64,000 nucleotides of DNA from an uncultured bacterium. GTDB lineage: Bacteria > Armatimonadota > Abditibacteriia > Abditibacteriales > Abditibacteriaceae. A program made the position numbers and the translations under genes. Position 1 is the first letter of the stretch. Every line of letters begins with the position of its first letter. The notes beneath the pieces were generated by a model, which worked only from the letters and a program-made list of their open reading frames with translations, made no database searches and was not told where the DNA came from. Location of the stretch: assembly GCA_963843795.1 (NCBI GenBank), contig CAWJLW010000006.1, forward strand, positions 1,116,001 to 1,180,000. Reading direction: 5' to 3'. Below, piece by piece: positions 1 through 64,000 of this stretch.

Positions 1-98
1 ATTTTTCTCCCGACTAATCTGTCTTTGACTCTCTTAAAAACGCCCAGCAAATTTTAGCAGCATCGCCCCTCAACGTCAATGTCGGGATTCGAGCACAC

Positions 99-128
99 TT
101 GCCGCAGGTCGGCTGGACGCGCTATAAT
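99..128 (+). promoter_or_regulatory. putative sigma-70 promoter of rpsB-tsf
   Basis: TTGCCG (99-104), 18-nt spacer, TATAAT (123-128), about 100 nt upstream of the rpsB start. Confidence 0.5.
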
Positions 129-229
129 TACAGGGTTTGTTATTTCGCACCCCGTTCGTTTTGGGTCGGTTCTTATTTTATCAAGGAATCGTAAACCGGA
201 TGTGGGGATGTGTAACCCAAAGGAGATTT

Positions 230-1318
230 ATGCCCGTCAGTTCAATGAAAGACCTGTTGGAAGCCGGAGTTCACTTCGGTCATCATACGCGCAAGTGGAA
301 CCCGAAAATGAAACGTTTCATTTACGGTGAGCGCAACGACATTTACATCATCGACCTCCACAAAACCCGCAAAAAACTTGAAGAATGCTACGAAGAAGTG
401 CGCAAGCGCGCTTTCAACGGCGACAAATTCCTCTTTGTCGGCACCAAAAAACAAGCGCAAGATTCCATCGCCGAAGCCGCGCAAGAATGCGGCATGCACT
501 TTGTCAACCATCGTTGGTTGGGCGGAATGCTGACCAACTGGCAGACGATTCAGGCGCGCATCGACCGCTTGAACCAGCTCGACAAGATGAACGACGATGG
601 CACGATGGAAAAATTGCCCAAAAAAGAATCGGCGCGTTTGAACGAAGAGCGCGACAAATTGCAAATGACGCTCGGCGGCATTCGTAATATGGGCGGTTTG
701 CCGGACGTGCTGTTTATCATCGACTGCAAGAAAGAACACATCGCAATTCAGGAAGCGCATCGCTTGGAGATTCCGATTGTTGCGGTGGTTGATACCAACT
801 GCGATCCCGACGAAATTGATTATGTAATTCCGGGTAACGACGACGCGATTCGCGCCGTGAAACTGATGGCATCGCAGATGGCCGAAGCGATCAACGAAGG
901 TCGCGGCATGGCGCAATCGGCGCGCGAGCAGGTCGCCGAACACGTTGGCGAAGCGGGCGGCGCGGTGCATATCGGAGAAGGTGGCCGCATCGAATATGTT
1001 GGCGCTCCGCAAATCGAAATGCCGCCGGTCGAAAATAGCGACGGTAGCAACGATGACGACGATGTGACGATGGACAGTGTTGACCTTGCGAATGCGCGCA
1101 AAGATGGCGAAGACGACGACGTGGTCGCAGAAGCCATCAATAGCGACGCGGTCGGCGTGATTGCCGAGCGCACCGGCGATCAATCCATTGCACGTCAGGA
1201 AGCGATGGGCGATGATCAACCGACTCAGGCGATGCACGCCGTCGAAGCCGCTGATCAACGCATCGGCAGCGCGCAAAGCGATCCGGCGTTAGCGGTTGGC
1301 GCAGGCGAAGAACAGTAA
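230..1318 (+). CDS. rpsB: 30S ribosomal protein S2 with long acidic C-terminal extension
   Basis: [10 protein letters not shown]...[21 protein letters not shown] and DTNCDPD...[11 protein letters not shown] motifs; AGGAG SD before ATG 230 (ORF track starts earlier, at 137). Confidence 0.97.
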
Positions 1319-1329
1319 AAAGGACGTGG

Positions 1330-1378
1330 AACGCCGTGCAAGCACTTGCAGAACTTCCGCAAGTACTTGCACGGCGTT
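1330..1378. repeat. inverted repeat containing two copies of the iterated palindrome (rpsB-tsf spacer)
   Basis: 24-nt arms AACGCCGTGCAAGCACTTGCAGAA and TTCCGCAAGTACTTGCACGGCGTT, 2 mismatches. Confidence 0.85.
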
Positions 1379-1435
1379 TTGGCGTGTGACAGACGGATTG
1401 AAACAGATAATAAACAACCATAAAGAGGTAGAAAA

Positions 1436-2323
1436 ATGGCGACAGTGAATGCGGGCGATGTGAAGCGCCTGCGCGAAATGACGAATGCGGGCATTATGGA
1501 TTGCAAACGCGCGCTGGTCGAATGCGAAGGCGATTTCGACCGCGCCGTGACTTTTCTGCGCGAAAAAGGGATCGCTGGTGCGGGCAAAAAAGCTGGCCGC
1601 GCAACCGGTGAAGGATTGATCGGTTTACACGTCAGCGAAGATGGTCAAACTGCGGGCATTATTGAATTGAACTGCGAAACCGACTTCGTAGCACGCAACG
1701 AAAACTTTCAACAGTTGGCCACGCAGTTGGCACAACAAGTCGAAGGCGGCGCTAGCGATGTCGATGTCTTGCTCAAGCAACCGTTTATCGGTGACAGCAG
1801 CAAAACCGTCGAGGAACACGTGCGCGAATCCATTGCGACTATCGGCGAGAATATCGTCGTCCAGCGTTTAGAACATTTGAAGGCCGGAAGCGGCGTTCTG
1901 GGCGCTTACGTGCATTCCGATGGAAAGCAGGCTGCGATTGTCGAAATTGCCAGCGATGCGCCGGACGAACGGGCCGAACAATTAGCGCGCGACTTGGCGA
2001 TGCAAGTTGTGGCGATGAAGCCGCAGTATGTCAATCGCGATGAAGTGCCCGCTGATGAAATCGAAGCCGAACGCAAGATTTACACGGAGCAGGCGGCGCA
2101 GGAAGGCAAGCCCGAAGCGATTCAAACCAAAATCGCCGAAGGTCGCTTGAGCAAAGAGTTCTTCCAAACCGTTAGCCTGATGGATCAAATGTTCGTTAAA
2201 GAACAGAAACAGTCCATCGCGCAAGTCGTGAAAGCCATCGGCGGCAACGCGCGCGTAGTGCGCTTTGTGCGCTATCGCGTCGGCGAAAATCTGGTCTTGG
2301 AAGAAACCGAAGTCACAGCATAA
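1436..2323 (+). CDS. tsf: translation elongation factor Ts
   Basis: VKRLREMTNAGIMDCKRAL, ELNCETDFVA and RFVRYRVGE motifs; follows rpsB. Confidence 0.97.
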   Translation: MATVNAGDVKRLREMTNAGIMDCKRALVECEGDFDRAVTFLREKGIAGAGKKAGRATGEGLIGLHVSEDGQTAGIIELNCETDFVARNENFQQLATQLAQQVEGGASDVDVLLKQPFIGDSSKTVEEHVRESIATIGENIVVQRLEHLKAGSGVLGAYVHSDGKQAAIVEIASDAPDERAEQLARDLAMQVVAMKPQYVNRDEVPADEIEAERKIYTEQAAQEGKPEAIQTKIAEGRLSKEFFQTVSLMDQMFVKEQKQSIAQVVKAIGGNARVVRFVRYRVGENLVLEETEVTA

Positions 2324-2357
2324 ATATCAAAGATTTACGCTGAAAAGGCTTGCACAA

Positions 2358-2390
2358 CAAAAAAGGCGCGATAATGTCGCGTCTTTTTTG
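2358..2390 (+). terminator. probable intrinsic terminator after tsf
   Basis: AAAAAAAGGCGCGA-TAATG-TCGCGTCTTTTTT hairpin with T tract. Confidence 0.65.
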
Positions 2391-2639
2391 TTGTGTTACA
2401 CACTTAAAAAATCTCATTGCCTTACAATAACAGTTATCAGAGAGAAAATTTCAGATTTCGAAAATTTCTCTCTGGAATCCGCAACTTTAATCTAAATAGT
2501 TTCTCGTAAGATAGTAATAATGGGAACTATTTTGTGCATTAATAGAGATTTATTCGAGACATCGGCAAATTTTTACTGCCATTTGAAAGTTGTTGTCGCT
2601 TATTTGTAGTTTGATCGTTTTATTTAACAGGAGTTAGGG

Positions 2640-3377
2640 ATGAAGAAGCGCGGTTTTACGTTGATTGAGTTGTTAGTTGTAATTGCTATTATTGCTATCT
2701 TGGCGGCGATTTTGTTTCCGGTATTTGCGCGAGCGCGCGAAAATGCGCGTCGTGCCTCTTGCCAGAGCAACTTAAAGCAGATTGGTTTAGGTGTAATGCA
2801 GTATGCGCAGGATTACGACGAGCGTTATCCGATGCGCCAATATGATAACTCGGATATTGGTACGGCAAACTCGTGGCGTCGCACAACTTATCCGTATACG
2901 AAAAGCTCGCAATTGTTTTCGTGTCCGTCAAATACGTCCAACTCTTTATTGGCCGATGACAGCACCGACAATCGCATGAATGCGATTGGTGATCCAAACG
3001 GCCCGCGTTTCCGCCGTTCGTATGGCGCCAACGCGGTGGCCGTGAATATTGGTGGTAACACGCCGATGGAGTGGGGCCGCGCAAGTTCGATGGCAGCCTT
3101 GAACGATGTATCGCGCACGATTTTGGTCACCGAGACCAAAGAAGGCCACAATTCTGTACTGATGGATGCTCCGCCGTCTCGCTTCGCTAGCTCGACCGAT
3201 ACGTTTCCCGGTCATTTGCAAACCGTGGTCTTCTTGTTCGCTGATGGCCATGTCAAGTCGATGCGCCCCAGCCAGACCGCTACTCCTATCAATATGTGGA
3301 ACATCGAAGAATCCAACGATGGTGAACCTGCCTTGATGGATCGTATGCAAGCGTGGGACACTCTGGTTACGCGCTAA
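2640..3377 (+). CDS. prepilin-type N-terminal cleavage/methylation protein with C-terminal H-X9-DG motif (DUF1559-like)
   Basis: [48 protein letters not shown]-terminus; [23 protein letters not shown]. Confidence 0.9.
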
Positions 3378-3419
3378 ATTCACCACACCAATCCGTTTTA
3401 TAAATGTGCAAGTCGAAAT

Positions 3420-3465
3420 AAAAACCAGAAAGACAGCGGAAATTTCCGCTGTCTTTCTGGTTTTT
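3420..3465. terminator. 46-bp perfect spacerless palindrome, terminator-like
   Basis: AAAAACCAGAAAGACAGCGGAAA|TTTCCGCTGTCTTTCTGGTTTTT. Confidence 0.75.
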
Positions 3466-3495
3466 TTGCTACGTATTTTCGGGTAAAGTGAGATT

Positions 3496-4317
3496 ATGAA
3501 TTCTTCAGCATCTTCCCCAAGGTTAGCGATTTCCAGTTGGAGTTTGAATCGTACGCTGGGCGCGCCACACTTCGATGCCGCGCGCAATTACGTCGGGCGT
3601 GAACCACAAGGTAACGCGCTGCCACTTTTGGAAATGCCGCAAGCCTTGGCCGATTTCGGTATTAATCGCATGGAATTGTGCCATTTTCATCTGCCGCAAA
3701 GCGATAGCAAGTACTTGCAGCAGCTGCGCGAAGCCACAGAAAGCGCGAATGTCGAATTGTGGGCGTTGTTAATTGATGACGGCGACATTACACATCCCGA
3801 AGAAGGCGAAAAATGGATGCAATGGACGCGCGATTGGATCGACATCGCGTCGGAATTGGGCGCCCGCAACGTTCGTATTATCGCAGGCAAACAAGCACCG
3901 ACACCGGGAACTTTGCAACTATCGCGCGACCGATTGCAAGTACTTGCAGACTACGCGCAGTCTAAAAACGTGGGCGTTTTGACCGAAAATTGGTTCGCCT
4001 TATTGGACGAGCCGCGCGCTGTGTTGTGGTTGCTGGATGAATTGAAAGGTGAAGTCGGCTTGAAATTCGACTTTGGTAACTGGAAAGGCGAACGCAAGTA
4101 CGATGATTTGCCCCAAATCGCGCCGCGCGCCGTGTCGTGCCACGCCAAATGTTCGTTCGACGGTACAACGCCCGACAGCGAAGATTATCGACGTTGTTTA
4201 CAGATGCTCAAAGATGCCGGTTATCGCGGGCCTTACACGTTGATTTATGACAGCGAAAATGCGGATGAGTGGGCGCAACTGGCAATTGAACGAGAAATTG
4301 TGAGCGAGTTTTTGTGA
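3496..4317 (+). CDS. sugar phosphate isomerase/epimerase (xylose-isomerase-like TIM barrel)
   Basis: ISSWSL, ELGARNVRI, LTENW, KFDFGNW, CHAK, GYRGPYTL pattern. Confidence 0.8.
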   Translation: MNSSASSPRLAISSWSLNRTLGAPHFDAARNYVGREPQGNALPLLEMPQALADFGINRMELCHFHLPQSDSKYLQQLREATESANVELWALLIDDGDITHPEEGEKWMQWTRDWIDIASELGARNVRIIAGKQAPTPGTLQLSRDRLQVLADYAQSKNVGVLTENWFALLDEPRAVLWLLDELKGEVGLKFDFGNWKGERKYDDLPQIAPRAVSCHAKCSFDGTTPDSEDYRRCLQMLKDAGYRGPYTLIYDSENADEWAQLAIEREIVSEFL

Positions 4318-4331
4318 GATTTGAGATGGCG

Positions 4332-4365
4332 AAAAGGACGCTGCAAGTACTTGCAGCGTCCTTTT
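4332..4365. terminator. 34-bp perfect palindrome centred on the iterated motif, between convergent genes
   Basis: AAAAGGACGCTGCAAGT|ACTTGCAGCGTCCTTTT with A/T tails. Confidence 0.8.
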
Positions 4366-4442
4366 TATACATTGGAATTAGTCAACCGTGCCGCGGAGGG
4401 AAATCGGGCAAAAGGATTAGGGAAAGCTGGAGAATTGAAAAT

Positions 4443-5495
4443 TTATTTCGTCAAGCTCGGTAGACCATCGCGCCAGAAAACTTCGACTTTCGACAAATAC
4501 CACGTCGCGCCTTTGTCGTTATTGCCTTGAAAAAACAGCCATGTGCGACCGGTCTGTGGATCGGCGAAAATGCCGGGATGACCAGATTCGCTTTCGTTCC
4601 AACTGCCTTTTGTGCCATTGGGCAGAAACGGTTGGGTAAACAAACGCTGCCAATTGATGCCATCGCTTGATTTCGCGACGCCGATTTGTTGCGGTTCGTT
4701 GTTGTAAGCGCCCGCGTAAAACATGAACAATTTGCCTTGATGTTCGATGACTGAAGGCGCTTCGATGCAATCTTTCTCCCAATCCAATTCGGGCAGCAGA
4801 ATCGAGCCGATGCTTTCGGGTTTCCATTGGTCGCGCGCGAAATCGGAAGCTAAGGGAGCGCTAGCGACGCCGATTTTTTGAATTTTGTAATTCTGGTCGC
4901 GCGTGGCGAAATACAACATCAATTTATCGCCGACGGGAAACACATCGGCATCAATGGCGCGCCCGACTGTCCACGAACCTGTAGGATGATAAATCGGATT
5001 GCTTTGGTCGCGCGTGAAGTTCACGCCGTCCGTTGAAACCGCGTGGCAAATCGCGTCTTTGGGACCGCCACCATACGATTGATAAAACAACTGCACGCGC
5101 CCATCCAACACGCGCGCGCACGGTGCGGCCAAGCCTTTTTCGATGAAGCCGTTACCATAATCGCCATGCGGCAGCAGTTCACCAACTTTTGTCCAGTTGA
5201 CTAAATCGGTGCTCGAAGCAATACCCACCGTCCAAGTATCGGCGGGTAAATTTTGCGGAGGCTGGACGTTATTCACCCAAGGGCCGAGCGAATAATACAT
5301 CCAGTATTTGCCCGCAAAGAAAATTACCGACGGGTCTTTTGAGATTTCGCGTCCACGCGCAGTATCGGCGAAACGCATGGCGTCGTTGGGTGCGGGCGCG
5401 GCCTGAGTTGGGGCGACAGGAATCGTGTTCATGGCGAGTAGAGCAGCGATTGCCAGACAAATGTTGAAGCTGTGGAACAAAATCGTTCTCCTCAA
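4443..5495 (-). CDS. secreted five-bladed beta-propeller glycoside hydrolase (GH43/GH32 clan-like)
   Basis: signal-peptide-like N-terminus; repeated blades DPSV, APCA, IDADV, EAPSV, GHPGI; STDLVNW, STDGVNF and SSDGINW motifs. Confidence 0.75.
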   Translation of the reverse strand: MRRTILFHSFNICLAIAALLAMNTIPVAPTQAAPAPNDAMRFADTARGREISKDPSVIFFAGKYWMYYSLGPWVNNVQPPQNLPADTWTVGIASSTDLVNWTKVGELLPHGDYGNGFIEKGLAAPCARVLDGRVQLFYQSYGGGPKDAICHAVSTDGVNFTRDQSNPIYHPTGSWTVGRAIDADVFPVGDKLMLYFATRDQNYKIQKIGVASAPLASDFARDQWKPESIGSILLPELDWEKDCIEAPSVIEHQGKLFMFYAGAYNNEPQQIGVAKSSDGINWQRLFTQPFLPNGTKGSWNESESGHPGIFADPQTGRTWLFFQGNNDKGATWYLSKVEVFWRDGLPSLTK

Positions 5496-5656
5496 GAAAG
5501 TAGATTTTTGGGCGGGTCAAGTAATTTTCGCAAAAGTGCAAGTCGTCGCAAATCTGCAAGTACTTGCGGGCACCTTTTGCACGGTGATACTCGCGACGAA
5601 TCTCACTTCCGCGTTTAACCGATGTATCAAGTTGGGTTTTTTGTCATAATTGTTGC

Positions 5657-7111
5657 GTGCGAGAACGACTTTTAGGCCCCAATGGGCCGCTGGGTGTATT
5701 TCACCAGTATCCGATTTTGTTGCGACTGGCTGCGATTTGTGTGTGCGCCGAAATTGCGTGGGCGACTCTGCTGGCCGTATTGCAATACCATTTCTTAGAC
5801 GATTTATTGCGCGGTGAAGCGCATCAGCTTATCGCGTCGCGCATTGCGACCGCGACGCTGGCTTTTGTCGCGATGGAAACGCTGTTCAAAATTCCCATGG
5901 GTGCTTTAGCCGACCGATTTGGCCCGCGCCCGATGATTTTTTTCGCGCTTGGCATCGCCTCGGTTTCCCCGTTATTGATGGTGCTGATTTCGCAGTTTCC
6001 CGATTGGGTGCAATGGTATCATTTCGTGCCGCTGCGCGCGATTGATGGAATTGGCGCGGCGGCGTTATGGCCCGCTATGAGCGCTCTGATGGCCCTAGCC
6101 GTTCCGCGCGAAGCCAAAGCCTCGGCGATGAGCGTGTTCAACGGTGCGTATTGTCTGGGCCTCGCGGTTGGGCCGATGACTGGCTTATATCTGGGGCATC
6201 GCTTCGGTAATATCAGCGTTTTCCCTTTGTGCGCTGTGCTGATGTTAATCGGTTTGGCTATCGCTGTGGTTGTGCTGCGCAACGGCGTGGGCGATAAGCC
6301 CAAAGAAGATTTGCCCGCCCATATCGGCGAACATTTTCCCAATCAGGGTTCTGTCCTTAAAGGGCGACCGTTGCTCGTGCGCATGATGGCGCTTTATGCG
6401 CTGTCGCAGTGTGCCATCGGGTTTTTGGCCAACACGATGGTGCCTTATGTCGATAAACAGTTCGGCATTGAAGAAGGCGATTTGCCACGTATGATGGCGG
6501 TGCCCGCTTTATTTATCGCGATTGCCGCGCTGCCATTGGGAAAATTGGCCGATAGCATCGGGCGTCCGCGCGCGGTGTGGATCTCTTACGTAATGGCAAC
6601 GGTCGGCATGGTTCTGGTCGCGACGACCAGTCTGATGGCACCGACACACAAACTGCTGTCTTCGCAAATCGTGCTGTTCGGGCTGGGAATGTTGCTGATG
6701 GTTGGCTCGTATATTCTGGGCACGCCCGCGTGGTTGGGCCTTACTTCGGTACAAGTCGATGACACACGCCAAGGGCAAGCCCTGTCGCTGATGCAAACCG
6801 CGCAGGGAGTGGGCGTCGTAGTTGGCACCGCACTGGTGGCATCGGCGGGCCATTTATTAACGCGCTGGGATAAAGTGAAACTGGTTGTTGGAGAAAAATA
6901 TCCCAAAGTTGCCAGTGCCTTGCATTGGAAATTCGAATCGCACGATACCGTCCCGATTCATATTTGGCTGTGGCTGGCCGCGTTGATTTTCGCCGTGTGC
7001 CTCGTCGGAACTGTTCTCGTGGTGCACGAACCCACGAGCCAAGATGCCAATAACGACCATCCCAAAGATGATCGTAGCGCACAACAGCCCTGGGAAATTA
7101 CCGGCGTCTGA
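5657..7111 (+). CDS. MFS transporter
   Basis: motif A GALADRFGPR, repeated as GKLADSIGRPR; about 12 hydrophobic segments. Confidence 0.85.
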   Translation: MRERLLGPNGPLGVFHQYPILLRLAAICVCAEIAWATLLAVLQYHFLDDLLRGEAHQLIASRIATATLAFVAMETLFKIPMGALADRFGPRPMIFFALGIASVSPLLMVLISQFPDWVQWYHFVPLRAIDGIGAAALWPAMSALMALAVPREAKASAMSVFNGAYCLGLAVGPMTGLYLGHRFGNISVFPLCAVLMLIGLAIAVVVLRNGVGDKPKEDLPAHIGEHFPNQGSVLKGRPLLVRMMALYALSQCAIGFLANTMVPYVDKQFGIEEGDLPRMMAVPALFIAIAALPLGKLADSIGRPRAVWISYVMATVGMVLVATTSLMAPTHKLLSSQIVLFGLGMLLMVGSYILGTPAWLGLTSVQVDDTRQGQALSLMQTAQGVGVVVGTALVASAGHLLTRWDKVKLVVGEKYPKVASALHWKFESHDTVPIHIWLWLAALIFAVCLVGTVLVVHEPTSQDANNDHPKDDRSAQQPWEITGV

Positions 7112-7392
7112 GCGGGTATGATGCTGTCGGCGTCGAGTTGTGGGCCTGATCCTGTGAAAATTCACAGCCGTTTAGCGCGGAATGCGCGTCGGTTAAGTGC
7201 AAAATGGCTTAACCCTTAAACGAGCGTGAAAACTGGGGCAAACCAAAAACATTGATAAGGACAAATTGAATATCAAGTGCGTAGTTCATCGCGCTTGTCG
7301 AGCAACTTTTGTCCAAAATGGCTGTCTCAGTGGGGCGTAAAGCAACGTGCAAGTACTTGCGGGCACGGATTTGGAACGCACCGGTGGTTATC

Positions 7393-8301
7393 ATGAAAAC
7401 AACAAAGAAAATGCTTTGGACGCTGGCCTTTGGCACGGCAAGTACTTGCGCCATGACGGGCGCGGCCCACGCCGGGCCGGAAAGTATCGGCATGACGGGC
7501 ACCATGCCCGCGTTGAGTACGGTAGAAATTCAAAACGCTCATGTGCGCGACTATACCTTCGCCACCGCGCCGACCGATTGGCGCGTGCAAAGCGGCGTGT
7601 GGGAAATGACCAATCGCTGGAGCTGCTCGCCGGGCTGGAGCTGGTTTGGTGGACGTTCGGAAGAAGTCGCTGCAATTTGGAACAAACGTAAATATTCCGG
7701 CGATGTGTCGGTGCAAATGTATTTCGCTTTCAAAATGGGTCTGGCTGGCACGCCTGCGTGGAATTATCATCCTTCGGACGTTGCTTTGTCGTTATGTGGC
7801 GACGGACAGAATTTGTCCAGTGGCTATACGTTTATCGTGGGTGCCGACAACAATTCGCATTCGATTTTGATGAAAGGCGATCAAAAAGTCGCGGAATCGA
7901 GCGATGCCAGTGCGCTTTTGCCGAAGTTAACTGACAGCAGTTTGCAGGGTGATCTGAATCAGGTGCATCGCCGCTGGTGGTATATCAAAGTCAACAAAAT
8001 CGGCCCGCGTGTCGAATGTTGGTTGGATAACAAATTGTTATTTTCCTATAACGATCCCAAACCGCTGGACATGGGCCAAATCGCGCTGTGGACGTATAAT
8101 AATGGTATTATGCTGTCGCGCGTTCAAGTTTTCTATGAAAAGGAACTGCCTAGTCGCACACCGTTTACCAACGCGATTATCCCCAACGCGCTGCCGCGCA
8201 AAAACGCGCCGGTCTTGACCAAAGCTCCCGAAAAAACCAGCCCTGCAGCGGGCAAACGTGTGGCGCAGGTCGCGAGTAGCAAAACCGTTGCGGCCCGCTA
8301 G
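7393..8301 (+). CDS. secreted beta-sandwich (ConA/LamG-like) hypothetical protein
   Basis: signal peptide ending AAHA; Trp-rich beta-strand pattern, GQIALWTYN; start moved to ATG 7393. Confidence 0.55.
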   Translation: MKTTKKMLWTLAFGTASTCAMTGAAHAGPESIGMTGTMPALSTVEIQNAHVRDYTFATAPTDWRVQSGVWEMTNRWSCSPGWSWFGGRSEEVAAIWNKRKYSGDVSVQMYFAFKMGLAGTPAWNYHPSDVALSLCGDGQNLSSGYTFIVGADNNSHSILMKGDQKVAESSDASALLPKLTDSSLQGDLNQVHRRWWYIKVNKIGPRVECWLDNKLLFSYNDPKPLDMGQIALWTYNNGIMLSRVQVFYEKELPSRTPFTNAIIPNALPRKNAPVLTKAPEKTSPAAGKRVAQVASSKTVAAR

Positions 8302-8330
8302 GCGCACTGTTTTTGGTATACGTTTGGTAT

Positions 8331-8957
8331 ATGAAAGAACAGAAAATTGGCGTCATGGTTTCGACGCGCGGCCGCGGAAGTAATTTCGAAGCCATTCTCA
8401 AAGCAAGCCAATCGGGAGCCTTATCGGCCTCGGTTGGCTTGTTAGTGACTACCCACGAAGATCATGGCGCAGTCAAAATCGCTCGCGAGGCGGATATTCC
8501 GACGATGATTTTATCGCCCTCGCAATCGCCCGCTGCTTGGGAAAAAGGCGTCGCCACCGCACTGCATGATCATAAAATTAGCCATGTTGCGCTCGCCGGC
8601 TATATGCGACGCGTCGGCGATGCGATTTTGCAGGAATATAACGCGCGCATTGTCAATATCCATCCGGCGTTGCTACCTTCGTTTGGTGGACAGGGAATGT
8701 ATGGGGCGCACGTGCATCAGGCAGTTTTAGAATACGGCTGCAAAGTTTCCGGATGCACGGTGCATTTCGTGGACGAGCGTTACGACAGCGGGCCTATTAT
8801 CGCGCAGCGATGCGTGCCGGTCGAAGACACTGATACAGTGGAAACATTGGCTGCGCGCATTCGCGCTGTGGAAAACGAGTTGTATCCACAATGTTTGGAA
8901 TGGCTGGTGCGCAGTCATCTGCGTTTGGAAGGACGTCGCGTTTTCTATTTGGGATAA
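8331..8957 (+). CDS. purN: phosphoribosylglycinamide formyltransferase
   Basis: GRGSNFEAI, LAGYMR, NIHPALLPSFGG, GCTVHFVDERYDSGPII. Confidence 0.96.
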   Translation: MKEQKIGVMVSTRGRGSNFEAILKASQSGALSASVGLLVTTHEDHGAVKIAREADIPTMILSPSQSPAAWEKGVATALHDHKISHVALAGYMRRVGDAILQEYNARIVNIHPALLPSFGGQGMYGAHVHQAVLEYGCKVSGCTVHFVDERYDSGPIIAQRCVPVEDTDTVETLAARIRAVENELYPQCLEWLVRSHLRLEGRRVFYLG

Positions 8958-9007
8958 GATTCAGTTTGAGATAAGATTGAAAGCGTGAAAATTTGAAACG
9001 CCGTTAA

Positions 9008-9041
9008 CGAATTGCCCTGCAAGTACTTGCAGGGCAATTCG
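9008..9041. repeat. 34-bp perfect palindrome centred on the iterated motif (purN-purH spacer)
   Basis: CGAATTGCCCTGCAAGT|ACTTGCAGGGCAATTCG; no T tail. Confidence 0.85.
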
Positions 9042-9099
9042 GGCGTGTGGGACGAACAACAAGCCGAAAACTAAATTTTAATTGTAAAGAGGTGGCGAG

Positions 9100-10641
9100 G
9101 TGAAACGCGCTTTAATCAGTGTGTCGGACAAGTCGGGCGTGATCGAATTTGCGCGCGAATTGAAGAACTTAGAATGGGAAATTCTCTCGACGGGCGGAAC
9201 CGCCAAAGCCTTGCGCGAAGCGGGCGTCGAAACAATTGACGTGTCGCAAGTGACCAATTTTCCCGAAATGATGGATGGTCGCGTCAAAACGCTGCATCCC
9301 GCGATTCATGGCGCGCTTTTGGCGCGCCGCGATGTGCCCGAACATTTGATGGCACTGGAAGACCACAATATCGCCCAAATTGATCTGGTGTGCGTGAATT
9401 TGTATCCATTTGAATCGACAATTGCGCGCGCCGACGTGACGCCCGAAGAAGCGATTGAAAACATCGACATTGGCGGCCCTTCGATGATTCGCTCGGCTGC
9501 TAAAAATTTCGCGTCCGTGACCGTTGTTGTTGATGCCAGCGACTACGCGCAAGTACTTGCCGAACTGCAAAACGGCGCGACCAAGCCCGAAACGCGACAA
9601 AAATTGGCTGTCAAAGCCTACGCGCATACCGCGTCTTACGATGCCGCGATTACTAAATATCTCAGTGGCGCTTTATTGCCGCAATCTTTACCTTTGGCGT
9701 TTGAAAAAGCCCAAGATTTGCGATACGGCGAGAATCCGCATCAGCGTGCCGCATTTTATCGCGAGCGCAATGCGCCGCGCGGCACTTTGGCGACTGCGAA
9801 GCAGTTGCACGGAATCGCGCTTTCGTTCGTGAATTTATTCGACTTGGATGGCGCGTGGAATTTGGTCTGCGAATTTGAAGCGCCCGCCGCGTGTATCGTT
9901 AAACACGCCAATCCGTGCGGCTGCGCGGTCGCAGGCACGCTCAGCGAAGCGTTTGCCAAAGCGCGCGACGCCGACCCGATTTCCCGCTTCGGCGGCATTA
10001 TCGGTTTGAACCGCATTGTCGATGTGAAAACAGCCGAAGAAATTATCGTCAAAGGTTCTCTGTATCACGCGATTATCGCGCCTGAATACGAACCTGCCGC
10101 GCTGCAATTACTGAAAGAGCGTTCAGGCTGGGGCGAAGATTTGCGCATTCTGGAAACCGGCATCGCGCTGCGTGGCGAAGGCTCGAACTTAGATTTAAAG
10201 CGCGTTTCGGGCGGACTTTTGGTGCAAGATACCGACGTGCGCGAACTGAGTGCTGACGAACTGAAAGTCGTCACACAACGCCAGCCCAGCGAAAGCGAAA
10301 TCCAAGATTTGATGTTCGCGTGGCAGTGCGTGAAACACGTCAAAAGCAACGCGATTACCGTTGCCAAAGGTGGGTCGCTTTTGGGCGTGGGCGCAGGACA
10401 AATGAACCGTGTCAATAGTGTAGAATTGGCCTTAAAACAAGCGGGCGAAAACGCGCAAGATGGCGTCCTCGCTTCCGACGCATTTTTTCCCTTTGATGAC
10501 GGCCCGGCGGCGGCGGCCAAAGCGGGCATCAAAGCGATTATTCAACCCGGTGGCAGCAACCGCGACGCCGATTCCATCGCGCTATGCGACCGCGAAGGTT
10601 TGGCAATGGTTTTCACCGGCGTGCGCCATTTCAAGCATTGA
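9100..10641 (+). CDS. purH: bifunctional AICAR transformylase/IMP cyclohydrolase
   Basis: RALISVSDK, GRVKTLHP, IDIGGPSMIRSAAKN, LRYGENPHQ, ASDAFFPF, FTGVRHFKH. Confidence 0.97.
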   Translation: MKRALISVSDKSGVIEFARELKNLEWEILSTGGTAKALREAGVETIDVSQVTNFPEMMDGRVKTLHPAIHGALLARRDVPEHLMALEDHNIAQIDLVCVNLYPFESTIARADVTPEEAIENIDIGGPSMIRSAAKNFASVTVVVDASDYAQVLAELQNGATKPETRQKLAVKAYAHTASYDAAITKYLSGALLPQSLPLAFEKAQDLRYGENPHQRAAFYRERNAPRGTLATAKQLHGIALSFVNLFDLDGAWNLVCEFEAPAACIVKHANPCGCAVAGTLSEAFAKARDADPISRFGGIIGLNRIVDVKTAEEIIVKGSLYHAIIAPEYEPAALQLLKERSGWGEDLRILETGIALRGEGSNLDLKRVSGGLLVQDTDVRELSADELKVVTQRQPSESEIQDLMFAWQCVKHVKSNAITVAKGGSLLGVGAGQMNRVNSVELALKQAGENAQDGVLASDAFFPFDDGPAAAAKAGIKAIIQPGGSNRDADSIALCDREGLAMVFTGVRHFKH

Positions 10642-10660
10642 TTGAAAATTGAACCGAATA

Positions 10661-10692
10661 AAAGCTCGCTGCAAGTACTTGCAGCGAGCTTT
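10661..10692. terminator. 32-bp perfect palindrome centred on the iterated motif, between convergent genes
   Basis: AAAGCTCGCTGCAAGT|ACTTGCAGCGAGCTTT. Confidence 0.8.
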
Positions 10693-10695
10693 GTA

Positions 10696-11100
10696 TCAAT
10701 CTTCACTGATTGACCAATGATGAATCAAATCAATGTGCATTTGAATATCTTTCACTTCACGATGGTGCAGATTATCATTTACGAACGCGATTAGGATTGC
10801 GACAATCGAATGTGCCAGCGCGCTGTCGGCGCGCACAAACGCGACGTTTTCATCTTCTGTATTAGTCGCACCAAAGCATAAGCGACCCAGAAACTTATCG
10901 AAACAGATCGAGTATTGTTGCGCTTTGGCATCCTCCAAAACGGCGAAAACTGTTCCACCTTGTAAACCGCCGTCACGATAACGATTCCATTCGATAATTT
11001 CAACGGGAAATGTCGGCGGAATCGGCCAATCATCAATGCGTGCAAATCCCGGAACTGAATTGTCCAGCATAAAACTCTCCGTTATGTACTTATTCGACAA
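10696..11100 (-). CDS. hypothetical protein (AT-richer orphan; start may be ATG 11070)
   Basis: 134-aa ORF filling the gap between two palindromic hairpins; no family recognised. Confidence 0.55.
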   Translation of the reverse strand: MSNKYITESFMLDNSVPGFARIDDWPIPPTFPVEIIEWNRYRDGGLQGGTVFAVLEDAKAQQYSICFDKFLGRLCFGATNTEDENVAFVRADSALAHSIVAILIAFVNDNLHHREVKDIQMHIDLIHHWSISED

Positions 11101-11123
11101 TTAACGTCTTAATTTTATATCGC

Positions 11124-11157
11124 AAAAGCGCGCTGTAAGTACTTGCAGCGCGCTTTT
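11124..11157. repeat. 34-bp palindrome with one mismatch in the iterated motif
   Basis: AAAAGCGCGCTGTAAGT|ACTTGCAGCGCGCTTTT. Confidence 0.8.
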
Positions 11158-11166
11158 TGCGTTTGT

Positions 11167-11193
11167 GAAATCGAAACTTAACATAGGCGCAAC
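11167..11193 (+). promoter_or_regulatory. GlnR-box-like 11-bp-periodic repeat upstream of the sigma-factor gene
   Basis: GAAAT-n6-TTAAC-n6-GCAAC. Confidence 0.4.
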
Positions 11194-11226
11194 TTCCTTC
11201 TAATGCGCGTCATGTAATCTCAAGGC

Positions 11227-12378
11227 GTGACGATCAAAGCTGGAGATTTTGCCGCGCAAGCTGCATCGTTTGTCGCTTCTCCGCTCGAAGCGCTAGAACC
11301 TTTGGAGATTCTGGTGATGCGGGCGCAAAACGGCGAACACGATGCCGTCGAAAATTTGCTGCAACGCTTTCGACCGCTTCTGCGCGCGCGAATGCACTGG
11401 TTGTGGTCGATGTTGCGAGAAGATTTGCACGGCGCGGAATGGGACGATGTCGAAGCCCAAATTCAGCTTTTGTTCCTTTCGCGGCTGGAAAGTTTCCGGC
11501 CCGACGATGGCGTTTTCTTTCCTTATTACATCGCGCGTTTTCTCGATTTCGATGCGCGCGATTGGTTACGCCGACAGCGGCGCGCTCATGCTGTGCCGTT
11601 TTCTCAACTGATCAGCGCGCACGAAGAATCGGATGATTTAGATTGGTGGCTGGGCACGCAGGACGAAGAAATTGATCTCACACCGCGCATCGACGATGTG
11701 ATGTCTCTTCGCACCGCGCTCGGCAAACTCACGCCCGCGCAAAACGAAGCCATCACGCTGTGTTACGCGCGCGGCCTGACCGAACAGGAAGCCGCCAAAA
11801 CGCTGGGCGTTTCGCGTTCGGCAGTGCGCAACCGCTTGCAGAGCGCGATTCACACACTGCGCGAATTTTTCGGGCAAAACGACGAAGCCGACCCGGAACC
11901 CGCGTGTGTGGGCGAGCATATCACGCGCACCGGACGACATAGCGAGAAGTTGCCGCTTCCGATGGCGGAATGGATACGATGGAGAACCAATATGGCCAAA
12001 GATGAAAAGCGCCCCGACTTAATTGGCATCGGCGCTGGCAAAACCGTACTTTTGCAGGGCGTTTATGATTTTCCCGCGACCGGGCTGAAAACGCCGCAGC
12101 TCTTATCGCCGCGACTGCGTTATGTGGTTCCTCGCGGGCAGGTCGTCGGCATTCGATTTTTGCGCGTCGGGGTTTCGTGCAACGCGATGTCGTGCATTTC
12201 AACCGTCGTCAATGGAATGCCGCACCGCCTGATTCCAATGGCCGCCAACAGTTCGATGCACGTTCCATTCGCGATTGTTGAGCCAATTGTGGCGGGTAGC
12301 GAAATCGAAATTCATATCGCTTCAGACCAGGCGGGCACAGCAATTATTGATGTCGGCTGCTTGGAAATGCCAGCTTGA
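11227..12378 (+). CDS. sigma-70 family RNA polymerase sigma factor with ~128-aa C-terminal beta-rich domain
   Basis: region 2-like LVMRAQNGEHDAVENLLQRFRPLL...FPYY...DWLRRQRR; region 4 HTH LTPAQNEAITLCYARGLTEQEAAKTLGVSRSAVRNRL. Confidence 0.85.
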   Translation: MTIKAGDFAAQAASFVASPLEALEPLEILVMRAQNGEHDAVENLLQRFRPLLRARMHWLWSMLREDLHGAEWDDVEAQIQLLFLSRLESFRPDDGVFFPYYIARFLDFDARDWLRRQRRAHAVPFSQLISAHEESDDLDWWLGTQDEEIDLTPRIDDVMSLRTALGKLTPAQNEAITLCYARGLTEQEAAKTLGVSRSAVRNRLQSAIHTLREFFGQNDEADPEPACVGEHITRTGRHSEKLPLPMAEWIRWRTNMAKDEKRPDLIGIGAGKTVLLQGVYDFPATGLKTPQLLSPRLRYVVPRGQVVGIRFLRVGVSCNAMSCISTVVNGMPHRLIPMAANSSMHVPFAIVEPIVAGSEIEIHIASDQAGTAIIDVGCLEMPA

Positions 12379-12397
12379 TTTGAAATTTTCCTGACCG

Positions 12398-12427
12398 AAG
12401 CGTCCTGCAAGTACTTGCAGGACGCTT
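12398..12427 (+). terminator. 30-bp perfect palindrome centred on the iterated motif, with T tail
   Basis: AAGCGTCCTGCAAGT|ACTTGCAGGACGCTT followed by TTGTTGTTTTT. Confidence 0.8.
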
Positions 12428-12498
12428 TTGTTGTTTTTGCAGAGAGACAATAACATTGTTGCGATTAAATTCAATAATCGAATTGTTCTGGCAATGAA

Positions 12499-12536
12499 TT
12501 AACGAAGCGGAAACACAAAGTTCACTCGAAATAAAT
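12499..12536 (+). promoter_or_regulatory. GlnR-box-like 11-bp-periodic repeat upstream of nrtA
   Basis: TTAAC-n6-GAAAC-n6-TTCAC-n6-TAAAT. Confidence 0.5.
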
Positions 12537-12647
12537 CTGCACGCGACCGTCCAAGAAACTTGCGCGCGCTAATTTAATAGGTATGACGTTCGCGTTTTGG
12601 TTTGACAGGCGCGAAATTTTTTCTTACTGATTTGAATTGGAGCTATT

Positions 12648-13973
12648 ATGAGCATGACGCGACGGGAATTATTACGAGAATTAATGTGTGCTGGATTAAC
12701 CTTAACCGCCGCGACCAGCATTTTAAGCGGCTGCGGTAGCAGCGCTTCGACTGGCAGCGACGGAACCAAATCCGCGAGTTCGGTTGGTTCTTCGGGCGGT
12801 TCCGATAAGCCGATTCGCATCGGTTTCATTCCCCTGACCGATTGCGCCAGCGTCGCGATGGCTCTGGAACTTGGCCTGTATAAAAAGCATGGGTTGAACA
12901 ATGTGACTGTTGAAAAGCAGGCGAACTGGGCGGTTTTGCGCGACAAACTTTCCGGCGGCGAATTGGAGGCCGCGCACTGTTTGTTCGGAATGCCGTTTTC
13001 TCTGGCTTCTGGTGTCAGCAAAGTTAAAGGCGACCCGCTGAAAATCGCCATGACGCTTTCCAATAACGGACAAACCACGACGCTTGGCACCAAGGCTTTT
13101 GCCGGAGTGGGTTATGCCGATTATCCGGCTTTGAAACGGGCGATTGAAACATTGCGCAAAACCAAAGAGCCGACATTTGCCATGACTTATCCGGGCGGCA
13201 CGCACGATTTGTGGATGCACCTGAGTTTGGCCACAGCGGGCGTCGATCCGGCCAGCGTGAAAATCAAAGTGATTCCGCCGCCGCAAATGGTGGCGAACAT
13301 GATGGCCAACAATATGGACGGCTTCAATGTTGGCGAGCCTTGGGGTGGCAAAGCGGTGGCTGATAATGTCGGTCAATTGTTTGTCGCGACGCAGGATTTA
13401 TGGACGAACCATCCGGAAAAAGTGCTGGCGACCAATACAACCTTCGCCAAAGAGCGCCGCGCCGATTTGAAAAAAGTAATGATGGCGGTTTTGGAAGCCT
13501 CGCAATGGCTGGACGACGAGGCCAAATTCGTCGAGCATCGCAAAGAAACCGCGCAGAAAACCGGCACTGCGGTTTATGTCAACGCCAAGCCAAATGTCAT
13601 TGAGGAGCGCTTGATCGGCACCTATCAAACCAACACTTCGCCAGCCGTCGAAACTTTCAAGGACGATACGATGCTGTTCTATCGCGGCGGAGAAGTCAAT
13701 GCGCCGCGTTTGGGATACGGCGTGTGGTTTCTCACGCAATATATGCGCTTTAATATGCTGAAAAGCGCGCCCGATTATCAGACAATTGCCAAAGATGTGA
13801 TTCTGAGCGAATTGTACAAAGAAGTCGCGGACGAAATGAAAATTCCGATTCCCGACGATGATATGAAACCTTTCATGGTGAAAGCCGATGGTTTCGAATT
13901 CGACCCGAACAAGCCTGAAGAAGCGCTGAAAATCTACGCGGCCAATTTTCAAAAAGCCAGCAAAATGGCGTGA
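12648..13973 (+). CDS. nrtA: nitrate ABC transporter substrate-binding lipoprotein (CmpA/NrtA family)
   Basis: Tat-like TRRELL plus lipobox LSGC; IGFIPLTDCA, FAMTYPGGTHDLW, PPPQMVANM, VGEPW, HPEK. Confidence 0.9.
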   Translation: MSMTRRELLRELMCAGLTLTAATSILSGCGSSASTGSDGTKSASSVGSSGGSDKPIRIGFIPLTDCASVAMALELGLYKKHGLNNVTVEKQANWAVLRDKLSGGELEAAHCLFGMPFSLASGVSKVKGDPLKIAMTLSNNGQTTTLGTKAFAGVGYADYPALKRAIETLRKTKEPTFAMTYPGGTHDLWMHLSLATAGVDPASVKIKVIPPPQMVANMMANNMDGFNVGEPWGGKAVADNVGQLFVATQDLWTNHPEKVLATNTTFAKERRADLKKVMMAVLEASQWLDDEAKFVEHRKETAQKTGTAVYVNAKPNVIEERLIGTYQTNTSPAVETFKDDTMLFYRGGEVNAPRLGYGVWFLTQYMRFNMLKSAPDYQTIAKDVILSELYKEVADEMKIPIPDDDMKPFMVKADGFEFDPNKPEEALKIYAANFQKASKMA

Positions 13974-14082
13974 AACCAATTTTTAACTCCAAATTTTTCA
14001 TCCGACCTTTCGCATTGTCTCTCGCAAGTACTTGCGGGGCACATTGCGGGCAATTGCCTGAGATTCACAAAGAGAGAATGTT

Positions 14083-14988
14083 ATGAACGAAGTGCAAACC
14101 ATGCCGCGCGATGCGGCCATCGTGGACGTTTCCGAACTGCCAGCCGGCAGAGAATTGGGCGCTGGCGAAACCGCAAATATCGAAGCATCTACAGCCGACA
14201 AGATGCGCTCTGGTGCGATTGGAATAGTCAAAGATATGCTGTGGAGCTTGGCCTCGCTGACGATTCTGCTGACGATGTGGACACTGGTTTCCTTCACCAT
14301 CGGCCAAGATCTGCCCACGCCGCTGACCGCTTTTTCCAAGTTGGCCGAACTGCTTCATAACCCGCTGGGCACTGATGAAAACGGCCCGCGCATCGGGCTT
14401 CAATTGTGGGCTTCGATTGGACGCGTTTTGACCGGCTTCGCGCTGGGTTCAATTGTCGCGGTGCCGCTGGGGATTTTGATGGGCGCCAGCCCGATTTGTA
14501 AGCGCTTGTTCGATCCGATTGTACAAATCCTGCGACCGGTTTCGCCCTTAGTCTGGTTTCCGCTTTCGCTTGTCACTTTCAAAGCCCTCGGCGGCGTTTC
14601 GACCGCAACCTTATTCACGATATTTATCACCAGTTTGTGGCCAACGCTTATTAACACCGCGTTTGGCGTCGGCAGTTTGCCCGACGACTACAAGAACGTG
14701 GCGCGCGTCTTTCAATTTTCCAAAGGCCGTTATTTGCGTCGCATTCTACTGCCCTATGCCATCCCGCATATTCTCACCGGTTTGCGCTTGAGCATGGGCA
14801 TCGCGTGGCTGGTCATCGTGGCTGCCGAGATGCTGTCGGGCGATATGGGAATCGGTTTTTTTGCGTGGGAAAGCTACAATGCCGGCTCTTACGATCAGAT
14901 GGTGGCTTCGGTTGTTTTGATCGGAATCGTTGGGCTGATTATAGACCGCGTTTTTGACCGTATGCTGAAGAAATTTGATTACTCGTGA
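14083..14988 (+). CDS. nrtB: nitrate ABC transporter permease
   Basis: DPIVQILRPVSPLVWFPL, WPTLINTAFGV, ILTGLRLSMGIAWLVIVAAEML. Confidence 0.92.
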   Translation: MNEVQTMPRDAAIVDVSELPAGRELGAGETANIEASTADKMRSGAIGIVKDMLWSLASLTILLTMWTLVSFTIGQDLPTPLTAFSKLAELLHNPLGTDENGPRIGLQLWASIGRVLTGFALGSIVAVPLGILMGASPICKRLFDPIVQILRPVSPLVWFPLSLVTFKALGGVSTATLFTIFITSLWPTLINTAFGVGSLPDDYKNVARVFQFSKGRYLRRILLPYAIPHILTGLRLSMGIAWLVIVAAEMLSGDMGIGFFAWESYNAGSYDQMVASVVLIGIVGLIIDRVFDRMLKKFDYS

Positions 14989-15046
14989 ATTTTGGTGCCG
15001 CAAGTACTTGCCACCCACAGCGCGTTGTTTTGAACGACTCACTATT

Positions 15047-16966
15047 ATGAAAATTACCATTGAAATTCGCGGTGTCAGCAAAGTGTTCAATACCGAGCAC
15101 GGTCACCACGTCGTTTTGAAAGACGTTGACCTTGATATTCGGCAGGGCGAATTCGTTTCGTTCATTGGCCATTCGGGTTGCGGAAAATCGACGCTTTTGA
15201 ACTTGATTGGGGGGCTGACCGAAATTTCGAGCGGCAGCTTAGAAGTCAACGGCAAAGCTGTCAACGGGCCAGGTTTGGATCGCGCGATGGTGTTTCAAAA
15301 CTATTCGCTTTTGCCCTGGCTCAGTGTGCGCGAGAATATTCGTGAAGTCATCGATGCCGCGCAACCCACAATGAGCGAAAGCGAAAAAAGCGCTATTGCC
15401 GACCGCTTTTTAGGCGCGGTGAAATTGAGTGCGCACGCCGAGAAAAAGCCCGCGCAGCTTTCGGGCGGTATGAAACAGCGCGTGGCGATTGCGCGCGCTT
15501 TCGCCGTGCATCCCAAAATCTTAATTTTAGATGAACCTTTTGGCGCTTTGGATGCGCTGACCAAGGGTGCGCTGCACGATACGTTGAGCGCGCTGTGGCA
15601 AAGCGATGATTCACAGGTCGAGACGGTGTTGATGGTGACGCACGACATCGACGAAGCGATTTATCTTTCCGACCGCATTGTCGTTATGAGCAACGGCCCA
15701 GCCTCGAAGATTAGCGAAATTTTCGAGGTGAACCTGCCACGTCCGCGCGATAAGCGCGCGATGACCAAAACGCGTGAAGCCGTCGCGCTTAAAGCGCGCC
15801 TGATGGAAAAGCTCAACGCTGGTCATGCCATGAGCCACGGCGGTTCGCGCGACAAAGGAAAAATTCGCTGCGGCTTCGTGCCCTTAATCGATTGCGCGCC
15901 CTTAGTGATGGCGCACGAGCTGGGCTTTTTTCGTAAGGCCGGACTTAACGTTGAACTGCGCAAGCAACCGTCGTGGGCCGCAGTGCGCGACAAAACTTTA
16001 AGCGGCGAATTGCAACTTTCGCAATGTTTGTTCTCGCTGCCGCTTTCGGTCGTGGCTGGCGTCACCGAGCCGCGCTGCGAACTATTGAAAATCGTGATGA
16101 ATTTATCATCGAACGGGCAAGCGATTGTCTTGAGCCGCGCTTTTGAAAGTGTGGAAGCTCACGATGCCAAAGCTTTGAAAAATCGCATCGATGCGATTCT
16201 CAGCCAAGGTCATCGCCCGACTTTCGCCATGACTTATGCTGGTGGCACGCACGACATCTGGCTACGCTTGAGTTTGCTGGCTGCAGGGATTGATTTGAAG
16301 CAAGTTGATTTCGTGGCCTTGCCGCCGCCGCAGATGGTGATGAGTTTGAAAAACGGCACGATTGATGGTTTTTCGGCTGGCGAACCGTGGCCCGCTTTGG
16401 CGCTACAAGATGGCAAGGGCGTTTATTATGCGCGTTCGGGCGACCTGTGGCGCAATCATCCCGAAAAAGTATTGGTCGCCAATTCCGCCTTTGCGCAGAC
16501 GCGCGCCGATGATCTCAAGCTTGTGATTCGCGCGGTTTTGGAAGCTGCGCAGTGGCTCGAGCGCCCCGACAATCGCGCGCAGGCCGTGCAAGTACTTGCG
16601 AGCAGTTTTTATCTGGATAAAGACGCCAATTTGCTGGAAAGCGTGTGGAAGGAAAGCAATTTCAAATTCTGCGATCACGGCGCGCTCAACCTGCCGCAAC
16701 GTGCGCACGCGCAATGGTTTTTGGAGGCGTTTCTGCGTTGCGGACTGTTGGCAAATGCGCCCGATAAAAGCATCGTCGATAGTGTAATTCTGCAAGCACC
16801 CTATCGCGACGTGGCGCGCGGCATGGGGTGGAATGTGCCCGCCGAATCGAGCAATAGCGCCGCTTTGAAAGCGGCACAAAGTTTCGCTGGTGCCTTCGAT
16901 AGCGCATCGTTTGAACAAGCTCTATCGAAAGACAAGACCCTGAACGCAGAGGTGATGAGCGGATGA
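15047..16966 (+). CDS. nrtC: nitrate ABC transporter ATPase with C-terminal NrtA-like domain
   Basis: GHSGCGKST, LSGGMKQR, DEPFGALD, then GFVPLIDCAP...FAMTYAGGTHDIW...GEPW...HPEK; start moved to ATG 15047. Confidence 0.9.
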   Translation: MKITIEIRGVSKVFNTEHGHHVVLKDVDLDIRQGEFVSFIGHSGCGKSTLLNLIGGLTEISSGSLEVNGKAVNGPGLDRAMVFQNYSLLPWLSVRENIREVIDAAQPTMSESEKSAIADRFLGAVKLSAHAEKKPAQLSGGMKQRVAIARAFAVHPKILILDEPFGALDALTKGALHDTLSALWQSDDSQVETVLMVTHDIDEAIYLSDRIVVMSNGPASKISEIFEVNLPRPRDKRAMTKTREAVALKARLMEKLNAGHAMSHGGSRDKGKIRCGFVPLIDCAPLVMAHELGFFRKAGLNVELRKQPSWAAVRDKTLSGELQLSQCLFSLPLSVVAGVTEPRCELLKIVMNLSSNGQAIVLSRAFESVEAHDAKALKNRIDAILSQGHRPTFAMTYAGGTHDIWLRLSLLAAGIDLKQVDFVALPPPQMVMSLKNGTIDGFSAGEPWPALALQDGKGVYYARSGDLWRNHPEKVLVANSAFAQTRADDLKLVIRAVLEAAQWLERPDNRAQAVQVLASSFYLDKDANLLESVWKESNFKFCDHGALNLPQRAHAQWFLEAFLRCGLLANAPDKSIVDSVILQAPYRDVARGMGWNVPAESSNSAALKAAQSFAGAFDSASFEQALSKDKTLNAEVMSG

Positions 16967-17772
16967 TTCCTTTTTTGCAAGTCGAAGAAGTCAGCAAAAG
17001 TTTCCCGACGCCCAAAGGTGAATACGTCGCAGTGCGCGACGTTTCGTTCGATATTCGGCGCGGTGAATTCGTTTCGTTCATCGGTCATTCCGGCTGCGGG
17101 AAATCGACGCTTTTGAACATGGTTGCCGGAATGGAAATGCCCACGCAAGGCCGCATCGCTATCGAAGGCCGCGCTGTTGTCGGGCCGGGCGCCGACCGCG
17201 CGATGGTGTTTCAAAATTACTCACTTTTGCCTTGGCTTTCTGTCCGCCAGAACGTGTATCAGGCGGTTGACGCCGTCATGGAAAAGCACCTGGTGTTCAA
17301 AGAACGCCGCGAACTGGCCGACGATTTTCTCGATATGGTCGGCTTGTGGGATCACCGCGACAAAATGCCGATGCAGCTTTCGGGCGGTATGAAACAACGC
17401 GTGGCGATTGCACGCGCCTTCGCTATCAAACCCGATGTGCTAATCATGGACGAACCGTTCGGCGCTTTGGATGCGCTGACCAAAGGCGCGCTACACGAAG
17501 AACTGCTGCGCATCTGGCGCGATGAAGGCGGTCGCAAGCAAACGATTTTGATGGTGACGCACGACATCGACGAAGCGATTTATCTTTCCGACCGCGTGGT
17601 GGTAATGAGCAATGGCCCCGCCGCCAACATCGCGGAAATTCTCGATGTCAAAATTCCGCGTCCGCGCGATAAACGCGACGTGATTTTGCTCGATGAATAT
17701 GTACGCGTAAAAAATCGTCTTATCGAACTGCTGGAAGACACGTTCGGCCACGAAACCGAATTGGCGGCTTGA
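16963..17772 (+). CDS. nrtD: nitrate ABC transporter ATP-binding protein
   Basis: Walker A/B motifs and signature; 4-bp ATGA overlap with nrtC. Confidence 0.9.
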   Translation: MIPFLQVEEVSKSFPTPKGEYVAVRDVSFDIRRGEFVSFIGHSGCGKSTLLNMVAGMEMPTQGRIAIEGRAVVGPGADRAMVFQNYSLLPWLSVRQNVYQAVDAVMEKHLVFKERRELADDFLDMVGLWDHRDKMPMQLSGGMKQRVAIARAFAIKPDVLIMDEPFGALDALTKGALHEELLRIWRDEGGRKQTILMVTHDIDEAIYLSDRVVVMSNGPAANIAEILDVKIPRPRDKRDVILLDEYVRVKNRLIELLEDTFGHETELAA

Positions 17773-17867
17773 TATCGTCAAATTTTTGCTTGATCGTAGC
17801 TTGCAAGTAGTTGCAAATCTACGCAAGTTGTCACACAGCGCATAACTCACTTTACAAGGAAAATTTC

Positions 17868-19409
17868 ATGTTTTCGATGTCCGGAAACCGCTGCGCGCTA
17901 TCGGTATTTTCGATTTTGGTTTTATCTTCCGCCAGCGCATATGCCCAAACCGCAGTACCGTCTTCCGATCCGCAGATTCCCGCAACCGCTGGCCCCGCGA
18001 CAGCTAACACAAATGCAACGCCATCCACGCCCAAATCGGCGCTCAATGCTCCGATTAAATTCGGCTCTTACACCGTCACCGGTTCGCTGCGCGCGCGCTA
18101 CGAAAATTGGAATTGGTTCAGCACGCCGGGTTTCAACGATAGCTACGGCTTTGCGGGCGTTCTGGGGCGCGTGAGCATTGCCAAAGCAACGCCGAAATTG
18201 GATGTGTTGGCTGAAGTCGCCGTGCCGGTTTTGTTGGGTTTGCCCAACAACGCCATCGCGCCCGCGCCGCAGGGTCAGTTAGGTTTAGGTGCGTCGTATC
18301 GCGCCGCCTCTGGGGGTCAGGACTCCAGTATTTTTCCCAAGCAGGTTTACGCACGTTTCAAATTTGACGGTGGCAAATCGAGTTTGCGTCTGGGCCGTTT
18401 CGAGTTCATGGACGGTAGCGAAACCGTTCCCGCCAGCCCGACTTTGGCCGCGCTCAAGCGCGACCGCATCAATCAGCGTGTAATTGGCACTTTCGGATTT
18501 TCGCACGTCGGGCGTTCGTTTGATGGTGCGCAATATCAATTCAAGGACAAAAGCGGTGGCGTCGCTAATATCATGGCGTTTCGACCGACCGAAGGCGTGT
18601 TTCAATTGAACGGTTTGGGCGAAGTTGCTGATGTTGATGCCGCTTATGCGTCGTATACCAAACCCTTGAAAAATGCTGATGCACGTTTGTTCGCCTTGTA
18701 TTATCGCGATGGGCGAGCCGCGCCCCAATCGGTGAAAACCGATAACCGACCTTTGGCCGCGCGTCAAGTCGATAGCGAAAATATCGGCATCACAACGCTG
18801 GGTGCGCATTATATCGGTCAGTTCAAACAGTTCGATGTGCTGGGCTGGGGCGCGCTGCAAAGCGGGAATTGGGGCACGCTCAGTCATCGTGCCAACGCTT
18901 TAGCTTTCGAAGCCGGTTATCAACCGAAAAGGAGCAAATTGAAGCCGTGGCTGCGACTGGGATATTTTCGTTCCAGCGGCGATGGCGACAACACAGATAA
19001 TCGTCATGGCACCTGGTTTAGCGTGCTACCGACGCCGCGCGTTTATGCGCGCACGCCGTTTTTTAATCAGATGAACAACGAAGATTTATTCGCCGAAGTC
19101 ATCCTGCGCCCGACGACCAAACTTTCTATCCGCTCCGATGCACACAAATTGAATTTGAGCAACAATCGCGATCTTTGGTATGCCGGTGGCGGTGCGTTCA
19201 GCGATGCCGGGTTCGGTTTCGCGGGTCGACCCTCTGGAGGCAACAATTCGTTGGGCAACTTGTTCGATATCAGTCTCGATTACAACCTGTCATCCCAACA
19301 AACTTTGAGCTTGTATTTCGGCCACGCTCAAGGCGGCGATGTCATCGACACCATCTACGCCGGTAACAAACTGAACTACGCGTTTGCCGAATTTACTCAG
19401 AAGTTTTAA
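17868..19409 (+). CDS. outer-membrane beta-barrel (alginate-export family-like), probable nitrate porin
   Basis: signal peptide AYA|Q; GSLRARYE, LRLGRFEF, GRSFDGA, SSGDGD; C-terminal Phe (FTQKF); lies inside the nitrate cluster. Confidence 0.75.
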   Translation: MFSMSGNRCALSVFSILVLSSASAYAQTAVPSSDPQIPATAGPATANTNATPSTPKSALNAPIKFGSYTVTGSLRARYENWNWFSTPGFNDSYGFAGVLGRVSIAKATPKLDVLAEVAVPVLLGLPNNAIAPAPQGQLGLGASYRAASGGQDSSIFPKQVYARFKFDGGKSSLRLGRFEFMDGSETVPASPTLAALKRDRINQRVIGTFGFSHVGRSFDGAQYQFKDKSGGVANIMAFRPTEGVFQLNGLGEVADVDAAYASYTKPLKNADARLFALYYRDGRAAPQSVKTDNRPLAARQVDSENIGITTLGAHYIGQFKQFDVLGWGALQSGNWGTLSHRANALAFEAGYQPKRSKLKPWLRLGYFRSSGDGDNTDNRHGTWFSVLPTPRVYARTPFFNQMNNEDLFAEVILRPTTKLSIRSDAHKLNLSNNRDLWYAGGGAFSDAGFGFAGRPSGGNNSLGNLFDISLDYNLSSQQTLSLYFGHAQGGDVIDTIYAGNKLNYAFAEFTQKF

Positions 19410-19418
19410 GTGAAAATT

Positions 19419-19456
19419 CGCTTGAAGCGCTGCAAGTACTTGCAGCGCTTCAAGCG
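19419..19456. repeat. 38-bp perfect palindrome centred on the iterated motif
   Basis: CGCTTGAAGCGCTGCAAGT|ACTTGCAGCGCTTCAAGCG. Confidence 0.85.
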
Positions 19457-19465
19457 TTGAATTTT

Positions 19466-21586
19466 ATGCGCATTGACCTTTCGCCTTCTTCGAATATGCC
19501 TGTCTCGGTCACGCCGACGCATTGCCCTTATTGCGCGATGCAGTGTGGCATGAACCTGCGCGCCCCTCAAAAAGAGGGCGAAAGTGAATGGACGATAGAG
19601 CTGCGCGACTTTCCCACTAACAAAGGTGGTTTGTGCCGTAAAGGTTGGACTTCCGCGCAGTTGTTGGGACATTCCGAACGCTTGACTGCGCCGCTGTTGC
19701 GCCGCGAAAAAGGTGCAGCTTTAGAAGAAGTTTCGTGGGATGAAGCATTGGATTTTATCGTCGAAAAGATACAGAAAATCCAGTGCGAAAGCGGGCCGGA
19801 GAAAATCGCGGTGTTTGGGGGCGGCGGTTTAACGAACGAGAAAGCCTATTGGCTGGGCAAGTTCGCGCGCGTTGCCCTCAGAACGCCTAACATCGACTAC
19901 AACGGGCGCTTTTGTATGGCAAGTGCGGCGAGCGCGGGCATTCGCGCGTTTGGCATTGATCGCGGCTTGCCGTTTCCGATGAGCGACATCGCGCAGGCCG
20001 ATACGATTCTACTTGTTGGCTCCAATGTCGCCGAGACGATGCCGCCGATAATGCAGTATTTCGATGCGCAGCGCGAAAACGGCGGTCAACTTATCGTCGT
20101 CGATCCGCGCCGTACACCAACCGCAAGCAGTGCCACGCTGCATTTGCAAACCACGCCGGGCAGCGACTTAGCCCTTGCCAATGGCTTGTTGAACATAGCG
20201 ATTCGTAAAGGTTATCTGGATAAAGATTTCATCGATGCGCGCACGATAGGTTGGGAAGAAACACGGCGCGTGGCAATGGCGTATTGGCCGGAGCGCGTTG
20301 AAATGATGACCGGCATCGCGTTAGCCAAACTCGAAGCCGCCTGCAAGTACTTGCATCAGGGAAATCGGGTGCTCGTCTTAACTGCGCGCGGTGCGGAACA
20401 GCATTCCAAAGGCACCGATACCGTGCAGGCGTTCATCAATCTGAGCTTGGCACTGGGCAAAGCCGGAAAAGAAGGCAGCGGTTTTGGAACGATCACTGGG
20501 CAGGGCAACGGGCAGGGCGGGCGCGAACACGGACAAAAAGCCGATCAACTGCCCGGATATCGCAAAATTGATAACCCCGAACATCGCGCTTTCATCTCCC
20601 AAATTTGGGAAATCGACGAACGCGATTTGCCACAAAAAGGCGTTTCCGCTTACGAACTTTTGGATGCGCTGGGAACGGAAAATGGCGCGCGCGCGATGAT
20701 CGTGATGGGTTCCAATGTCGCGGTTTCGGTTCCGCGTTCGATGCACATTCGCGAACGTTTGCAAGCCCTGGATTTACTGGTCGTAGCCGATTTATTTTTA
20801 TCGGAAACCGCCGCGTTGGCAGATGTGGTTTTGCCTTCAACACAGTGGGCGGAAGAAGAAGGCACGATGACGAACTTGGAAGGCCGCGTTTTGCGCCGCA
20901 AACAAGCCAAAATTCCGCCGCCGAATGTATGGAGCGACTTGAAAATTCTCAGCACGCTGGCCGCGCGTTTGGGCCGCGAACGCTGGTTTTCAACGGATAA
21001 TGCGAGTGAGGTGTGGGACGAGTTGCGGCGTGCGAGTGCGGGCGGCGCTGCCGATTACAGCGGCATTAGTTACAACCGCATAGAACGCGAAAATGGTGTT
21101 TTCTGGCCGTGCCCGGAAAATGGCGATTCTACGCCGCGCATGTTTTTGGACAAGTTCGCCACGTCCGATGGCCGCGCGCGTTTTTGCGCCGTCGCGCACC
21201 GCGAAGCGGGCGAAGAACCAGATAGAGATTTTCCGCTTTTCCTGACAACGGGACGCCTGATGGGCCATTACCAGAGCGGTACGCAAACTCGACGCGTGCC
21301 TGAACTTAATGCCAACGCGCCGAATTCCTTTGTCGAAATGCATCCGGCTTTGGCGCAGGCCTTGAAAATTAATCATGACGAACTTGTGCGGGTTGTCTCC
21401 AGACGCGGTGAAGCGCGCGCTCTGGCGAAAGTGACGAAAACGATTCGGCGCGACACGATTTTTATGCCGTTTCACTGGGGCGATGACGGTTGCGCAAATG
21501 TATTAACCAATCCCGAACTCGACCCGATCTCCAAGATGCCGGAATTCAAATTATGCGCGGCGCGTGTAGAAAAAATAATCGAGTGA
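19466..21586 (+). CDS. nasA: assimilatory nitrate reductase catalytic subunit (molybdopterin oxidoreductase); start may be 19496
   Basis: HCPYCAMQCG...LCRKG [4Fe-4S] motif; NIDYNGRFCMASA, TGQGNGQGGRE, EGTMTNLEGR, LTTGR, DPISKMPEFK. Confidence 0.9.
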   Translation: MRIDLSPSSNMPVSVTPTHCPYCAMQCGMNLRAPQKEGESEWTIELRDFPTNKGGLCRKGWTSAQLLGHSERLTAPLLRREKGAALEEVSWDEALDFIVEKIQKIQCESGPEKIAVFGGGGLTNEKAYWLGKFARVALRTPNIDYNGRFCMASAASAGIRAFGIDRGLPFPMSDIAQADTILLVGSNVAETMPPIMQYFDAQRENGGQLIVVDPRRTPTASSATLHLQTTPGSDLALANGLLNIAIRKGYLDKDFIDARTIGWEETRRVAMAYWPERVEMMTGIALAKLEAACKYLHQGNRVLVLTARGAEQHSKGTDTVQAFINLSLALGKAGKEGSGFGTITGQGNGQGGREHGQKADQLPGYRKIDNPEHRAFISQIWEIDERDLPQKGVSAYELLDALGTENGARAMIVMGSNVAVSVPRSMHIRERLQALDLLVVADLFLSETAALADVVLPSTQWAEEEGTMTNLEGRVLRRKQAKIPPPNVWSDLKILSTLAARLGRERWFSTDNASEVWDELRRASAGGAADYSGISYNRIERENGVFWPCPENGDSTPRMFLDKFATSDGRARFCAVAHREAGEEPDRDFPLFLTTGRLMGHYQSGTQTRRVPELNANAPNSFVEMHPALAQALKINHDELVRVVSRRGEARALAKVTKTIRRDTIFMPFHWGDDGCANVLTNPELDPISKMPEFKLCAARVEKIIE

Positions 21587-21628
21587 AATCGCTAAAATGC
21601 TTGCTGCAAGTACTTGAGGGAGAAGATT

Positions 21629-22414
21629 ATGAATATCGTGGATCACAACAGCCGTGCATGGGACGGTTACGTCGAAGCGGGCAATCAGTGGAGCATTCCA
21701 GTTTCGCGCGAAACCGTTGAACGGGCCCAACAGGGCGACTGGGAAATTATTCTGACGCCGCAAATCGCCGTGCCGAGCGCGTGGTTTGGCAACGCAAATG
21801 GCGATGTCGCGGGCCAAGATATTCTGTGCCTGGCTTCGGGCGGAGGGCAACAAGCACCCATTTTAGCCGCAGCGGGCGCGAGCGTCACGGTTTTCGATGC
21901 CTCGCCCAAACAGTTGGAAAAAGATCGTCTGGTGGCTCATCGCGATAATCTGACACTTCGCATCGAGCAGGGCGATGCCGCCGATTTATCGCGCTTTGCC
22001 AATGCCAGTTTCGATCTGGTAATTAATCCGTGCTCTTCGTGTTTTATGGAAAACGTGCTGCCGGTCTGGAAAGAATGCTTTCGCGTTTTGCGCAGTGGCG
22101 GAGCGCTGTTGACCGGTTTTAATCAGCCGTTCGTTTACATTTTCGATTATAAGGCCGAAGAAGCGGGCCGTTTGGAAATCAGACACAAACTCCCGTATTC
22201 GGATGTGGATTCGCTGTCCGAAGCCGAAATGCAAGAGCGCCTGGATAGTGGCGAGGCTCTGGAATGGAGCCATTCTCTGGACGCGCAGATCGGCGGTCAG
22301 CTGGAAGCGGGATTTTTGATCGCAGGTTTCTACGAAGATTGGTGGACGGACGAAGCGCGCATTTTGAACCGTTACGCGCCCACTTTTATCGCCACACGCG
22401 CGTTGAAGTTGTAA
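21629..22414 (+). CDS. class I SAM-dependent methyltransferase
   Basis: ILCLASGGGQQ motif I, VFDAS, SFDLVINP, RVLRSGG. Confidence 0.85.
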   Translation: MNIVDHNSRAWDGYVEAGNQWSIPVSRETVERAQQGDWEIILTPQIAVPSAWFGNANGDVAGQDILCLASGGGQQAPILAAAGASVTVFDASPKQLEKDRLVAHRDNLTLRIEQGDAADLSRFANASFDLVINPCSSCFMENVLPVWKECFRVLRSGGALLTGFNQPFVYIFDYKAEEAGRLEIRHKLPYSDVDSLSEAEMQERLDSGEALEWSHSLDAQIGGQLEAGFLIAGFYEDWWTDEARILNRYAPTFIATRALKL

Positions 22415-22462
22415 AGGAGCGGTAAAAGCATTTGTGAAGCACGCCCCGAGTGCTTGCGGCTG

Positions 22463-22500
22463 CTTACAGCGCTGAAACCTGAAATTAACACAACGCGCAC
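22463..22500 (+). promoter_or_regulatory. GlnR-box-like 11-bp-periodic repeat upstream of the FAD oxidoreductase
   Basis: CTTAC-n6-GAAAC-n6-TTAAC-n6-CGCAC. Confidence 0.45.
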
Positions 22501-22536
22501 TGACCAAATTTCATTATTCAATCACTTTGAATTTCT

Positions 22537-23994
22537 ATGATGAAACAGCGATTGGTGATAATTGGCAACGGCATGGCGGGCGCGCGCTTTGTCGAGGAAT
22601 TGTTGCGTCGCGGTGGCAACGAGCGCTTCGAAATCACGGTTTTTGGGGCCGAAGCGCGCGGCAACTACAATCGCATTTTGCTCTCCAATGTGCTCAACGG
22701 ACAGCAAAGCGCCGATGAAATTGTGCTTAATCCGCTCGAATGGTACCGGCAAAACGACATCGTGCTGCGTCATGGAGTGCGCGTCACCGAAATTGACCGC
22801 AAAGCTCAGCAGTTACTTGCCGCAGATGGCAGTCGCACCGCTTACGATATTTTGGTTCTGGCAACTGGTAGCCGTCCCTATTTGCCGCCAATTGATGGCT
22901 TGATTGCTGAAAATGGCGCGCGTAAAGCAGGCGTTTTCGTGATGCGCACTGTGGACGATTGCGACCGCATCGCGCGGTTCGCCCAAGACATTGAAAAAGC
23001 CGCTGTGATTGGCGGCGGATTGTTGGGTTTGGAAGCCGCGCGTGGCCTGCTGCGTTTTGGTGCGCAGGTCAGCGTAGTGCATCGCAGCGCACATCTGATG
23101 AATCAGCAGTTGGATGCGACTGCGGGCGCAATGCTGGGACGCGCCATTGGCAATCTGGGCGTAAACATCGTTTTGTGCAAAGATACGGCGCGTGTGCTGG
23201 GTGAGCCAAGTGTCAAGGCGTTGCAATTTCGCGATGGTGATAGTTTGGATTGCGAAATGGTCGTCATCGCGTGCGGCATCGCGCCGCGCGTTGAACTGGC
23301 GCAATCGTGCGGTTTGACAGTGAATCGGGCGATTGTTGTGAATGACCAAATGCGTTCGATTGATGATGAGTCGATTTATGTCGTCGGCGAATGTGCCGAA
23401 CATCGTGGGCAAACGTACGGACTTGTCGCGCCGCTTTGGGAACAAGCGCGCGTGCTGGCCGACATTTTGTCGGGACGCCACGAACACGCGATTTATGAAG
23501 GTTCGAAAACTTCGACCAAACTGAAAGTGCTCGGTATTGACTTGGCTTCGATGGGCGAAATTGAAGCGCGCGATGAAAACGACGAAGTAATCGTGTACAG
23601 CGAACCCAAACGCGGTCGCTACAAAAAACTGATTATTCGCGATGGCCGTCTGGTCGGCGCGATTTTGCTGGGTGATCTCAATCAGGCCGCCGGTTTGGGC
23701 CAGACTTTCGAGCGCGACATCGTGCTGCCATGCGAACGCGCCGAATTATTGTTCGACATCGGCGAAGGCGCAAAAACCAGCGTGGCGAACTTGCCCCACG
23801 AAGCCGTTATTTGCAATTGCAACGCGGTGAGCAAAGGCACGATTGAAGTGTGTATCGGAAGCGGTGCGAGGGCGTTGTCAGAAGTCATGGCGCAAACGCG
23901 CGCGGGCACCGGCTGCGGGAGTTGCAAAGGCGCGCTGCGCGAATTGTTGGCCGCCGCGCCGCAAAAGCCAAGCGGCGTTTTACAGGCCGCCTGA
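22537..23994 (+). CDS. NAD(P)H/FAD oxidoreductase with BFD-like [2Fe-2S] domain (NirB N-terminal-like; probable nitrate reductase electron-transfer subunit)
   Basis: IIGNGMAG, YNRILLS, LATGS, IGGGLLGLEAA, GECAEH, ICNCN...AGTGCGSC; ends before any siroheme domain. Confidence 0.85.
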   Translation: MMKQRLVIIGNGMAGARFVEELLRRGGNERFEITVFGAEARGNYNRILLSNVLNGQQSADEIVLNPLEWYRQNDIVLRHGVRVTEIDRKAQQLLAADGSRTAYDILVLATGSRPYLPPIDGLIAENGARKAGVFVMRTVDDCDRIARFAQDIEKAAVIGGGLLGLEAARGLLRFGAQVSVVHRSAHLMNQQLDATAGAMLGRAIGNLGVNIVLCKDTARVLGEPSVKALQFRDGDSLDCEMVVIACGIAPRVELAQSCGLTVNRAIVVNDQMRSIDDESIYVVGECAEHRGQTYGLVAPLWEQARVLADILSGRHEHAIYEGSKTSTKLKVLGIDLASMGEIEARDENDEVIVYSEPKRGRYKKLIIRDGRLVGAILLGDLNQAAGLGQTFERDIVLPCERAELLFDIGEGAKTSVANLPHEAVICNCNAVSKGTIEVCIGSGARALSEVMAQTRAGTGCGSCKGALRELLAAAPQKPSGVLQAA

Positions 23995-23995
23995 T

Positions 23996-24031
23996 GAAAA
24001 TGGCCGCGCAAGTACTTGTGCGGCCATTTTC
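23996..24031. terminator. 36-bp palindrome (1 mismatch) centred on a motif variant, between convergent genes
   Basis: GAAAATGGCCGCGCAAGT|ACTTGTGCGGCCATTTTC. Confidence 0.75.
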
Positions 24032-24035
24032 GTTT

Positions 24036-24458
24036 TTAATCGAGCCAAGATTCGGGGCGACAAACCAGAACTTCGATGCTGGTGGCTTCAAAAGTGCGCG
24101 CGACCGATGCGCGCGCTTGCTCGACGACATCGCGCAAACCGCTATGGCGCGCGAACGAGCTGTCGTCGTTTTCCAGCCAGTCGGGTAGCGGCACGATTTC
24201 GCCATGCACGGCAGCAAGGACTTGCGCTAAAGAAATTTCGTCAGGGCTGCGGCTGAGTCGATAACCGCCGCGCTGACCTTTTTTGCTTTCTACTAGCCCC
24301 GCATTTTTCAGGTCGAGCAGCACTTGTTCGAGATATTTGCGCGGAATGTCGCAAGCCGTGGCAATTTCGGCGATTTGTCCCCATTCATCGCGCGCGTGCG
24401 TGCGAATCAAGTAAGCCAGTGCTTCCAAAGCATATTTTGTGGTGTGACCCAAACGCAT
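24036..24458 (-). CDS. Rrf2 family transcriptional regulator (lacks the Fe-S Cys triad)
   Basis: YALEALAYL, IPRKYLEQVLLDLKNAGLVESKKGQRGGYRL. Confidence 0.88.
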   Translation of the reverse strand: MRLGHTTKYALEALAYLIRTHARDEWGQIAEIATACDIPRKYLEQVLLDLKNAGLVESKKGQRGGYRLSRSPDEISLAQVLAAVHGEIVPLPDWLENDDSSFARHSGLRDVVEQARASVARTFEATSIEVLVCRPESWLD

Positions 24459-24609
24459 GATGCGCAGTGTAGCAACTCGTCCTTGTCATGTGGTCGCCTA
24501 AGACGCCTACCAACCCGTCCAGTATAAGTGTGGCCAATGCATTGCAACTGTGAAATTTAGTAAACGATTAACGGTACGATTAGCGAAAGAGACAATTGGA
24601 GCGTGGTAA

Positions 24610-25443
24610 GTGAAAAATGGTAAAGTGGAGCAAAAATCAAGTGAAATTACGGTGTGTGTATCGCCTCAGCGCTTGCTGCACTCACTGGTAATATGCGTGG
24701 TGGCTTTGCTAGTTTTGGATCTAATTGGGCAAACGGCCCGATATATCTTTGGTTATGGTTCCCTCAAGGGTCTTATAAAGCTGTTCAACCTGGATGCAGA
24801 AAATGCGATTCCGGCAGCATTTTCGGGGTTTTTACTGGCATCATGTGCTCTTGTGTTGCTGCATATTAGCCAAAAAGTAAGGCAGGCAAAAGAACCCCAG
24901 AGTCTCTACGCGCGGCACTGGAAGGGGCTTTCCATTATTTTTTTGCTGCTATCGTTGGATGAATTATGTTCGATGCACGAACAGTTAATTCTGCCCCTGC
25001 GTCACTTGTTGCACACAAGCGGATTATTTTATTACGCCTGGATTATACCGGGAATGATTTTTGTAGCCGCGCTTGCAGCGGTTTATGCGCGTTTTTTGAG
25101 GCATTTAGAGCCCAGAGTGCGCAATCGCTTTTTGCTCTCAGCGATCATTTATGTGGGAGGCGCAGTGGGTGTGGAGATGATTGGTGGATGGTGGAGTGAG
25201 CAGCACAGCGGAAGAAACATCACCTTTGCTTTGTTGGTTGCAGTCGAGGAAACTATGGAAATGATGGGAGCCACCCTCTTCCTCACCTTCCTGATACAAC
25301 ATGCCATTAGTTTGCAAAGTAGCGTTATAACTGCTCCTGAGAATGCCCTTTCAGAAATTGGCACCGAAAATTTTGAAAACATGGCTTTGCAAAGTGTTGA
25401 AGAAGCTTCGCTTGAAATGGCGACGGCATCATCCGGCGGGTAA
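24610..25443 (+). CDS. multi-pass membrane hypothetical protein with atypical codon usage
   Basis: about 6-7 hydrophobic segments; FNLDAENAIPAAFS, LSLDELCSMHE, EETMEMMG. Confidence 0.75.
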   Translation: MKNGKVEQKSSEITVCVSPQRLLHSLVICVVALLVLDLIGQTARYIFGYGSLKGLIKLFNLDAENAIPAAFSGFLLASCALVLLHISQKVRQAKEPQSLYARHWKGLSIIFLLLSLDELCSMHEQLILPLRHLLHTSGLFYYAWIIPGMIFVAALAAVYARFLRHLEPRVRNRFLLSAIIYVGGAVGVEMIGGWWSEQHSGRNITFALLVAVEETMEMMGATLFLTFLIQHAISLQSSVITAPENALSEIGTENFENMALQSVEEASLEMATASSGG

Positions 25444-25470
25444 TGCAGTTCCCTATGCTCCGACTCTCAT

Positions 25471-25504
25471 CAAAAGGCTCCGCAAGTCCTTGCGGAGCCT
25501 TTTG
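25471..25504 (+). terminator. 34-bp hairpin centred on a motif variant (GTCC centre)
   Basis: CAAAAGGCTCCGCAAGTCCTTGCGGAGCCTTTTG. Confidence 0.75.
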
Positions 25505-25573
25505 GTTAAAGCTGTATCGTCCCAAATTATGCGGATTAGTTGTGGCCTGTGATAGCTAAATTGAGCGCGACAT

Positions 25574-25602
25574 TTGACGAGCGGCCAAACGTGTGCTATC
25601 TT
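25574..25602 (+). promoter_or_regulatory. putative sigma-70 promoter
   Basis: TTGACG, 17-nt spacer, TATCTT with extended -10 TGn. Confidence 0.55.
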
Positions 25603-25768
25603 GTTACCGAATGTTAACGTGCACAGAAAATAACTCTTATAAAGCTACGCCCAAGCTCTGCGTTTAAAAAAGCCGGTGAGCGAGTCGTGCGCTGGCACGT
25701 TGATGACGGAGATCGAGTTGAAGTTGTAAAGGCGTTTTGCGCCCATATCTGCTGAAAAGGATGCTGCT

Positions 25769-28008
25769 ATGCGGTCATTGATAGCGAAGTCGTTGTCGCC
25801 GGAAACCCAGTCGGAGTTGTTGGCTGCGCCGTCGTTTTTGCGCGTTTACAAATCTCCCGTCCAAGTCGCCACGCAGGCTTTAGCCTTTGGCGCCATGACG
25901 TGCGCCGTGTTGGGCGTGGCTCCGTTTGCGCCTTTGTCCGCAACGCCTGCCCAAGCTGCCGAAGCCGATGCGCGCGGGCCAATTGTGTCGATTTTGTCGC
26001 CGCAATACTCCGCCGAACTCAAAGGCACCGTGCAGATTCTGGTAGGCATTGAAGCGCGCAAAAACACGCCGCAGACCGTTGAACTGCTAGTCGATGGTCA
26101 GAGCGCTTCCAACGGTGCGATGGCGCTTCAATCGTATCCCTCGGCCAATTACAACTGGGACACTTCTTTGTTCGCTGATGGCCCTCATCGTTTGACCGTA
26201 ATTGTCACCGACACACAGGGTTTTCGCGGCAGCGCTGACGTGAACGTTTACATCAACAACAAAAACCTGCGCGATCTGACGCCGCCCGCCCTAGAATGGT
26301 TGAGTGCCAAGAATGGCGATACATGGCGCGGTTTGGTCGATGTGAAACTGAAAGTTTCCGACAACTTCGGCGTGAAGTATTTGCTCCTGACGCTCAATCC
26401 CGCCGCCACGCCAGACAAGAAACCCGCCGCTTTCGCGTGGTTCCTCAATCGTCCGCCTTACTCGGCTACTTTCGACTCCCGCAAAGCGCCCGATGGCGTT
26501 TACACTCTGCGTGCCCTGTCTTATGACGCATTGGAAAACGAAGGCAGCGCGCCCTCGATCAATGTTACTATTGCCAACAATTCGATCAATCCCACCACGA
26601 TGCCGCGTGTGACGCAATCGACTAATGAGCAGGTCGTTCCGCCCAAAGATAGCCACTCACGCCCGCAAGTAGTGATGCGCCTGTTAACGGCGATACTATT
26701 GTAATTGAAGCACCTCGCGTTGCCAGCGCGCCTGGCCCACGATCCGCCGCGCCTCAGCTTTCCCGCACACCTTTGAACGACATCGGTCCCGCCGGAGCGC
26801 GCACCGTGCCCACAGAAGCGACGGCTCCAGAGCGTATAGTGCGCGACGAAACTTCAAATCTGGCATCGGGCGGACGTTTGAATCCCAACGACTTATTAGC
26901 ACTGGCTCCGCGCCAATCGACCCAGACAGCCACACCACAAATTAGCAAAGCTGCGCCTTCTCAAAATTCTGTCGTCACTCGTCCGACGGTGGCCGCAGTG
27001 CCAAATAGTGCCTCGCACGAAGCCCCCGCATCCGATAGCGCTTCTTTGCTGTCAATGAAAGAGCGCACTCTGTCACCTGCCGCACAGGAACAAATGCGTA
27101 TTGCGCGCGCCGAAACTATGCGCGCCAACGGCGCACAATTGTCGAACGGCAATGGCACGCGCGATGGTTCGATCAGCGCGCCGCTTCCGACCGCCAATCC
27201 CAATAATGCGCGCGATTTGGGCGGGAAAGCCTTATTGCCTTCAGCTGATAAGCGCCTATTAATGGCGCGTGTTGATGGCCTGCCCAACGCGGGCGCTTTT
27301 GTGCCTCTTGCGCCGTCGCGCTTGCCCTCGGCAAACGACGGCAAAGTTGCGGTGAGCGCGCCGGTTTTCCCCAATGCGAATTTGTCTTTTGATGCCACAC
27401 AGCGCTCCAGTTCGCCTTTGCTGGCAGCGGTGCCCTCGCCATCGGTGTTGAAAAACGTGGCGCGCGCGGCCATCACGGTCGCGCCTCTCCCACCCGGTTC
27501 GCCCGGCTCTTTGCCAACGTTCCACACTGCGGCCAAAGGCGAAACGCTGGCTTCGATTTCTCGACAATACAAATTGCCTATCAATGTAGTAGCCAGCCAC
27601 AATAAAATTGCCCCGAACGTTGCGCTGGCAGCGGGTCAGAAAGTGACATTGCCCCAAACGCTGGCGATTTCTTATCAGGGCAAACCTGTAACAGGTGATG
27701 TGGCCGCGATGATGGTCGGCTCGACCGGTGTCACGCCGTTCCGTTTTCTGTTTGAAAAGCAGGGAGGTAAGCTGGAATGGGACGGCAAGAATCACCGCGT
27801 CACGGCGCGCAATTCCACGCATCAAGTCACGCTGAATATCGGCGACGATAAAGCGATGGTCAATGAAAAAGAAGTGATGATGGATTTGGCCGCGTTCTTG
27901 GTTTCGGGCCGCACGATGGTGCCGATTCGCTTTTTTGAAAACGCGCTGCAAGCCAGTGTCGAATGGGAGCCAGCGACCGGCCGTCTGTTCGTGGCGATGG
28001 CACACTGA
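25769..28008 (+). CDS. secreted protein: 2 Ig-like domains, linker, LysM, copper-amine-oxidase-N-like stalk domain; split by an apparent frameshift at 26653-26704
   Basis: ORF 25769-26704 (WDTSLFADGPHRL, FDSRKAPDGVYTL) and ORF 26773-28008 (AKGETLASISRQY...VASHNKI; GRTMVPIRF...VEWEPAT); the second frame is open from 26653. Confidence 0.7.
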
Positions 28009-28049
28009 GATATGCTGCAAGTACTTGCAGAATGGAAAATGTTGCAAAG

Positions 28050-28081
28050 CAAAAAGACACGGCGATTGCCGTGTCTTTTTG
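28050..28081 (+). terminator. probable intrinsic terminator
   Basis: CAAAAAGACACGGC-GATT-GCCGTGTCTTTTTG. Confidence 0.7.
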
Positions 28082-28172
28082 TCGTCTCTTGAATTGTAAA
28101 TTGAAAGTGCAAATCAGGGCAAGTACTGCACCCTCAATTTTCTCAGTAACCAACTTCGATAGTCTATCAATT

Positions 28173-29519
28173 ATGAATTCTTCTACTGCGGCCATTGTCG
28201 CCAAATTCGGTGGCACCAGTCTGGCCAGCGCATCGCAAATCCGTAAAGTCGCGCAAATTGTGCGCGACGACAAACGCCGTCGTTTCGTCGTGGTTTCTGC
28301 GCCCGGCAAGCGCGAAGACAGCGATCAGAAAATTACCGATTTGCTCATCACCTGCTGGCATTTAGCATCGCAAAATCTCGATTATTCTCAGCCGCTGGAA
28401 ATCATTAGCGCACGCTATCGCGACATCGCGCGCGACCTGAATCTGCAAGTTCCCGAAATGGAACTCGCCTTGGAAATTACGCAGCGCGAACTGCAACGCT
28501 TGGCATACGGTGAGGAGAAATCATTGGCCACGCGCGATTGGATGGCGGCGCGAGGCGAATTTCTGATGGCGCTTTTGCTGGCCACCTTTATCGACGCGAC
28601 CTTTGTGCCCGTTGGCGAATGTGTGCGCTTTGGCGCCGATAATCAGCTTGATGAAATTTCTTACACCAATTTAGCCGCGCACATGACCCATTCGGGCGTC
28701 TATGTGATTCCAGGTTTTTACGGGCGCGACCAACAAGGCGCGATCAAAACTTTTCCGCGCGGCGGCTCGGACATCACCGGCGCGGTTGTGGCGCGCGCGG
28801 TTGGTGCGCAATTGTATGAAAACTGGACGGACGTTTCCGGACTTTTGATGGCCGATCCGCGCATCGTGGAAAGGCCGCGCGCAATCAGCGAAGTAACATA
28901 TCGTGAACTGCGCGAATTGTCTTATATGGGCGCCAGCGTCTTGCACGAAGAAACAATTTTTCCCGCGCGCGAAGCGGGCATTCCGATTCATATCAAAAAT
29001 ACCAACGCGCCTGAAGATGCGGGCACGTTGATTCTGGCGCACCGGGAAGTCGATGAGCGCGCGATTATCGGCGTCGCTGGTAAGCCCGGTTTCACGACCA
29101 TTACGCTGGAAAAATCGTTGATGAACCAACAGCGTGGCTTTGGCCGTCGGGTTTTGGAAGTGTTCGAAGCGCACGATGTGTCGTGGGAACACGCACCGAC
29201 TGGCATTGATTCAATGTCGATTGTGAGCAGCGACGAACAATTGCGCGATAAATTGCCGGTCATTATGGACGAATTGAAGCGCATTCTCGAACCTGATAGC
29301 ATCGAGGCTTATCCGAACTTGGCCCTGATTGCGACTGTTGGCGAAGGCATGGCTTATCGCGTCGGCGTGGCAGGAACGTTGTTTGAAGCGTTGCGCAGCG
29401 AAGGCGTTAATGTGCGCATGATTTCGCAGGGCGCGAGCGAAATTAATATCATTGTCGGCGTCGATGATGCCGAATATCAGCGTGCCATTCGCGCAATTTA
29501 CGCGGCGTTTGTAGATTGA
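28173..29519 (+). CDS. lysC: aspartate kinase
   Basis: VAKFGGTSLA, VVVSAPGKR...KITD, RGGSDITG, WTDVSG, two ACT domains (MISQGASEINI); start moved to ATG 28173. Confidence 0.93.
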   Translation: MNSSTAAIVAKFGGTSLASASQIRKVAQIVRDDKRRRFVVVSAPGKREDSDQKITDLLITCWHLASQNLDYSQPLEIISARYRDIARDLNLQVPEMELALEITQRELQRLAYGEEKSLATRDWMAARGEFLMALLLATFIDATFVPVGECVRFGADNQLDEISYTNLAAHMTHSGVYVIPGFYGRDQQGAIKTFPRGGSDITGAVVARAVGAQLYENWTDVSGLLMADPRIVERPRAISEVTYRELRELSYMGASVLHEETIFPAREAGIPIHIKNTNAPEDAGTLILAHREVDERAIIGVAGKPGFTTITLEKSLMNQQRGFGRRVLEVFEAHDVSWEHAPTGIDSMSIVSSDEQLRDKLPVIMDELKRILEPDSIEAYPNLALIATVGEGMAYRVGVAGTLFEALRSEGVNVRMISQGASEINIIVGVDDAEYQRAIRAIYAAFVD

Positions 29520-29553
29520 ACTTCATTTTTCAAAAGTTTGAGATCTCTGGGAA

Positions 29554-29603
29554 ATTAGCGTCTGCATAATCTGCAAGTACTTGCAAAATATGCAGACGCT
29601 AAT
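29554..29603. repeat. 50-bp palindrome (2 mismatches) centred on the iterated motif
   Basis: ATTAGCGTCTGCATAATCTGCAAGT|ACTTGCAAAATATGCAGACGCTAAT. Confidence 0.85.
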
Positions 29604-29639
29604 CGTCTCGCATAAACTGTGCGCGCTTGAATTTTCCTT

Positions 29640-30476
29640 ATGCAACCCGCGCCACCTGCCGAACAATCCATAGATAATCTGCAAATCACGCTCGAACCCG
29701 CGCCGCCTCACACGCGGCCTTATTTGTCGATTGTAGTGCCAGCTTACAACGAAGCCCAGCGTCTGCCCGCGACGCTCAAACGCATGGCGGAATATCTGCA
29801 AACGCGCGATTTTTCCTACCAACTCATCATCGTCGATGACGGCTCGCGCGACGAAACGCGCACCGTGGCGCGCGAGTTTTGCGCGCAGCATTCATGGGCA
29901 CATTTATTAATTTACGACCTGAACGGACACCCGGCCAATCGGGGCAAAGGTTTCGCGGTGCGGCAGGGAATATTGCATAGCAGCGGGCGCGATGTTTTGT
30001 TTTCGGATGCCGATTTATCAACGCCGATTGAAGAAATCGAGCGACTTTTGCCACCGATTTCGCGCGGCGATTGCGACATTTGCATCGCCAGTCGCGCGCT
30101 GCCGGAATCGAAATTAGCGATTCATCAGCCGTGGTATCGTGAATGGATGGGGCGCACGTTCAATCGTTTCGTGCAACGCATCATTCACACATCCGTGATG
30201 GATACGCAGTGCGGTTTCAAGGCGTTTCGCGGCGAAGTCGCCAAAGATATTTTTCGTCGCGCCCGCATCGATGGTTTCGGCTTCGATACCGAGATTATCT
30301 ATTTGGCCGGTAAACTGAATTATCGCGTGCGCGAAATCGGCGTGACGTGGCGCCATCAAGATGATAGCCGTGTTAATCCATTATTGGCGCCGCTGCAAAT
30401 GTTGCGCGAATTGGTCGATGTGCGACTGAACGATTTGCGCGGTTATTACGATGAATCTGTGAAGTCGCAAAATTGA
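29640..30476 (+). CDS. GT2 glycosyltransferase (dolichyl-phosphate beta-glucosyltransferase-like)
   Basis: LSIVVPAYNE, VDDGSRD, NRGKGFAV, FSDADLS, DTQCGFKAF, FGFDTE. Confidence 0.9.
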   Translation: MQPAPPAEQSIDNLQITLEPAPPHTRPYLSIVVPAYNEAQRLPATLKRMAEYLQTRDFSYQLIIVDDGSRDETRTVAREFCAQHSWAHLLIYDLNGHPANRGKGFAVRQGILHSSGRDVLFSDADLSTPIEEIERLLPPISRGDCDICIASRALPESKLAIHQPWYREWMGRTFNRFVQRIIHTSVMDTQCGFKAFRGEVAKDIFRRARIDGFGFDTEIIYLAGKLNYRVREIGVTWRHQDDSRVNPLLAPLQMLRELVDVRLNDLRGYYDESVKSQN

Positions 30477-30524
30477 TTAAATTCGCCCTGCAAGTACTTG
30501 CAGGGCATTACTTTGATAGAAATT

Positions 30525-33500
30525 ATGTTTGAACCGTTTGAAGGCATTCCCGATTATCCGAAATTAGAAACCGAAATCCTACAATTCTGGCACGAAGCCA
30601 AAATCTTCGACCGTTTGCGTGCGCAAAACCAGAACGGCCCGCGCTGGCGTTTTCAGGACGGGCCGATTACCGCCAACAATCCGATGGGCGTGCATCACGC
30701 CTGGGGCCGCACCTACAAAGATATTTTTAACCGTTTCCACGCCATGAACGGGCGCAAATTGCGCTGGCAAAATGGCTTCGATGGACAAGGTTTGTGGGTC
30801 GAAGTCGAAGTTGAAAAAGCGCTGGGTTTCAAAGGCAAACCCGATATTCTGGCGTTTGGCTTGGACAACTTTTCGCGCGCCTGTCGTGAGCGCGTCGAAA
30901 CCTTTTCCGCGCGCATCACCGAGCAATCGATTCGGTTGGGCCAATGGATGGATTGGGAGCATTCGTATTACACATTGGATGATTCCAACATCGAAAACAT
31001 CTGGGGCTTTTTGAAAAAGTGCCACGAAGAAGAATGGCTGGCTTCCGATTACCGCGTGATGCCGTGGTGTCCGCGCTGCGAAACTTCGCTTGTCGCAGCA
31101 CGAAAGCGCCGATTCTTACCGCGACATCACGCATCGCAGCGTTTACATTCAACTGCCGATTTTAGGGCGCGACGAATCATTTTTGGTGTGGACGACGACG
31201 CCATGGACTTTGGCCGCCAATGTTGCGGTCGCGCTGCATCCCGATTTGACTTATTGTCGCGTCAAAAGCGACGACGAAATTCTGATTCTCAGCAAAGGCA
31301 CGCTGAAAACGCGCGCTCAAGCCGGGCTATGAAGTTTTAGAAGAAATTTCCGGGCAGCGAACTGATCGGCTTGAATTATTCCGGGCCGTTCGATGATATT
31401 CCGTTGCAGGAAAAGATGAACGCCCAAACGCCGCGCCGCAGTGTGGCGTGGGAAGAAGTCGGCGAAGACGAAGGCACCGGCATCGTTCATATCGCGCCCG
31501 GTTGCGGCGCCGAAGACTACGAATTGGGCAAGCGCGAAGGTTTGGGATTCATCATTCCCGTCGATACCGGCGCGCGTTTCCTGGAAGGCGCGGGGCAAGT
31601 ACTTGCGGGCCATCACGGGTTGGAAGAAGTTGATTTAATCTTTCAGGAGTTGGAAAAACGTGGGCGTTTGTATCGCGTGCAGAAATATAAACATTCCTAT
31701 CCGCACTGCTGGCGTTGTGGCAGCGAACTGATGTTCTACGCCACGACCGGCTGGTTTATTCAGGCCGAATCCGGGCCGAATCCGGCGCGTCCGCGCTTGC
31801 GTCGCGCGGCCTCAGAAGTGAAATGGGTGCCGGAATATGCGGGCAAGCGCATGGACGAATGGCTGGCCAATATGGGCGATTGGAACATTTCGCGTCGTCG
31901 CTTTTGGGGCTTGCCGCTACCGATTTATGTCGATGACGAAGGTAATTTTGAAGTCATCGGTAGTCGGGCCGAACTGCGCGAACGCGCGGTTGATCCGACG
32001 AAAGTTGATGCCTTGCCGGAACTTCATGTGCCGTGGATTGATGAAATCCAAATCAAATCGCACGACGGCAGCAAAATCTTGACGCGCATTCCCGATGTCG
32101 GCGATGCGTGGCTCGACGCTGGCATTGTGCCTTTTGCCACGCTGGGTTTCAATGGCGCGACCGATTTGCGAATGCCCGCTGAAGTACTTGGGGAGAATCC
32201 CGATGAATACTGGCAGAACTGGTATCCCGCAGATTTCATCACCGAAATGCGCGAGCAGGTGCGCCTGTGGTTTTATTCGATGCTGTTTATGGGCGTGGCA
32301 TTGACCGACCGCGCGCCTTATGAAACCGCGATGGTTTACGAAACCATGCTCGATGAAAACGGCGAGCGCATTTCCAAAACCAAGAAAAATGGCGTGCCTT
32401 ACGACGAAGCGATTGAAACTGTGGGCGCCGATCCGATGCGTTGGACATTTTGCTCGAATCCGTTGAACAAAGATATTCGTTTCGGCTACGCGCCGATTCA
32501 CGAATCGCGGCGCCGCTTGCTGACGCTGTGGAACGTGTATTCGTTTTTCGTGACTTATGCGAACCTGGACAAGCCCGAATTGGGCGCGCAAGTACTTGCA
32601 CCGTCGAATATTCTCGACAAATGGATTCTGGCGCGTTTGCAACAGTTGATTGAAAGTTCTACCAACGCGATTGAAGGTTACGCGCCCTCACAGTTGAGTT
32701 CGGGTGTGGAAAGTTTCGTGGAAGATTTGTCGACCTGGTATGTGCGCCGCAGCCGTCGCCGCTTCTGGAAATCGGAATCTGATGATGACAAAAACAGCGC
32801 GTATCAAACGCTGCATCATGTGCTTTTAACCCTGTCGAAAATCATTGCGCCGGTGATTCCCTTTACCGGCGAAGCGATGTATCGCAACTTGAAAGCGCCG
32901 CTGCAAGACGCGCCGGAAAGCGTGCATTTGTGCGCGTGGCCGAGCGTTGATGAAGCGCTACGCGATGATGAATTGGTGCGCGAAGTCGAGGGCGTTTTGG
33001 CGTGCGTAAGTTTGGGCCATGCCGCGCGCAAAGAATCGAAAATCAAGGTGCGCCAACCGTTGTCCAAAGTGCTGGTGCAAGCGCCGAATACCGTAGCGCG
33101 CACTGGAATTGAGAACTGGCGCGACACGATTCTCGATGAATTGAACGTGAAAGATTTGGAACTGCTGGACGATGCCGGTGATTTGGTGCGTTACAGTTTG
33201 AAAGCCAATCTGCCGAAACTGGGCAAAAAACTGGGCAAGCGCATGGGCGCGGTGCGACAGGTTTTGGAAAACGCTTCAGAACCCGAAGCGCGTCGCATCG
33301 GTGAAGCGGTCGGGCGCGGCGAAAGCGTGACGATTGAGGTCGATGGCGAAAATTTGGAGTTGGCCGCACGATGAAATTTTGGTGGCGACCGAGCAGCAAA
33401 GCGGTTACAGTTTCGCGCAGGATGGCGGCTGGGCGGTGGCGATTGACACGACTTTGACGGATGAATTGGTCTTGGAAGGTTTGGCGCGCGACTTCATTCG

Positions 33501-33732
33501 TGCCGTTCAAAACGCACGCAAAGCCGCCGGTTTTGAAGTCAGCGACCACATCGCGATTTTGCTGCGCGACAGCGAATCGGACGTCGTAGCGGAACTGTTT
33601 GAAGAATGGGGCGAAACCATTCAAAACGAAACGCTGGCCGATGAATTACGTTTGGTGGATGCTGATTATCCCGATATGAACGACGTGACGCTGGGCGAAG
33701 AAACTGTCGGCTTGCGCGTGGAAAAACTCTAA
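30525..33732 (+). CDS. ileS: isoleucyl-tRNA synthetase (type 2-like) with four apparent +1 frameshifts
   Basis: DGPITAN..GVHH, WTTTPWTLAAN, GTGIVHIAPG, YPHCWRC, DWNISRRRFWG, WYVRRSRRRFW, EGLARDFIRAVQNARK spread over shifted frames (breaks near 31090, 31308, 31353, 33365); followed by lspA. Confidence 0.92.
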
Positions 33733-33776
33733 TTTCGCGCCGAGGCGCAGAGATTTCTCTGCGCCTCGGCGCGAAA
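33733..33776. repeat. 44-bp palindrome with 2-nt spacer between ileS and lspA
   Basis: TTTCGCGCCGAGGCGCAGAGA-TT-TCTCTGCGCCTCGGCGCGAAA. Confidence 0.8.
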
Positions 33777-33791
33777 CTGAACACAAAAATT

Positions 33792-34313
33792 ATGAAGCGG
33801 TTTGGTCAATTTTTATTGTGCGCGATGTTCGTCATGACTTTCGATCAAGTCGTGAAGGCGTGGATTCGCCATGAGTTTGAATTGGGCCAATCGCGCGTGA
33901 TTATTCCCGGATGGCTCCATTTTACGTATGTGCTCAATCATGGCGCGGCGTGGGGTGTTTTGACCGGACAGCGTTGGCTTTTGGTCGGCGTGGCGACCGT
34001 CGTGGTTTTTCTGGTCTGTTTAGCGGCGCGCGATATGGGCCAGCGCAGCGTGCTGAGCAACGTGGGCTTGGGCCTGATTCTGGGAGGCGCGCTGGGTAAT
34101 TTGATTGATCGCATCGCTAGCGGCGCGGTGACGGATTTCGTTGATCTCGATACGCCGTGGCACTATTTGCAAACTTTTCCCGTTTGGAACGTTGCTGATG
34201 CTGCTTTGACGATTGGCGTTATCTTTTTAATGCTGGATTTTCTGCGCGGCGAAAAGCACGAAAGCGAAGTGCCTGCGCACACGGAAATTGAAAACGAGGC
34301 CGGAGCCGCGTGA
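33792..34313 (+). CDS. lspA: lipoprotein signal peptidase II
   Basis: DQVVK, NHGAAWG, GGALGNLIDR, VTDF, PVWNVADA. Confidence 0.95.
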   Translation: MKRFGQFLLCAMFVMTFDQVVKAWIRHEFELGQSRVIIPGWLHFTYVLNHGAAWGVLTGQRWLLVGVATVVVFLVCLAARDMGQRSVLSNVGLGLILGGALGNLIDRIASGAVTDFVDLDTPWHYLQTFPVWNVADAALTIGVIFLMLDFLRGEKHESEVPAHTEIENEAGAA

Positions 34314-34372
34314 AAATGTGATGCAAGTACTTGCATCGCTCTTTGAAGTTTGTGGAAGTTGTAGGAAGAACT

Positions 34373-35425
34373 ATGTTGCCAATTTTTGCCGTTATTCCGG
34401 CTTTATCCGCACCGATTTTTGGAGCGTTGGCTGTTTTATTTATTGTCCTCGGTTTGAGCTTGACCGCTTGGAACTTTTCGCGTGCCAATCGCGCTGTCGC
34501 GGTCGGCGCGACGAGTGAATCGGTGACTACTGAAGATGCGAGCGCAGCGTGGACGCCGCTGATTTTCGCCCTTATTGGCGTGGCGATTTTGTTCGCGTGG
34601 ACGCGTGGTTCGATTAAATTGCATTCGTATGGCTTGCTGCTCATCGTCGGCTTTTTGCTGGCGACGTGGAGCGCGATGCGCGAAGCCAAACGGCGCGGCT
34701 ACGATCCGAATTTGATTCTCGATTTGGCCTTGCCGATGCTGCTGGTTTGCATCGCGGCGTGTCGCATCTTGTATGTGATTCTCAATCGCGATCAGTTTTC
34801 TTCGGTCGCGCAAATGTTTCGCATTTGGGATGGCGGCCTATCATTTCACGGCGCATTGGTCGGCGCGATTGCCGTCGTGGCGTTTTATGGTTGGCGTAGC
34901 GGTATCGGCTTCTGGAATCTGGCCGATATGATCGCGCCCAGCGTGTTTTTAGGCTACGCTTTTGGGCGCGTTGGCTGTTTGCTGAACGGTTGTTGTTACG
35001 GTGCGCCGTGCGATTTGCCGTGGGCGATGGTCTTTCCCGTTGAAGGTGGGCCAATTGGAAGTTTCACGCTTCCTTCGCACCCGGCGCAAATTTATTCCTC
35101 GTTGCTGGCGCTGGGCTTATTTGGTTTTATGCAGCGCGCCAAATTGCAGCCGCGCTTCAATCGTTTCGCCGGTCAACTGACGCTGCTGTTTTTTGCACTT
35201 TATGCAGGTGAACGTTTCATCATCGAAATTTTTCGACGCGGCGCGACGGCGCGCACGGTTTTAGGCACCAACTGGTTGACCGAAGCGCAGTTGATGTCGC
35301 TGTTGGGCCTGATTTTCATCGCCGCGTTTTGGATCGTGCGTTCACGCACTGCTAAGCCGAATGCGCACCAAGAAACTGGCTCGCATAATTCGACTTCGGA
35401 TGCTCCGGCATTGCCAACTCATTGA
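34373..35425 (+). CDS. lgt: prolipoprotein diacylglyceryl transferase with extra N-terminal membrane segments
   Basis: HSYGL, RIWDGGLSFHGAL, GRVGCLLNGCCYG, HPAQIY, RFIIEIFR. Confidence 0.92.
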   Translation: MLPIFAVIPALSAPIFGALAVLFIVLGLSLTAWNFSRANRAVAVGATSESVTTEDASAAWTPLIFALIGVAILFAWTRGSIKLHSYGLLLIVGFLLATWSAMREAKRRGYDPNLILDLALPMLLVCIAACRILYVILNRDQFSSVAQMFRIWDGGLSFHGALVGAIAVVAFYGWRSGIGFWNLADMIAPSVFLGYAFGRVGCLLNGCCYGAPCDLPWAMVFPVEGGPIGSFTLPSHPAQIYSSLLALGLFGFMQRAKLQPRFNRFAGQLTLLFFALYAGERFIIEIFRRGATARTVLGTNWLTEAQLMSLLGLIFIAAFWIVRSRTAKPNAHQETGSHNSTSDAPALPTH

Positions 35426-35470
35426 AAAAGTCGCTGCAAGTACTTGCCGCAACCGTTGAATTTCTTTTTT

Positions 35471-36112
35471 ATGTTTCCACCAGTCGAAACCGCTGATGAA
35501 ATTGGTTTGTTGTGCTGGGGCGGCGATTACGAAACTCAGACGTTGCTGGAAGCCTATCGCAACGGCATTTTTCCGTGGCCGCACGAAGGTTATCCGCCGC
35601 TCTGGTTCGCACTGCCCGAACGCGCGATTTTAGAATTCGACCGTTTCCACATTCCGCGCTCGCTGCGCAAACAACTGCGCAGTACCACTTGGCAAGTACG
35701 TATTGACGAAGATTTTTCTGAGGTAATTGCGGCCTGTGCCGCGCCGCGCGATTACGCAGACGGAACGTGGATTTGGCCGGAAATTATCGAAGCTTATACC
35801 CGCTTGCATCGCGCCGGTTTCGTACATTGCCTCGGGGTTTACGACAGCAACGAACTGATTGGCGGCTTGTACGGTGTGTCGATTGGCGGTTACTTCGCGG
35901 GCGAATCCATGTTTCATCGGCGCGCAGGTGCCAGCAAAATGGCGTTGGTCGCACTGGTCGAAATGCTGCGTGAACGCGGCGCAAGTTGGATTGATGTGCA
36001 GCAATTGACGCCCTTATTTGAAACTTTCGGTGCGCGCGAAATTCCGCGTGGTGATTTTATGAAAAAATTGAAAATCGCCTTGAATGCGCCAGATTTGTTC
36101 CCAAAGTTGTAA
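35471..36112 (+). CDS. aat: leucyl/phenylalanyl-tRNA--protein transferase
   Basis: LLEAYRNGIFPW, GTWI, GGLYGV, FAGESMFH, ASKMAL. Confidence 0.93.
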   Translation: MFPPVETADEIGLLCWGGDYETQTLLEAYRNGIFPWPHEGYPPLWFALPERAILEFDRFHIPRSLRKQLRSTTWQVRIDEDFSEVIAACAAPRDYADGTWIWPEIIEAYTRLHRAGFVHCLGVYDSNELIGGLYGVSIGGYFAGESMFHRRAGASKMALVALVEMLRERGASWIDVQQLTPLFETFGAREIPRGDFMKKLKIALNAPDLFPKL

Positions 36113-36122
36113 GCTACTATTG

Positions 36123-37082
36123 ATGTTGATTTCTATTGATGAACACAATCAGGGCGCGCGCGCCGATGCATTTTTGGCTGCGCACTTGAATTTATCGCGC
36201 GCTGCGGCCAAGCAGCGCTTGAACGAAGCGACTCTTAATGGCGCGTCCTGCAAAGCTTCTCATACCTTGCGCGCCGGTGACGTATTGCAAGTGCCAGACG
36301 CAGAAACTGAAATTCTAACGATTGCGCCGCCCAACGAAACAGCGTTGCCGCCGATTTTATATGAAGATGAATATCTGCTGGTGATCAACAAACCGCGCGA
36401 TTTGATCGTGCACGAAGGTGCGGGCGCGCCACAGCTCACGTTGGTCGAACTGTTGCAAGCGCATGGACGCACGCTGTCGAGTGTCGGGCCGAGTGGGCGT
36501 GCGGGCATCGTACATCGTTTGGATAAAGGCACGACCGGTGCGATGGTGGTTTGCAAAGACAACGCGACTCACGAACAATTGGCGCTCGATTTCGCGCAGC
36601 GCACAGTGCGTAAAACTTATCGCGCCTTAGTTTGTGGCGTGCCCAAATTAACGCCGGGCGGTCGCGGTCGCATCGAAGCGCCAATTGCGCGCCATCGCGT
36701 GCAGCGCAAGAAAATGGCGGTTTCTCCCGAAGGTCGGCCTGCCGTCACCGAATATGAAATCGTGCGCGCGTGGTCGAAAATGGCTTTGTTAGACATTGAT
36801 CTGTTGACCGGTCGTACCCATCAAATCCGCGTGCATCTGGGTTATTTGGGCCATCCGGTTGCGGGCGATGCGAAATATGGCGGCCTGAAACGCGCTTTGG
36901 AAATCGCGCCCGATGAAGCTGTTAAAAACGCTCTGCAAGTACTTGCAGGTCAAGCCTTGCACGCTGCGCGCTTGGAATTTACCCATCCAATTACGCAAGA
37001 AACCATCAGTTGCGAAGCGCCGCTTCCACCCGATTTTCAATCCGTTGCGGATGCTTTGAACGAGGTGAGCGAGGACAAGTAA
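36123..37082 (+). CDS. RluA/RluD family pseudouridine synthase
   Basis: ILYEDEYLLVINKP, GIVHRLDKGTTG, TGRTHQIRVH, QALHA. Confidence 0.93.
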   Translation: MLISIDEHNQGARADAFLAAHLNLSRAAAKQRLNEATLNGASCKASHTLRAGDVLQVPDAETEILTIAPPNETALPPILYEDEYLLVINKPRDLIVHEGAGAPQLTLVELLQAHGRTLSSVGPSGRAGIVHRLDKGTTGAMVVCKDNATHEQLALDFAQRTVRKTYRALVCGVPKLTPGGRGRIEAPIARHRVQRKKMAVSPEGRPAVTEYEIVRAWSKMALLDIDLLTGRTHQIRVHLGYLGHPVAGDAKYGGLKRALEIAPDEAVKNALQVLAGQALHAARLEFTHPITQETISCEAPLPPDFQSVADALNEVSEDK

Positions 37083-37672
37083 TGATTGATGCGGAAGCAC
37101 AGTCGATTTTGCTGCCGGAATTGGAAAGCGATGAGCGCTTGTTGTGGGCATCCAAGCCCAGTTCGACGCGCGCGTTCGGGCGCAAATTACCAATGATGAT
37201 CTTCGGTGGTTGTTTCACCGCGTTTGCCATGTTTTGGGTGATGGGCGCGGCGTTTACAACGAGTATCGGGCGTGGCATGATGGGCGGCGGTCTGAGCGTA
37301 ATGTCCTATGTTTTTCCTTTGTTTGGCGTGCCTTTCATCGCGGTCGGCATTTACATCATGGCGCAGCCGTTTTTAGCGCGCCAGAAAGCGGCGAATGGCG
37401 CGTGCGGCCTGACCGATAAGCGCGCGATTATAATCGAAAATGGCGTGGTGCGCAGCGTAAAATCGTATGGGCGTCGCGACTTGCAACAAATTGAGCGCCG
37501 CGATCTCGGCGATGGCAGCAGCGATGTTATTTTCGCCCGCCAATATTATTCGCATCTCGATCACGACACTCATCAAACACGCAGCGGAACGACCGAAATT
37601 GGCTTTTTTGGCGTGCAAGATGGCCGCGAAGCCGAACGCATTCTGCGCGGCTTGGCGAATAGCAATCAATAG
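37082..37672 (+). CDS. membrane protein with bacterial PH-like C-terminal domain
   Basis: ELESDERLLWASKP, two TM helices, LTDKRAII; ATG overlaps the upstream TAA. Confidence 0.65.
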   Translation: MIDAEAQSILLPELESDERLLWASKPSSTRAFGRKLPMMIFGGCFTAFAMFWVMGAAFTTSIGRGMMGGGLSVMSYVFPLFGVPFIAVGIYIMAQPFLARQKAANGACGLTDKRAIIIENGVVRSVKSYGRRDLQQIERRDLGDGSSDVIFARQYYSHLDHDTHQTRSGTTEIGFFGVQDGREAERILRGLANSNQ

Positions 37673-37678
37673 TCGAAA

Positions 37679-38737
37679 ATGAAATTTGAAATTATTGCGC
37701 GCCGCGGAGCTGCGCGTGCGGGGCTTTTGCATTTGCCTCATGGAACCATTGAAACGCCGGTTTTTATGCCGGTGGGAACGCTGGCCAATGTAAAAACGAT
37801 GTGGCCGCGCGAACTGGAAGAAATTGGCGCACAAATTATTCTCAACAACGCTTTTCATCTACACCTGCGGCCCGGAAGTGAAATCGTTTCGCAGATGGGG
37901 GGCGTTCACGAGTTCCAAAATTGGAAGCGACCAATTCTCACCGATTCGGGCGGTTATCAGGTCTTTTCCCTCGCGAAAATCCGTAAAGTGACCGATGAAG
38001 GCGTGCATTTTCAATCGCCTATCGACGGCTCGCGCCATTTTTTTACACCCGAATCGACAATTGCATTGGAAGAAACGCTTGGCCCCGACATCGCGATGGT
38101 TTTAGACGACGTGGTCGCGCTGCCCGCGACTTACGACGACACGGCGCGCTCGATGCGGCGCAGCGTGGCGTGGGCACAACGCGCAGCCAGGGCAAGAAGT
38201 CGTGACGATCAGGCGGTTTTTGGCATTGTGCAGGGAGGTTTGCACCCAGATTTGCGCCGCGAATCGTGTCAGGCAACGACCGAGATCGGCTTTGATGGTT
38301 ACGCAATTGGCGGCTTGAGCGTCGGCGAAGGTTTCGATGAAATGGTGCCGATGATCGAAACTTGCACGCAGAATTTGCCAAAAGAAAAGCCGCGTTATCT
38401 GATGGGCGTCGGCACGCCGCGCGATTTACAAGCCGGCGTTGAGCGCGGTGTGGATATGTTCGATTGCGTGTATCCGACGCGACTGGCGCGCCATTATACG
38501 GCGCTCACGAGCGCGGGCAAATTAAATATGCTGAACGCGCGGTTCAAGACAGATGCACTTCCGTTAGATGAAGAATGCGCGTGCTACGTGTGCCAGAATT
38601 TTACGCGTTCGTATGTGCATCATCTGGCGCGTTGTCGCGAGATTAACGCGGGGCGCTTGTTAAGCTATCATAATCTGGCATATTATCTGGAATTGATGCG
38701 GCAAATGCGGCGCGAAATTATCGAAAACGCAGATTAA
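37679..38737 (+). CDS. tgt: tRNA-guanine transglycosylase
   Basis: TPVFMPVGT, TDSGGYQVFSL, GIVQGG, GGLSVGE, PRYLMGVG, DMFDCVYPTR, CACYVC...H zinc site. Confidence 0.96.
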   Translation: MKFEIIARRGAARAGLLHLPHGTIETPVFMPVGTLANVKTMWPRELEEIGAQIILNNAFHLHLRPGSEIVSQMGGVHEFQNWKRPILTDSGGYQVFSLAKIRKVTDEGVHFQSPIDGSRHFFTPESTIALEETLGPDIAMVLDDVVALPATYDDTARSMRRSVAWAQRAARARSRDDQAVFGIVQGGLHPDLRRESCQATTEIGFDGYAIGGLSVGEGFDEMVPMIETCTQNLPKEKPRYLMGVGTPRDLQAGVERGVDMFDCVYPTRLARHYTALTSAGKLNMLNARFKTDALPLDEECACYVCQNFTRSYVHHLARCREINAGRLLSYHNLAYYLELMRQMRREIIENAD

Positions 38738-38943
38738 TGCGCGTGGCAGATACCTGCAGGAACAATTTGCGGCGAAAAATTGCTAAGTTAGCGATTTCTG
38801 TGGCAAGCAACGGTGCTTATCGGTTAGAATTTGAATGACTTTTGCAGTCTGAAATTTAAGTGACATTCAATCTAAAAATAATTATTCACGGCGCGCCACG
38901 AAGCTTTATCAAGCTGGGTGCGATTTAAGGGAAGGTTTCGAGT

Positions 38944-40035
38944 ATGGCAATGGGACGGGGCGGCGGATACGCGTCGATTAAAGTGATCGGAGTGGGCGGC
39001 GGCGGCGGCAACGCGGTCAATCGCATGATCGAATCGGGTTTGTCGGGCGTCGAATTTATCGTCGTCAACACCGATCAACAAGCACTGGAACTTTCACAGG
39101 CCGATAAAAAAATTCAAGTCGGAACTACTGTCACCTCCGGCCTGGGTGCTGGTGGAAATCCCGAAGTCGGACATCGTGCCGCTGAAGAATCGCGCGATGA
39201 ACTGATTGATGCGGTGGCCAAAGCCGATCTCATTTTCATCACTGCGGGCATGGGTGGCGGAACTGGAACCGGAGCCGCGCCTGTGGTAGCCGATATCGCC
39301 AAACAATCGGGTGCGTTGACAGTTGGCGTTGTCACCAAGCCGTTTTCGTTTGAAGGTGGGCAGCGTAAGAATAACGCAGAAATTGGTGTTGAGAAGTTGC
39401 GTAACGCAGTCGATTCGTTCATCGTCGTGCCCAACGACAAACTGCTCGAAGTGATGCAGAAAAGTGCGCGCATCCGCGAAGCATTCTCGCAAGCCGACGA
39501 CGTTTTGCGTCAGGGCGTGCAGGGCATCGCCGACTTAATCACGATTCCCGGCATCGTCAACTTGGACTTCATGGACGTGCGCTCGGTTATCGCTGATGCG
39601 GGTACGGCTTTGATGGGAATTGGGGTCGGTGAAGGCGACCGTCGCGCTGCCGATGCGGCCAACATGGCGATTTCCAGTCCGTTCTTAGAGCGTCCGATTT
39701 CGGGTGCGCGCAAGCTGTTGATCAACGTCACGGCGGGCGATGATTTGGCGATTGGTGAAGTCGAAGAAATGGTCAAGCTGGTGCGCGAAGCTGCCGATGT
39801 TGACGAAAGTAACGTGTTCTGGGGCTTGGTTTTCAACCCGAACATGGAAGACAAAGTTTCGGTCACGGTTGTCGCAACCGGCTTTGACAAGCCCGTACAA
39901 ACCACCAGTTTGGGTGTCGGTTTGCCGACAGCCGGGCAGGGCAGCAGCACCAATCCGGCCCCAGCGCGCCCCTCGGCGCCTAAAATGCCAGACGTCGATA
40001 TTGATGTGCCGTCGTTCCTGCGTCGCGGTTCGTGA
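38944..40035 (+). CDS. ftsZ: cell division protein FtsZ
   Basis: [38 protein letters not shown]-terminal DVPSFLRR. Confidence 0.97.
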
Positions 40036-40052
40036 GCGCGTAGTAAAATCGT

Positions 40053-40085
40053 GATGCAAGTACTTGCACTGCAAGTACTTGCATC
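40053..40085. terminator. tandem double copy of the iterated palindrome followed by a T tract
   Basis: GATGCAAGTACTTGCA-C-TGCAAGTACTTGCATC then TTTTTTT. Confidence 0.8.
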
Positions 40086-40111
40086 TTTTTTTGTGTTGTG
40101 AAAACAAAATT

Positions 40112-41236
40112 ATGGCTCATCGGCCTTCATTTACTCTGGGCATTGAAGAAGAATTTCAGATCGTCGATCCCTATACGCGCGAACTGAAGTCTTCGGCCAA
40201 AGCCATTGTTCCAGCTGCGCAGCAAGAAGTTGGCGAAGCGGCCACCAATGAGTTGATGCAGTCGCAAATCGAAACCGGCACGCCAGTTTGCGAAAACTTG
40301 GCGCAGGCGCGCGAGGAAATTAAGCGTTTGCGTCGCGGAGTTATCGAAGCTGCTGAAGCCAACGGTGCGGCAATTGTCGCGGCCAGCACGCATCCGTTTT
40401 CGCTGTGGAAAAATCAAAGTGTCACGCCCAAAGAACGCTATCTCGATATGTCCGAAAATTACGGACAATTGGCTGATGAACTGATGATTTGCGGCTGCCA
40501 CGTTCATGTTGGTATCGGCGACCGGGAACTGTCGATTGCGCTAATGAATCGCGCACGTTCGTGGATGCCATTAGTGTTGGCGCTTACCGCCAATTCGCCG
40601 TTCTGGGAAGGCCGCGACACCCGCTATGCGTCGTTTCGCATGGAAATCTGGCGACGCTGGCCGCAGTCGGGCAGTCCACAGCCGTTTGCCAACCGCGCCG
40701 AATACGATTCTCTGGTGCGCACTTTAATTAAAACTGGCGCAATTTCTGACGAGACGAAAATCTACTGGGATATTCGTCCTGCCGACCGATTCGACACGCT
40801 GGAATTTCGCATCGCCGATGTTTCGACCGAAATCGAAAATACTGTTCTCAATGCCGCTTTGTGCCGCGCCATCGCACAAACCGCGTATGCGGACGAAATG
40901 CGCGACCGTGAACGCGGAGCGGTCTTTGTGCCCGCGCGCGATGAACTGATGCGGGCCGCAACGTGGCGCGCGGCGCGTTATGGTTTGAGCGAGAAACTGA
41001 TTGATGTCCAGCACGGCGAAACCGTAGCAGCACACGATCTGGTGGCGCGTTTTTTGAAATGGATTCGTCCTGCGCTGGAAGAAAATTACGAATGGGACGA
41101 AGTTTCGGGCCGCGTCGAAACGATTTTGCGCGAAGGCAATGGCGCGGTGAAACAGCGCGCAATCTGGGAAAAAAGTGGCGATATGAAAGCTGTTGTCGAT
41201 GATCTCATCGCACGGACGAAGCGTGGTCTTCATTGA
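40112..41236 (+). CDS. carboxylate-amine ligase (GCS2/YbdK family)
   Basis: FTLGIEEEFQIVD, THPF, GCHVHVG, ANSPFW, YWDIRP, TLEFRIAD, WRAARYGL. Confidence 0.92.
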   Translation: MAHRPSFTLGIEEEFQIVDPYTRELKSSAKAIVPAAQQEVGEAATNELMQSQIETGTPVCENLAQAREEIKRLRRGVIEAAEANGAAIVAASTHPFSLWKNQSVTPKERYLDMSENYGQLADELMICGCHVHVGIGDRELSIALMNRARSWMPLVLALTANSPFWEGRDTRYASFRMEIWRRWPQSGSPQPFANRAEYDSLVRTLIKTGAISDETKIYWDIRPADRFDTLEFRIADVSTEIENTVLNAALCRAIAQTAYADEMRDRERGAVFVPARDELMRAATWRAARYGLSEKLIDVQHGETVAAHDLVARFLKWIRPALEENYEWDEVSGRVETILREGNGAVKQRAIWEKSGDMKAVVDDLIARTKRGLH

Positions 41237-41312
41237 AAGCTGCCCTGCAAGTACTTGCAAAGGCAAACTGATGGAAGTTGTGCTGAAAATTTATATTTGA
41301 ACTCAAGAAATT

Positions 41313-42011
41313 ATGCTGATTGGAATCACCACCTCGCATTTTCACATGCCCGACGATGAAGATAATTTGTGGCGCATGAGGCGCTATTGCGATGCGATTG
41401 AATCCGCAGGCGGCACGGCAGAATGGCTCTGGATTCCTCACGACGCCAATTATCGCCAACACGCCGAAGCCGCGGCGCAGCACTGCGACGGTTTACTGGT
41501 TCCTGGCGGCGCCGATTTGCCTCCGCAATTGTATGGCGCTGAACTGCTCGAAAACGCTAACGTAGAATTGGTGCAAACTGAGCGACCATTATGGGAAACG
41601 CCGCTGTGCGAAGCCTTTGCGCGCATGGATAAGCCAATTCTGGGCATTTGTTACGGTGCCCAATTTTTGAACGTGTGGCGCGGCGGCACGCTGATTCAGG
41701 ATATTCCCACTCAGTGGCCCAATCATATCGAGCATTCGGGTGTGCGCCACGGCGTTCATCTGCCCGCAGGTTCCGATCTGGCGAAAATTATCGGCGCCGA
41801 TGAATTTATCGTCGATTCTGCACATCATCAAGCGATTGAGAAAGTTGCTCCAGATGGAAAATTGATTGCAACTGCGCCCGATGGCGTGGTGGAAGCCATC
41901 GAGTGGACGGATGAAAAATGGATGTTCGGCGTGCAATGGCATCCCGAACGTTATCCTGAAAGCGTGGCGACGCAGCGTTTATTTGAAGCGTTCGTGCACG
42001 GACGAAAATAA
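41313..42011 (+). CDS. peptidase C26 / gamma-glutamyl-gamma-aminobutyrate hydrolase family
   Basis: DGLLVPGGAD, PILGICYGAQ, SAHHQAI, GVQWHPE. Confidence 0.9.
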   Translation: MLIGITTSHFHMPDDEDNLWRMRRYCDAIESAGGTAEWLWIPHDANYRQHAEAAAQHCDGLLVPGGADLPPQLYGAELLENANVELVQTERPLWETPLCEAFARMDKPILGICYGAQFLNVWRGGTLIQDIPTQWPNHIEHSGVRHGVHLPAGSDLAKIIGADEFIVDSAHHQAIEKVAPDGKLIATAPDGVVEAIEWTDEKWMFGVQWHPERYPESVATQRLFEAFVHGRK

Positions 42012-42054
42012 CGCCCTGCAAATACTCGCTTCTACTTGCAGTGCAAGATTTGAT

Positions 42055-42921
42055 ATGAAAGCAGTACAGTTTTTAGGACGCGCAACGGGTGTGACATTTG
42101 GCGCGATGGTAGCGTGGTCGTTGGTCGAGCCGCATCGCGTCGCGGTGCGCGCTTTCGATGTCGTGCTGCCCGATTTACCGGCGGATGCCGACGGATTGCG
42201 CGTATTGCAAGTGTCGGATTTGCACGTTTCCGCGATGACTTCAGCGCGTTTTTTAGCGCGCGCCATTAAAACTTGCAACGACTTGAAGCCCGATATCGTG
42301 GCTTTAACCGGCGATTTCGTGTCGCGACGCAATTCTTATCTGGGACCGAGCGGCGCGCGCATCTGGGCGCGCCCCATTATGGATTACGCGCACGAAATGG
42401 CGCGCGAGCTTTCCAAAATTCAGGCTCGCCTGGGCATCTTTGCGGTTCCGGGCAATCACGATCATGCGCGCGACAACAGCGCGGCGATTAGCGATTTGCT
42501 GGAAAAAAACGGCGTGCAGGTTTTGTTCAATCGTAACACGCGTTTGGTGGACTGCGGGAATTTGGCGATTATTGGCGTTGATGATTTGCGCGCTGGCAAT
42601 CCCGATTACGAGAGCGCTTTTGAAGGTGTATCGCGCCAGGAAGCCCAGATCATTCTGGCGCATAATCCGCGCGTGATAGAAATGATGCGCGGGCGCAATG
42701 CCTTGTTGCTGAGCGGCCACACGCATGGCGGGCAGATTCATTTGCCGCTGACCAGCTTTCGCCGTCGGCCCAGCGATATGCACGGTTCACCCTGGTTCGC
42801 GGGCTGGTATCGCCAAAATCGCACGCAAATGTATGTATCGAGTGGTTTGGGCAGCGTGCATTTTCCGGCGCGCCTGCGCTGTCCGCCCGAAATCGTCGTG
42901 TTCACCTTGCGGCGCGCGTGA
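42055..42921 (+). CDS. metallophosphoesterase (YkuE-like)
   Basis: SDLH, TGDF, GNHD, HNP, GHTHGGQ, SSGLG...RLRCPPE. Confidence 0.9.
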   Translation: MKAVQFLGRATGVTFGAMVAWSLVEPHRVAVRAFDVVLPDLPADADGLRVLQVSDLHVSAMTSARFLARAIKTCNDLKPDIVALTGDFVSRRNSYLGPSGARIWARPIMDYAHEMARELSKIQARLGIFAVPGNHDHARDNSAAISDLLEKNGVQVLFNRNTRLVDCGNLAIIGVDDLRAGNPDYESAFEGVSRQEAQIILAHNPRVIEMMRGRNALLLSGHTHGGQIHLPLTSFRRRPSDMHGSPWFAGWYRQNRTQMYVSSGLGSVHFPARLRCPPEIVVFTLRRA

Positions 42922-42932
42922 CACAATTTGAA

Positions 42933-42962
42933 AATGACTCGGCACGTGCGTGCCGAGTCATT
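42933..42962. repeat. 30-bp palindrome with 2-nt spacer
   Basis: AATGACTCGGCACG-TG-CGTGCCGAGTCATT. Confidence 0.7.
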
Positions 42963-43032
42963 AAGTTAAAGATGCGATTTTGGCAGAGAACATTTCACTT
43001 TCCGAATTGTAATTTCTAAATTCCAAATAATT

Positions 43033-43605
43033 ATGGTTTTATCCGATGTCGATTTATTGAAAGCGCTCGAATCCGGCGATATTGGCGTTGCGCCATTTCC
43101 GGATATGGAATCGCAACTGGGCGCGTGTTCGCTCGATTTACGTTTAGGCGACGAATTTCGCGTTTTCGAGCGCGCGCGCACCGCATTTATCGACCCTCGT
43201 GGGCCCATTGATTGGGATTCGTTCACTCAGGTCGTCAAGGTGCCTTTCGACCAGCCGTTTATCATGCACCCGCAAGAATTAGTGTTGGCGGCAACAATTG
43301 AGGAAGTGCGTTTAGGCGACGATGTGCTGGGACGTTTGGAAGGTCGTTCTTCGTTAGGACGTTTGGGAATTATTGTGCATGGTACGGCGCCTTTGTTTTA
43401 TCCGGGCTTTATCGGGCGCGCAGTAATGGAGCTGGGGAACATCGGGCCGATGCCGGTCGCACTATATCCGGGAATGCGCATTTGCTCGTTCACGTTCGAG
43501 CGTTTGTCATCGCCATCGAGCCGCCCTTATCGCGGCAAATATAGCGGTCAGCAAGGGCCAATTGGTTCCAAGTTACAGCGCGATGAAGAAATGAAAAACG
43601 ATTGA
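43033..43605 (+). CDS. dcd: dCTP deaminase
   Basis: MVLSDVD, SLDLRLG, EGRSSLGRLGI, PGFIG...ELGN, YPGMRIC, KYSGQ. Confidence 0.92.
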   Translation: MVLSDVDLLKALESGDIGVAPFPDMESQLGACSLDLRLGDEFRVFERARTAFIDPRGPIDWDSFTQVVKVPFDQPFIMHPQELVLAATIEEVRLGDDVLGRLEGRSSLGRLGIIVHGTAPLFYPGFIGRAVMELGNIGPMPVALYPGMRICSFTFERLSSPSSRPYRGKYSGQQGPIGSKLQRDEEMKND

Positions 43606-43626
43606 AAGCGAAGCCCATAACGACAG

Positions 43627-43660
43627 AAAAGCCTCCTGCAAGTACTTGCAGGAGGCTTTT
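43627..43660. terminator. 34-bp perfect palindrome centred on the iterated motif, between convergent genes
   Basis: AAAAGCCTCCTGCAAGT|ACTTGCAGGAGGCTTTT. Confidence 0.82.
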
Positions 43661-43673
43661 GGTTGGGTTGCGG

Positions 43674-44318
43674 TTAATTTAAAGTGCCGCGCATAATCGA
43701 TTCGATTTTGGCAGCGAGCTGTTGAGCTTTTTCTGTTGTGTGGCCGGTTTGCGCATACGCAATTTTGCCGTCGCGTCCAATGACCAAAGATAATGGATAG
43801 GTTTCAATGCCGGTTTGATTTTTCACCTTGCGGTCGGTATCAAATCCTGCCGGATAAGTAATTTTGTGATCTTTAATCCATGCTTTAACTGCGTCCCATT
43901 TCAATTCCGGGTTGGATGGATCGGTGAGCAAACCGGGCGATTGCAGAGTGATAATTTGCAAACCATGCGGGCCGTATTCATTTTTCATGGCTTCGATAAA
44001 AGGCACCGCTTCTTCGCAATGCGGGCAACCGATGCGAAAAAATTCTAGCAGCGTGACGCGGTTTTTCAGATCAGCCGGTGTCAGCGGCTTTTCGGTATTC
44101 GTCCATAAATTAGCGGGAATGTTCCATGTGGGTGGAGCTTGACCGATGAGCGACGCAATTTTCGGTTCGAGAGTCGGCGTGGGAACCGGCTCGCCGGGCG
44201 CGGTCGTTGAAGTCGGCTGTGCTTCGGGATTAGCAATAGGCGGTTTGTTTTGCGTGGCCGCAAAGCCAGCAAAGCCAGCCAGCAAAAGTGCGATTACGCC
44301 GATTTTCCATTTTTCCAT
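43674..44318 (-). CDS. membrane-anchored TlpA/ResA-like thiol-disulfide oxidoreductase
   Basis: N-terminal TM, LLEFFRIGCPHC, YP...IGRDGKI. Confidence 0.85.
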   Translation of the reverse strand: MEKWKIGVIALLLAGFAGFAATQNKPPIANPEAQPTSTTAPGEPVPTPTLEPKIASLIGQAPPTWNIPANLWTNTEKPLTPADLKNRVTLLEFFRIGCPHCEEAVPFIEAMKNEYGPHGLQIITLQSPGLLTDPSNPELKWDAVKAWIKDHKITYPAGFDTDRKVKNQTGIETYPLSLVIGRDGKIAYAQTGHTTEKAQQLAAKIESIMRGTLN

Positions 44319-44432
44319 AGTGATTATTTTAAACGATTTTGACGTACTTGCGTTGCGCTGTTTCCATTCATTCTCATTAGCTATGTAGCAGTTTCTTTCA
44401 GCACGTACTGGCTAAAAGTTTTCAGAATTTTC

Positions 44433-46691
44433 TCACAAATGCACATGCAGCCATGCCGAGCGGCGCATAACGTGATCGAGTTCTTCGCGATGTGCCCAGG
44501 CTGTGATCAGAGCTTCATCGTGAAACGCCGGACGTAAGCGCCAAGCGTTGAAGCCGGGCAGAAAGCGCGTGTGCGGCGGCGGCAGTGTGGGCGAATTGAA
44601 AATCATGCGTTCGCGCCAATTCAGCGGACGCAGCGCGATTTGCGAATCGTCGAAGCTGCGATATTGTTCTTCCTCGCGTTTATCAGCGTACGAGCGGTCT
44701 AACTGTGACACAATTCGCCAATGCTGCACTGACATTTCGACTTGGTCTTGCAGATAATAAGCGAGACCAATATTTGAATGCGTAATCGGCGAGCGTGGTT
44801 CCAGAACCAAACTTTGGGTGAAAGCCGTCACGGCTTGCGCATACATCTTGTTGCGCGCGAAGCTGATGCCCAGCGCTGAAAGCAAATTCGGATCATCGGG
44901 CACTAATTGATGCGCCGCCATATAATGCTTGATAGCCAAAGGCCAATTGCCAATTTGATAGTAAACAAAACCCAAACTGGATTGCAAATCGACGTTTTTC
45001 GGCTCGTATTGCACCGCTTTCAGCCACGCTTGAAGCGCCTCGTCCAAACGATTAGCCGTCGCATGGCCCAAGCCAATAAGGTAATACGCGGGCGCGAAAG
45101 AATCGTCGCGGTCAACCACGATTTGGAGCTGTTTGGCCGAAGCCTCGCGAAATCCGAGCAAAAACTGGCACAGTGCCGCGTTATACAAGCACACCAGCAA
45201 ATCGCGACGTATTTCGTATAAATGCACCAGTTGGCCGCCCGCTGCGGCCCAGTTGGTTTCGCCGCTCTTTTGCATTGTGAGCAGCGCATCCCAAAACTTC
45301 GCTTGCATCGAATGCGGATGAATGTTTAAAACTTGTTTCAACAGTTTGTGGGCGTCGTCGCGGTTGCCCATTTGGAAAAGCGTGAAAGTGAGATTAAGCA
45401 GGGCGACTTTGTGGTGCGGATCAATTTGGGCCGCGCGCTTGAGATGTTTAATCGCTTCGCTTTCGCCATTTTCCTGACCACGCAGCAAATAAGCCGCGCC
45501 CAGAACCGCGTGCGCATCGGCGTGTTGCGCATTAAGCGCAAAAGCGTGGCGCAGCGCTTCGATACCTTTATCAGGCTTGCCCCATTCAATATAAGAACGA
45601 CCCAGATTATAAAAAACTTCGAACTCGGCGCGCTCTTGCTGACCAGCGTGCGCGAAACATTCCTGCGCTAATTCCGCTTCGCCACGCGCCGCCAAAACCA
45701 CACCCAAGTTGCTCAAACGCGAGGGCTCGACCTGTCCGGTGAAATTCTCGATTTGCGAGGCCAACTCCAAATACTTGTGCGCGCTTTCGAAGTTGCCCTG
45801 CTCGCACGCAAACGCGCCCAGATTGTTCAACACGCGGGCGTGCCCCGGCTCGATTTGCAGCGCGGCCATCCAGCGATTAACGGCCTTCTCGCTGTCACCG
45901 GCGCTGATTTCCACGAGAGCCAGATTGTTCAACGTATCGGCTTCACGCGTGTGATCGACTGTCGTTTGATCGTCGGCGTGGGCGGCGTTTTCCGAAACCG
46001 CGCGCGCCGCTTTTTCCAGTTCGCAGTGCGCTTCCTCGAAACGTCCCAGCCCCTGCAGCGCCAGTCCGCGCATCGTATGCCATTCGCTTCCATAATGCGC
46101 GGCGACTTCCTCATCGTGCGCGCACAAGGCTTCCAATCGCTTGGTGGCTTCGAGCACCATAGCGAAGTGGCGCGCTTGCAGGGCGATAGCGGCGAAGTTG
46201 AATAAGGGCAGCGGCGCTTTGGGATGGGCGTTGCAAATATCTTGCAATAATTGCAATGCAGCCGGAAACTTGCCTGCATTAGCGCGCGCAATGCCCAGAT
46301 TGATACCGATGTCGAGATCGTCGGGCTGGTATTTGTGAGCGCTTTCCAAATGAGAAACCGCGCGCAGGTTCGAGCCAGCGATCAGGCACCAGCCGCCCAT
46401 TTCACCTTGCAACGCGAAGTTGCGCGGATCGGCTTCGAGCTTTGCTTCGAGCCGTGTCGTGTGTTCTTTGATTTGTCCGCGCAGCTTTTTTTCCAACGCG
46501 GTTTGATAATGCTCGATGCGGCGTTTTTCTAGAAATCCGCTCGCGCCATGCGGCGTGTCGAGGTCGGCCAGCCATTGTCCGCTGTCGCGCCCCTCGCGCT
46601 GATCGACGAATAATGTCCAGCGACAATGAGGACAATAGTTGGAACCCGGCGCAGTTTTTTGGCCGCAGCGACCGCAAATCATGGAAATCAA
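44433..46691 (-). CDS. zinc-ribbon + multi-TPR protein
   Basis: CGRC...CPHC N-terminus; many TPR repeats (LNNLG, FYNLG, HSNIG); GGAGG 8 nt before TTG. Confidence 0.85.
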   Translation of the reverse strand: MISMICGRCGQKTAPGSNYCPHCRWTLFVDQREGRDSGQWLADLDTPHGASGFLEKRRIEHYQTALEKKLRGQIKEHTTRLEAKLEADPRNFALQGEMGGWCLIAGSNLRAVSHLESAHKYQPDDLDIGINLGIARANAGKFPAALQLLQDICNAHPKAPLPLFNFAAIALQARHFAMVLEATKRLEALCAHDEEVAAHYGSEWHTMRGLALQGLGRFEEAHCELEKAARAVSENAAHADDQTTVDHTREADTLNNLALVEISAGDSEKAVNRWMAALQIEPGHARVLNNLGAFACEQGNFESAHKYLELASQIENFTGQVEPSRLSNLGVVLAARGEAELAQECFAHAGQQERAEFEVFYNLGRSYIEWGKPDKGIEALRHAFALNAQHADAHAVLGAAYLLRGQENGESEAIKHLKRAAQIDPHHKVALLNLTFTLFQMGNRDDAHKLLKQVLNIHPHSMQAKFWDALLTMQKSGETNWAAAGGQLVHLYEIRRDLLVCLYNAALCQFLLGFREASAKQLQIVVDRDDSFAPAYYLIGLGHATANRLDEALQAWLKAVQYEPKNVDLQSSLGFVYYQIGNWPLAIKHYMAAHQLVPDDPNLLSALGISFARNKMYAQAVTAFTQSLVLEPRSPITHSNIGLAYYLQDQVEMSVQHWRIVSQLDRSYADKREEEQYRSFDDSQIALRPLNWRERMIFNSPTLPPPHTRFLPGFNAWRLRPAFHDEALITAWAHREELDHVMRRSAWLHVHL

Positions 46692-46821
46692 AAGTTTGTC
46701 CTCCCGTTATCAGTTTCTACAAGTGCGCGACTGGGCAAGTACTTGCAGAACCATTTGAAACGGTTGCAGAAGTTGCTTTCTCAGTGTTCCCCTATTGGGT
46801 CAAAATCCAACCGATGCTGAT

Positions 46822-47616
46822 TTATCGCAGAAAAAGAAAGACCGCAATTGCGACAGCCAGACGCCAGAAAAAAAACAAGGCCAGGCCGCGTGTACGCAGG
46901 TAATTCAGCAGAAAATCAATCGCCCAGTAGCCCGAAATTCCCGCCACGACAACGCCTATCAACAATTCCAGCGGCCCCGCGCCTACCGCAGAAAAGTTGC
47001 CTTTTTTCACCACGCTGAGCGCTTCAAAACTAACTGCGCCGACCATAATCGGCAGTGACATCAGAAACGAAAATCGTGCCGCGCTTTCGCGATTCAAGCC
47101 ACGCAGCAAACCCATCGTAATCGTCGAGCCCGAACGCGACACGCCCGGCACCAGAGCCAACGCTTGGCTGAGACCAATCGCGACCGCATCGGTAACACCG
47201 ATTTCGTCCAGATTGCGCGTTTTGCGCGAGACAACATCGGCCAACCACAGCAGCGCGCCCATCACGACCAGCATGATGGCATTAAATCGGACATCGGTGA
47301 AAATCGGCAGCTTTTCTTCGGCATCGCGCAGCAAAAGGCCCGCGATGGCGGCTGGCACGCAGCCCAGAAACACCATGTTTCGCAAAGTTTGCTGACTTTT
47401 ATCGGTCAAAAGCGCGAGCCAATCTTTGCGAAAGTACCACATCAGCGCGGCCAAGGTGCCCAGATTGAGCATCAAATCGAATGTGAACTGGCGTTCTTTC
47501 TGTCCCAAAAACGCGTGCGCGATATTGAGATGCGCCGAGGACGAAACGGGAATAAATTCGGTCAAGCCTTGTATCAAACCCAAAAGGGCTGCCTGCCAGA
47601 GTGAAATGTGTTCCAT
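46822..47616 (-). CDS. uppP: undecaprenyl-diphosphatase
   Basis: GLIQGLTEFIPVSSSAH, PGVSRSGSTI, AARFSFLMS. Confidence 0.95.
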   Translation of the reverse strand: MEHISLWQAALLGLIQGLTEFIPVSSSAHLNIAHAFLGQKERQFTFDLMLNLGTLAALMWYFRKDWLALLTDKSQQTLRNMVFLGCVPAAIAGLLLRDAEEKLPIFTDVRFNAIMLVVMGALLWLADVVSRKTRNLDEIGVTDAVAIGLSQALALVPGVSRSGSTITMGLLRGLNRESAARFSFLMSLPIMVGAVSFEALSVVKKGNFSAVGAGPLELLIGVVVAGISGYWAIDFLLNYLRTRGLALFFFWRLAVAIAVFLFLR

Positions 47617-47751
47617 GAAATTGAGAAAAATATTCTGCAAGTACTTGCAGTAATCAGAATAGCCAAAATGCGCGCTTCAATAAACCAAAGCACGCTCGTT
47701 CGCTTGCGCTTGGCTTATGAAAGTTTGCATTTTCAAACTCTTTTCGAGCCT

Positions 47752-49023
47752 TTATTTGAGATCGATGTGCGAGGGATGGTCGAAATTTTCCGACATTTCA
47801 TTAGTCGGATCGGCCAGAGTTTGCGCCCGAATCGCGTCTTGTGCGCTGGCTTCGTCGTGACGCAAGCGCGCTTGATTTAAACGCGATTCGTGATATTCGG
47901 TGAGGAAAATTTTCAAAACGGCAGCGATGGGCACCGCTAAAAACACGCCCATGAAACCGAAAAATTCCATGCCGATGAGTAAAGAAATAATCACCGAAAC
48001 GGGATGCAAATCGACCTCGTGCCCGATAATTTTGGGCAGCAATACTTTCGATTCCAGAAAGTGCATAAGAGTGAACGCGATGAGCAAAGCACTCGTAATT
48101 TGCATTGATTTTGTGGTAATCAGGCACACCAACACTAACGGAATTCCGCCCAGCAGAGGCCCGACGACTGGAATGGCGCGCGTCAAGCCAGCTACCATTC
48201 CCAGCGTAAACGCATACGGCACGCCCAAAACGAGCAAGCCTACAGTGACCAGAATCCACGCGATGAGGCACATCCAGACTTGGCCGCGAATGTAGCCGTC
48301 CAGAACGCGGTCGAAATCTCCCAGCATTCGCGCACCGCGCGCGCGCCATTCCAGCGGCGCCAACAAGCGCGCTTCGGCGCGAATCGCCGGGCCATCGGTG
48401 AGAAAATAAAAAATTAAGACCGGCACCAAAATGAGTTCGACCAGAAAGCCCGGCGAGAACGATTTTGACAAACGTTCGCCCATCGCGCCCGCGCCGCGTC
48501 CGAGCCATCCGGGAACCGCGCGCTCGAGATCATCGAGATCAACCGGCAAAATCGCGCGGTAAGGTAGCAAAGCGGCCTGCAAACTGGCTTTCCACTGCTC
48601 GAGAACACGCGCGCGTTCTTCGGGATTGGAAGGCACAAACGAAGCCCAAATTTCGCGAACATCGGCCACGACTGGCTTCAATCCCAATAGCACAAAAAGC
48701 CAGATTGCCAATCCGCAACCAACAAAAACCAAAATTGTGGCCCACACACGTCCGCTGCGTTGCCGGCCCAGCCATGGCTGCCTCAGCAGCGCCTTGACTG
48801 CAGGGCGCAGCAGATAAGCACCGACCATCGACAACACGACGGTGATGAACAGCTCGCGGATGTGCTCGCTGACATAACGAATCTCCTGCGGTGCGTGCCA
48901 GATGAGCGTCACGATCAGAGTGCCGATGGCGAGCAACCACAGTATGCGACGATTGCTCCACGTAGCTTCGACAGAGTTTGAGATTTCGTCCTGATTGGAA
49001 TTCGGATCGGAATGTGAAGGCAT
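47752..49023 (-). CDS. AI-2E family transporter
   Basis: AYLLRP, FYFLTDG, GYIRGQ, IPVVGP, PKIIGHEVDLHP, GVFLAVP. Confidence 0.9.
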   Translation of the reverse strand: MPSHSDPNSNQDEISNSVEATWSNRRILWLLAIGTLIVTLIWHAPQEIRYVSEHIRELFITVVLSMVGAYLLRPAVKALLRQPWLGRQRSGRVWATILVFVGCGLAIWLFVLLGLKPVVADVREIWASFVPSNPEERARVLEQWKASLQAALLPYRAILPVDLDDLERAVPGWLGRGAGAMGERLSKSFSPGFLVELILVPVLIFYFLTDGPAIRAEARLLAPLEWRARGARMLGDFDRVLDGYIRGQVWMCLIAWILVTVGLLVLGVPYAFTLGMVAGLTRAIPVVGPLLGGIPLVLVCLITTKSMQITSALLIAFTLMHFLESKVLLPKIIGHEVDLHPVSVIISLLIGMEFFGFMGVFLAVPIAAVLKIFLTEYHESRLNQARLRHDEASAQDAIRAQTLADPTNEMSENFDHPSHIDLK

Positions 49024-49077
49024 ATATTTCGAGACGTTGCCACTGCAAGTACCCACAGTGGCTGCTGGTAGCGCGTT

Positions 49078-50232
49078 TTATTCACCGTTTCGTGCGCGGT
49101 AACTAAAATCCAACGGACGCTCGCCGCGTCCGCTCCAAAAGCGCAACGCTTGCGCAATGCGTTGGGCCGCGTGGCCATCGCCATAAGGATTGGCGGCGCG
49201 GCTCATGGCATCGTAATTGGCCTCGTTGCCCAGCAAACGCGACGCAGCTTCGACAATGTCTTCGCGCTTGGTGCCGACCAATTGCGCTGTGCCCGCGCCG
49301 ACGCCTTCGGGCCGCTCGGTTGTGCGTCGCAACACCAGAACCGGCAAGCCCAGCGCGGGCGCTTCTTCCTGCACGCCACCTGAATCAGTCAAGACCAAAT
49401 GCGTTTCGCGCATCAATTGCACGAACTCGATATACGCCGGTGGCTCGCGCAACTCGACACGCGGGTGATTGCCCAGCACGCGCTGCAAGGTTTCACGCAC
49501 TTTGGGATTGGGATGCATACAATGCACGATGCGCGTATCGGGGAATTTTTCGACAATATCGTGTAACGCCAAGGCGATTTCCTGCAATGGTTCGCCCAGA
49601 TTTTCGCGTCGATGTGTCGTTACCAAAAGCAACCGTTCACCCTTTGCGGGCGTGCGCGTTAGCCCATCAGTTTTCTGATACAAGGCATCGATGACAGTAT
49701 TTCCGGTGAGATACACGGCTTCGGCTTTGATGCCCTCTGCGAGCAGATTCTCTTTGGCGCGTTGAGTGGGCGCGAAGTGTAAATCGGTGAGTTGACCGGT
49801 TAAACGACGATTGATTTCTTCGGGAAAAGGATCGAATTTGTTATCGGTGCGCAAACCGGCCTCGACGTGGCCGAAGGCGATTTGCTGATAACTCGCTGCC
49901 ATCGCTGCCGCCAAAACTGTCGTCGTGTCGCCTTGAGCCAGAACGATGTCGGGCTTTTCTTCGGTTAAAACCGGTTCGAGGCCAGTTAGGGCTCGCGTGG
50001 TAATTTGTGTGAGCGTTTGACCTTGCTGCATGATATCAAGGTCGAAGTCGGGTACGATGTCGAAAACATCCAGCACTTGATCGAGAATTTGACGTTGCTG
50101 AGCCGTGACGCACACGCGCACGTCGAAATCAGGTTGGGTTTTGAGATAGTTGACGAGCGGCGCCATCTTGATGGCTTCGGGCCGCGTGCCGAAAATCAAC
50201 AAGGTTTTTAATGGGTTTTGTTGGGAAGACAT
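49078..50232 (-). CDS. wecB: UDP-N-acetylglucosamine 2-epimerase (non-hydrolysing)
   Basis: FGTRPEAIKMAP, QGDTTT, HVEAGLRT, FPEEINR, TDSGGVQEEAP, NPYGDG. Confidence 0.95.
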   Translation of the reverse strand: MSSQQNPLKTLLIFGTRPEAIKMAPLVNYLKTQPDFDVRVCVTAQQRQILDQVLDVFDIVPDFDLDIMQQGQTLTQITTRALTGLEPVLTEEKPDIVLAQGDTTTVLAAAMAASYQQIAFGHVEAGLRTDNKFDPFPEEINRRLTGQLTDLHFAPTQRAKENLLAEGIKAEAVYLTGNTVIDALYQKTDGLTRTPAKGERLLLVTTHRRENLGEPLQEIALALHDIVEKFPDTRIVHCMHPNPKVRETLQRVLGNHPRVELREPPAYIEFVQLMRETHLVLTDSGGVQEEAPALGLPVLVLRRTTERPEGVGAGTAQLVGTKREDIVEAASRLLGNEANYDAMSRAANPYGDGHAAQRIAQALRFWSGRGERPLDFSYRARNGE

Positions 50233-50283
50233 TGCGCGCGAGTTTATCGCAAGTGCGCGCTGAGGGAAGCACTCAGAGTCAAA

Positions 50284-50317
50284 AAATTGGTCCTGCAAGT
50301 ACTTGCAGGGCCAATTT
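50284..50317. repeat. 34-bp palindrome (1 mismatch) centred on the iterated motif
   Basis: AAATTGGTCCTGCAAGT|ACTTGCAGGGCCAATTT. Confidence 0.8.
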
Positions 50318-50321
50318 CGCT

Positions 50322-51344
50322 TCAAGCGCGGGCCAGTAAAATCGCCACTGCCCCGAAAATCAGCGAAACGGTGTAAATCACCAGCACGGTTTTAATCGGC
50401 GAATAACCGCGCGCCAAAAGCCGATGATGCAAATGGCCGCGATCCGCGCGCCACATCGGTTGCCGCGCCCAGGTGCGGCGCACAATCGCCCACGCCGTAT
50501 CCAGAACCGGCACGCCCAAGATCAACATCGGCAAGGCCAGGGTCGTCGCTGCAGCGGTTTTACTGGCCGCTGCAATGGCAATGCTCGATAGCCAGAAACC
50601 CAATAGCAAACTTCCCGAATCGCCCAGAAAGATGCGCGCCGGATGAAAGTTCCACTTCAAAAATCCCAGACACGCTCCGCACAAGGCCGCGCTCGATGAC
50701 GCCGCCCAGATCGCGCCCTTTTCGATTTCAATCAAGCACAAACAGCCCGCACCAATCGCGCACACGCCAGAGGCCAAGCCGTCGACGCCATCAATGAAAT
50801 TGATGCCATTGGTCAAGCCTAGAACCCACAACGCGGTGAGTGCAAACGAGGCCGGATCGGACAACGTGGCCAAGCCCGAAGTGAAGGGAATGGTGTTGAT
50901 GCGCACGCCGCCGCGCCACAGCAGATAAACGATGACGAGTTGCCCACCGAATTTCCAGATGGGCGCCAGTTCAAAGCGGTCGTCGAGCAAGCCCAGCAAC
51001 AACACCAGCGCGCCCGTGACGAAAAACACCGTCGATAAGTGCAAGGTTTGCGCGGTCTGCGCGATGTCGCTGGCCGAACCCGATGGCGAGAGTTGGCGCA
51101 CATCGTTGAGCGTGGGTTGGCGCCAGATGAGCGCCGCGACCACAACGCCGACGAAAATCGCCACGCCGCCCCACTGCGCAATCGGTTCGGGATGCAAACG
51201 CCGCGCATCGGGCTTGGCCAGTGCGCCAAAGCGCCACGCCAACTGGCGAGCGACCGGCGTCATCGCCAAAGCCACCACGAATGCGGTGATTAAGGCCAAC
51301 AGTGGCGAACCTTTGAAAGAGGAAAAATCGGGCATAACACTCAA
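50322..51344 (-). CDS. MraY/WecA/TagO-family undecaprenyl-phosphate sugar-1-phosphate transferase
   Basis: GLLDDR, NGINFIDGVDGLA, NFHPARIFLGDSGS, ADRGHLHHRL. Confidence 0.9.
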   Translation of the reverse strand: MSVMPDFSSFKGSPLLALITAFVVALAMTPVARQLAWRFGALAKPDARRLHPEPIAQWGGVAIFVGVVVAALIWRQPTLNDVRQLSPSGSASDIAQTAQTLHLSTVFFVTGALVLLLGLLDDRFELAPIWKFGGQLVIVYLLWRGGVRINTIPFTSGLATLSDPASFALTALWVLGLTNGINFIDGVDGLASGVCAIGAGCLCLIEIEKGAIWAASSSAALCGACLGFLKWNFHPARIFLGDSGSLLLGFWLSSIAIAAASKTAAATTLALPMLILGVPVLDTAWAIVRRTWARQPMWRADRGHLHHRLLARGYSPIKTVLVIYTVSLIFGAVAILLARA

Positions 51345-51436
51345 ATGCGGGTGGCAAGTACTTGCAGGTCAAACTATGCACTGCGATTTTGTATTATAGC
51401 CACAAAGTGGCTTTTTGCTTCAATGAAATTGCATTG

Positions 51437-51514
51437 AAGATTGAGAATGGAAACATGAAAACGCCCGCTGCAAGTATTTGCAGCGGGCGTTTTCATGTTT
51501 CCATTCTCAATCTT
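51437..51514. repeat. 78-bp inverted repeat (perfect 37-bp arms) centred on a motif variant, overlapping the glyA stop codon
   Basis: AAGATTGAGAATGGAAACATGAAAACGCCCGCTGCAA-GTAT-TTGCAGCGGGCGTTTTCATGTTTCCATTCTCAATCTT. Confidence 0.9.
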
Positions 51515-52758
51515 GATACAATGGATACTTTTCGCATAAGGCTTTCACGCGCGCAATCGACTGTTCTCTGGTTTTCGCATCATCGCGATTTTTGATCGTC
51601 TGCACGATAATATCGGCAATTTCGCGCATATCGTCTTCTTGCATACCGCGTGTCGTCAAAGCCGGTGTGCCCAGACGAATGCCCGAAGTGACAAATGGCG
51701 AGCGCGGATCGAAAGGAATCTGGTTTTTGTTGCAGGTGATATGAACTTCGCCCAGCAAATGTTCGCAATCTTTGCCGGTGATTTCCATGGGCGTCATATC
51801 GACCAGCATCAAATGATTGTCTGTGCCGCCCGCTACCACGCGCAAACCGCCCGCGACCAAGGCGTCGGCCAAGGCGCTGGCATTCTTGCGCGTTTGTGCT
51901 TGATAAGCTTTAAATTCCGGCGTCATCGCTTCTTTGAAACAAACCGCTTTGGCCGCGATGACGTGCATCAGCGGGCCGCCCTGAATGCCGGGCATAATGG
52001 CTTTATCGATTTTCTCGGCCCATTCGGCTTTGCACAAAATCAGGCCAGCGCGCGGGCCGCGCAGGGTTTTGTGCGTGGTTGTGGTCACGAAATGCGCGTG
52101 CGGCACCGGACTCGGATATTCGCCCGCTGCTACTAAGCCCGCAACATGCGCCATATCAACTAACAGCAGCGCATCAACTTCATCGGCGATGGCGCGGAAT
52201 TTTGCCCAATCCATCACCCGTGAGTACGCCGAAAAACCGGCGACAATCATTTTCGGACTGATGTTCGAGTGCCAGAGCGCGCACTTCTTCGTAATCGACC
52301 AGTTCGGTGTCTTTGTCCAAACCATAGGCAACGGCATTATAAATTTTGCCGCTGAAGCTCATTTTGTGGCCGTGCGTGAGATGCCCGCCCGCCGCCAGAT
52401 TCATGCCCAGAATCGTGTCTCCCGCTTGCAGCGCAGCCAGATAAACGCCCGCGTTGGCCTGACTGCCCGAATGTGGCTGCACGTTGGCGTGTTCAGCGCC
52501 GAACAATTGTTTGGCGCGCTCAATGGCCAAATTTTCGGCGACATCGACAACTTCACAGCCTCCGTAATAACGTTTGCCCGGATAGCCTTCGGCATATTTA
52601 TTCGTCAAAACGCTTCCGGTCGCTTCGAGCACGGCGCGGCTGGTGAAATTTTCGGAGGCGATCATTTCCAGACCAAAACGCTGGCGATGCAATTCGTTTT
52701 CGAGCGTTTGCGCGATTTCGGGATCAGTGGCTTTCAAATGGCTTAAATCAAAACTCAT
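51507..52758 (-). CDS. glyA: serine hydroxymethyltransferase with one apparent +1 frameshift near 52257
   Basis: [31 protein letters not shown] in one frame; [32 protein letters not shown] in the other. Confidence 0.94.
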
Positions 52759-52778
52759 ATTTAGATATTTCCTGATAA

Positions 52779-54917
52779 TTAAGGCTGCGAACGACTTTTT
52801 ATTTTAGCAATTTTCAACAATGGTATTTGTCGCGCCTCACCATCATGAAAAGCGCTTAGCAACAGTTTCGCGCCTGAAACATGCGTTACGCGGCGCAAGG
52901 CGTCGAAGCGCAGACTACCGAAATCTTCGAACAGCGATAAGGGAATTTGCATTTCCGTATCGCGATAACCGGTAAATTCTTGCGTTTTTCCCTGCCATTC
53001 AATTTCTTCGATGCGGAAGCTGCCTTCGCGTGTACGGCGTTCGACGACTAAATTATTTTTCGCAGTGACGATAAAACGCCAATTTTCGTTGCCGCTGTCT
53101 GGCGAAATTTCAATTGCGCTCCAATCGTCTGCAACTACCTGCGGGCCAGTTCGTGCGCGGATGGCCACCTGCAAGTACTTGCCCGTGTTATTGAGAAACA
53201 ATCCGGTTTCCGGCCACGCCATTTCATCGTTACGCCAGCGCGCGAATTGGGTTTCTATACGATAATTTTGCCATTCACCGGTGCTGATTTGCCCGTCTAA
53301 AGCAAATTTTGCCTCCGATTTTTCGGCGCTAACAATCGGTCTGGGAGCCACCGGTTTTTCCACTGGAATTGGCGCGGCGTCTGCAAATTTTAATAACCAT
53401 TTGTCGACCAGCGCCACGCGCCGCGCGAATTCATCATTTGCCAAACGAATTGGTGACGGAACGACAAAATGCGCCAACTTTTCGCGCGTGTCGGCATTCA
53501 AATTCTGCAACAATCGCGTTTCCTGATGGGCTTCGCGCAGCATCATCAAACGCATCGATGGCAATGGACCAACCACGCCTTTGGGTTCGCCCGGATAAAG
53601 CAAAGTGCCATCGCCATTAGTATTGGTAAACGAAACCAAACTTTCATAAGGATTTGGTCCCCAACCGTGCGCCATTGAATACACGCAGCCACCGATTTCA
53701 TAGCGCGCCATTTGCCACGCCCACGCGCGCAAACTTTGGGCGTCGTCGTCCAAAAGCCACGTCGGATACGGATATTTCGGGACGACCATCGTGTACCACC
53801 ACGTTTCGCGTCCGCGCTTGCGTTCTGCGCTCAATTTGTCGAAATCAATCCAGCCGACACCGGTCGCATCGCCGATATTCGGGCACCAAATATCGACCGC
53901 ATTTTGCAGCGAATCGTTGGGATGCGTGGTAACCAGAAGTTTCAAATTCGGGTCGATTTCGTGGAGCCTTTTGGTTTCGGCAACTACTTGCGAATACTGT
54001 TCGGGCGATGGTTCATCAATGCGGTAACTGTAAGCTTTGTGCAGCGCATGAGTTGCTTTCAGCGCTTGCAATGCAATGGGAAATTCCGCGCTATCAAGCG
54101 GCGGCAACCGCACGGAATGAACGCGCGTGTCCTGCAAGTACTTGCGAGCGGCTTCGCTGTCCCAATCGGCCGGCAAATCGTAAGCGTTGAAACCGTAATC
54201 GAGCAGAAAATCGTAATAACGCTGCTTTTGAATTTGCCAATCGGCATCTGAAAATTCGCGTCCGCTTTTGCGATACCAATCGCGCAAAATGTCGTAGTAG
54301 ACCGCGACATTGAGGCGCAAATTCGGAGGTGGAATTTCGACATCGTGAACTTGGAAACTCAGCGCGAGCGATCTGTGTTGGCCATTAGTAGTCACATCCA
54401 GCGCGCCGAAATAATGTCCGGCTTCGGTATCACGCGGGATGAAAACCGAACACCACAAAACTGCGGCTTGGTGCGCGGCAATGTCGCGCGCCGGTTGCGT
54501 TTCCACTGGCAACAGCGCGTCCGGCCAATAGAGTGAAGTCAGTTCGCGATTGCCGCTGGGAACTACGACGCGCACATAATTTTCCCAGTACAACTGGATG
54601 TTCGACTTGAGCACGAACTGACCCAGTGTCGTGGCCAGATGCGTGGGCGTAATTTGTAAATCGCGCAGCGGTTGGTCGCCCGCCTCGATGACGCATTGAA
54701 ACGAATACCAACCGCCGCGCGCGGCTTGAATTTGCACCGGTTCGTTGTTGAAAGCGCGCAAGGTGCCGGGTTTAATGGCCATGAGCTTTTGCCACGCCGA
54801 AACCGGGCGCAGATGCCAGTCGGCGGCGCTGCAAGTACTTGCAGCGAGAAAAAAAGCGAGCAAAGGCCAAACGAAAGCGGGCGGTGAAACGAGACTTACA
54901 TTGTGCAACTTCCGCAT
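52779..54917 (-). CDS. secreted DUF4091/GH123-like protein with C-terminal carbohydrate-binding-like domain
   Basis: signal peptide; [30 protein letters not shown]...[17 protein letters not shown] before ATG 54917. Confidence 0.65.
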
Positions 54918-54943
54918 TTCACCTCCCTCGTTCAAAATTCTAT

Positions 54944-55855
54944 TCAATAAACCGAACGCACGAGCGGCACGATGATATTTTCGACATCGACTTCGTTTTG
55001 AGGCGCGGGCACGTTATCGAAAATCGCCCATTCTTCGCGGTGCTCGACCGTTTGGCCGGGCGCAAGTACTTGCAGCGGCCCTAATGTTTCAACTTCGAGC
55101 ATGTCGCCATTGGTAAAGGTTTCAAAGTTGACGCCGAAATCGGGATAATTCGCGTGCGGGTCGCAGTCGAAACGTTTGATAAACAATTGATTCTGGTTCG
55201 CATACGCTGCCCAGCCATCGGGCACTAGCGCGCCGACCTTTTGCGGCGAATCCAAAGTTTCGTCCTGACGAAGCATGATGAAACGATGGCCGAATGTCCA
55301 GCGTGGGTCACTCATATCGGTGAAACGCCACAGCGTTAAGCTGCTCGCAGGTAACAAATGTTCGGGATGCCCGCCGCGTTCGGGAAGGGGAAAAACACAA
55401 ACACCGCCGGGCGCCATTACCGACAAAGCCCACATCGCGAATTCTGCGCCCCACACATTATGGTTCACAGTGCGATGCGTGATGAAAGCGCGCGCCGTAT
55501 CATCGGAAAGCTGCACATCAATTTCCTTTTGCAAACCGGTCGAAGTTTCCAGTGGCGGCGTCAGGCGCACAAATCCATCGTGTTCGGCCCATTGAACCGG
55601 CGCGTTATCGGCGACATAAGTGCGCGGCACTTGTTCGGGCGCGTGCCACAAACGATGGCCGCCATAAGAATTCCATTCGCTACCGCCAGTTTGGCCCAGA
55701 GTTTCAGGAAATTCTTTGAAATGATTGGGCCCATCGGGAAAGCCCAGACGAATCAGGCGCGGGCCAACATCTAAGGTAATGACAAGTTCTATTTTGTCGT
55801 TGGAGACGCGCAAACAATTGTCCCAGCCGCCGTAAGCGATGGTTTCGATTTTCAT
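54944..55855 (-). CDS. galactose-mutarotase-like beta-sandwich protein
   Basis: LDVGPRLI, YGGHRLWHAPE, YPDFGVNFE, LEVETLGP...EHREEW. Confidence 0.65.
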   Translation of the reverse strand: MKIETIAYGGWDNCLRVSNDKIELVITLDVGPRLIRLGFPDGPNHFKEFPETLGQTGGSEWNSYGGHRLWHAPEQVPRTYVADNAPVQWAEHDGFVRLTPPLETSTGLQKEIDVQLSDDTARAFITHRTVNHNVWGAEFAMWALSVMAPGGVCVFPLPERGGHPEHLLPASSLTLWRFTDMSDPRWTFGHRFIMLRQDETLDSPQKVGALVPDGWAAYANQNQLFIKRFDCDPHANYPDFGVNFETFTNGDMLEVETLGPLQVLAPGQTVEHREEWAIFDNVPAPQNEVDVENIIVPLVRSVY

Positions 55856-55864
55856 AATAAATAA

Positions 55865-56524
55865 CTACCTTTGTAAAAATGGATTGGTACGTTTTTCGGT
55901 TGCGATGGAAGTGTCGTTGCCATGTCCGGGCCAAATTCGCGTGGCTTCGGGCAGCGCTGCAAGTACTTGCAACGAAGTTTTTAAGTCGCTTTCCGAGCAG
56001 CTGGGCAAATCGGTGCGACCGACGCCGCCTTGAAACAGAACGTCGCCACTAAAACACCAGTCGTGGGCCACAAACTGAAACGCCACCGAGCCGGGCGAAT
56101 GACCTGGAACTTCCCAAACGCGCACTTCGTGACCGGCGAATTTGGTTTGCGAAACGCCTTGCCAATCGTGGTCGGGCACAGCGACTTCGGGCGCGGGCAA
56201 ACCCAGCCAAATCGACTGCTCGCGCAGATGTTCTATGAGAAAGTTATCCGCCGCGTGCATCCAGATCGGCACATCGAAAGCGCTTTTCCAGCGCGCATTA
56301 TCGTAAACGTGATCGAAATGGCCGTGGGTATTCCAAATCGCCGTAAGTTCGTAGCCAGCGTTTTCGAGTTCGTGCATCCGCGCGAACGCTTCGCCGCTAT
56401 CGATGGCCGGGTCGATGACCAGAGCTTGGTGCGTCGCGTCGTCGTAGAGCAGATACATCGTGTTGACGAGAGGGCCAGCGACGAAAGTTTCCAGATGAAG
56501 TGAAGAAGTTGAAAATTTGGGCAC
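55865..56524 (-). CDS. MBL-fold metallo-hydrolase (glyoxalase II/YcbL-like); start uncertain
   Basis: THGHFDH, PGHSPG, SGDVLF..GVGRTDLP, PGHG. Confidence 0.9.
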   Translation of the reverse strand: MPKFSTSSLHLETFVAGPLVNTMYLLYDDATHQALVIDPAIDSGEAFARMHELENAGYELTAIWNTHGHFDHVYDNARWKSAFDVPIWMHAADNFLIEHLREQSIWLGLPAPEVAVPDHDWQGVSQTKFAGHEVRVWEVPGHSPGSVAFQFVAHDWCFSGDVLFQGGVGRTDLPSCSESDLKTSLQVLAALPEATRIWPGHGNDTSIATEKRTNPFLQR

Positions 56525-56893
56525 ATTGCGATTGTAGCAAAATCGTGGTGCGATGGCTTTGGGGCGCACCACGAAATGTAAAGCGAACCATAGGCGATCC
56601 GGTTAGAAATTACGCAGCGTGAATCGGCTGCGCGCAACCGATCGTCGCACTTGGCTCGGGTTAACCCTTAACAGACATAATCCGTCAATAATTTTGAGTT
56701 CGTAAATTTCTAACGCGTTCAATCTGTCACGAACTGATTCTCATCATAAGTTACTGAATTATTGAATATTATTGAATGAGAATTGCATTTAAATAATTGA
56801 CAATCATTGATTTTGTAATGGTTTATTTTATGAATTACAATTTTAGATATTGCAATTGATAGTCGAAATGGGATCATTCTTCAAAGGAGATTT

Positions 56894-58651
56894 ATGAAAA
56901 CCAGCAACTCTATGAGCCGACGCTTACGGTTTCACGCGCTGAGTGCAACGGCGTTGAGCATTTTTTGCTTGGTGGCGACGGCACACGCGCAGCCCACTGA
57001 CGCGCAAATTAAGAAAGATTTGACCGGCAAAGATACGGTTAAAATCGAACTGAGCCAGAAGCCGGGACGCAAAAGCTGGAGCAGTGCGTTCACGCAGTTT
57101 TTTTGGGAGCGCAACGCGGTCGTCACACGCAAAGCGGGCTTGGCCGAATATCCCGATGCGACGGTGCAAATCGGTGGTTTTGCGCGTTATACGATTGTCG
57201 GTGGCAAATATTCTTACCGCGAATTCAAAGTGACATGGAACGAATATTTTGGCATTCCCAAGCCCAGCCCCGACGACATTGTGAAATTGGTGCGCTCTAA
57301 CTTGCCCGAATTTGTCGGTAGCAATCCGTTTCGCAACGAAATCGTCAGCGAAGTGAAAAATTTGAAATTGGCCGACGATCCGAAGTGGGAGTGGCACACG
57401 CCCAACAGCGTTTCGATGAACGTCGTGGGTTATTTCAGCCGGCTGGCGAATGAGAACAAAGTCGAAAATGTGGCGCAGGTTTATCGCGTGCGATTGTACC
57501 GCGAAAAAATTAAAGACCCGTTTGCCAGGTTTTTGTCCAGTCGCGAAGAAACCAAAGTTCTCGATACCAAAACCCTGTCCGAAAACGAAATCAAAGCGCT
57601 GCGCACGTTGGGCCAGTTACAGGAAGATAAAAGCGCATCTGCCGATTTGGCGAGACTGCCGGAAATTGAAGTGCCAGCTTTCACGCAAGATATGGATTTG
57701 TTTTTGTACACGCACAAAATGTTGCGTGAAGCTTCGCGTCCTGAACTCGAAGCCTATTTGCTGAAAGCAATGGCGCCGCAGCATTTTGTCGAAGGCCGCT
57801 GGCCATTGATGACGCCACGCGGCCTGGAAACTTTGAATCAGGCGCTCGAAGCGGCGCACGATGGCAAGATGAAATACGCGGGTCAGTATTGCGCCGATCC
57901 CGTTGTCAAACACTATCAGGCTGGTATGGTGCAAATTTACAACGAAATTTTGCCGCTGCAAGCCAGTTTCAGCCGCATGACGGCGGTCGTGAGCGGCCAG
58001 AAATTCGTCAATGGCGTGAAGACCGGCGGCGAATTGAAATTGGGCGCTCTGGAAATCGGTATGACCGATAAAGCCGAGCACATCGAATATCTGAAATCGT
58101 TCACTTCGCCCGAAAAATTGTGCGCGTTGCACGCGGGCAAAAAAACGCTGTCAATGCTGGCTACCGAACAGGGCGCTTCTGCTGGCGCCGCGCTGGCGGC
58201 AGCAGAAGCGGGGCCAATGGAATGGACAGCGTATGAGCCGAAGGGTGGACGGTTGAAAATCGCCTTTCCCGCCGAACCCACCAAAGAAGAAGATAATCTG
58301 AGCGGCAAATATCCGCGCACGACTTGGACGGTCAATCATCCCACAGCGATTTACAAAGCCAGCGCGACGGTTTTTCCGCAGAAACTGGGCTTTGCCGCGT
58401 CGCAAAATCTGATTCAGCAAATGGCCGACAGCCTAGCGCAGGCCAATGGGCTGCAAATCAAGAAGCGCACAGAATATCGCATCGGCACTACGGGACAAAT
58501 TTATACGATGGAAAAAGACAATTTGCTGATTAAATACCGCGTCTATGTCGTCGATGATGTGATGTACGAGCTAATGATGTCGATGGCGAAAAACGATAGC
58601 AAAGCTGAAAACGAGAAAACGTTTTTTGATTCGTTTCAGCCCATAGGTTGA
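56894..58651 (+). CDS. secreted hypothetical protein with C-terminal PsbP/DcrB-like domain
   Basis: AAGGAG SD; signal peptide AHA|Q; C-terminal W...KIAFPAEP...FFDSFQ pattern. Confidence 0.75.
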   Translation: MKTSNSMSRRLRFHALSATALSIFCLVATAHAQPTDAQIKKDLTGKDTVKIELSQKPGRKSWSSAFTQFFWERNAVVTRKAGLAEYPDATVQIGGFARYTIVGGKYSYREFKVTWNEYFGIPKPSPDDIVKLVRSNLPEFVGSNPFRNEIVSEVKNLKLADDPKWEWHTPNSVSMNVVGYFSRLANENKVENVAQVYRVRLYREKIKDPFARFLSSREETKVLDTKTLSENEIKALRTLGQLQEDKSASADLARLPEIEVPAFTQDMDLFLYTHKMLREASRPELEAYLLKAMAPQHFVEGRWPLMTPRGLETLNQALEAAHDGKMKYAGQYCADPVVKHYQAGMVQIYNEILPLQASFSRMTAVVSGQKFVNGVKTGGELKLGALEIGMTDKAEHIEYLKSFTSPEKLCALHAGKKTLSMLATEQGASAGAALAAAEAGPMEWTAYEPKGGRLKIAFPAEPTKEEDNLSGKYPRTTWTVNHPTAIYKASATVFPQKLGFAASQNLIQQMADSLAQANGLQIKKRTEYRIGTTGQIYTMEKDNLLIKYRVYVVDDVMYELMMSMAKNDSKAENEKTFFDSFQPIG

Positions 58652-58663
58652 AAGCTGATCCAG

Positions 58664-58695
58664 AAAGTCTCCTGCAAGTACTTGCAGGAGACTTT
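58664..58695 (+). terminator. 32-bp perfect palindrome centred on the iterated motif, with T tail
   Basis: AAAGTCTCCTGCAAGT|ACTTGCAGGAGACTTT then TTT. Confidence 0.82.
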
Positions 58696-58727
58696 TTTGT
58701 GTTGACGTTCGTTAAACTCAGCGGTCA

Positions 58728-59216
58728 ATGGAACATATTTTAAAACGCAGCCAAATTATTCCGCGTCCGCGCGCTGAAGTCTTTGAATTCTTTTCCGATG
58801 CAGGAAATTTGCAGCGTATTACGCCGCCCGAATTGAACTTTGAAATTCTCACGCCGCTGCCGATTGAAATGAAAACTGGCGCTCTGATTGATTATCAACT
58901 CAAATTGCATGGAGTGCCGATGGGTTGGAAAACTGAAATTACGCAATGGAATCCGCCGCACAATTTCGTTGATACCGCGCTAAAAAGCCCATACAAACAA
59001 TGGATTCATTTGCACACGTTTCGCGATGGCGAAGCCCGCGATGGCGAAGCCCGCGATGGCGAAACAGGCATAACGGTGATGGATGATTGCGTGCGTTATC
59101 GTTTGCCATTCGAGCCACTGGGTGAAGTGGCGCATTTTTTGGTCAGAAAGCAAGTTGAAGCGATTTTTGATTACCGGTGCAAAATCATCGCGGAGATTTT
59201 CGCTGTGTCCTCTTGA
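58728..59216 (+). CDS. SRPBCC family protein
   Basis: EVFEFFSDAGNLQRITPP, FVD...PYKQWIHLHTF, IFDYR. Confidence 0.88.
   Translation: MEHILKRSQIIPRPRAEVFEFFSDAGNLQRITPPELNFEILTPLPIEMKTGALIDYQLKLHGVPMGWKTEITQWNPPHNFVDTALKSPYKQWIHLHTFRDGEARDGEARDGETGITVMDDCVRYRLPFEPLGEVAHFLVRKQVEAIFDYRCKIIAEIFAVSS
59022..59063 (+). repeat. in-frame 15-bp tandem repeat (2.8 copies; RDGEA)
   Basis: CGCGATGGCGAAGCC x2 + CGCGATGGCGAA. Confidence 0.9.
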
Positions 59217-59366
59217 AATAGTGAAAAGATAGAGAAAATTAAATGGCGATTTCTAATCGAATTGACTGAAGCTATTGATGAAATGTGAACATTTTCATTA
59301 TGGATGCAACATAATGCTGGCCTCAAACGTCCAAAATTCAAATTGTCGCAAAATCGAGAGCAACTT

Positions 59367-61208
59367 ATGGCTACTTTAACTCACAATTCTTCAACTGCTA
59401 CAACGCAGTCGCAAGCCGACGATATTTTGACTTGCGCGGCTTGTGGAGCGGCTAACGCTGCTGATTCGAGCTTCTGCCGAAAATGCGGTGAACAGCTGAT
59501 CGCCGCTTCGGTAACATCGATTGACGCTTCGGTGGCGCCCGATGTCCCGCCCACTGATGTCAAGCGAACCAGCACTGTGGGCGATGAAACGCGCGCTCGT
59601 CATCTGCTGGATCGCGCTTTTGCTCTAGCCGAACGCGGCGATATGGCGGGGGCAGTTTTGGCGTGTCGTCAATCGGTGGCGCTGGCACCCGATGTGCCTC
59701 AAGGGTTTTCGATGCTGGGCTTGTTGCTCGAACGCAACGGCGATTTGCAGGGCGCAGCTAATGCTTACACGCGCGTTTTGCATCTGGCACCCGGCAGTCG
59801 ATTGGAAGAAGAAAGCTTAGCCCGGCTGCGCGCTTCCATTGACAGTGCGTCGTCTTCACGCCGCAAAACCGCCACGACTTTCAATTTCGACGATAACGAT
59901 CTCGACTTGCAAGCTGACGATGCTTCCGATAACCGTGCGCGCGCATCTGTGGTTCCGACAGCGGCAGTTCCGGTCGCGGCGGCAATTCCTGCGGTGGCTG
60001 CGGATGCTGTCGCGTCAGCTGACAAACATGGAACTCAACGCTTGACGCCCAACAACGCCACGCCGGTCGCGGCATCGATTGGGACAATGGCACCAGCGTC
60101 GGTAGGTGTTGCTGCTCCATTGCGCACCACCTCTGCGGTGCCAGCTTCGATTCCTGCGATATCGGCATTGAATTTTGACGTGGTGGATGAGCCACAACTG
60201 CCGTTGTGGCGACAGATTGCGGCGCGCCCGAATTTTTACTGGAGCGGCTTGCCTTTAGCCGGAGCCGCTTTGCTGGGTCTGCTGGTAATGAGTTGGGGCC
60301 GCTCAAATGCGCTTTCGCATTTAAATGCCGCGCCCGCAACCACGCTTAGCGAAGTGCCTAAAACTCAGGCTGCGCCCGTTGATTCCGGTGTGACTGATGC
60401 GGCCAACACAACTGTGCCGGATTACTCGGTGAATACGCCGCCCAGAGCGACTGGCGGCGTTGGCCCCAACGATTCGCTTCCGTTCGGCTCGGCTCCGCGT
60501 CCCGCGCCCGCTGCGCAGGTTGTGCCTAACAATGCGGCTCCAAACAATTCGGCAGCTAACAGTGCTTCGAACCGTAATAGCGCTGCGGGCGATAATCGAC
60601 GGGTGCAAAACAGTTCAACGCGCACTTCGGGTCGATCGTCTTCAGCGCCGCAACCCTCTTTTCCCTCGCCAGCACAGCAGGTAATTCCACCAGCGATGCC
60701 GAGTATGCTGCCGCCAGTGCGCACACAACCTTCGACTTTGCCGGGTTCGACAGCGATTGAGGTCACGCCTTCGTACGGTCAGTCGAATGCGAACAGCAAT
60801 GTGGCTTCTTCGGGCGGCGCGCCCTTTGGAGCCACTGCACCCAAAAGCAGTGGTTACATTACGCTGACTCGGCCGCGTTCGCCCGCCTCTGCGTCGTCGC
60901 GACCTTCCAATAACGCCAGTAGCGCCGAGCGCGCGGCGGCCAACGCCAGCAGTTCGGGGCGCGGCAATGATGCCATCGATAGCATCAATTCGGCTTTGCA
61001 AAACGGCGGTGATACTGGCTGGCGTTACCAACAGCGTGCGCTGTTGTTTTTGGAGCGTGGCGATAATCAGCGTGCTGCCGATGATTTTCAAACCGCAATT
61101 GCTGCTTACCGCGATCAAGTTAATCGCGGCGAACGCGTGAGCGAAGCCAAAGCCGGAATTCAGGCTTGCCAGAGCGGTTTGCGTCTGGCGCTGGCCAACG
61201 CGCGCTAA
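59367..61208 (+). CDS. zinc-ribbon/TPR membrane protein with low-complexity linker and C-terminal TPR
   Basis: CAACG...FCRKCG; TPR pairs; one TM (LPLAGAALLGLLVMSW). Confidence 0.75.
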   Translation: MATLTHNSSTATTQSQADDILTCAACGAANAADSSFCRKCGEQLIAASVTSIDASVAPDVPPTDVKRTSTVGDETRARHLLDRAFALAERGDMAGAVLACRQSVALAPDVPQGFSMLGLLLERNGDLQGAANAYTRVLHLAPGSRLEEESLARLRASIDSASSSRRKTATTFNFDDNDLDLQADDASDNRARASVVPTAAVPVAAAIPAVAADAVASADKHGTQRLTPNNATPVAASIGTMAPASVGVAAPLRTTSAVPASIPAISALNFDVVDEPQLPLWRQIAARPNFYWSGLPLAGAALLGLLVMSWGRSNALSHLNAAPATTLSEVPKTQAAPVDSGVTDAANTTVPDYSVNTPPRATGGVGPNDSLPFGSAPRPAPAAQVVPNNAAPNNSAANSASNRNSAAGDNRRVQNSSTRTSGRSSSAPQPSFPSPAQQVIPPAMPSMLPPVRTQPSTLPGSTAIEVTPSYGQSNANSNVASSGGAPFGATAPKSSGYITLTRPRSPASASSRPSNNASSAERAAANASSSGRGNDAIDSINSALQNGGDTGWRYQQRALLFLERGDNQRAADDFQTAIAAYRDQVNRGERVSEAKAGIQACQSGLRLALANAR

Positions 61209-61221
61209 GCTCGTTTAAACC

Positions 61222-61259
61222 CAAATTGGGCGCTGCAAGTACTTGCAGTGCCCAATTTG
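61222..61259. repeat. 38-bp palindrome (1 mismatch) centred on the iterated motif
   Basis: CAAATTGGGCGCTGCAAGT|ACTTGCAGTGCCCAATTTG. Confidence 0.82.
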
Positions 61260-61362
61260 AGTTAGTATTGAAAGCGTCGTTGGTTAATGAAAGCTACAAA
61301 GCTACTGAAATTTGCAAAATGATTGTCCAACCCAATCCGCTTTCCGGCGACGGTGAAGAAAA

Positions 61363-63885
61363 ATGAAACACATCGCAAAACTTCCTTCCAGTTCCTTGAT
61401 CTCTTCTCTTTCCCGCCGTCCGCTGCGCTGGATCACCTTGTCTCCCGCCGATTTATCACCTGTTGCGCTGGCTGCGCTCGCATCGCCCACAACAGCACGA
61501 CGTGGTGTGGCTCTCACTACTATTGGGGCGCTGTGTCTGCCCACTCTAATGTCGAGCCTGCCAGTCGCCGCGCAAACTAAAAATCCGCCGCCCGCCACTG
61601 CGACCGCCGCTCCCGATACTGTTACTCCACCTGCGCCGGTCAATGCGCCCATCGTCAATCCCGCAGCGGCTAATGGCGTGAATGTGCTCATCGTGTCTTT
61701 CGATGATCTGACGCTTCCCGTTCCTCCGGCGGTTGCCAGTGCAAGCTTATCGCCGATAACTCCGTCGCTGGATAAGACACCCGCTTTGCCGCCCGCCCTG
61801 GTGCCGTCAGTGGGCGTTACTACCCCCACGCTACCTGCTCCGTCACCTTTAACCGCCCCTGCTCCTTTAACCGCGCCTGAGACCAAGCCGGCGACGCAAG
61901 AACCGCCGCAGCGACCAGCGATCACACCAGCAGCATCGCTTTTGTTAGATGCGTGGCCACATTGGAATGTGCTGGCGAAAAAAGCGCCACCACCACCCGA
62001 CTCTCGGTTCGACATGAAGCCCGAACCCATGCAGACTTATTCGCCCGACAGAAATGGCGTTTCAACGACACCCTCTGCTACAACTGCTTCTGGTAGCGCA
62101 ACTTCGCCTGCCGCGCCTGGAACTTCGTCTGGTGCTGCAAGCAACAGTGGCAATTTCGGCCCCGGTGATTTTGGTTCGAGGAATGTAGTGTCATCGTCGC
62201 CGTTTGCGTTAGGTTCAGGGAATGTGGGAGGCAGCGCCGGAGGTTCACCTTTTGTGGTCGGTGCAGCTCAGATGGCCTCGGCGCCCTTACGTCGTGCTTT
62301 GGTGGCCAGCGGATTTCCCGATGTCTTGAACGCTGCGCCCAATAGCAACACCTTGCAGCGCGTTTTTAATAGCAATCGACTTTCACCGGGCGTCGTCGAA
62401 GCGTTGCGCGTCGAGATGGCGCGTTTGGCTTTGGCGACCACAGCTCCCATCGAAAATCCAACCGTACTGGAAAAAAGTGCGGATGTGAAAAGCGCGCCAG
62501 AAAATGAAGCCGCGCCGGAAATTGTTCAGAACATGATGCCTTTGACTTACAGCGCGGCTTACCGTGCAGGAGCGCGCATCGGTCAGGCGGTGGGTTATCG
62601 CGCGGTGATTGCGATGGGAATGCTACCACAGTCAAGTCGGGAAGGCGAAGCGGAGAATGCGGCGACTTTTGTGATGATGGTAATTGATGCCGGTCGCGAA
62701 ACCGGCGACCAGATGGTGTTTCGCGAAAGTGGCACCAGCGCGCTGGCTCTCAACGAAAGTGCGGCCCTGGTGGCCAGCGCCTACATCACGCGCGAGACCG
62801 CCAAATGGCCGGTGTTAACCGAGCGCGACAAAAATGCGCGCGCTGATGCTTATCTTTTGCAAGCGCGCGCTTCAATGCAAGCGGGCAACTTCGACGAGGC
62901 GCGCAACACGATCAATCAAGTGTTGGCGTTCGATCCCAATCGCACAGAAGCGCGCTTATTGTTGGCCGATATGCTGCGCTCAACCGACCCTACAGCTTCG
63001 GCGCGCGTCTACAACAATGTGCTGGAAGCTGGCGGTGGCGATGGGCCGACGTGGGCCAAAGCTGCTATCTCGTTCACTCTGGGAGATACCCCTGATTGGC
63101 CGGCAGCGCTCAGCGCTGCCCGAAAAGCTCTGGCCTTGAAATACGATTCTTCAGCTCTGCGGCAAGCAATGGCAACTGCAGAGCTGGGTCGCGCGATGCT
63201 GTTTCGTAATGCCGACCGAGTCGAATCGGCGGAAAATGCCGAAGCTGAAGCCGAAAAACATCTCAATCGTGCACTGGAAATGGCGCCCGATGATCCCGCC
63301 ATCACGCGACTGATGATGCGTCAGTTGGTGCAAAGCGGTCGATACGCGCAGGCGCTGGTGGCGATGGATCGCATTGTGGTGATGTATCCCGATGATGTCG
63401 ATCTGCAAAGCCAATATGCCATCGCGTTACTGAAATCCAACGGACGCGATGAAGATGCTTTCGGGGCGTGGGCGCGCGCTTTCGCCTTGAGCGGAGAAGC
63501 GCCAATGACGCCGGATACGTTCACTTACCGCCACTTGGCCGAAGGTTTCGATCAGCGCGAGTCAAACCTTGGAAAGCGCGCCGGACAACTGTCGGCCAGC
63601 GTCGCTGCGGGCAATACTTCACGAGAAGCCGCGTTGGTACAAATGAATCGCTACGATCAGGACGCTGAGCAGGCCGGGGTTGCCATTAAAGCCCTGACGC
63701 CGACGCTCGACGGTCGTGGTGGCGTGTTGCACGCTTCGCGTGTGGCTGCTGCCGACCTAATGGCACAAGCCATCGCCAATCATCAAACTTATCTGGAAAC
63801 CGGACAGGGATTGTACCGCGACCGCGCCAACGAATTGCACCGTCAAGCCATTGTCGTTATTAATATGGCGCGCACCGGACGCTGA
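61363..63885 (+). CDS. large exported Pro/Ala-rich TPR protein
   Basis: 840-aa ORF; hydrophobic segment ending VAA|Q; Pro-rich N-terminus; TPR-like repeats in the C-terminal half. Confidence 0.75.
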   Translation: MKHIAKLPSSSLISSLSRRPLRWITLSPADLSPVALAALASPTTARRGVALTTIGALCLPTLMSSLPVAAQTKNPPPATATAAPDTVTPPAPVNAPIVNPAAANGVNVLIVSFDDLTLPVPPAVASASLSPITPSLDKTPALPPALVPSVGVTTPTLPAPSPLTAPAPLTAPETKPATQEPPQRPAITPAASLLLDAWPHWNVLAKKAPPPPDSRFDMKPEPMQTYSPDRNGVSTTPSATTASGSATSPAAPGTSSGAASNSGNFGPGDFGSRNVVSSSPFALGSGNVGGSAGGSPFVVGAAQMASAPLRRALVASGFPDVLNAAPNSNTLQRVFNSNRLSPGVVEALRVEMARLALATTAPIENPTVLEKSADVKSAPENEAAPEIVQNMMPLTYSAAYRAGARIGQAVGYRAVIAMGMLPQSSREGEAENAATFVMMVIDAGRETGDQMVFRESGTSALALNESAALVASAYITRETAKWPVLTERDKNARADAYLLQARASMQAGNFDEARNTINQVLAFDPNRTEARLLLADMLRSTDPTASARVYNNVLEAGGGDGPTWAKAAISFTLGDTPDWPAALSAARKALALKYDSSALRQAMATAELGRAMLFRNADRVESAENAEAEAEKHLNRALEMAPDDPAITRLMMRQLVQSGRYAQALVAMDRIVVMYPDDVDLQSQYAIALLKSNGRDEDAFGAWARAFALSGEAPMTPDTFTYRHLAEGFDQRESNLGKRAGQLSASVAAGNTSREAALVQMNRYDQDAEQAGVAIKALTPTLDGRGGVLHASRVAAADLMAQAIANHQTYLETGQGLYRDRANELHRQAIVVINMARTGR

Positions 63886-63914
63886 AACGCTCTGCAAGTA
63901 CTTGCAGAGCGTTT
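63885..63914. repeat. 30-bp perfect palindrome centred on the iterated motif
   Basis: AAACGCTCTGCAAGT|ACTTGCAGAGCGTTT. Confidence 0.85.
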
Positions 63915-63931
63915 GAAGAAGGTTTGAAATC

Positions 63932-64000
63932 ATGTCGTTGAGCAAAATTTTGATGGTGATGGGCGCCTTGATTTTCGTCGCGGGCATTGTTGTCGAAGCC
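63932..64000 (+). CDS. 5' part of a small membrane protein (truncated by the window end)
   Basis: MSLSKILMVMGALIFVAGIVVEA, open to the edge. Confidence 0.45.
   Translation, partial: MSLSKILMVMGALIFVAGIVVEA

Follow-up and report, generated by a model that had tools for sequence, protein, structure and literature searches.

A hyper-abundant 12-letter palindrome in an Abditibacteriaceae genome: one dialect of a DNA tag, present in part of its family, that may serve DNA uptake

Among purN, purH, ileS, ftsZ, dcd, a nitrate-assimilation cluster and other genes of the window (the whole 64,000-nucleotide stretch analysed), GCAAGTACTTGC, the 12-letter palindrome of this genome (G000), recurs at dispersed sites (Table 1). 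The first-pass annotation had reported 40 exact copies and about ten near-matches. The recount agrees on the former, with 0 copies in each of 100 dinucleotide shuffles, and found nine of the latter (49 sites at one mismatch or fewer including the exact ones, 0.07 expected). The full CT...AG 16-mer is present at 15 of the 40 copies and the 14-mer at 23. Genes were called with our own dicodon ORF model, which gave 3,391 genes in G000.

Table 1. Copies of GCAAGTACTTGC in the window and their surroundings.
Feature	Position	Strand	Context
GCAAGTACTTGC copies, dispersed	1359..63905	.	40 exact: 28 intergenic, 12 coding (own gene model)
Copy at tip of perfect 34-bp palindrome with A/T ends	4332..4365	.	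Between convergent genes; predicted bidirectional intrinsic terminator, GUAC loop, -26.3 kcal/mol, z -7.6
Copy at hairpin tip, arms extended 11 bp	9008..9041	.	Between purN and purH
Coding copy in purH	9549..9560	+	Dominant frame, reads Q-V-L-A
Copy at hairpin tip	10661..10692	.	29 bp past purH stop, convergent genes; predicted terminator, -24.6 kcal/mol
Copy at hairpin tip, then T-run	12398..12427	.	3' of ECF-sigma-like gene; predicted terminator, -26.1 kcal/mol
Copy at hairpin tip, arms extended 13 bp	19419..19456	.	Nitrate-assimilation cluster
Two coding copies in ileS (31595, 32588)	31595..32599	+	At the place orthologous to 32588, relative G006 has its own, different dialect
Coding copy in RluA-family gene	36935..36946	+	Gap-free alignment to motif-free G001 ortholog
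Two copies, 15 bp apart	40056..40082	.	Directly 3' of ftsZ
Copy at hairpin tip	43627..43660	.	Convergent dcd / thioredoxin-like gene; predicted terminator, -29.4 kcal/mol
Copy at hairpin tip with T-run	58664..58695	.	Predicted terminator, -23.8 kcal/mol
Copy at hairpin tip	63885..63914	.	8 bp past TPR-protein stop codon

Genome-wide, 2,567 exact copies were counted in 4.30 Mb, against 0.12 (order-3) and 7.4 (order-5) expected from Markov models of the motif-masked genome. They occur on 11 of 11 contigs, so the enrichment is not confined to one of them, and the top words of the genome are all derived from GCAAGTACTTGC. One-mismatch variants number only 506, a ratio of perfect to one-off sites of about 5:1. 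Each of 40 relatives holds just 0-3 copies of this 12-mer. The earlier proposal of a lineage-specific, genome-wide DNA signal is supported. One short-read contig, from a run possibly belonging to the same campaign as the assembly, covers the copy at 36935 with 0 differences. An Rfam search of the window returned 0 matches, and an 18-mer scan of species genomes (27 of 64 parts covered) gave seven single matches, all at chance level. Neither GCAAGTACTTGC nor a palindrome in Abditibacterium was found in the literature searched, which leaves aside supplements and most subscription papers, where oligomer-survey tables could list such words. Among the matches listed, no paper combined an armatimonad with an uptake sequence and none described a new uptake-sequence family; the string TCGAGTACTCGA returned human KLF14 papers only, as judged by title.

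About 70% of the copies are intergenic and 758 are coding, and 57% of spacers of at least 40 bp hold a copy (1,543/2,692). The earlier statement that the copies share no flank beyond CT/AG needs correction, as many copies centre long perfect hairpins (8/40 in the window, 499/2,567 in the genome). The arms differ from site to site, with 264 distinct 8-mers among the 499, and are therefore not a shared element. Conversely, 525 of the 578 long perfect palindromes of G000 and 584 of its 919 intergenic stems are centred on GCAAGTACTTGC. Long arms accompany 181 of 287 copies between convergent genes versus 20 of 262 between divergent genes, a bias which suggests that motif hairpins may have been co-opted as terminators. 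Hairpins or inverted pairs at terminators were seen in G000, G006, G001 and G016 and are weak in G009, G012, G007 and G018 (hairpins at 0/150 copies in G012 and 2/173 in G009). No fixed distance between copies and start codons was found in G000. As a separate observation, unrelated phage contigs carry a similar 16-mer directly upstream of ribosome-binding sites.

The coding copies of G000 fall into the three frames as 497/146/115, the dominant reading being Q-V-L-A; 505 of the 568 QVLA peptides of the genome are motif-coded, versus 0.4% expected. These copies favour variable protein regions (40% identity versus 62%), are evenly distributed along genes and show no mutual repulsion (ratio 1.1-1.4 below 1 kb). 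Across 94 ortholog windows, in which G000 sites are reused across relatives, 60 show no length change, while G000 is longer at 29 and shorter at 5, so some copies may come with insertions. The RluA-family copy arose by substitution, as its gap-free alignment indicates. A second organism, with a GC content of 64%, has the same core, although its proteins have a median identity of 63% and 53% of four-fold sites differ. For 5 of 26 G000 coding copies its orthologous position holds the identical word, compared with 2.1% for control 12-mers; the metagenome loci were chosen by the 16-mer and partly overlap.

Copies are spaced more evenly than by chance, with a coefficient of variation of 0.49-0.72 versus about 0.9 at random in 6 of 6 relatives tested, and simple autocorrelation in G000 gives -0.146 at 1 kb, i.e., short-range repulsion, with a largest value of 0.055 and no clear long-range period. 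Genes and their flanks compensate for each other: among genes of 600-1,200 nt, those with 0, 1 and 2 copy-bearing flanks contain 0.37, 0.23 and 0.066 internal copies per kb, respectively (r = -0.146 over 1,887 genes; a value this low in 0 of 2,000 permutations; no trend for control peptides). Since genes with copy-free flanks hold more internal copies and spacing is even, coverage every 1-2 kb appears to be what matters. IS, restriction-modification, eCIS and ParA/B genes lie on the contigs poor in copies and in the two longest gaps, each of about 26 kb, and genes of typical codon usage have three times the copy density of atypical ones. Between origin and terminus density is flat, with 58-63 copies per 100 kb around the skew maximum. 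Close pairs seem to bunch near 30, 40, 51 and 61 bp.

Comparison of 27 family genomes, G000 included, showed that ten of them (G000 and nine relatives) bear a dialect at similar density. The six named dialects are GCAAGTACTTGC, CAAAGTACTTTG, TCGAGTACTCGA, CGAGTACTCG, the non-palindromic AGTACGGTCGA and the GTAC-free CAGCCACG; five have a GTAC core, shared by 7 of the 10 motif genomes, and four are palindromic. RAGTACTY reaches 2,695-4,371 copies in six genomes and 0-117 in the other 21, TCGAGTACTCGA 2,261-2,770 in three genomes and 0 in G000, and CAGCCACG 2,676-3,503 in three genomes versus 131-529 in 24. AGTACGGTCGA occurs in G006 only, with 1,188 and 1,224 copies on the two strands; the other non-palindromic dialect is likewise strand-unbiased (1,561/1,530). 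In 172 kb of G006, 36 inverted pairs comprise 72 of 126 copies, with 0 pairs in the opposite orientation, and G016 has seven inverted pairs among 48 copies. Palindromy is not essential to the tag system. In the remaining 17 genomes no motif was found by de novo screening of 6-95 kb each and whole-genome counts of the known dialects; one of them, G017, is the sister of motif-bearing G012. A tree of FtsZ and ComEC has weak deep nodes (0.2-0.5) and does not fix the number of gains and losses. Separately, G353 shows an excess of AGTACT (1,221 versus 211 for the control), for which 11 kb examined gave no explanation.

Competence genes are widespread in the family, with ComEC in 27/27, ComEA in 26/27 and PilD in 26/27 genomes, and DprA in G000; PilC was found as well. 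They are equally present in motif-less genomes and hence do not discriminate; the co-occurrence with ComEA suggested earlier showed no pattern. No screen found a protein that reads the tag: the ComP_DUS profile (PF16732) had no match, with control genomes silent too, and 0 of 55 prepilin-like proteins were clearly basic. The minor-pilin operon, compared in G012, G017, G009 and G006, has the same parts in motif-bearing G012 and its motif-less sister.

Taken together, GCAAGTACTTGC is the form that this lineage uses of a genome-wide tag seen in 10 of 27 family genomes, and it likely acts as a DUS-like DNA uptake signal, a reading to which we assign a probability of roughly 0.55. A putative sequence-specific reader, presumably on the type IV pilus or competence machinery, would prefer tagged kilobase fragments. 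Recombination would then fix tag-creating mutations by molecular drive until each 1-2 kb has a copy, and copies would settle where they cost least, i.e., in spacers, terminator hairpin tips and variable protein loops. Among the mechanisms left open by the first-pass annotation, uptake is favoured over a HIP1/methylase origin because non-palindromic and GTAC-free dialects exist and because the methylase does not track the motif. Against the uptake reading, an intracellular coverage signal would likewise explain the even spacing and the scarcity of copies in islands.

The main rival, somewhat unlikely in our judgement, is such a signal, which a DNA-binding protein specific to the lineage would recognise within the cell and require at intervals of 1-2 kb. 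Its role could be nucleoid organisation, loading for recombination or the marking of strands for repair, and GTAC methylation may be involved, as in HIP1. The dyad symmetry of the 10-12-mers is in keeping with a protein that binds as a dimer, the bunching of close pairs is in favour of this rival, and even spacing, compensation and conservation fit any need for coverage. MutS is present, a conserved orphan beta-class N6/N4 methylase (DPPY) occurs in 9 of 10 motif genomes, and the accessible part of 10.1101/2024.09.10.611283 reports that methylated HIP1 raises transformation. However, an essential chromosome factor is not expected to switch sites between sister species or to vanish, and no motif was found in the 17 genomes that include G017. 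Density is also flat from origin to terminus, no SlmA-like protein was found and no long-range period was detected. Chi is polar, unlike these strand-symmetric dialects.

A neutral ratchet, as in Elhai's model of HIP1, in which methylase and repair convert near-matches around methylated GTAC into one word, is improbable. It would account for the sharp 5:1 ratio and the prevalence of the GTAC core. Eight family genomes that have no GTAC-core motif specifically avoid GTAC (O/E 0.00-0.07), and its frequency is close to normal (0.77-0.95) in three methylase-less genomes, which hints that GTAC is the methylase target, but these three are one clade and CTAG avoidance largely parallels that of GTAC. 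The motif does not track the methyltransferase as had been suggested, since 13 of 17 motif-less genomes have a methylase gene too (broken in two of them) and none was found in motif-bearing G016. Moreover, CAGCCACG lacks GTAC, dialects diverge over 4-8 flanking bases, and a mutational process gives no reason for flank-gene compensation. PDB and phage searches with the orphan methylase gave distant relatives only and assigned no specificity; no C5 or Dam-type (D12) methylase was found in G000 (92% complete). In a hot-spring methylome preprint, the accessible part does not list GTAC for Armatimonadota.

Spread of a mobile hairpin of the REP/MITE type by a RAYT or a comparable enzyme, with the copies as its cores or what is left of it, is quite improbable. 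The largely intergenic position of the copies, the hairpins, the REP-like GTAC-plus-hairpin form in G006 and the length gain at 29 of 94 coding windows point that way, but the flanks are not conserved, as they would be around the core of such an element. The 758 in-frame coding copies align mostly without length change, and spacing is even rather than clustered. The suspected co-occurrence with RAYT failed: no linked RAYT was found in G000, whose two RAYT-like genes are flanked by their own, unrelated GTAG hairpins, no Y1 transposase was matched in G006 with its 2,412 copies, and the only two GIY-YIG matches (450 and 672 aa) are not small proteins. That the motif is primarily a transcription element, either a terminator tip or a global regulator site, is highly improbable: the motif-centred intergenic stems, occupied spacers and phage 16-mers would suit it, but long arms accompany a minority of copies, other dialects scarcely use hairpins, start-codon distances vary and coding copies lie evenly along genes.

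If the uptake reading holds, the Abditibacteriaceae may, more tentatively, represent a third, independently evolved sequence-specific uptake system, outside Proteobacteria; the accessible parts of the literature cited here describe such uptake in Neisseriaceae and Pasteurellaceae only. The putative reader would have switched repeatedly among palindromic, non-palindromic and core-free dialects, each switch rewriting sites by the thousand and terminators by the hundred, along with some of the proteome, and GTAC, normally avoided and possibly methylated, would mark self by sequence and epigenetic state together. With at least six dialects in a single family, alongside motif-less sisters, the Abditibacteriaceae amount to a natural experiment: comparing the whole genomes of sisters with and without a motif could reveal which protein is the reader. 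Contrasting the palindromic with the non-palindromic dialects could show whether uptake sequences and HIP-type palindromes belong together, the function of HIP1 being still debated. Flank-gene compensation offers a measurable signature of saturating drive, and the dialect words double as barcodes of species, of use in binning and in flagging foreign DNA.

Several known systems resemble the tag in part. The E. coli SlmA-binding sequence GTGAGTACTCAC, as described in the accessible part of PMC3020112, shares with GCAAGTACTTGC the 12-bp palindromic form and the AGTACT centre, and has 52 ChIP peaks absent from Ter; SlmA nucleoid occlusion was rejected, as the 2,567 copies are flat across origin and terminus and G000 has no PF22276 match (E. 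coli control positive). REP/RAYT elements likewise form intergenic hairpins in hundreds to thousands of copies. They have a conserved 20-40-bp hairpin, a GTAG/GGAG foot and a flanked RAYT, whereas the tag has no conserved arms, lies in frame in coding sequence at 30% of its copies and has no linked RAYT; the true REP-like hairpins of G000 are other sequences, and this identity was rejected.

Cyanobacterial HIP1 and its alternates are, like the tag, hyper-abundant palindromes that occur in coding as well as non-coding DNA and are conserved between orthologous positions, and HIP1 also resembles it in having a palindromic core of four bases and, close by in the lineage, a conserved orphan methylase. 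HIP1 is 8 bp long, has the same form in most of a phylum and follows its methylases (PMC4390886), whereas the tag words are 8-12 bp long, vary with the lineage, are in some cases non-palindromic and show no such link to the methylase, with strong terminator use and no long-range period detected. Identity with HIP1 (GCGATCGC) or a described alternate was rejected, as the motif differs and GATC is under-represented in G000 (O/E 0.47).

The DUS of Neisseriaceae, read by ComP, and the USS of Pasteurellaceae are unrelated to the tag in sequence and phylum and are not palindromes, according to the words given in the accessible part of PMC1939737, whereas most tag dialects are perfect palindromes, so that one copy can form a hairpin tip. 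The tag also differs in its patchy gain and loss within one family, including a GTAC-free dialect, and in the lack of a ComP-like match. In the accessible parts of PMC3630211, PMC2817400 and PMC7811141, DUS and USS are described as 10-12-bp words in thousands of copies, about one per 1-2 kb, with a short core common to the dialects, inverted pairs at terminators, a preferred reading frame, enriched peptides, coding copies at permissive sites, scarcity in acquired DNA and even spacing. All of these traits are common to the Abditibacteriaceae tag, down to the inverted pairing of Neisseria DUS, which resembles that of AGTACGGTCGA in G006.

The first-pass annotation had counted 40 exact copies of the 12-bp palindrome GCAAGTACTTGC in the window and about ten near-matches. 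Both counts hold, with 40 exact copies (0 in 100 shuffles) and nine one-mismatch copies. The enrichment it proposed to check genome-wide extends beyond the window: the 4.30-Mb, 11-contig source genome G000, where the window lies at C6:1,116,001-1,180,000, contains 2,567 copies, compared with 0.12 or 7.4 expected for the masked genome under Markov models of order 3 or 5, respectively. One-mismatch variants total 506. The GCAAGTACTTGC word tops every k-mer list of G000 from 8 through 16, and the runner-up among unrelated 12-mers, poly-A, reaches 288. Contig C6 contains the two points where the skew turns, along with three parS sites, and each of its 18 full 200-kb bins has a density of 49-72 copies per 100 kb. 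The gene content of the window is ordinary housekeeping. Homologs of one gene bear names that make Abditibacteriaceae the likely family (Abditibacterium utsteinense, 77%). Frames of ileS and glyA in the window, and of pilC and other genes elsewhere in G000, are split, probably through assembly indels.

The proposal of a lineage-specific signal is likewise borne out, since the G000 12-mer occurs only at chance level in 40 relatives and word counts in fetched stretches revealed different words in nine of them (Table). RAGTACTY occurs 2,695-4,371 times in G000, G001, G009, G012, G015 and G019 but 0-117 times in the 21 other family genomes, and these six alone among 401 phylum genomes exceed 2,800 copies of AGTACT. 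Many G006 copies face each other across a 2-base spacer, flanked by A/T; in 172 kb, 72 of the 126 copies belong to 36 such head-to-head pairs. Unpaired copies remain intact. In G016, which forms one clade with G007 and G018, CAGCCACG has a longer consensus and occurs in inverted terminator-like pairs; judged by behaviour alone, this word would be homologous to the GTAC-core dialects. On the FtsZ+ComEC tree, the ten motif genomes form three groups, and G017, in which no motif was found, is the sister of G012. This sequence-tag family is real and genome-wide, and apparently new to the literature; no prior description of the dialect words was found in the main texts searched.

Table. Dialect words and coordinates of features (window, positions in the 64,000-nt stretch; L, individual DNA stretch)
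Feature	Location	Word or content	Copies or remark
Dialect	G001	CAAAGTACTTTG	
Dialect	G009, G015, G019	TCGAGTACTCGA	2,770, 2,510, 2,261
Dialect	G012	CGAGTACTCG	
Dialect, non-palindromic	G006	AGTACGGTCGA	2,412, equal on both strands
Dialect, GTAC-free	G007, G016, G018	CAGCCACG	2,676-3,503 (131-529 in 24 others)
Stretches with the GTAC-free word	L041, L048, L145-L148 (G007, G016); L052 (G018)	CAGCCACG	
Next-highest AGTACT genome	G353, other family (L208-L210)	AGTACT	1,221 (control 211)
Phage loci	L302, L303, L347, L359-L362, L371-L387 (IMG/VR 3300009514_000019); L283-L285, L290, L309-L311; L304, L316, L349	G000 12-mer	
Prepilin-type gene	window 2640-3377		
Atypical long prepilin-type genes	C6:1676245, C6:2160211	common C-terminal domain	
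Nitrate/nitrite assimilation cluster	window 12648-23994	ABC transporter, NasC-like, NirB-like	
ileS	window 30498-33732		three frames
glyA	window 51507-52758		two frames
RAYT-like genes	G000:C6:631500-632300; L268	REP-like hairpins	GTAG-footed
eCIS-like cluster	L203-L204 (G000:C3)	sheath, tube, baseplate, Pvc16, DUF6519	almost motif-free
Heavy-metal efflux island	L206 (G000:C2)	foreign dialects AGTACGGTCGA, CAAAGTACTTTG	2 of each

Under our own gene model of G000, with 3,391 genes and a coding fraction of 86%, the copies divide into 758 within coding sequence, 1,796 between genes and 13 at edges; a copy is present in 1,543 of 2,692 spacers of at least 40 bp. Coding copies use the three reading frames 497, 146 and 115 times. 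The peptide QVLA occurs 568 times, compared with 18-81 for look-alike peptides, and is written with the motif's rare codons in 505 cases (expectation 0.4%). Of 94 ortholog windows around coding copies, 60 are equal in length, 29 longer in G000 and five shorter, and nearby protein identity is 40% against a background of 62%. Most copies therefore appear to have arisen by substitution in permissive regions; a minority is tied to small insertions. A second organism in metagenome contigs (64% GC, median protein identity 63%) shares the CAAGTACTTG core, and 35 of 65 metagenome loci of at least 5 kb hold at least three copies. Of the 26 G000 copies in 143 gene pairs, 5 recur unchanged at the same place, compared with 2.1% of control 12-mers, and a further nine lie within two mismatches. 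The second organism has the motif at 20 of 24 motif-bearing G000 junctions and at 17 of 34 motif-free ones.

We consider a DUS-like uptake tag, kept by biased uptake and recombination, the best reading, at a probability of roughly 55%. It would require a reader, an uptake bias and a drive, all three of which are postulated. Motif density is 0.31 per kb near the most atypical genes and 0.98 near the most typical; the motif is scarcest in regions with genes for IS, type I restriction-modification, eCIS, heavy metals and ParA/B. The foreign dialects in the heavy-metal island suggest transfer from relatives. The 12-mer is also repeated in four phage contigs of 39-46% GC with terminase, portal, polymerase and several HNH genes; in one of 68 kb, (G)TGCAAGTACTTGCA(C) occurs about 20 times, often directly upstream of a ribosome-binding site. 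Phage proteins from nine loci gave no match to G000 proteins. These copies may serve the phages as an operator or mimic the tag of a host.

Uptake-driven molecular drive is expected to give a relatively even distribution, according to PMC7811141. Deep-in-gene copies avoid intergenic ones below 1 kb (ratio 0.74-0.87) and show a 2.1-fold excess at a distance of 2-3 kb from them (z 6.3), while 25 control words are all flat; spacing is also under-dispersed in all six relatives tested. In genes of 600-1,200 nt, the internal density per kb is 0.37 with no copy-bearing flank, 0.23 with one and 0.066 with two. The correlation between flank and internal copies (-0.146, 1,887 genes) is lower than in all 2,000 length-matched permutations; the compensation is weaker yet present when both flanks are at least 40 bp (0.20, 0.19, 0.09) and flat for control peptides. 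The lack of repulsion among coding copies themselves in G000 counts against this coverage signature. An intracellular signal requiring regular coverage would account for the spacing and for the palindromy, but it poorly matches the fast dialect switching and apparent loss, and is the main, though less probable, alternative. Distances between close copies (<120 bp, C6) bunch near 20, 30, 40, 51 and 61 bp, which by eye suggests helical phasing.

The competence gene set permits uptake without proving it. ComEC is present in 27 of 27 family genomes, and ComEA and PilD in 26 each; G000 also has DprA and PilC, with adjoining ATPases that we take to be PilB and PilT. A ComP search gave no match, its control being silent too, and no basic pilin was found among 55 prepilin-like proteins. 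G000 has about 53 prepilin-type genes, the majority of which share nearly the same N-terminus. The minor-pilin operon is identical in makeup in G012 and in G017, where no motif was found. A methylase ratchet, by which methylation would accumulate the motif, is improbable: the suggested methyltransferase co-occurrence fails this direct test, as the orphan methylase, the single beta-class N6/N4 enzyme of G000 with housekeeping neighbours, occurs in 9 of 10 motif genomes but also in 13 of 17 others. Eight family genomes that lack a GTAC-core motif (G005, G007, G008, G011, G013, G014, G016, G018; GTAC and CTAG O/E 0.00-0.08, CTAC enriched) have hardly any GTAC, which, like CTAG, is near normal in G010, G021 and G023, one clade without the orphan methylase; this weakly hints from sequence that GTAC may be its target.

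Arms are extended by at least 8 bp at 499 copies, mostly 10-35 bp past stops, with TTTT in 82% of arms between convergent genes. Of the 578 long perfect palindromes in G000, 525 have the motif at their centre, as do 584 of the 919 intergenic stems of at least 11 bp; five window hairpins have a predicted fold with a GUAC loop (-24 to -29 kcal/mol). Because the arms are site-specific, these hairpins point to terminator co-option rather than a repeated element with conserved flanks. A mobile hairpin is thus very improbable and fails its direct test: the GTAG hairpins that accompany each of the two RAYT-like genes in G000 bear no relation to the motif, and a Y1 transposase search in G006 gave no match. 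A transcription element, for all the terminator-like arms, fails its direct test and is the least credible reading.

The uptake-tag reading also fits the comparison with known systems, drawn from PMC4390886, PMC3630211, PMC1939737, PMC5861425, PMC2817400, PMC13756078, PMC7811141, PMC3020112, 10.64898/2026.06.24.734251 and 10.1101/2024.09.10.611283. The motif family is neither the cyanobacterial palindrome HIP1, nor REP, nor the SlmA-binding sequence SBS (no SlmA-like protein was found in G000). Its words differ from the Neisseriaceae and Pasteurellaceae uptake sequences (DUS/USS), and no receptor of their known kind was found, but on every sequence-level test it behaves as they do.
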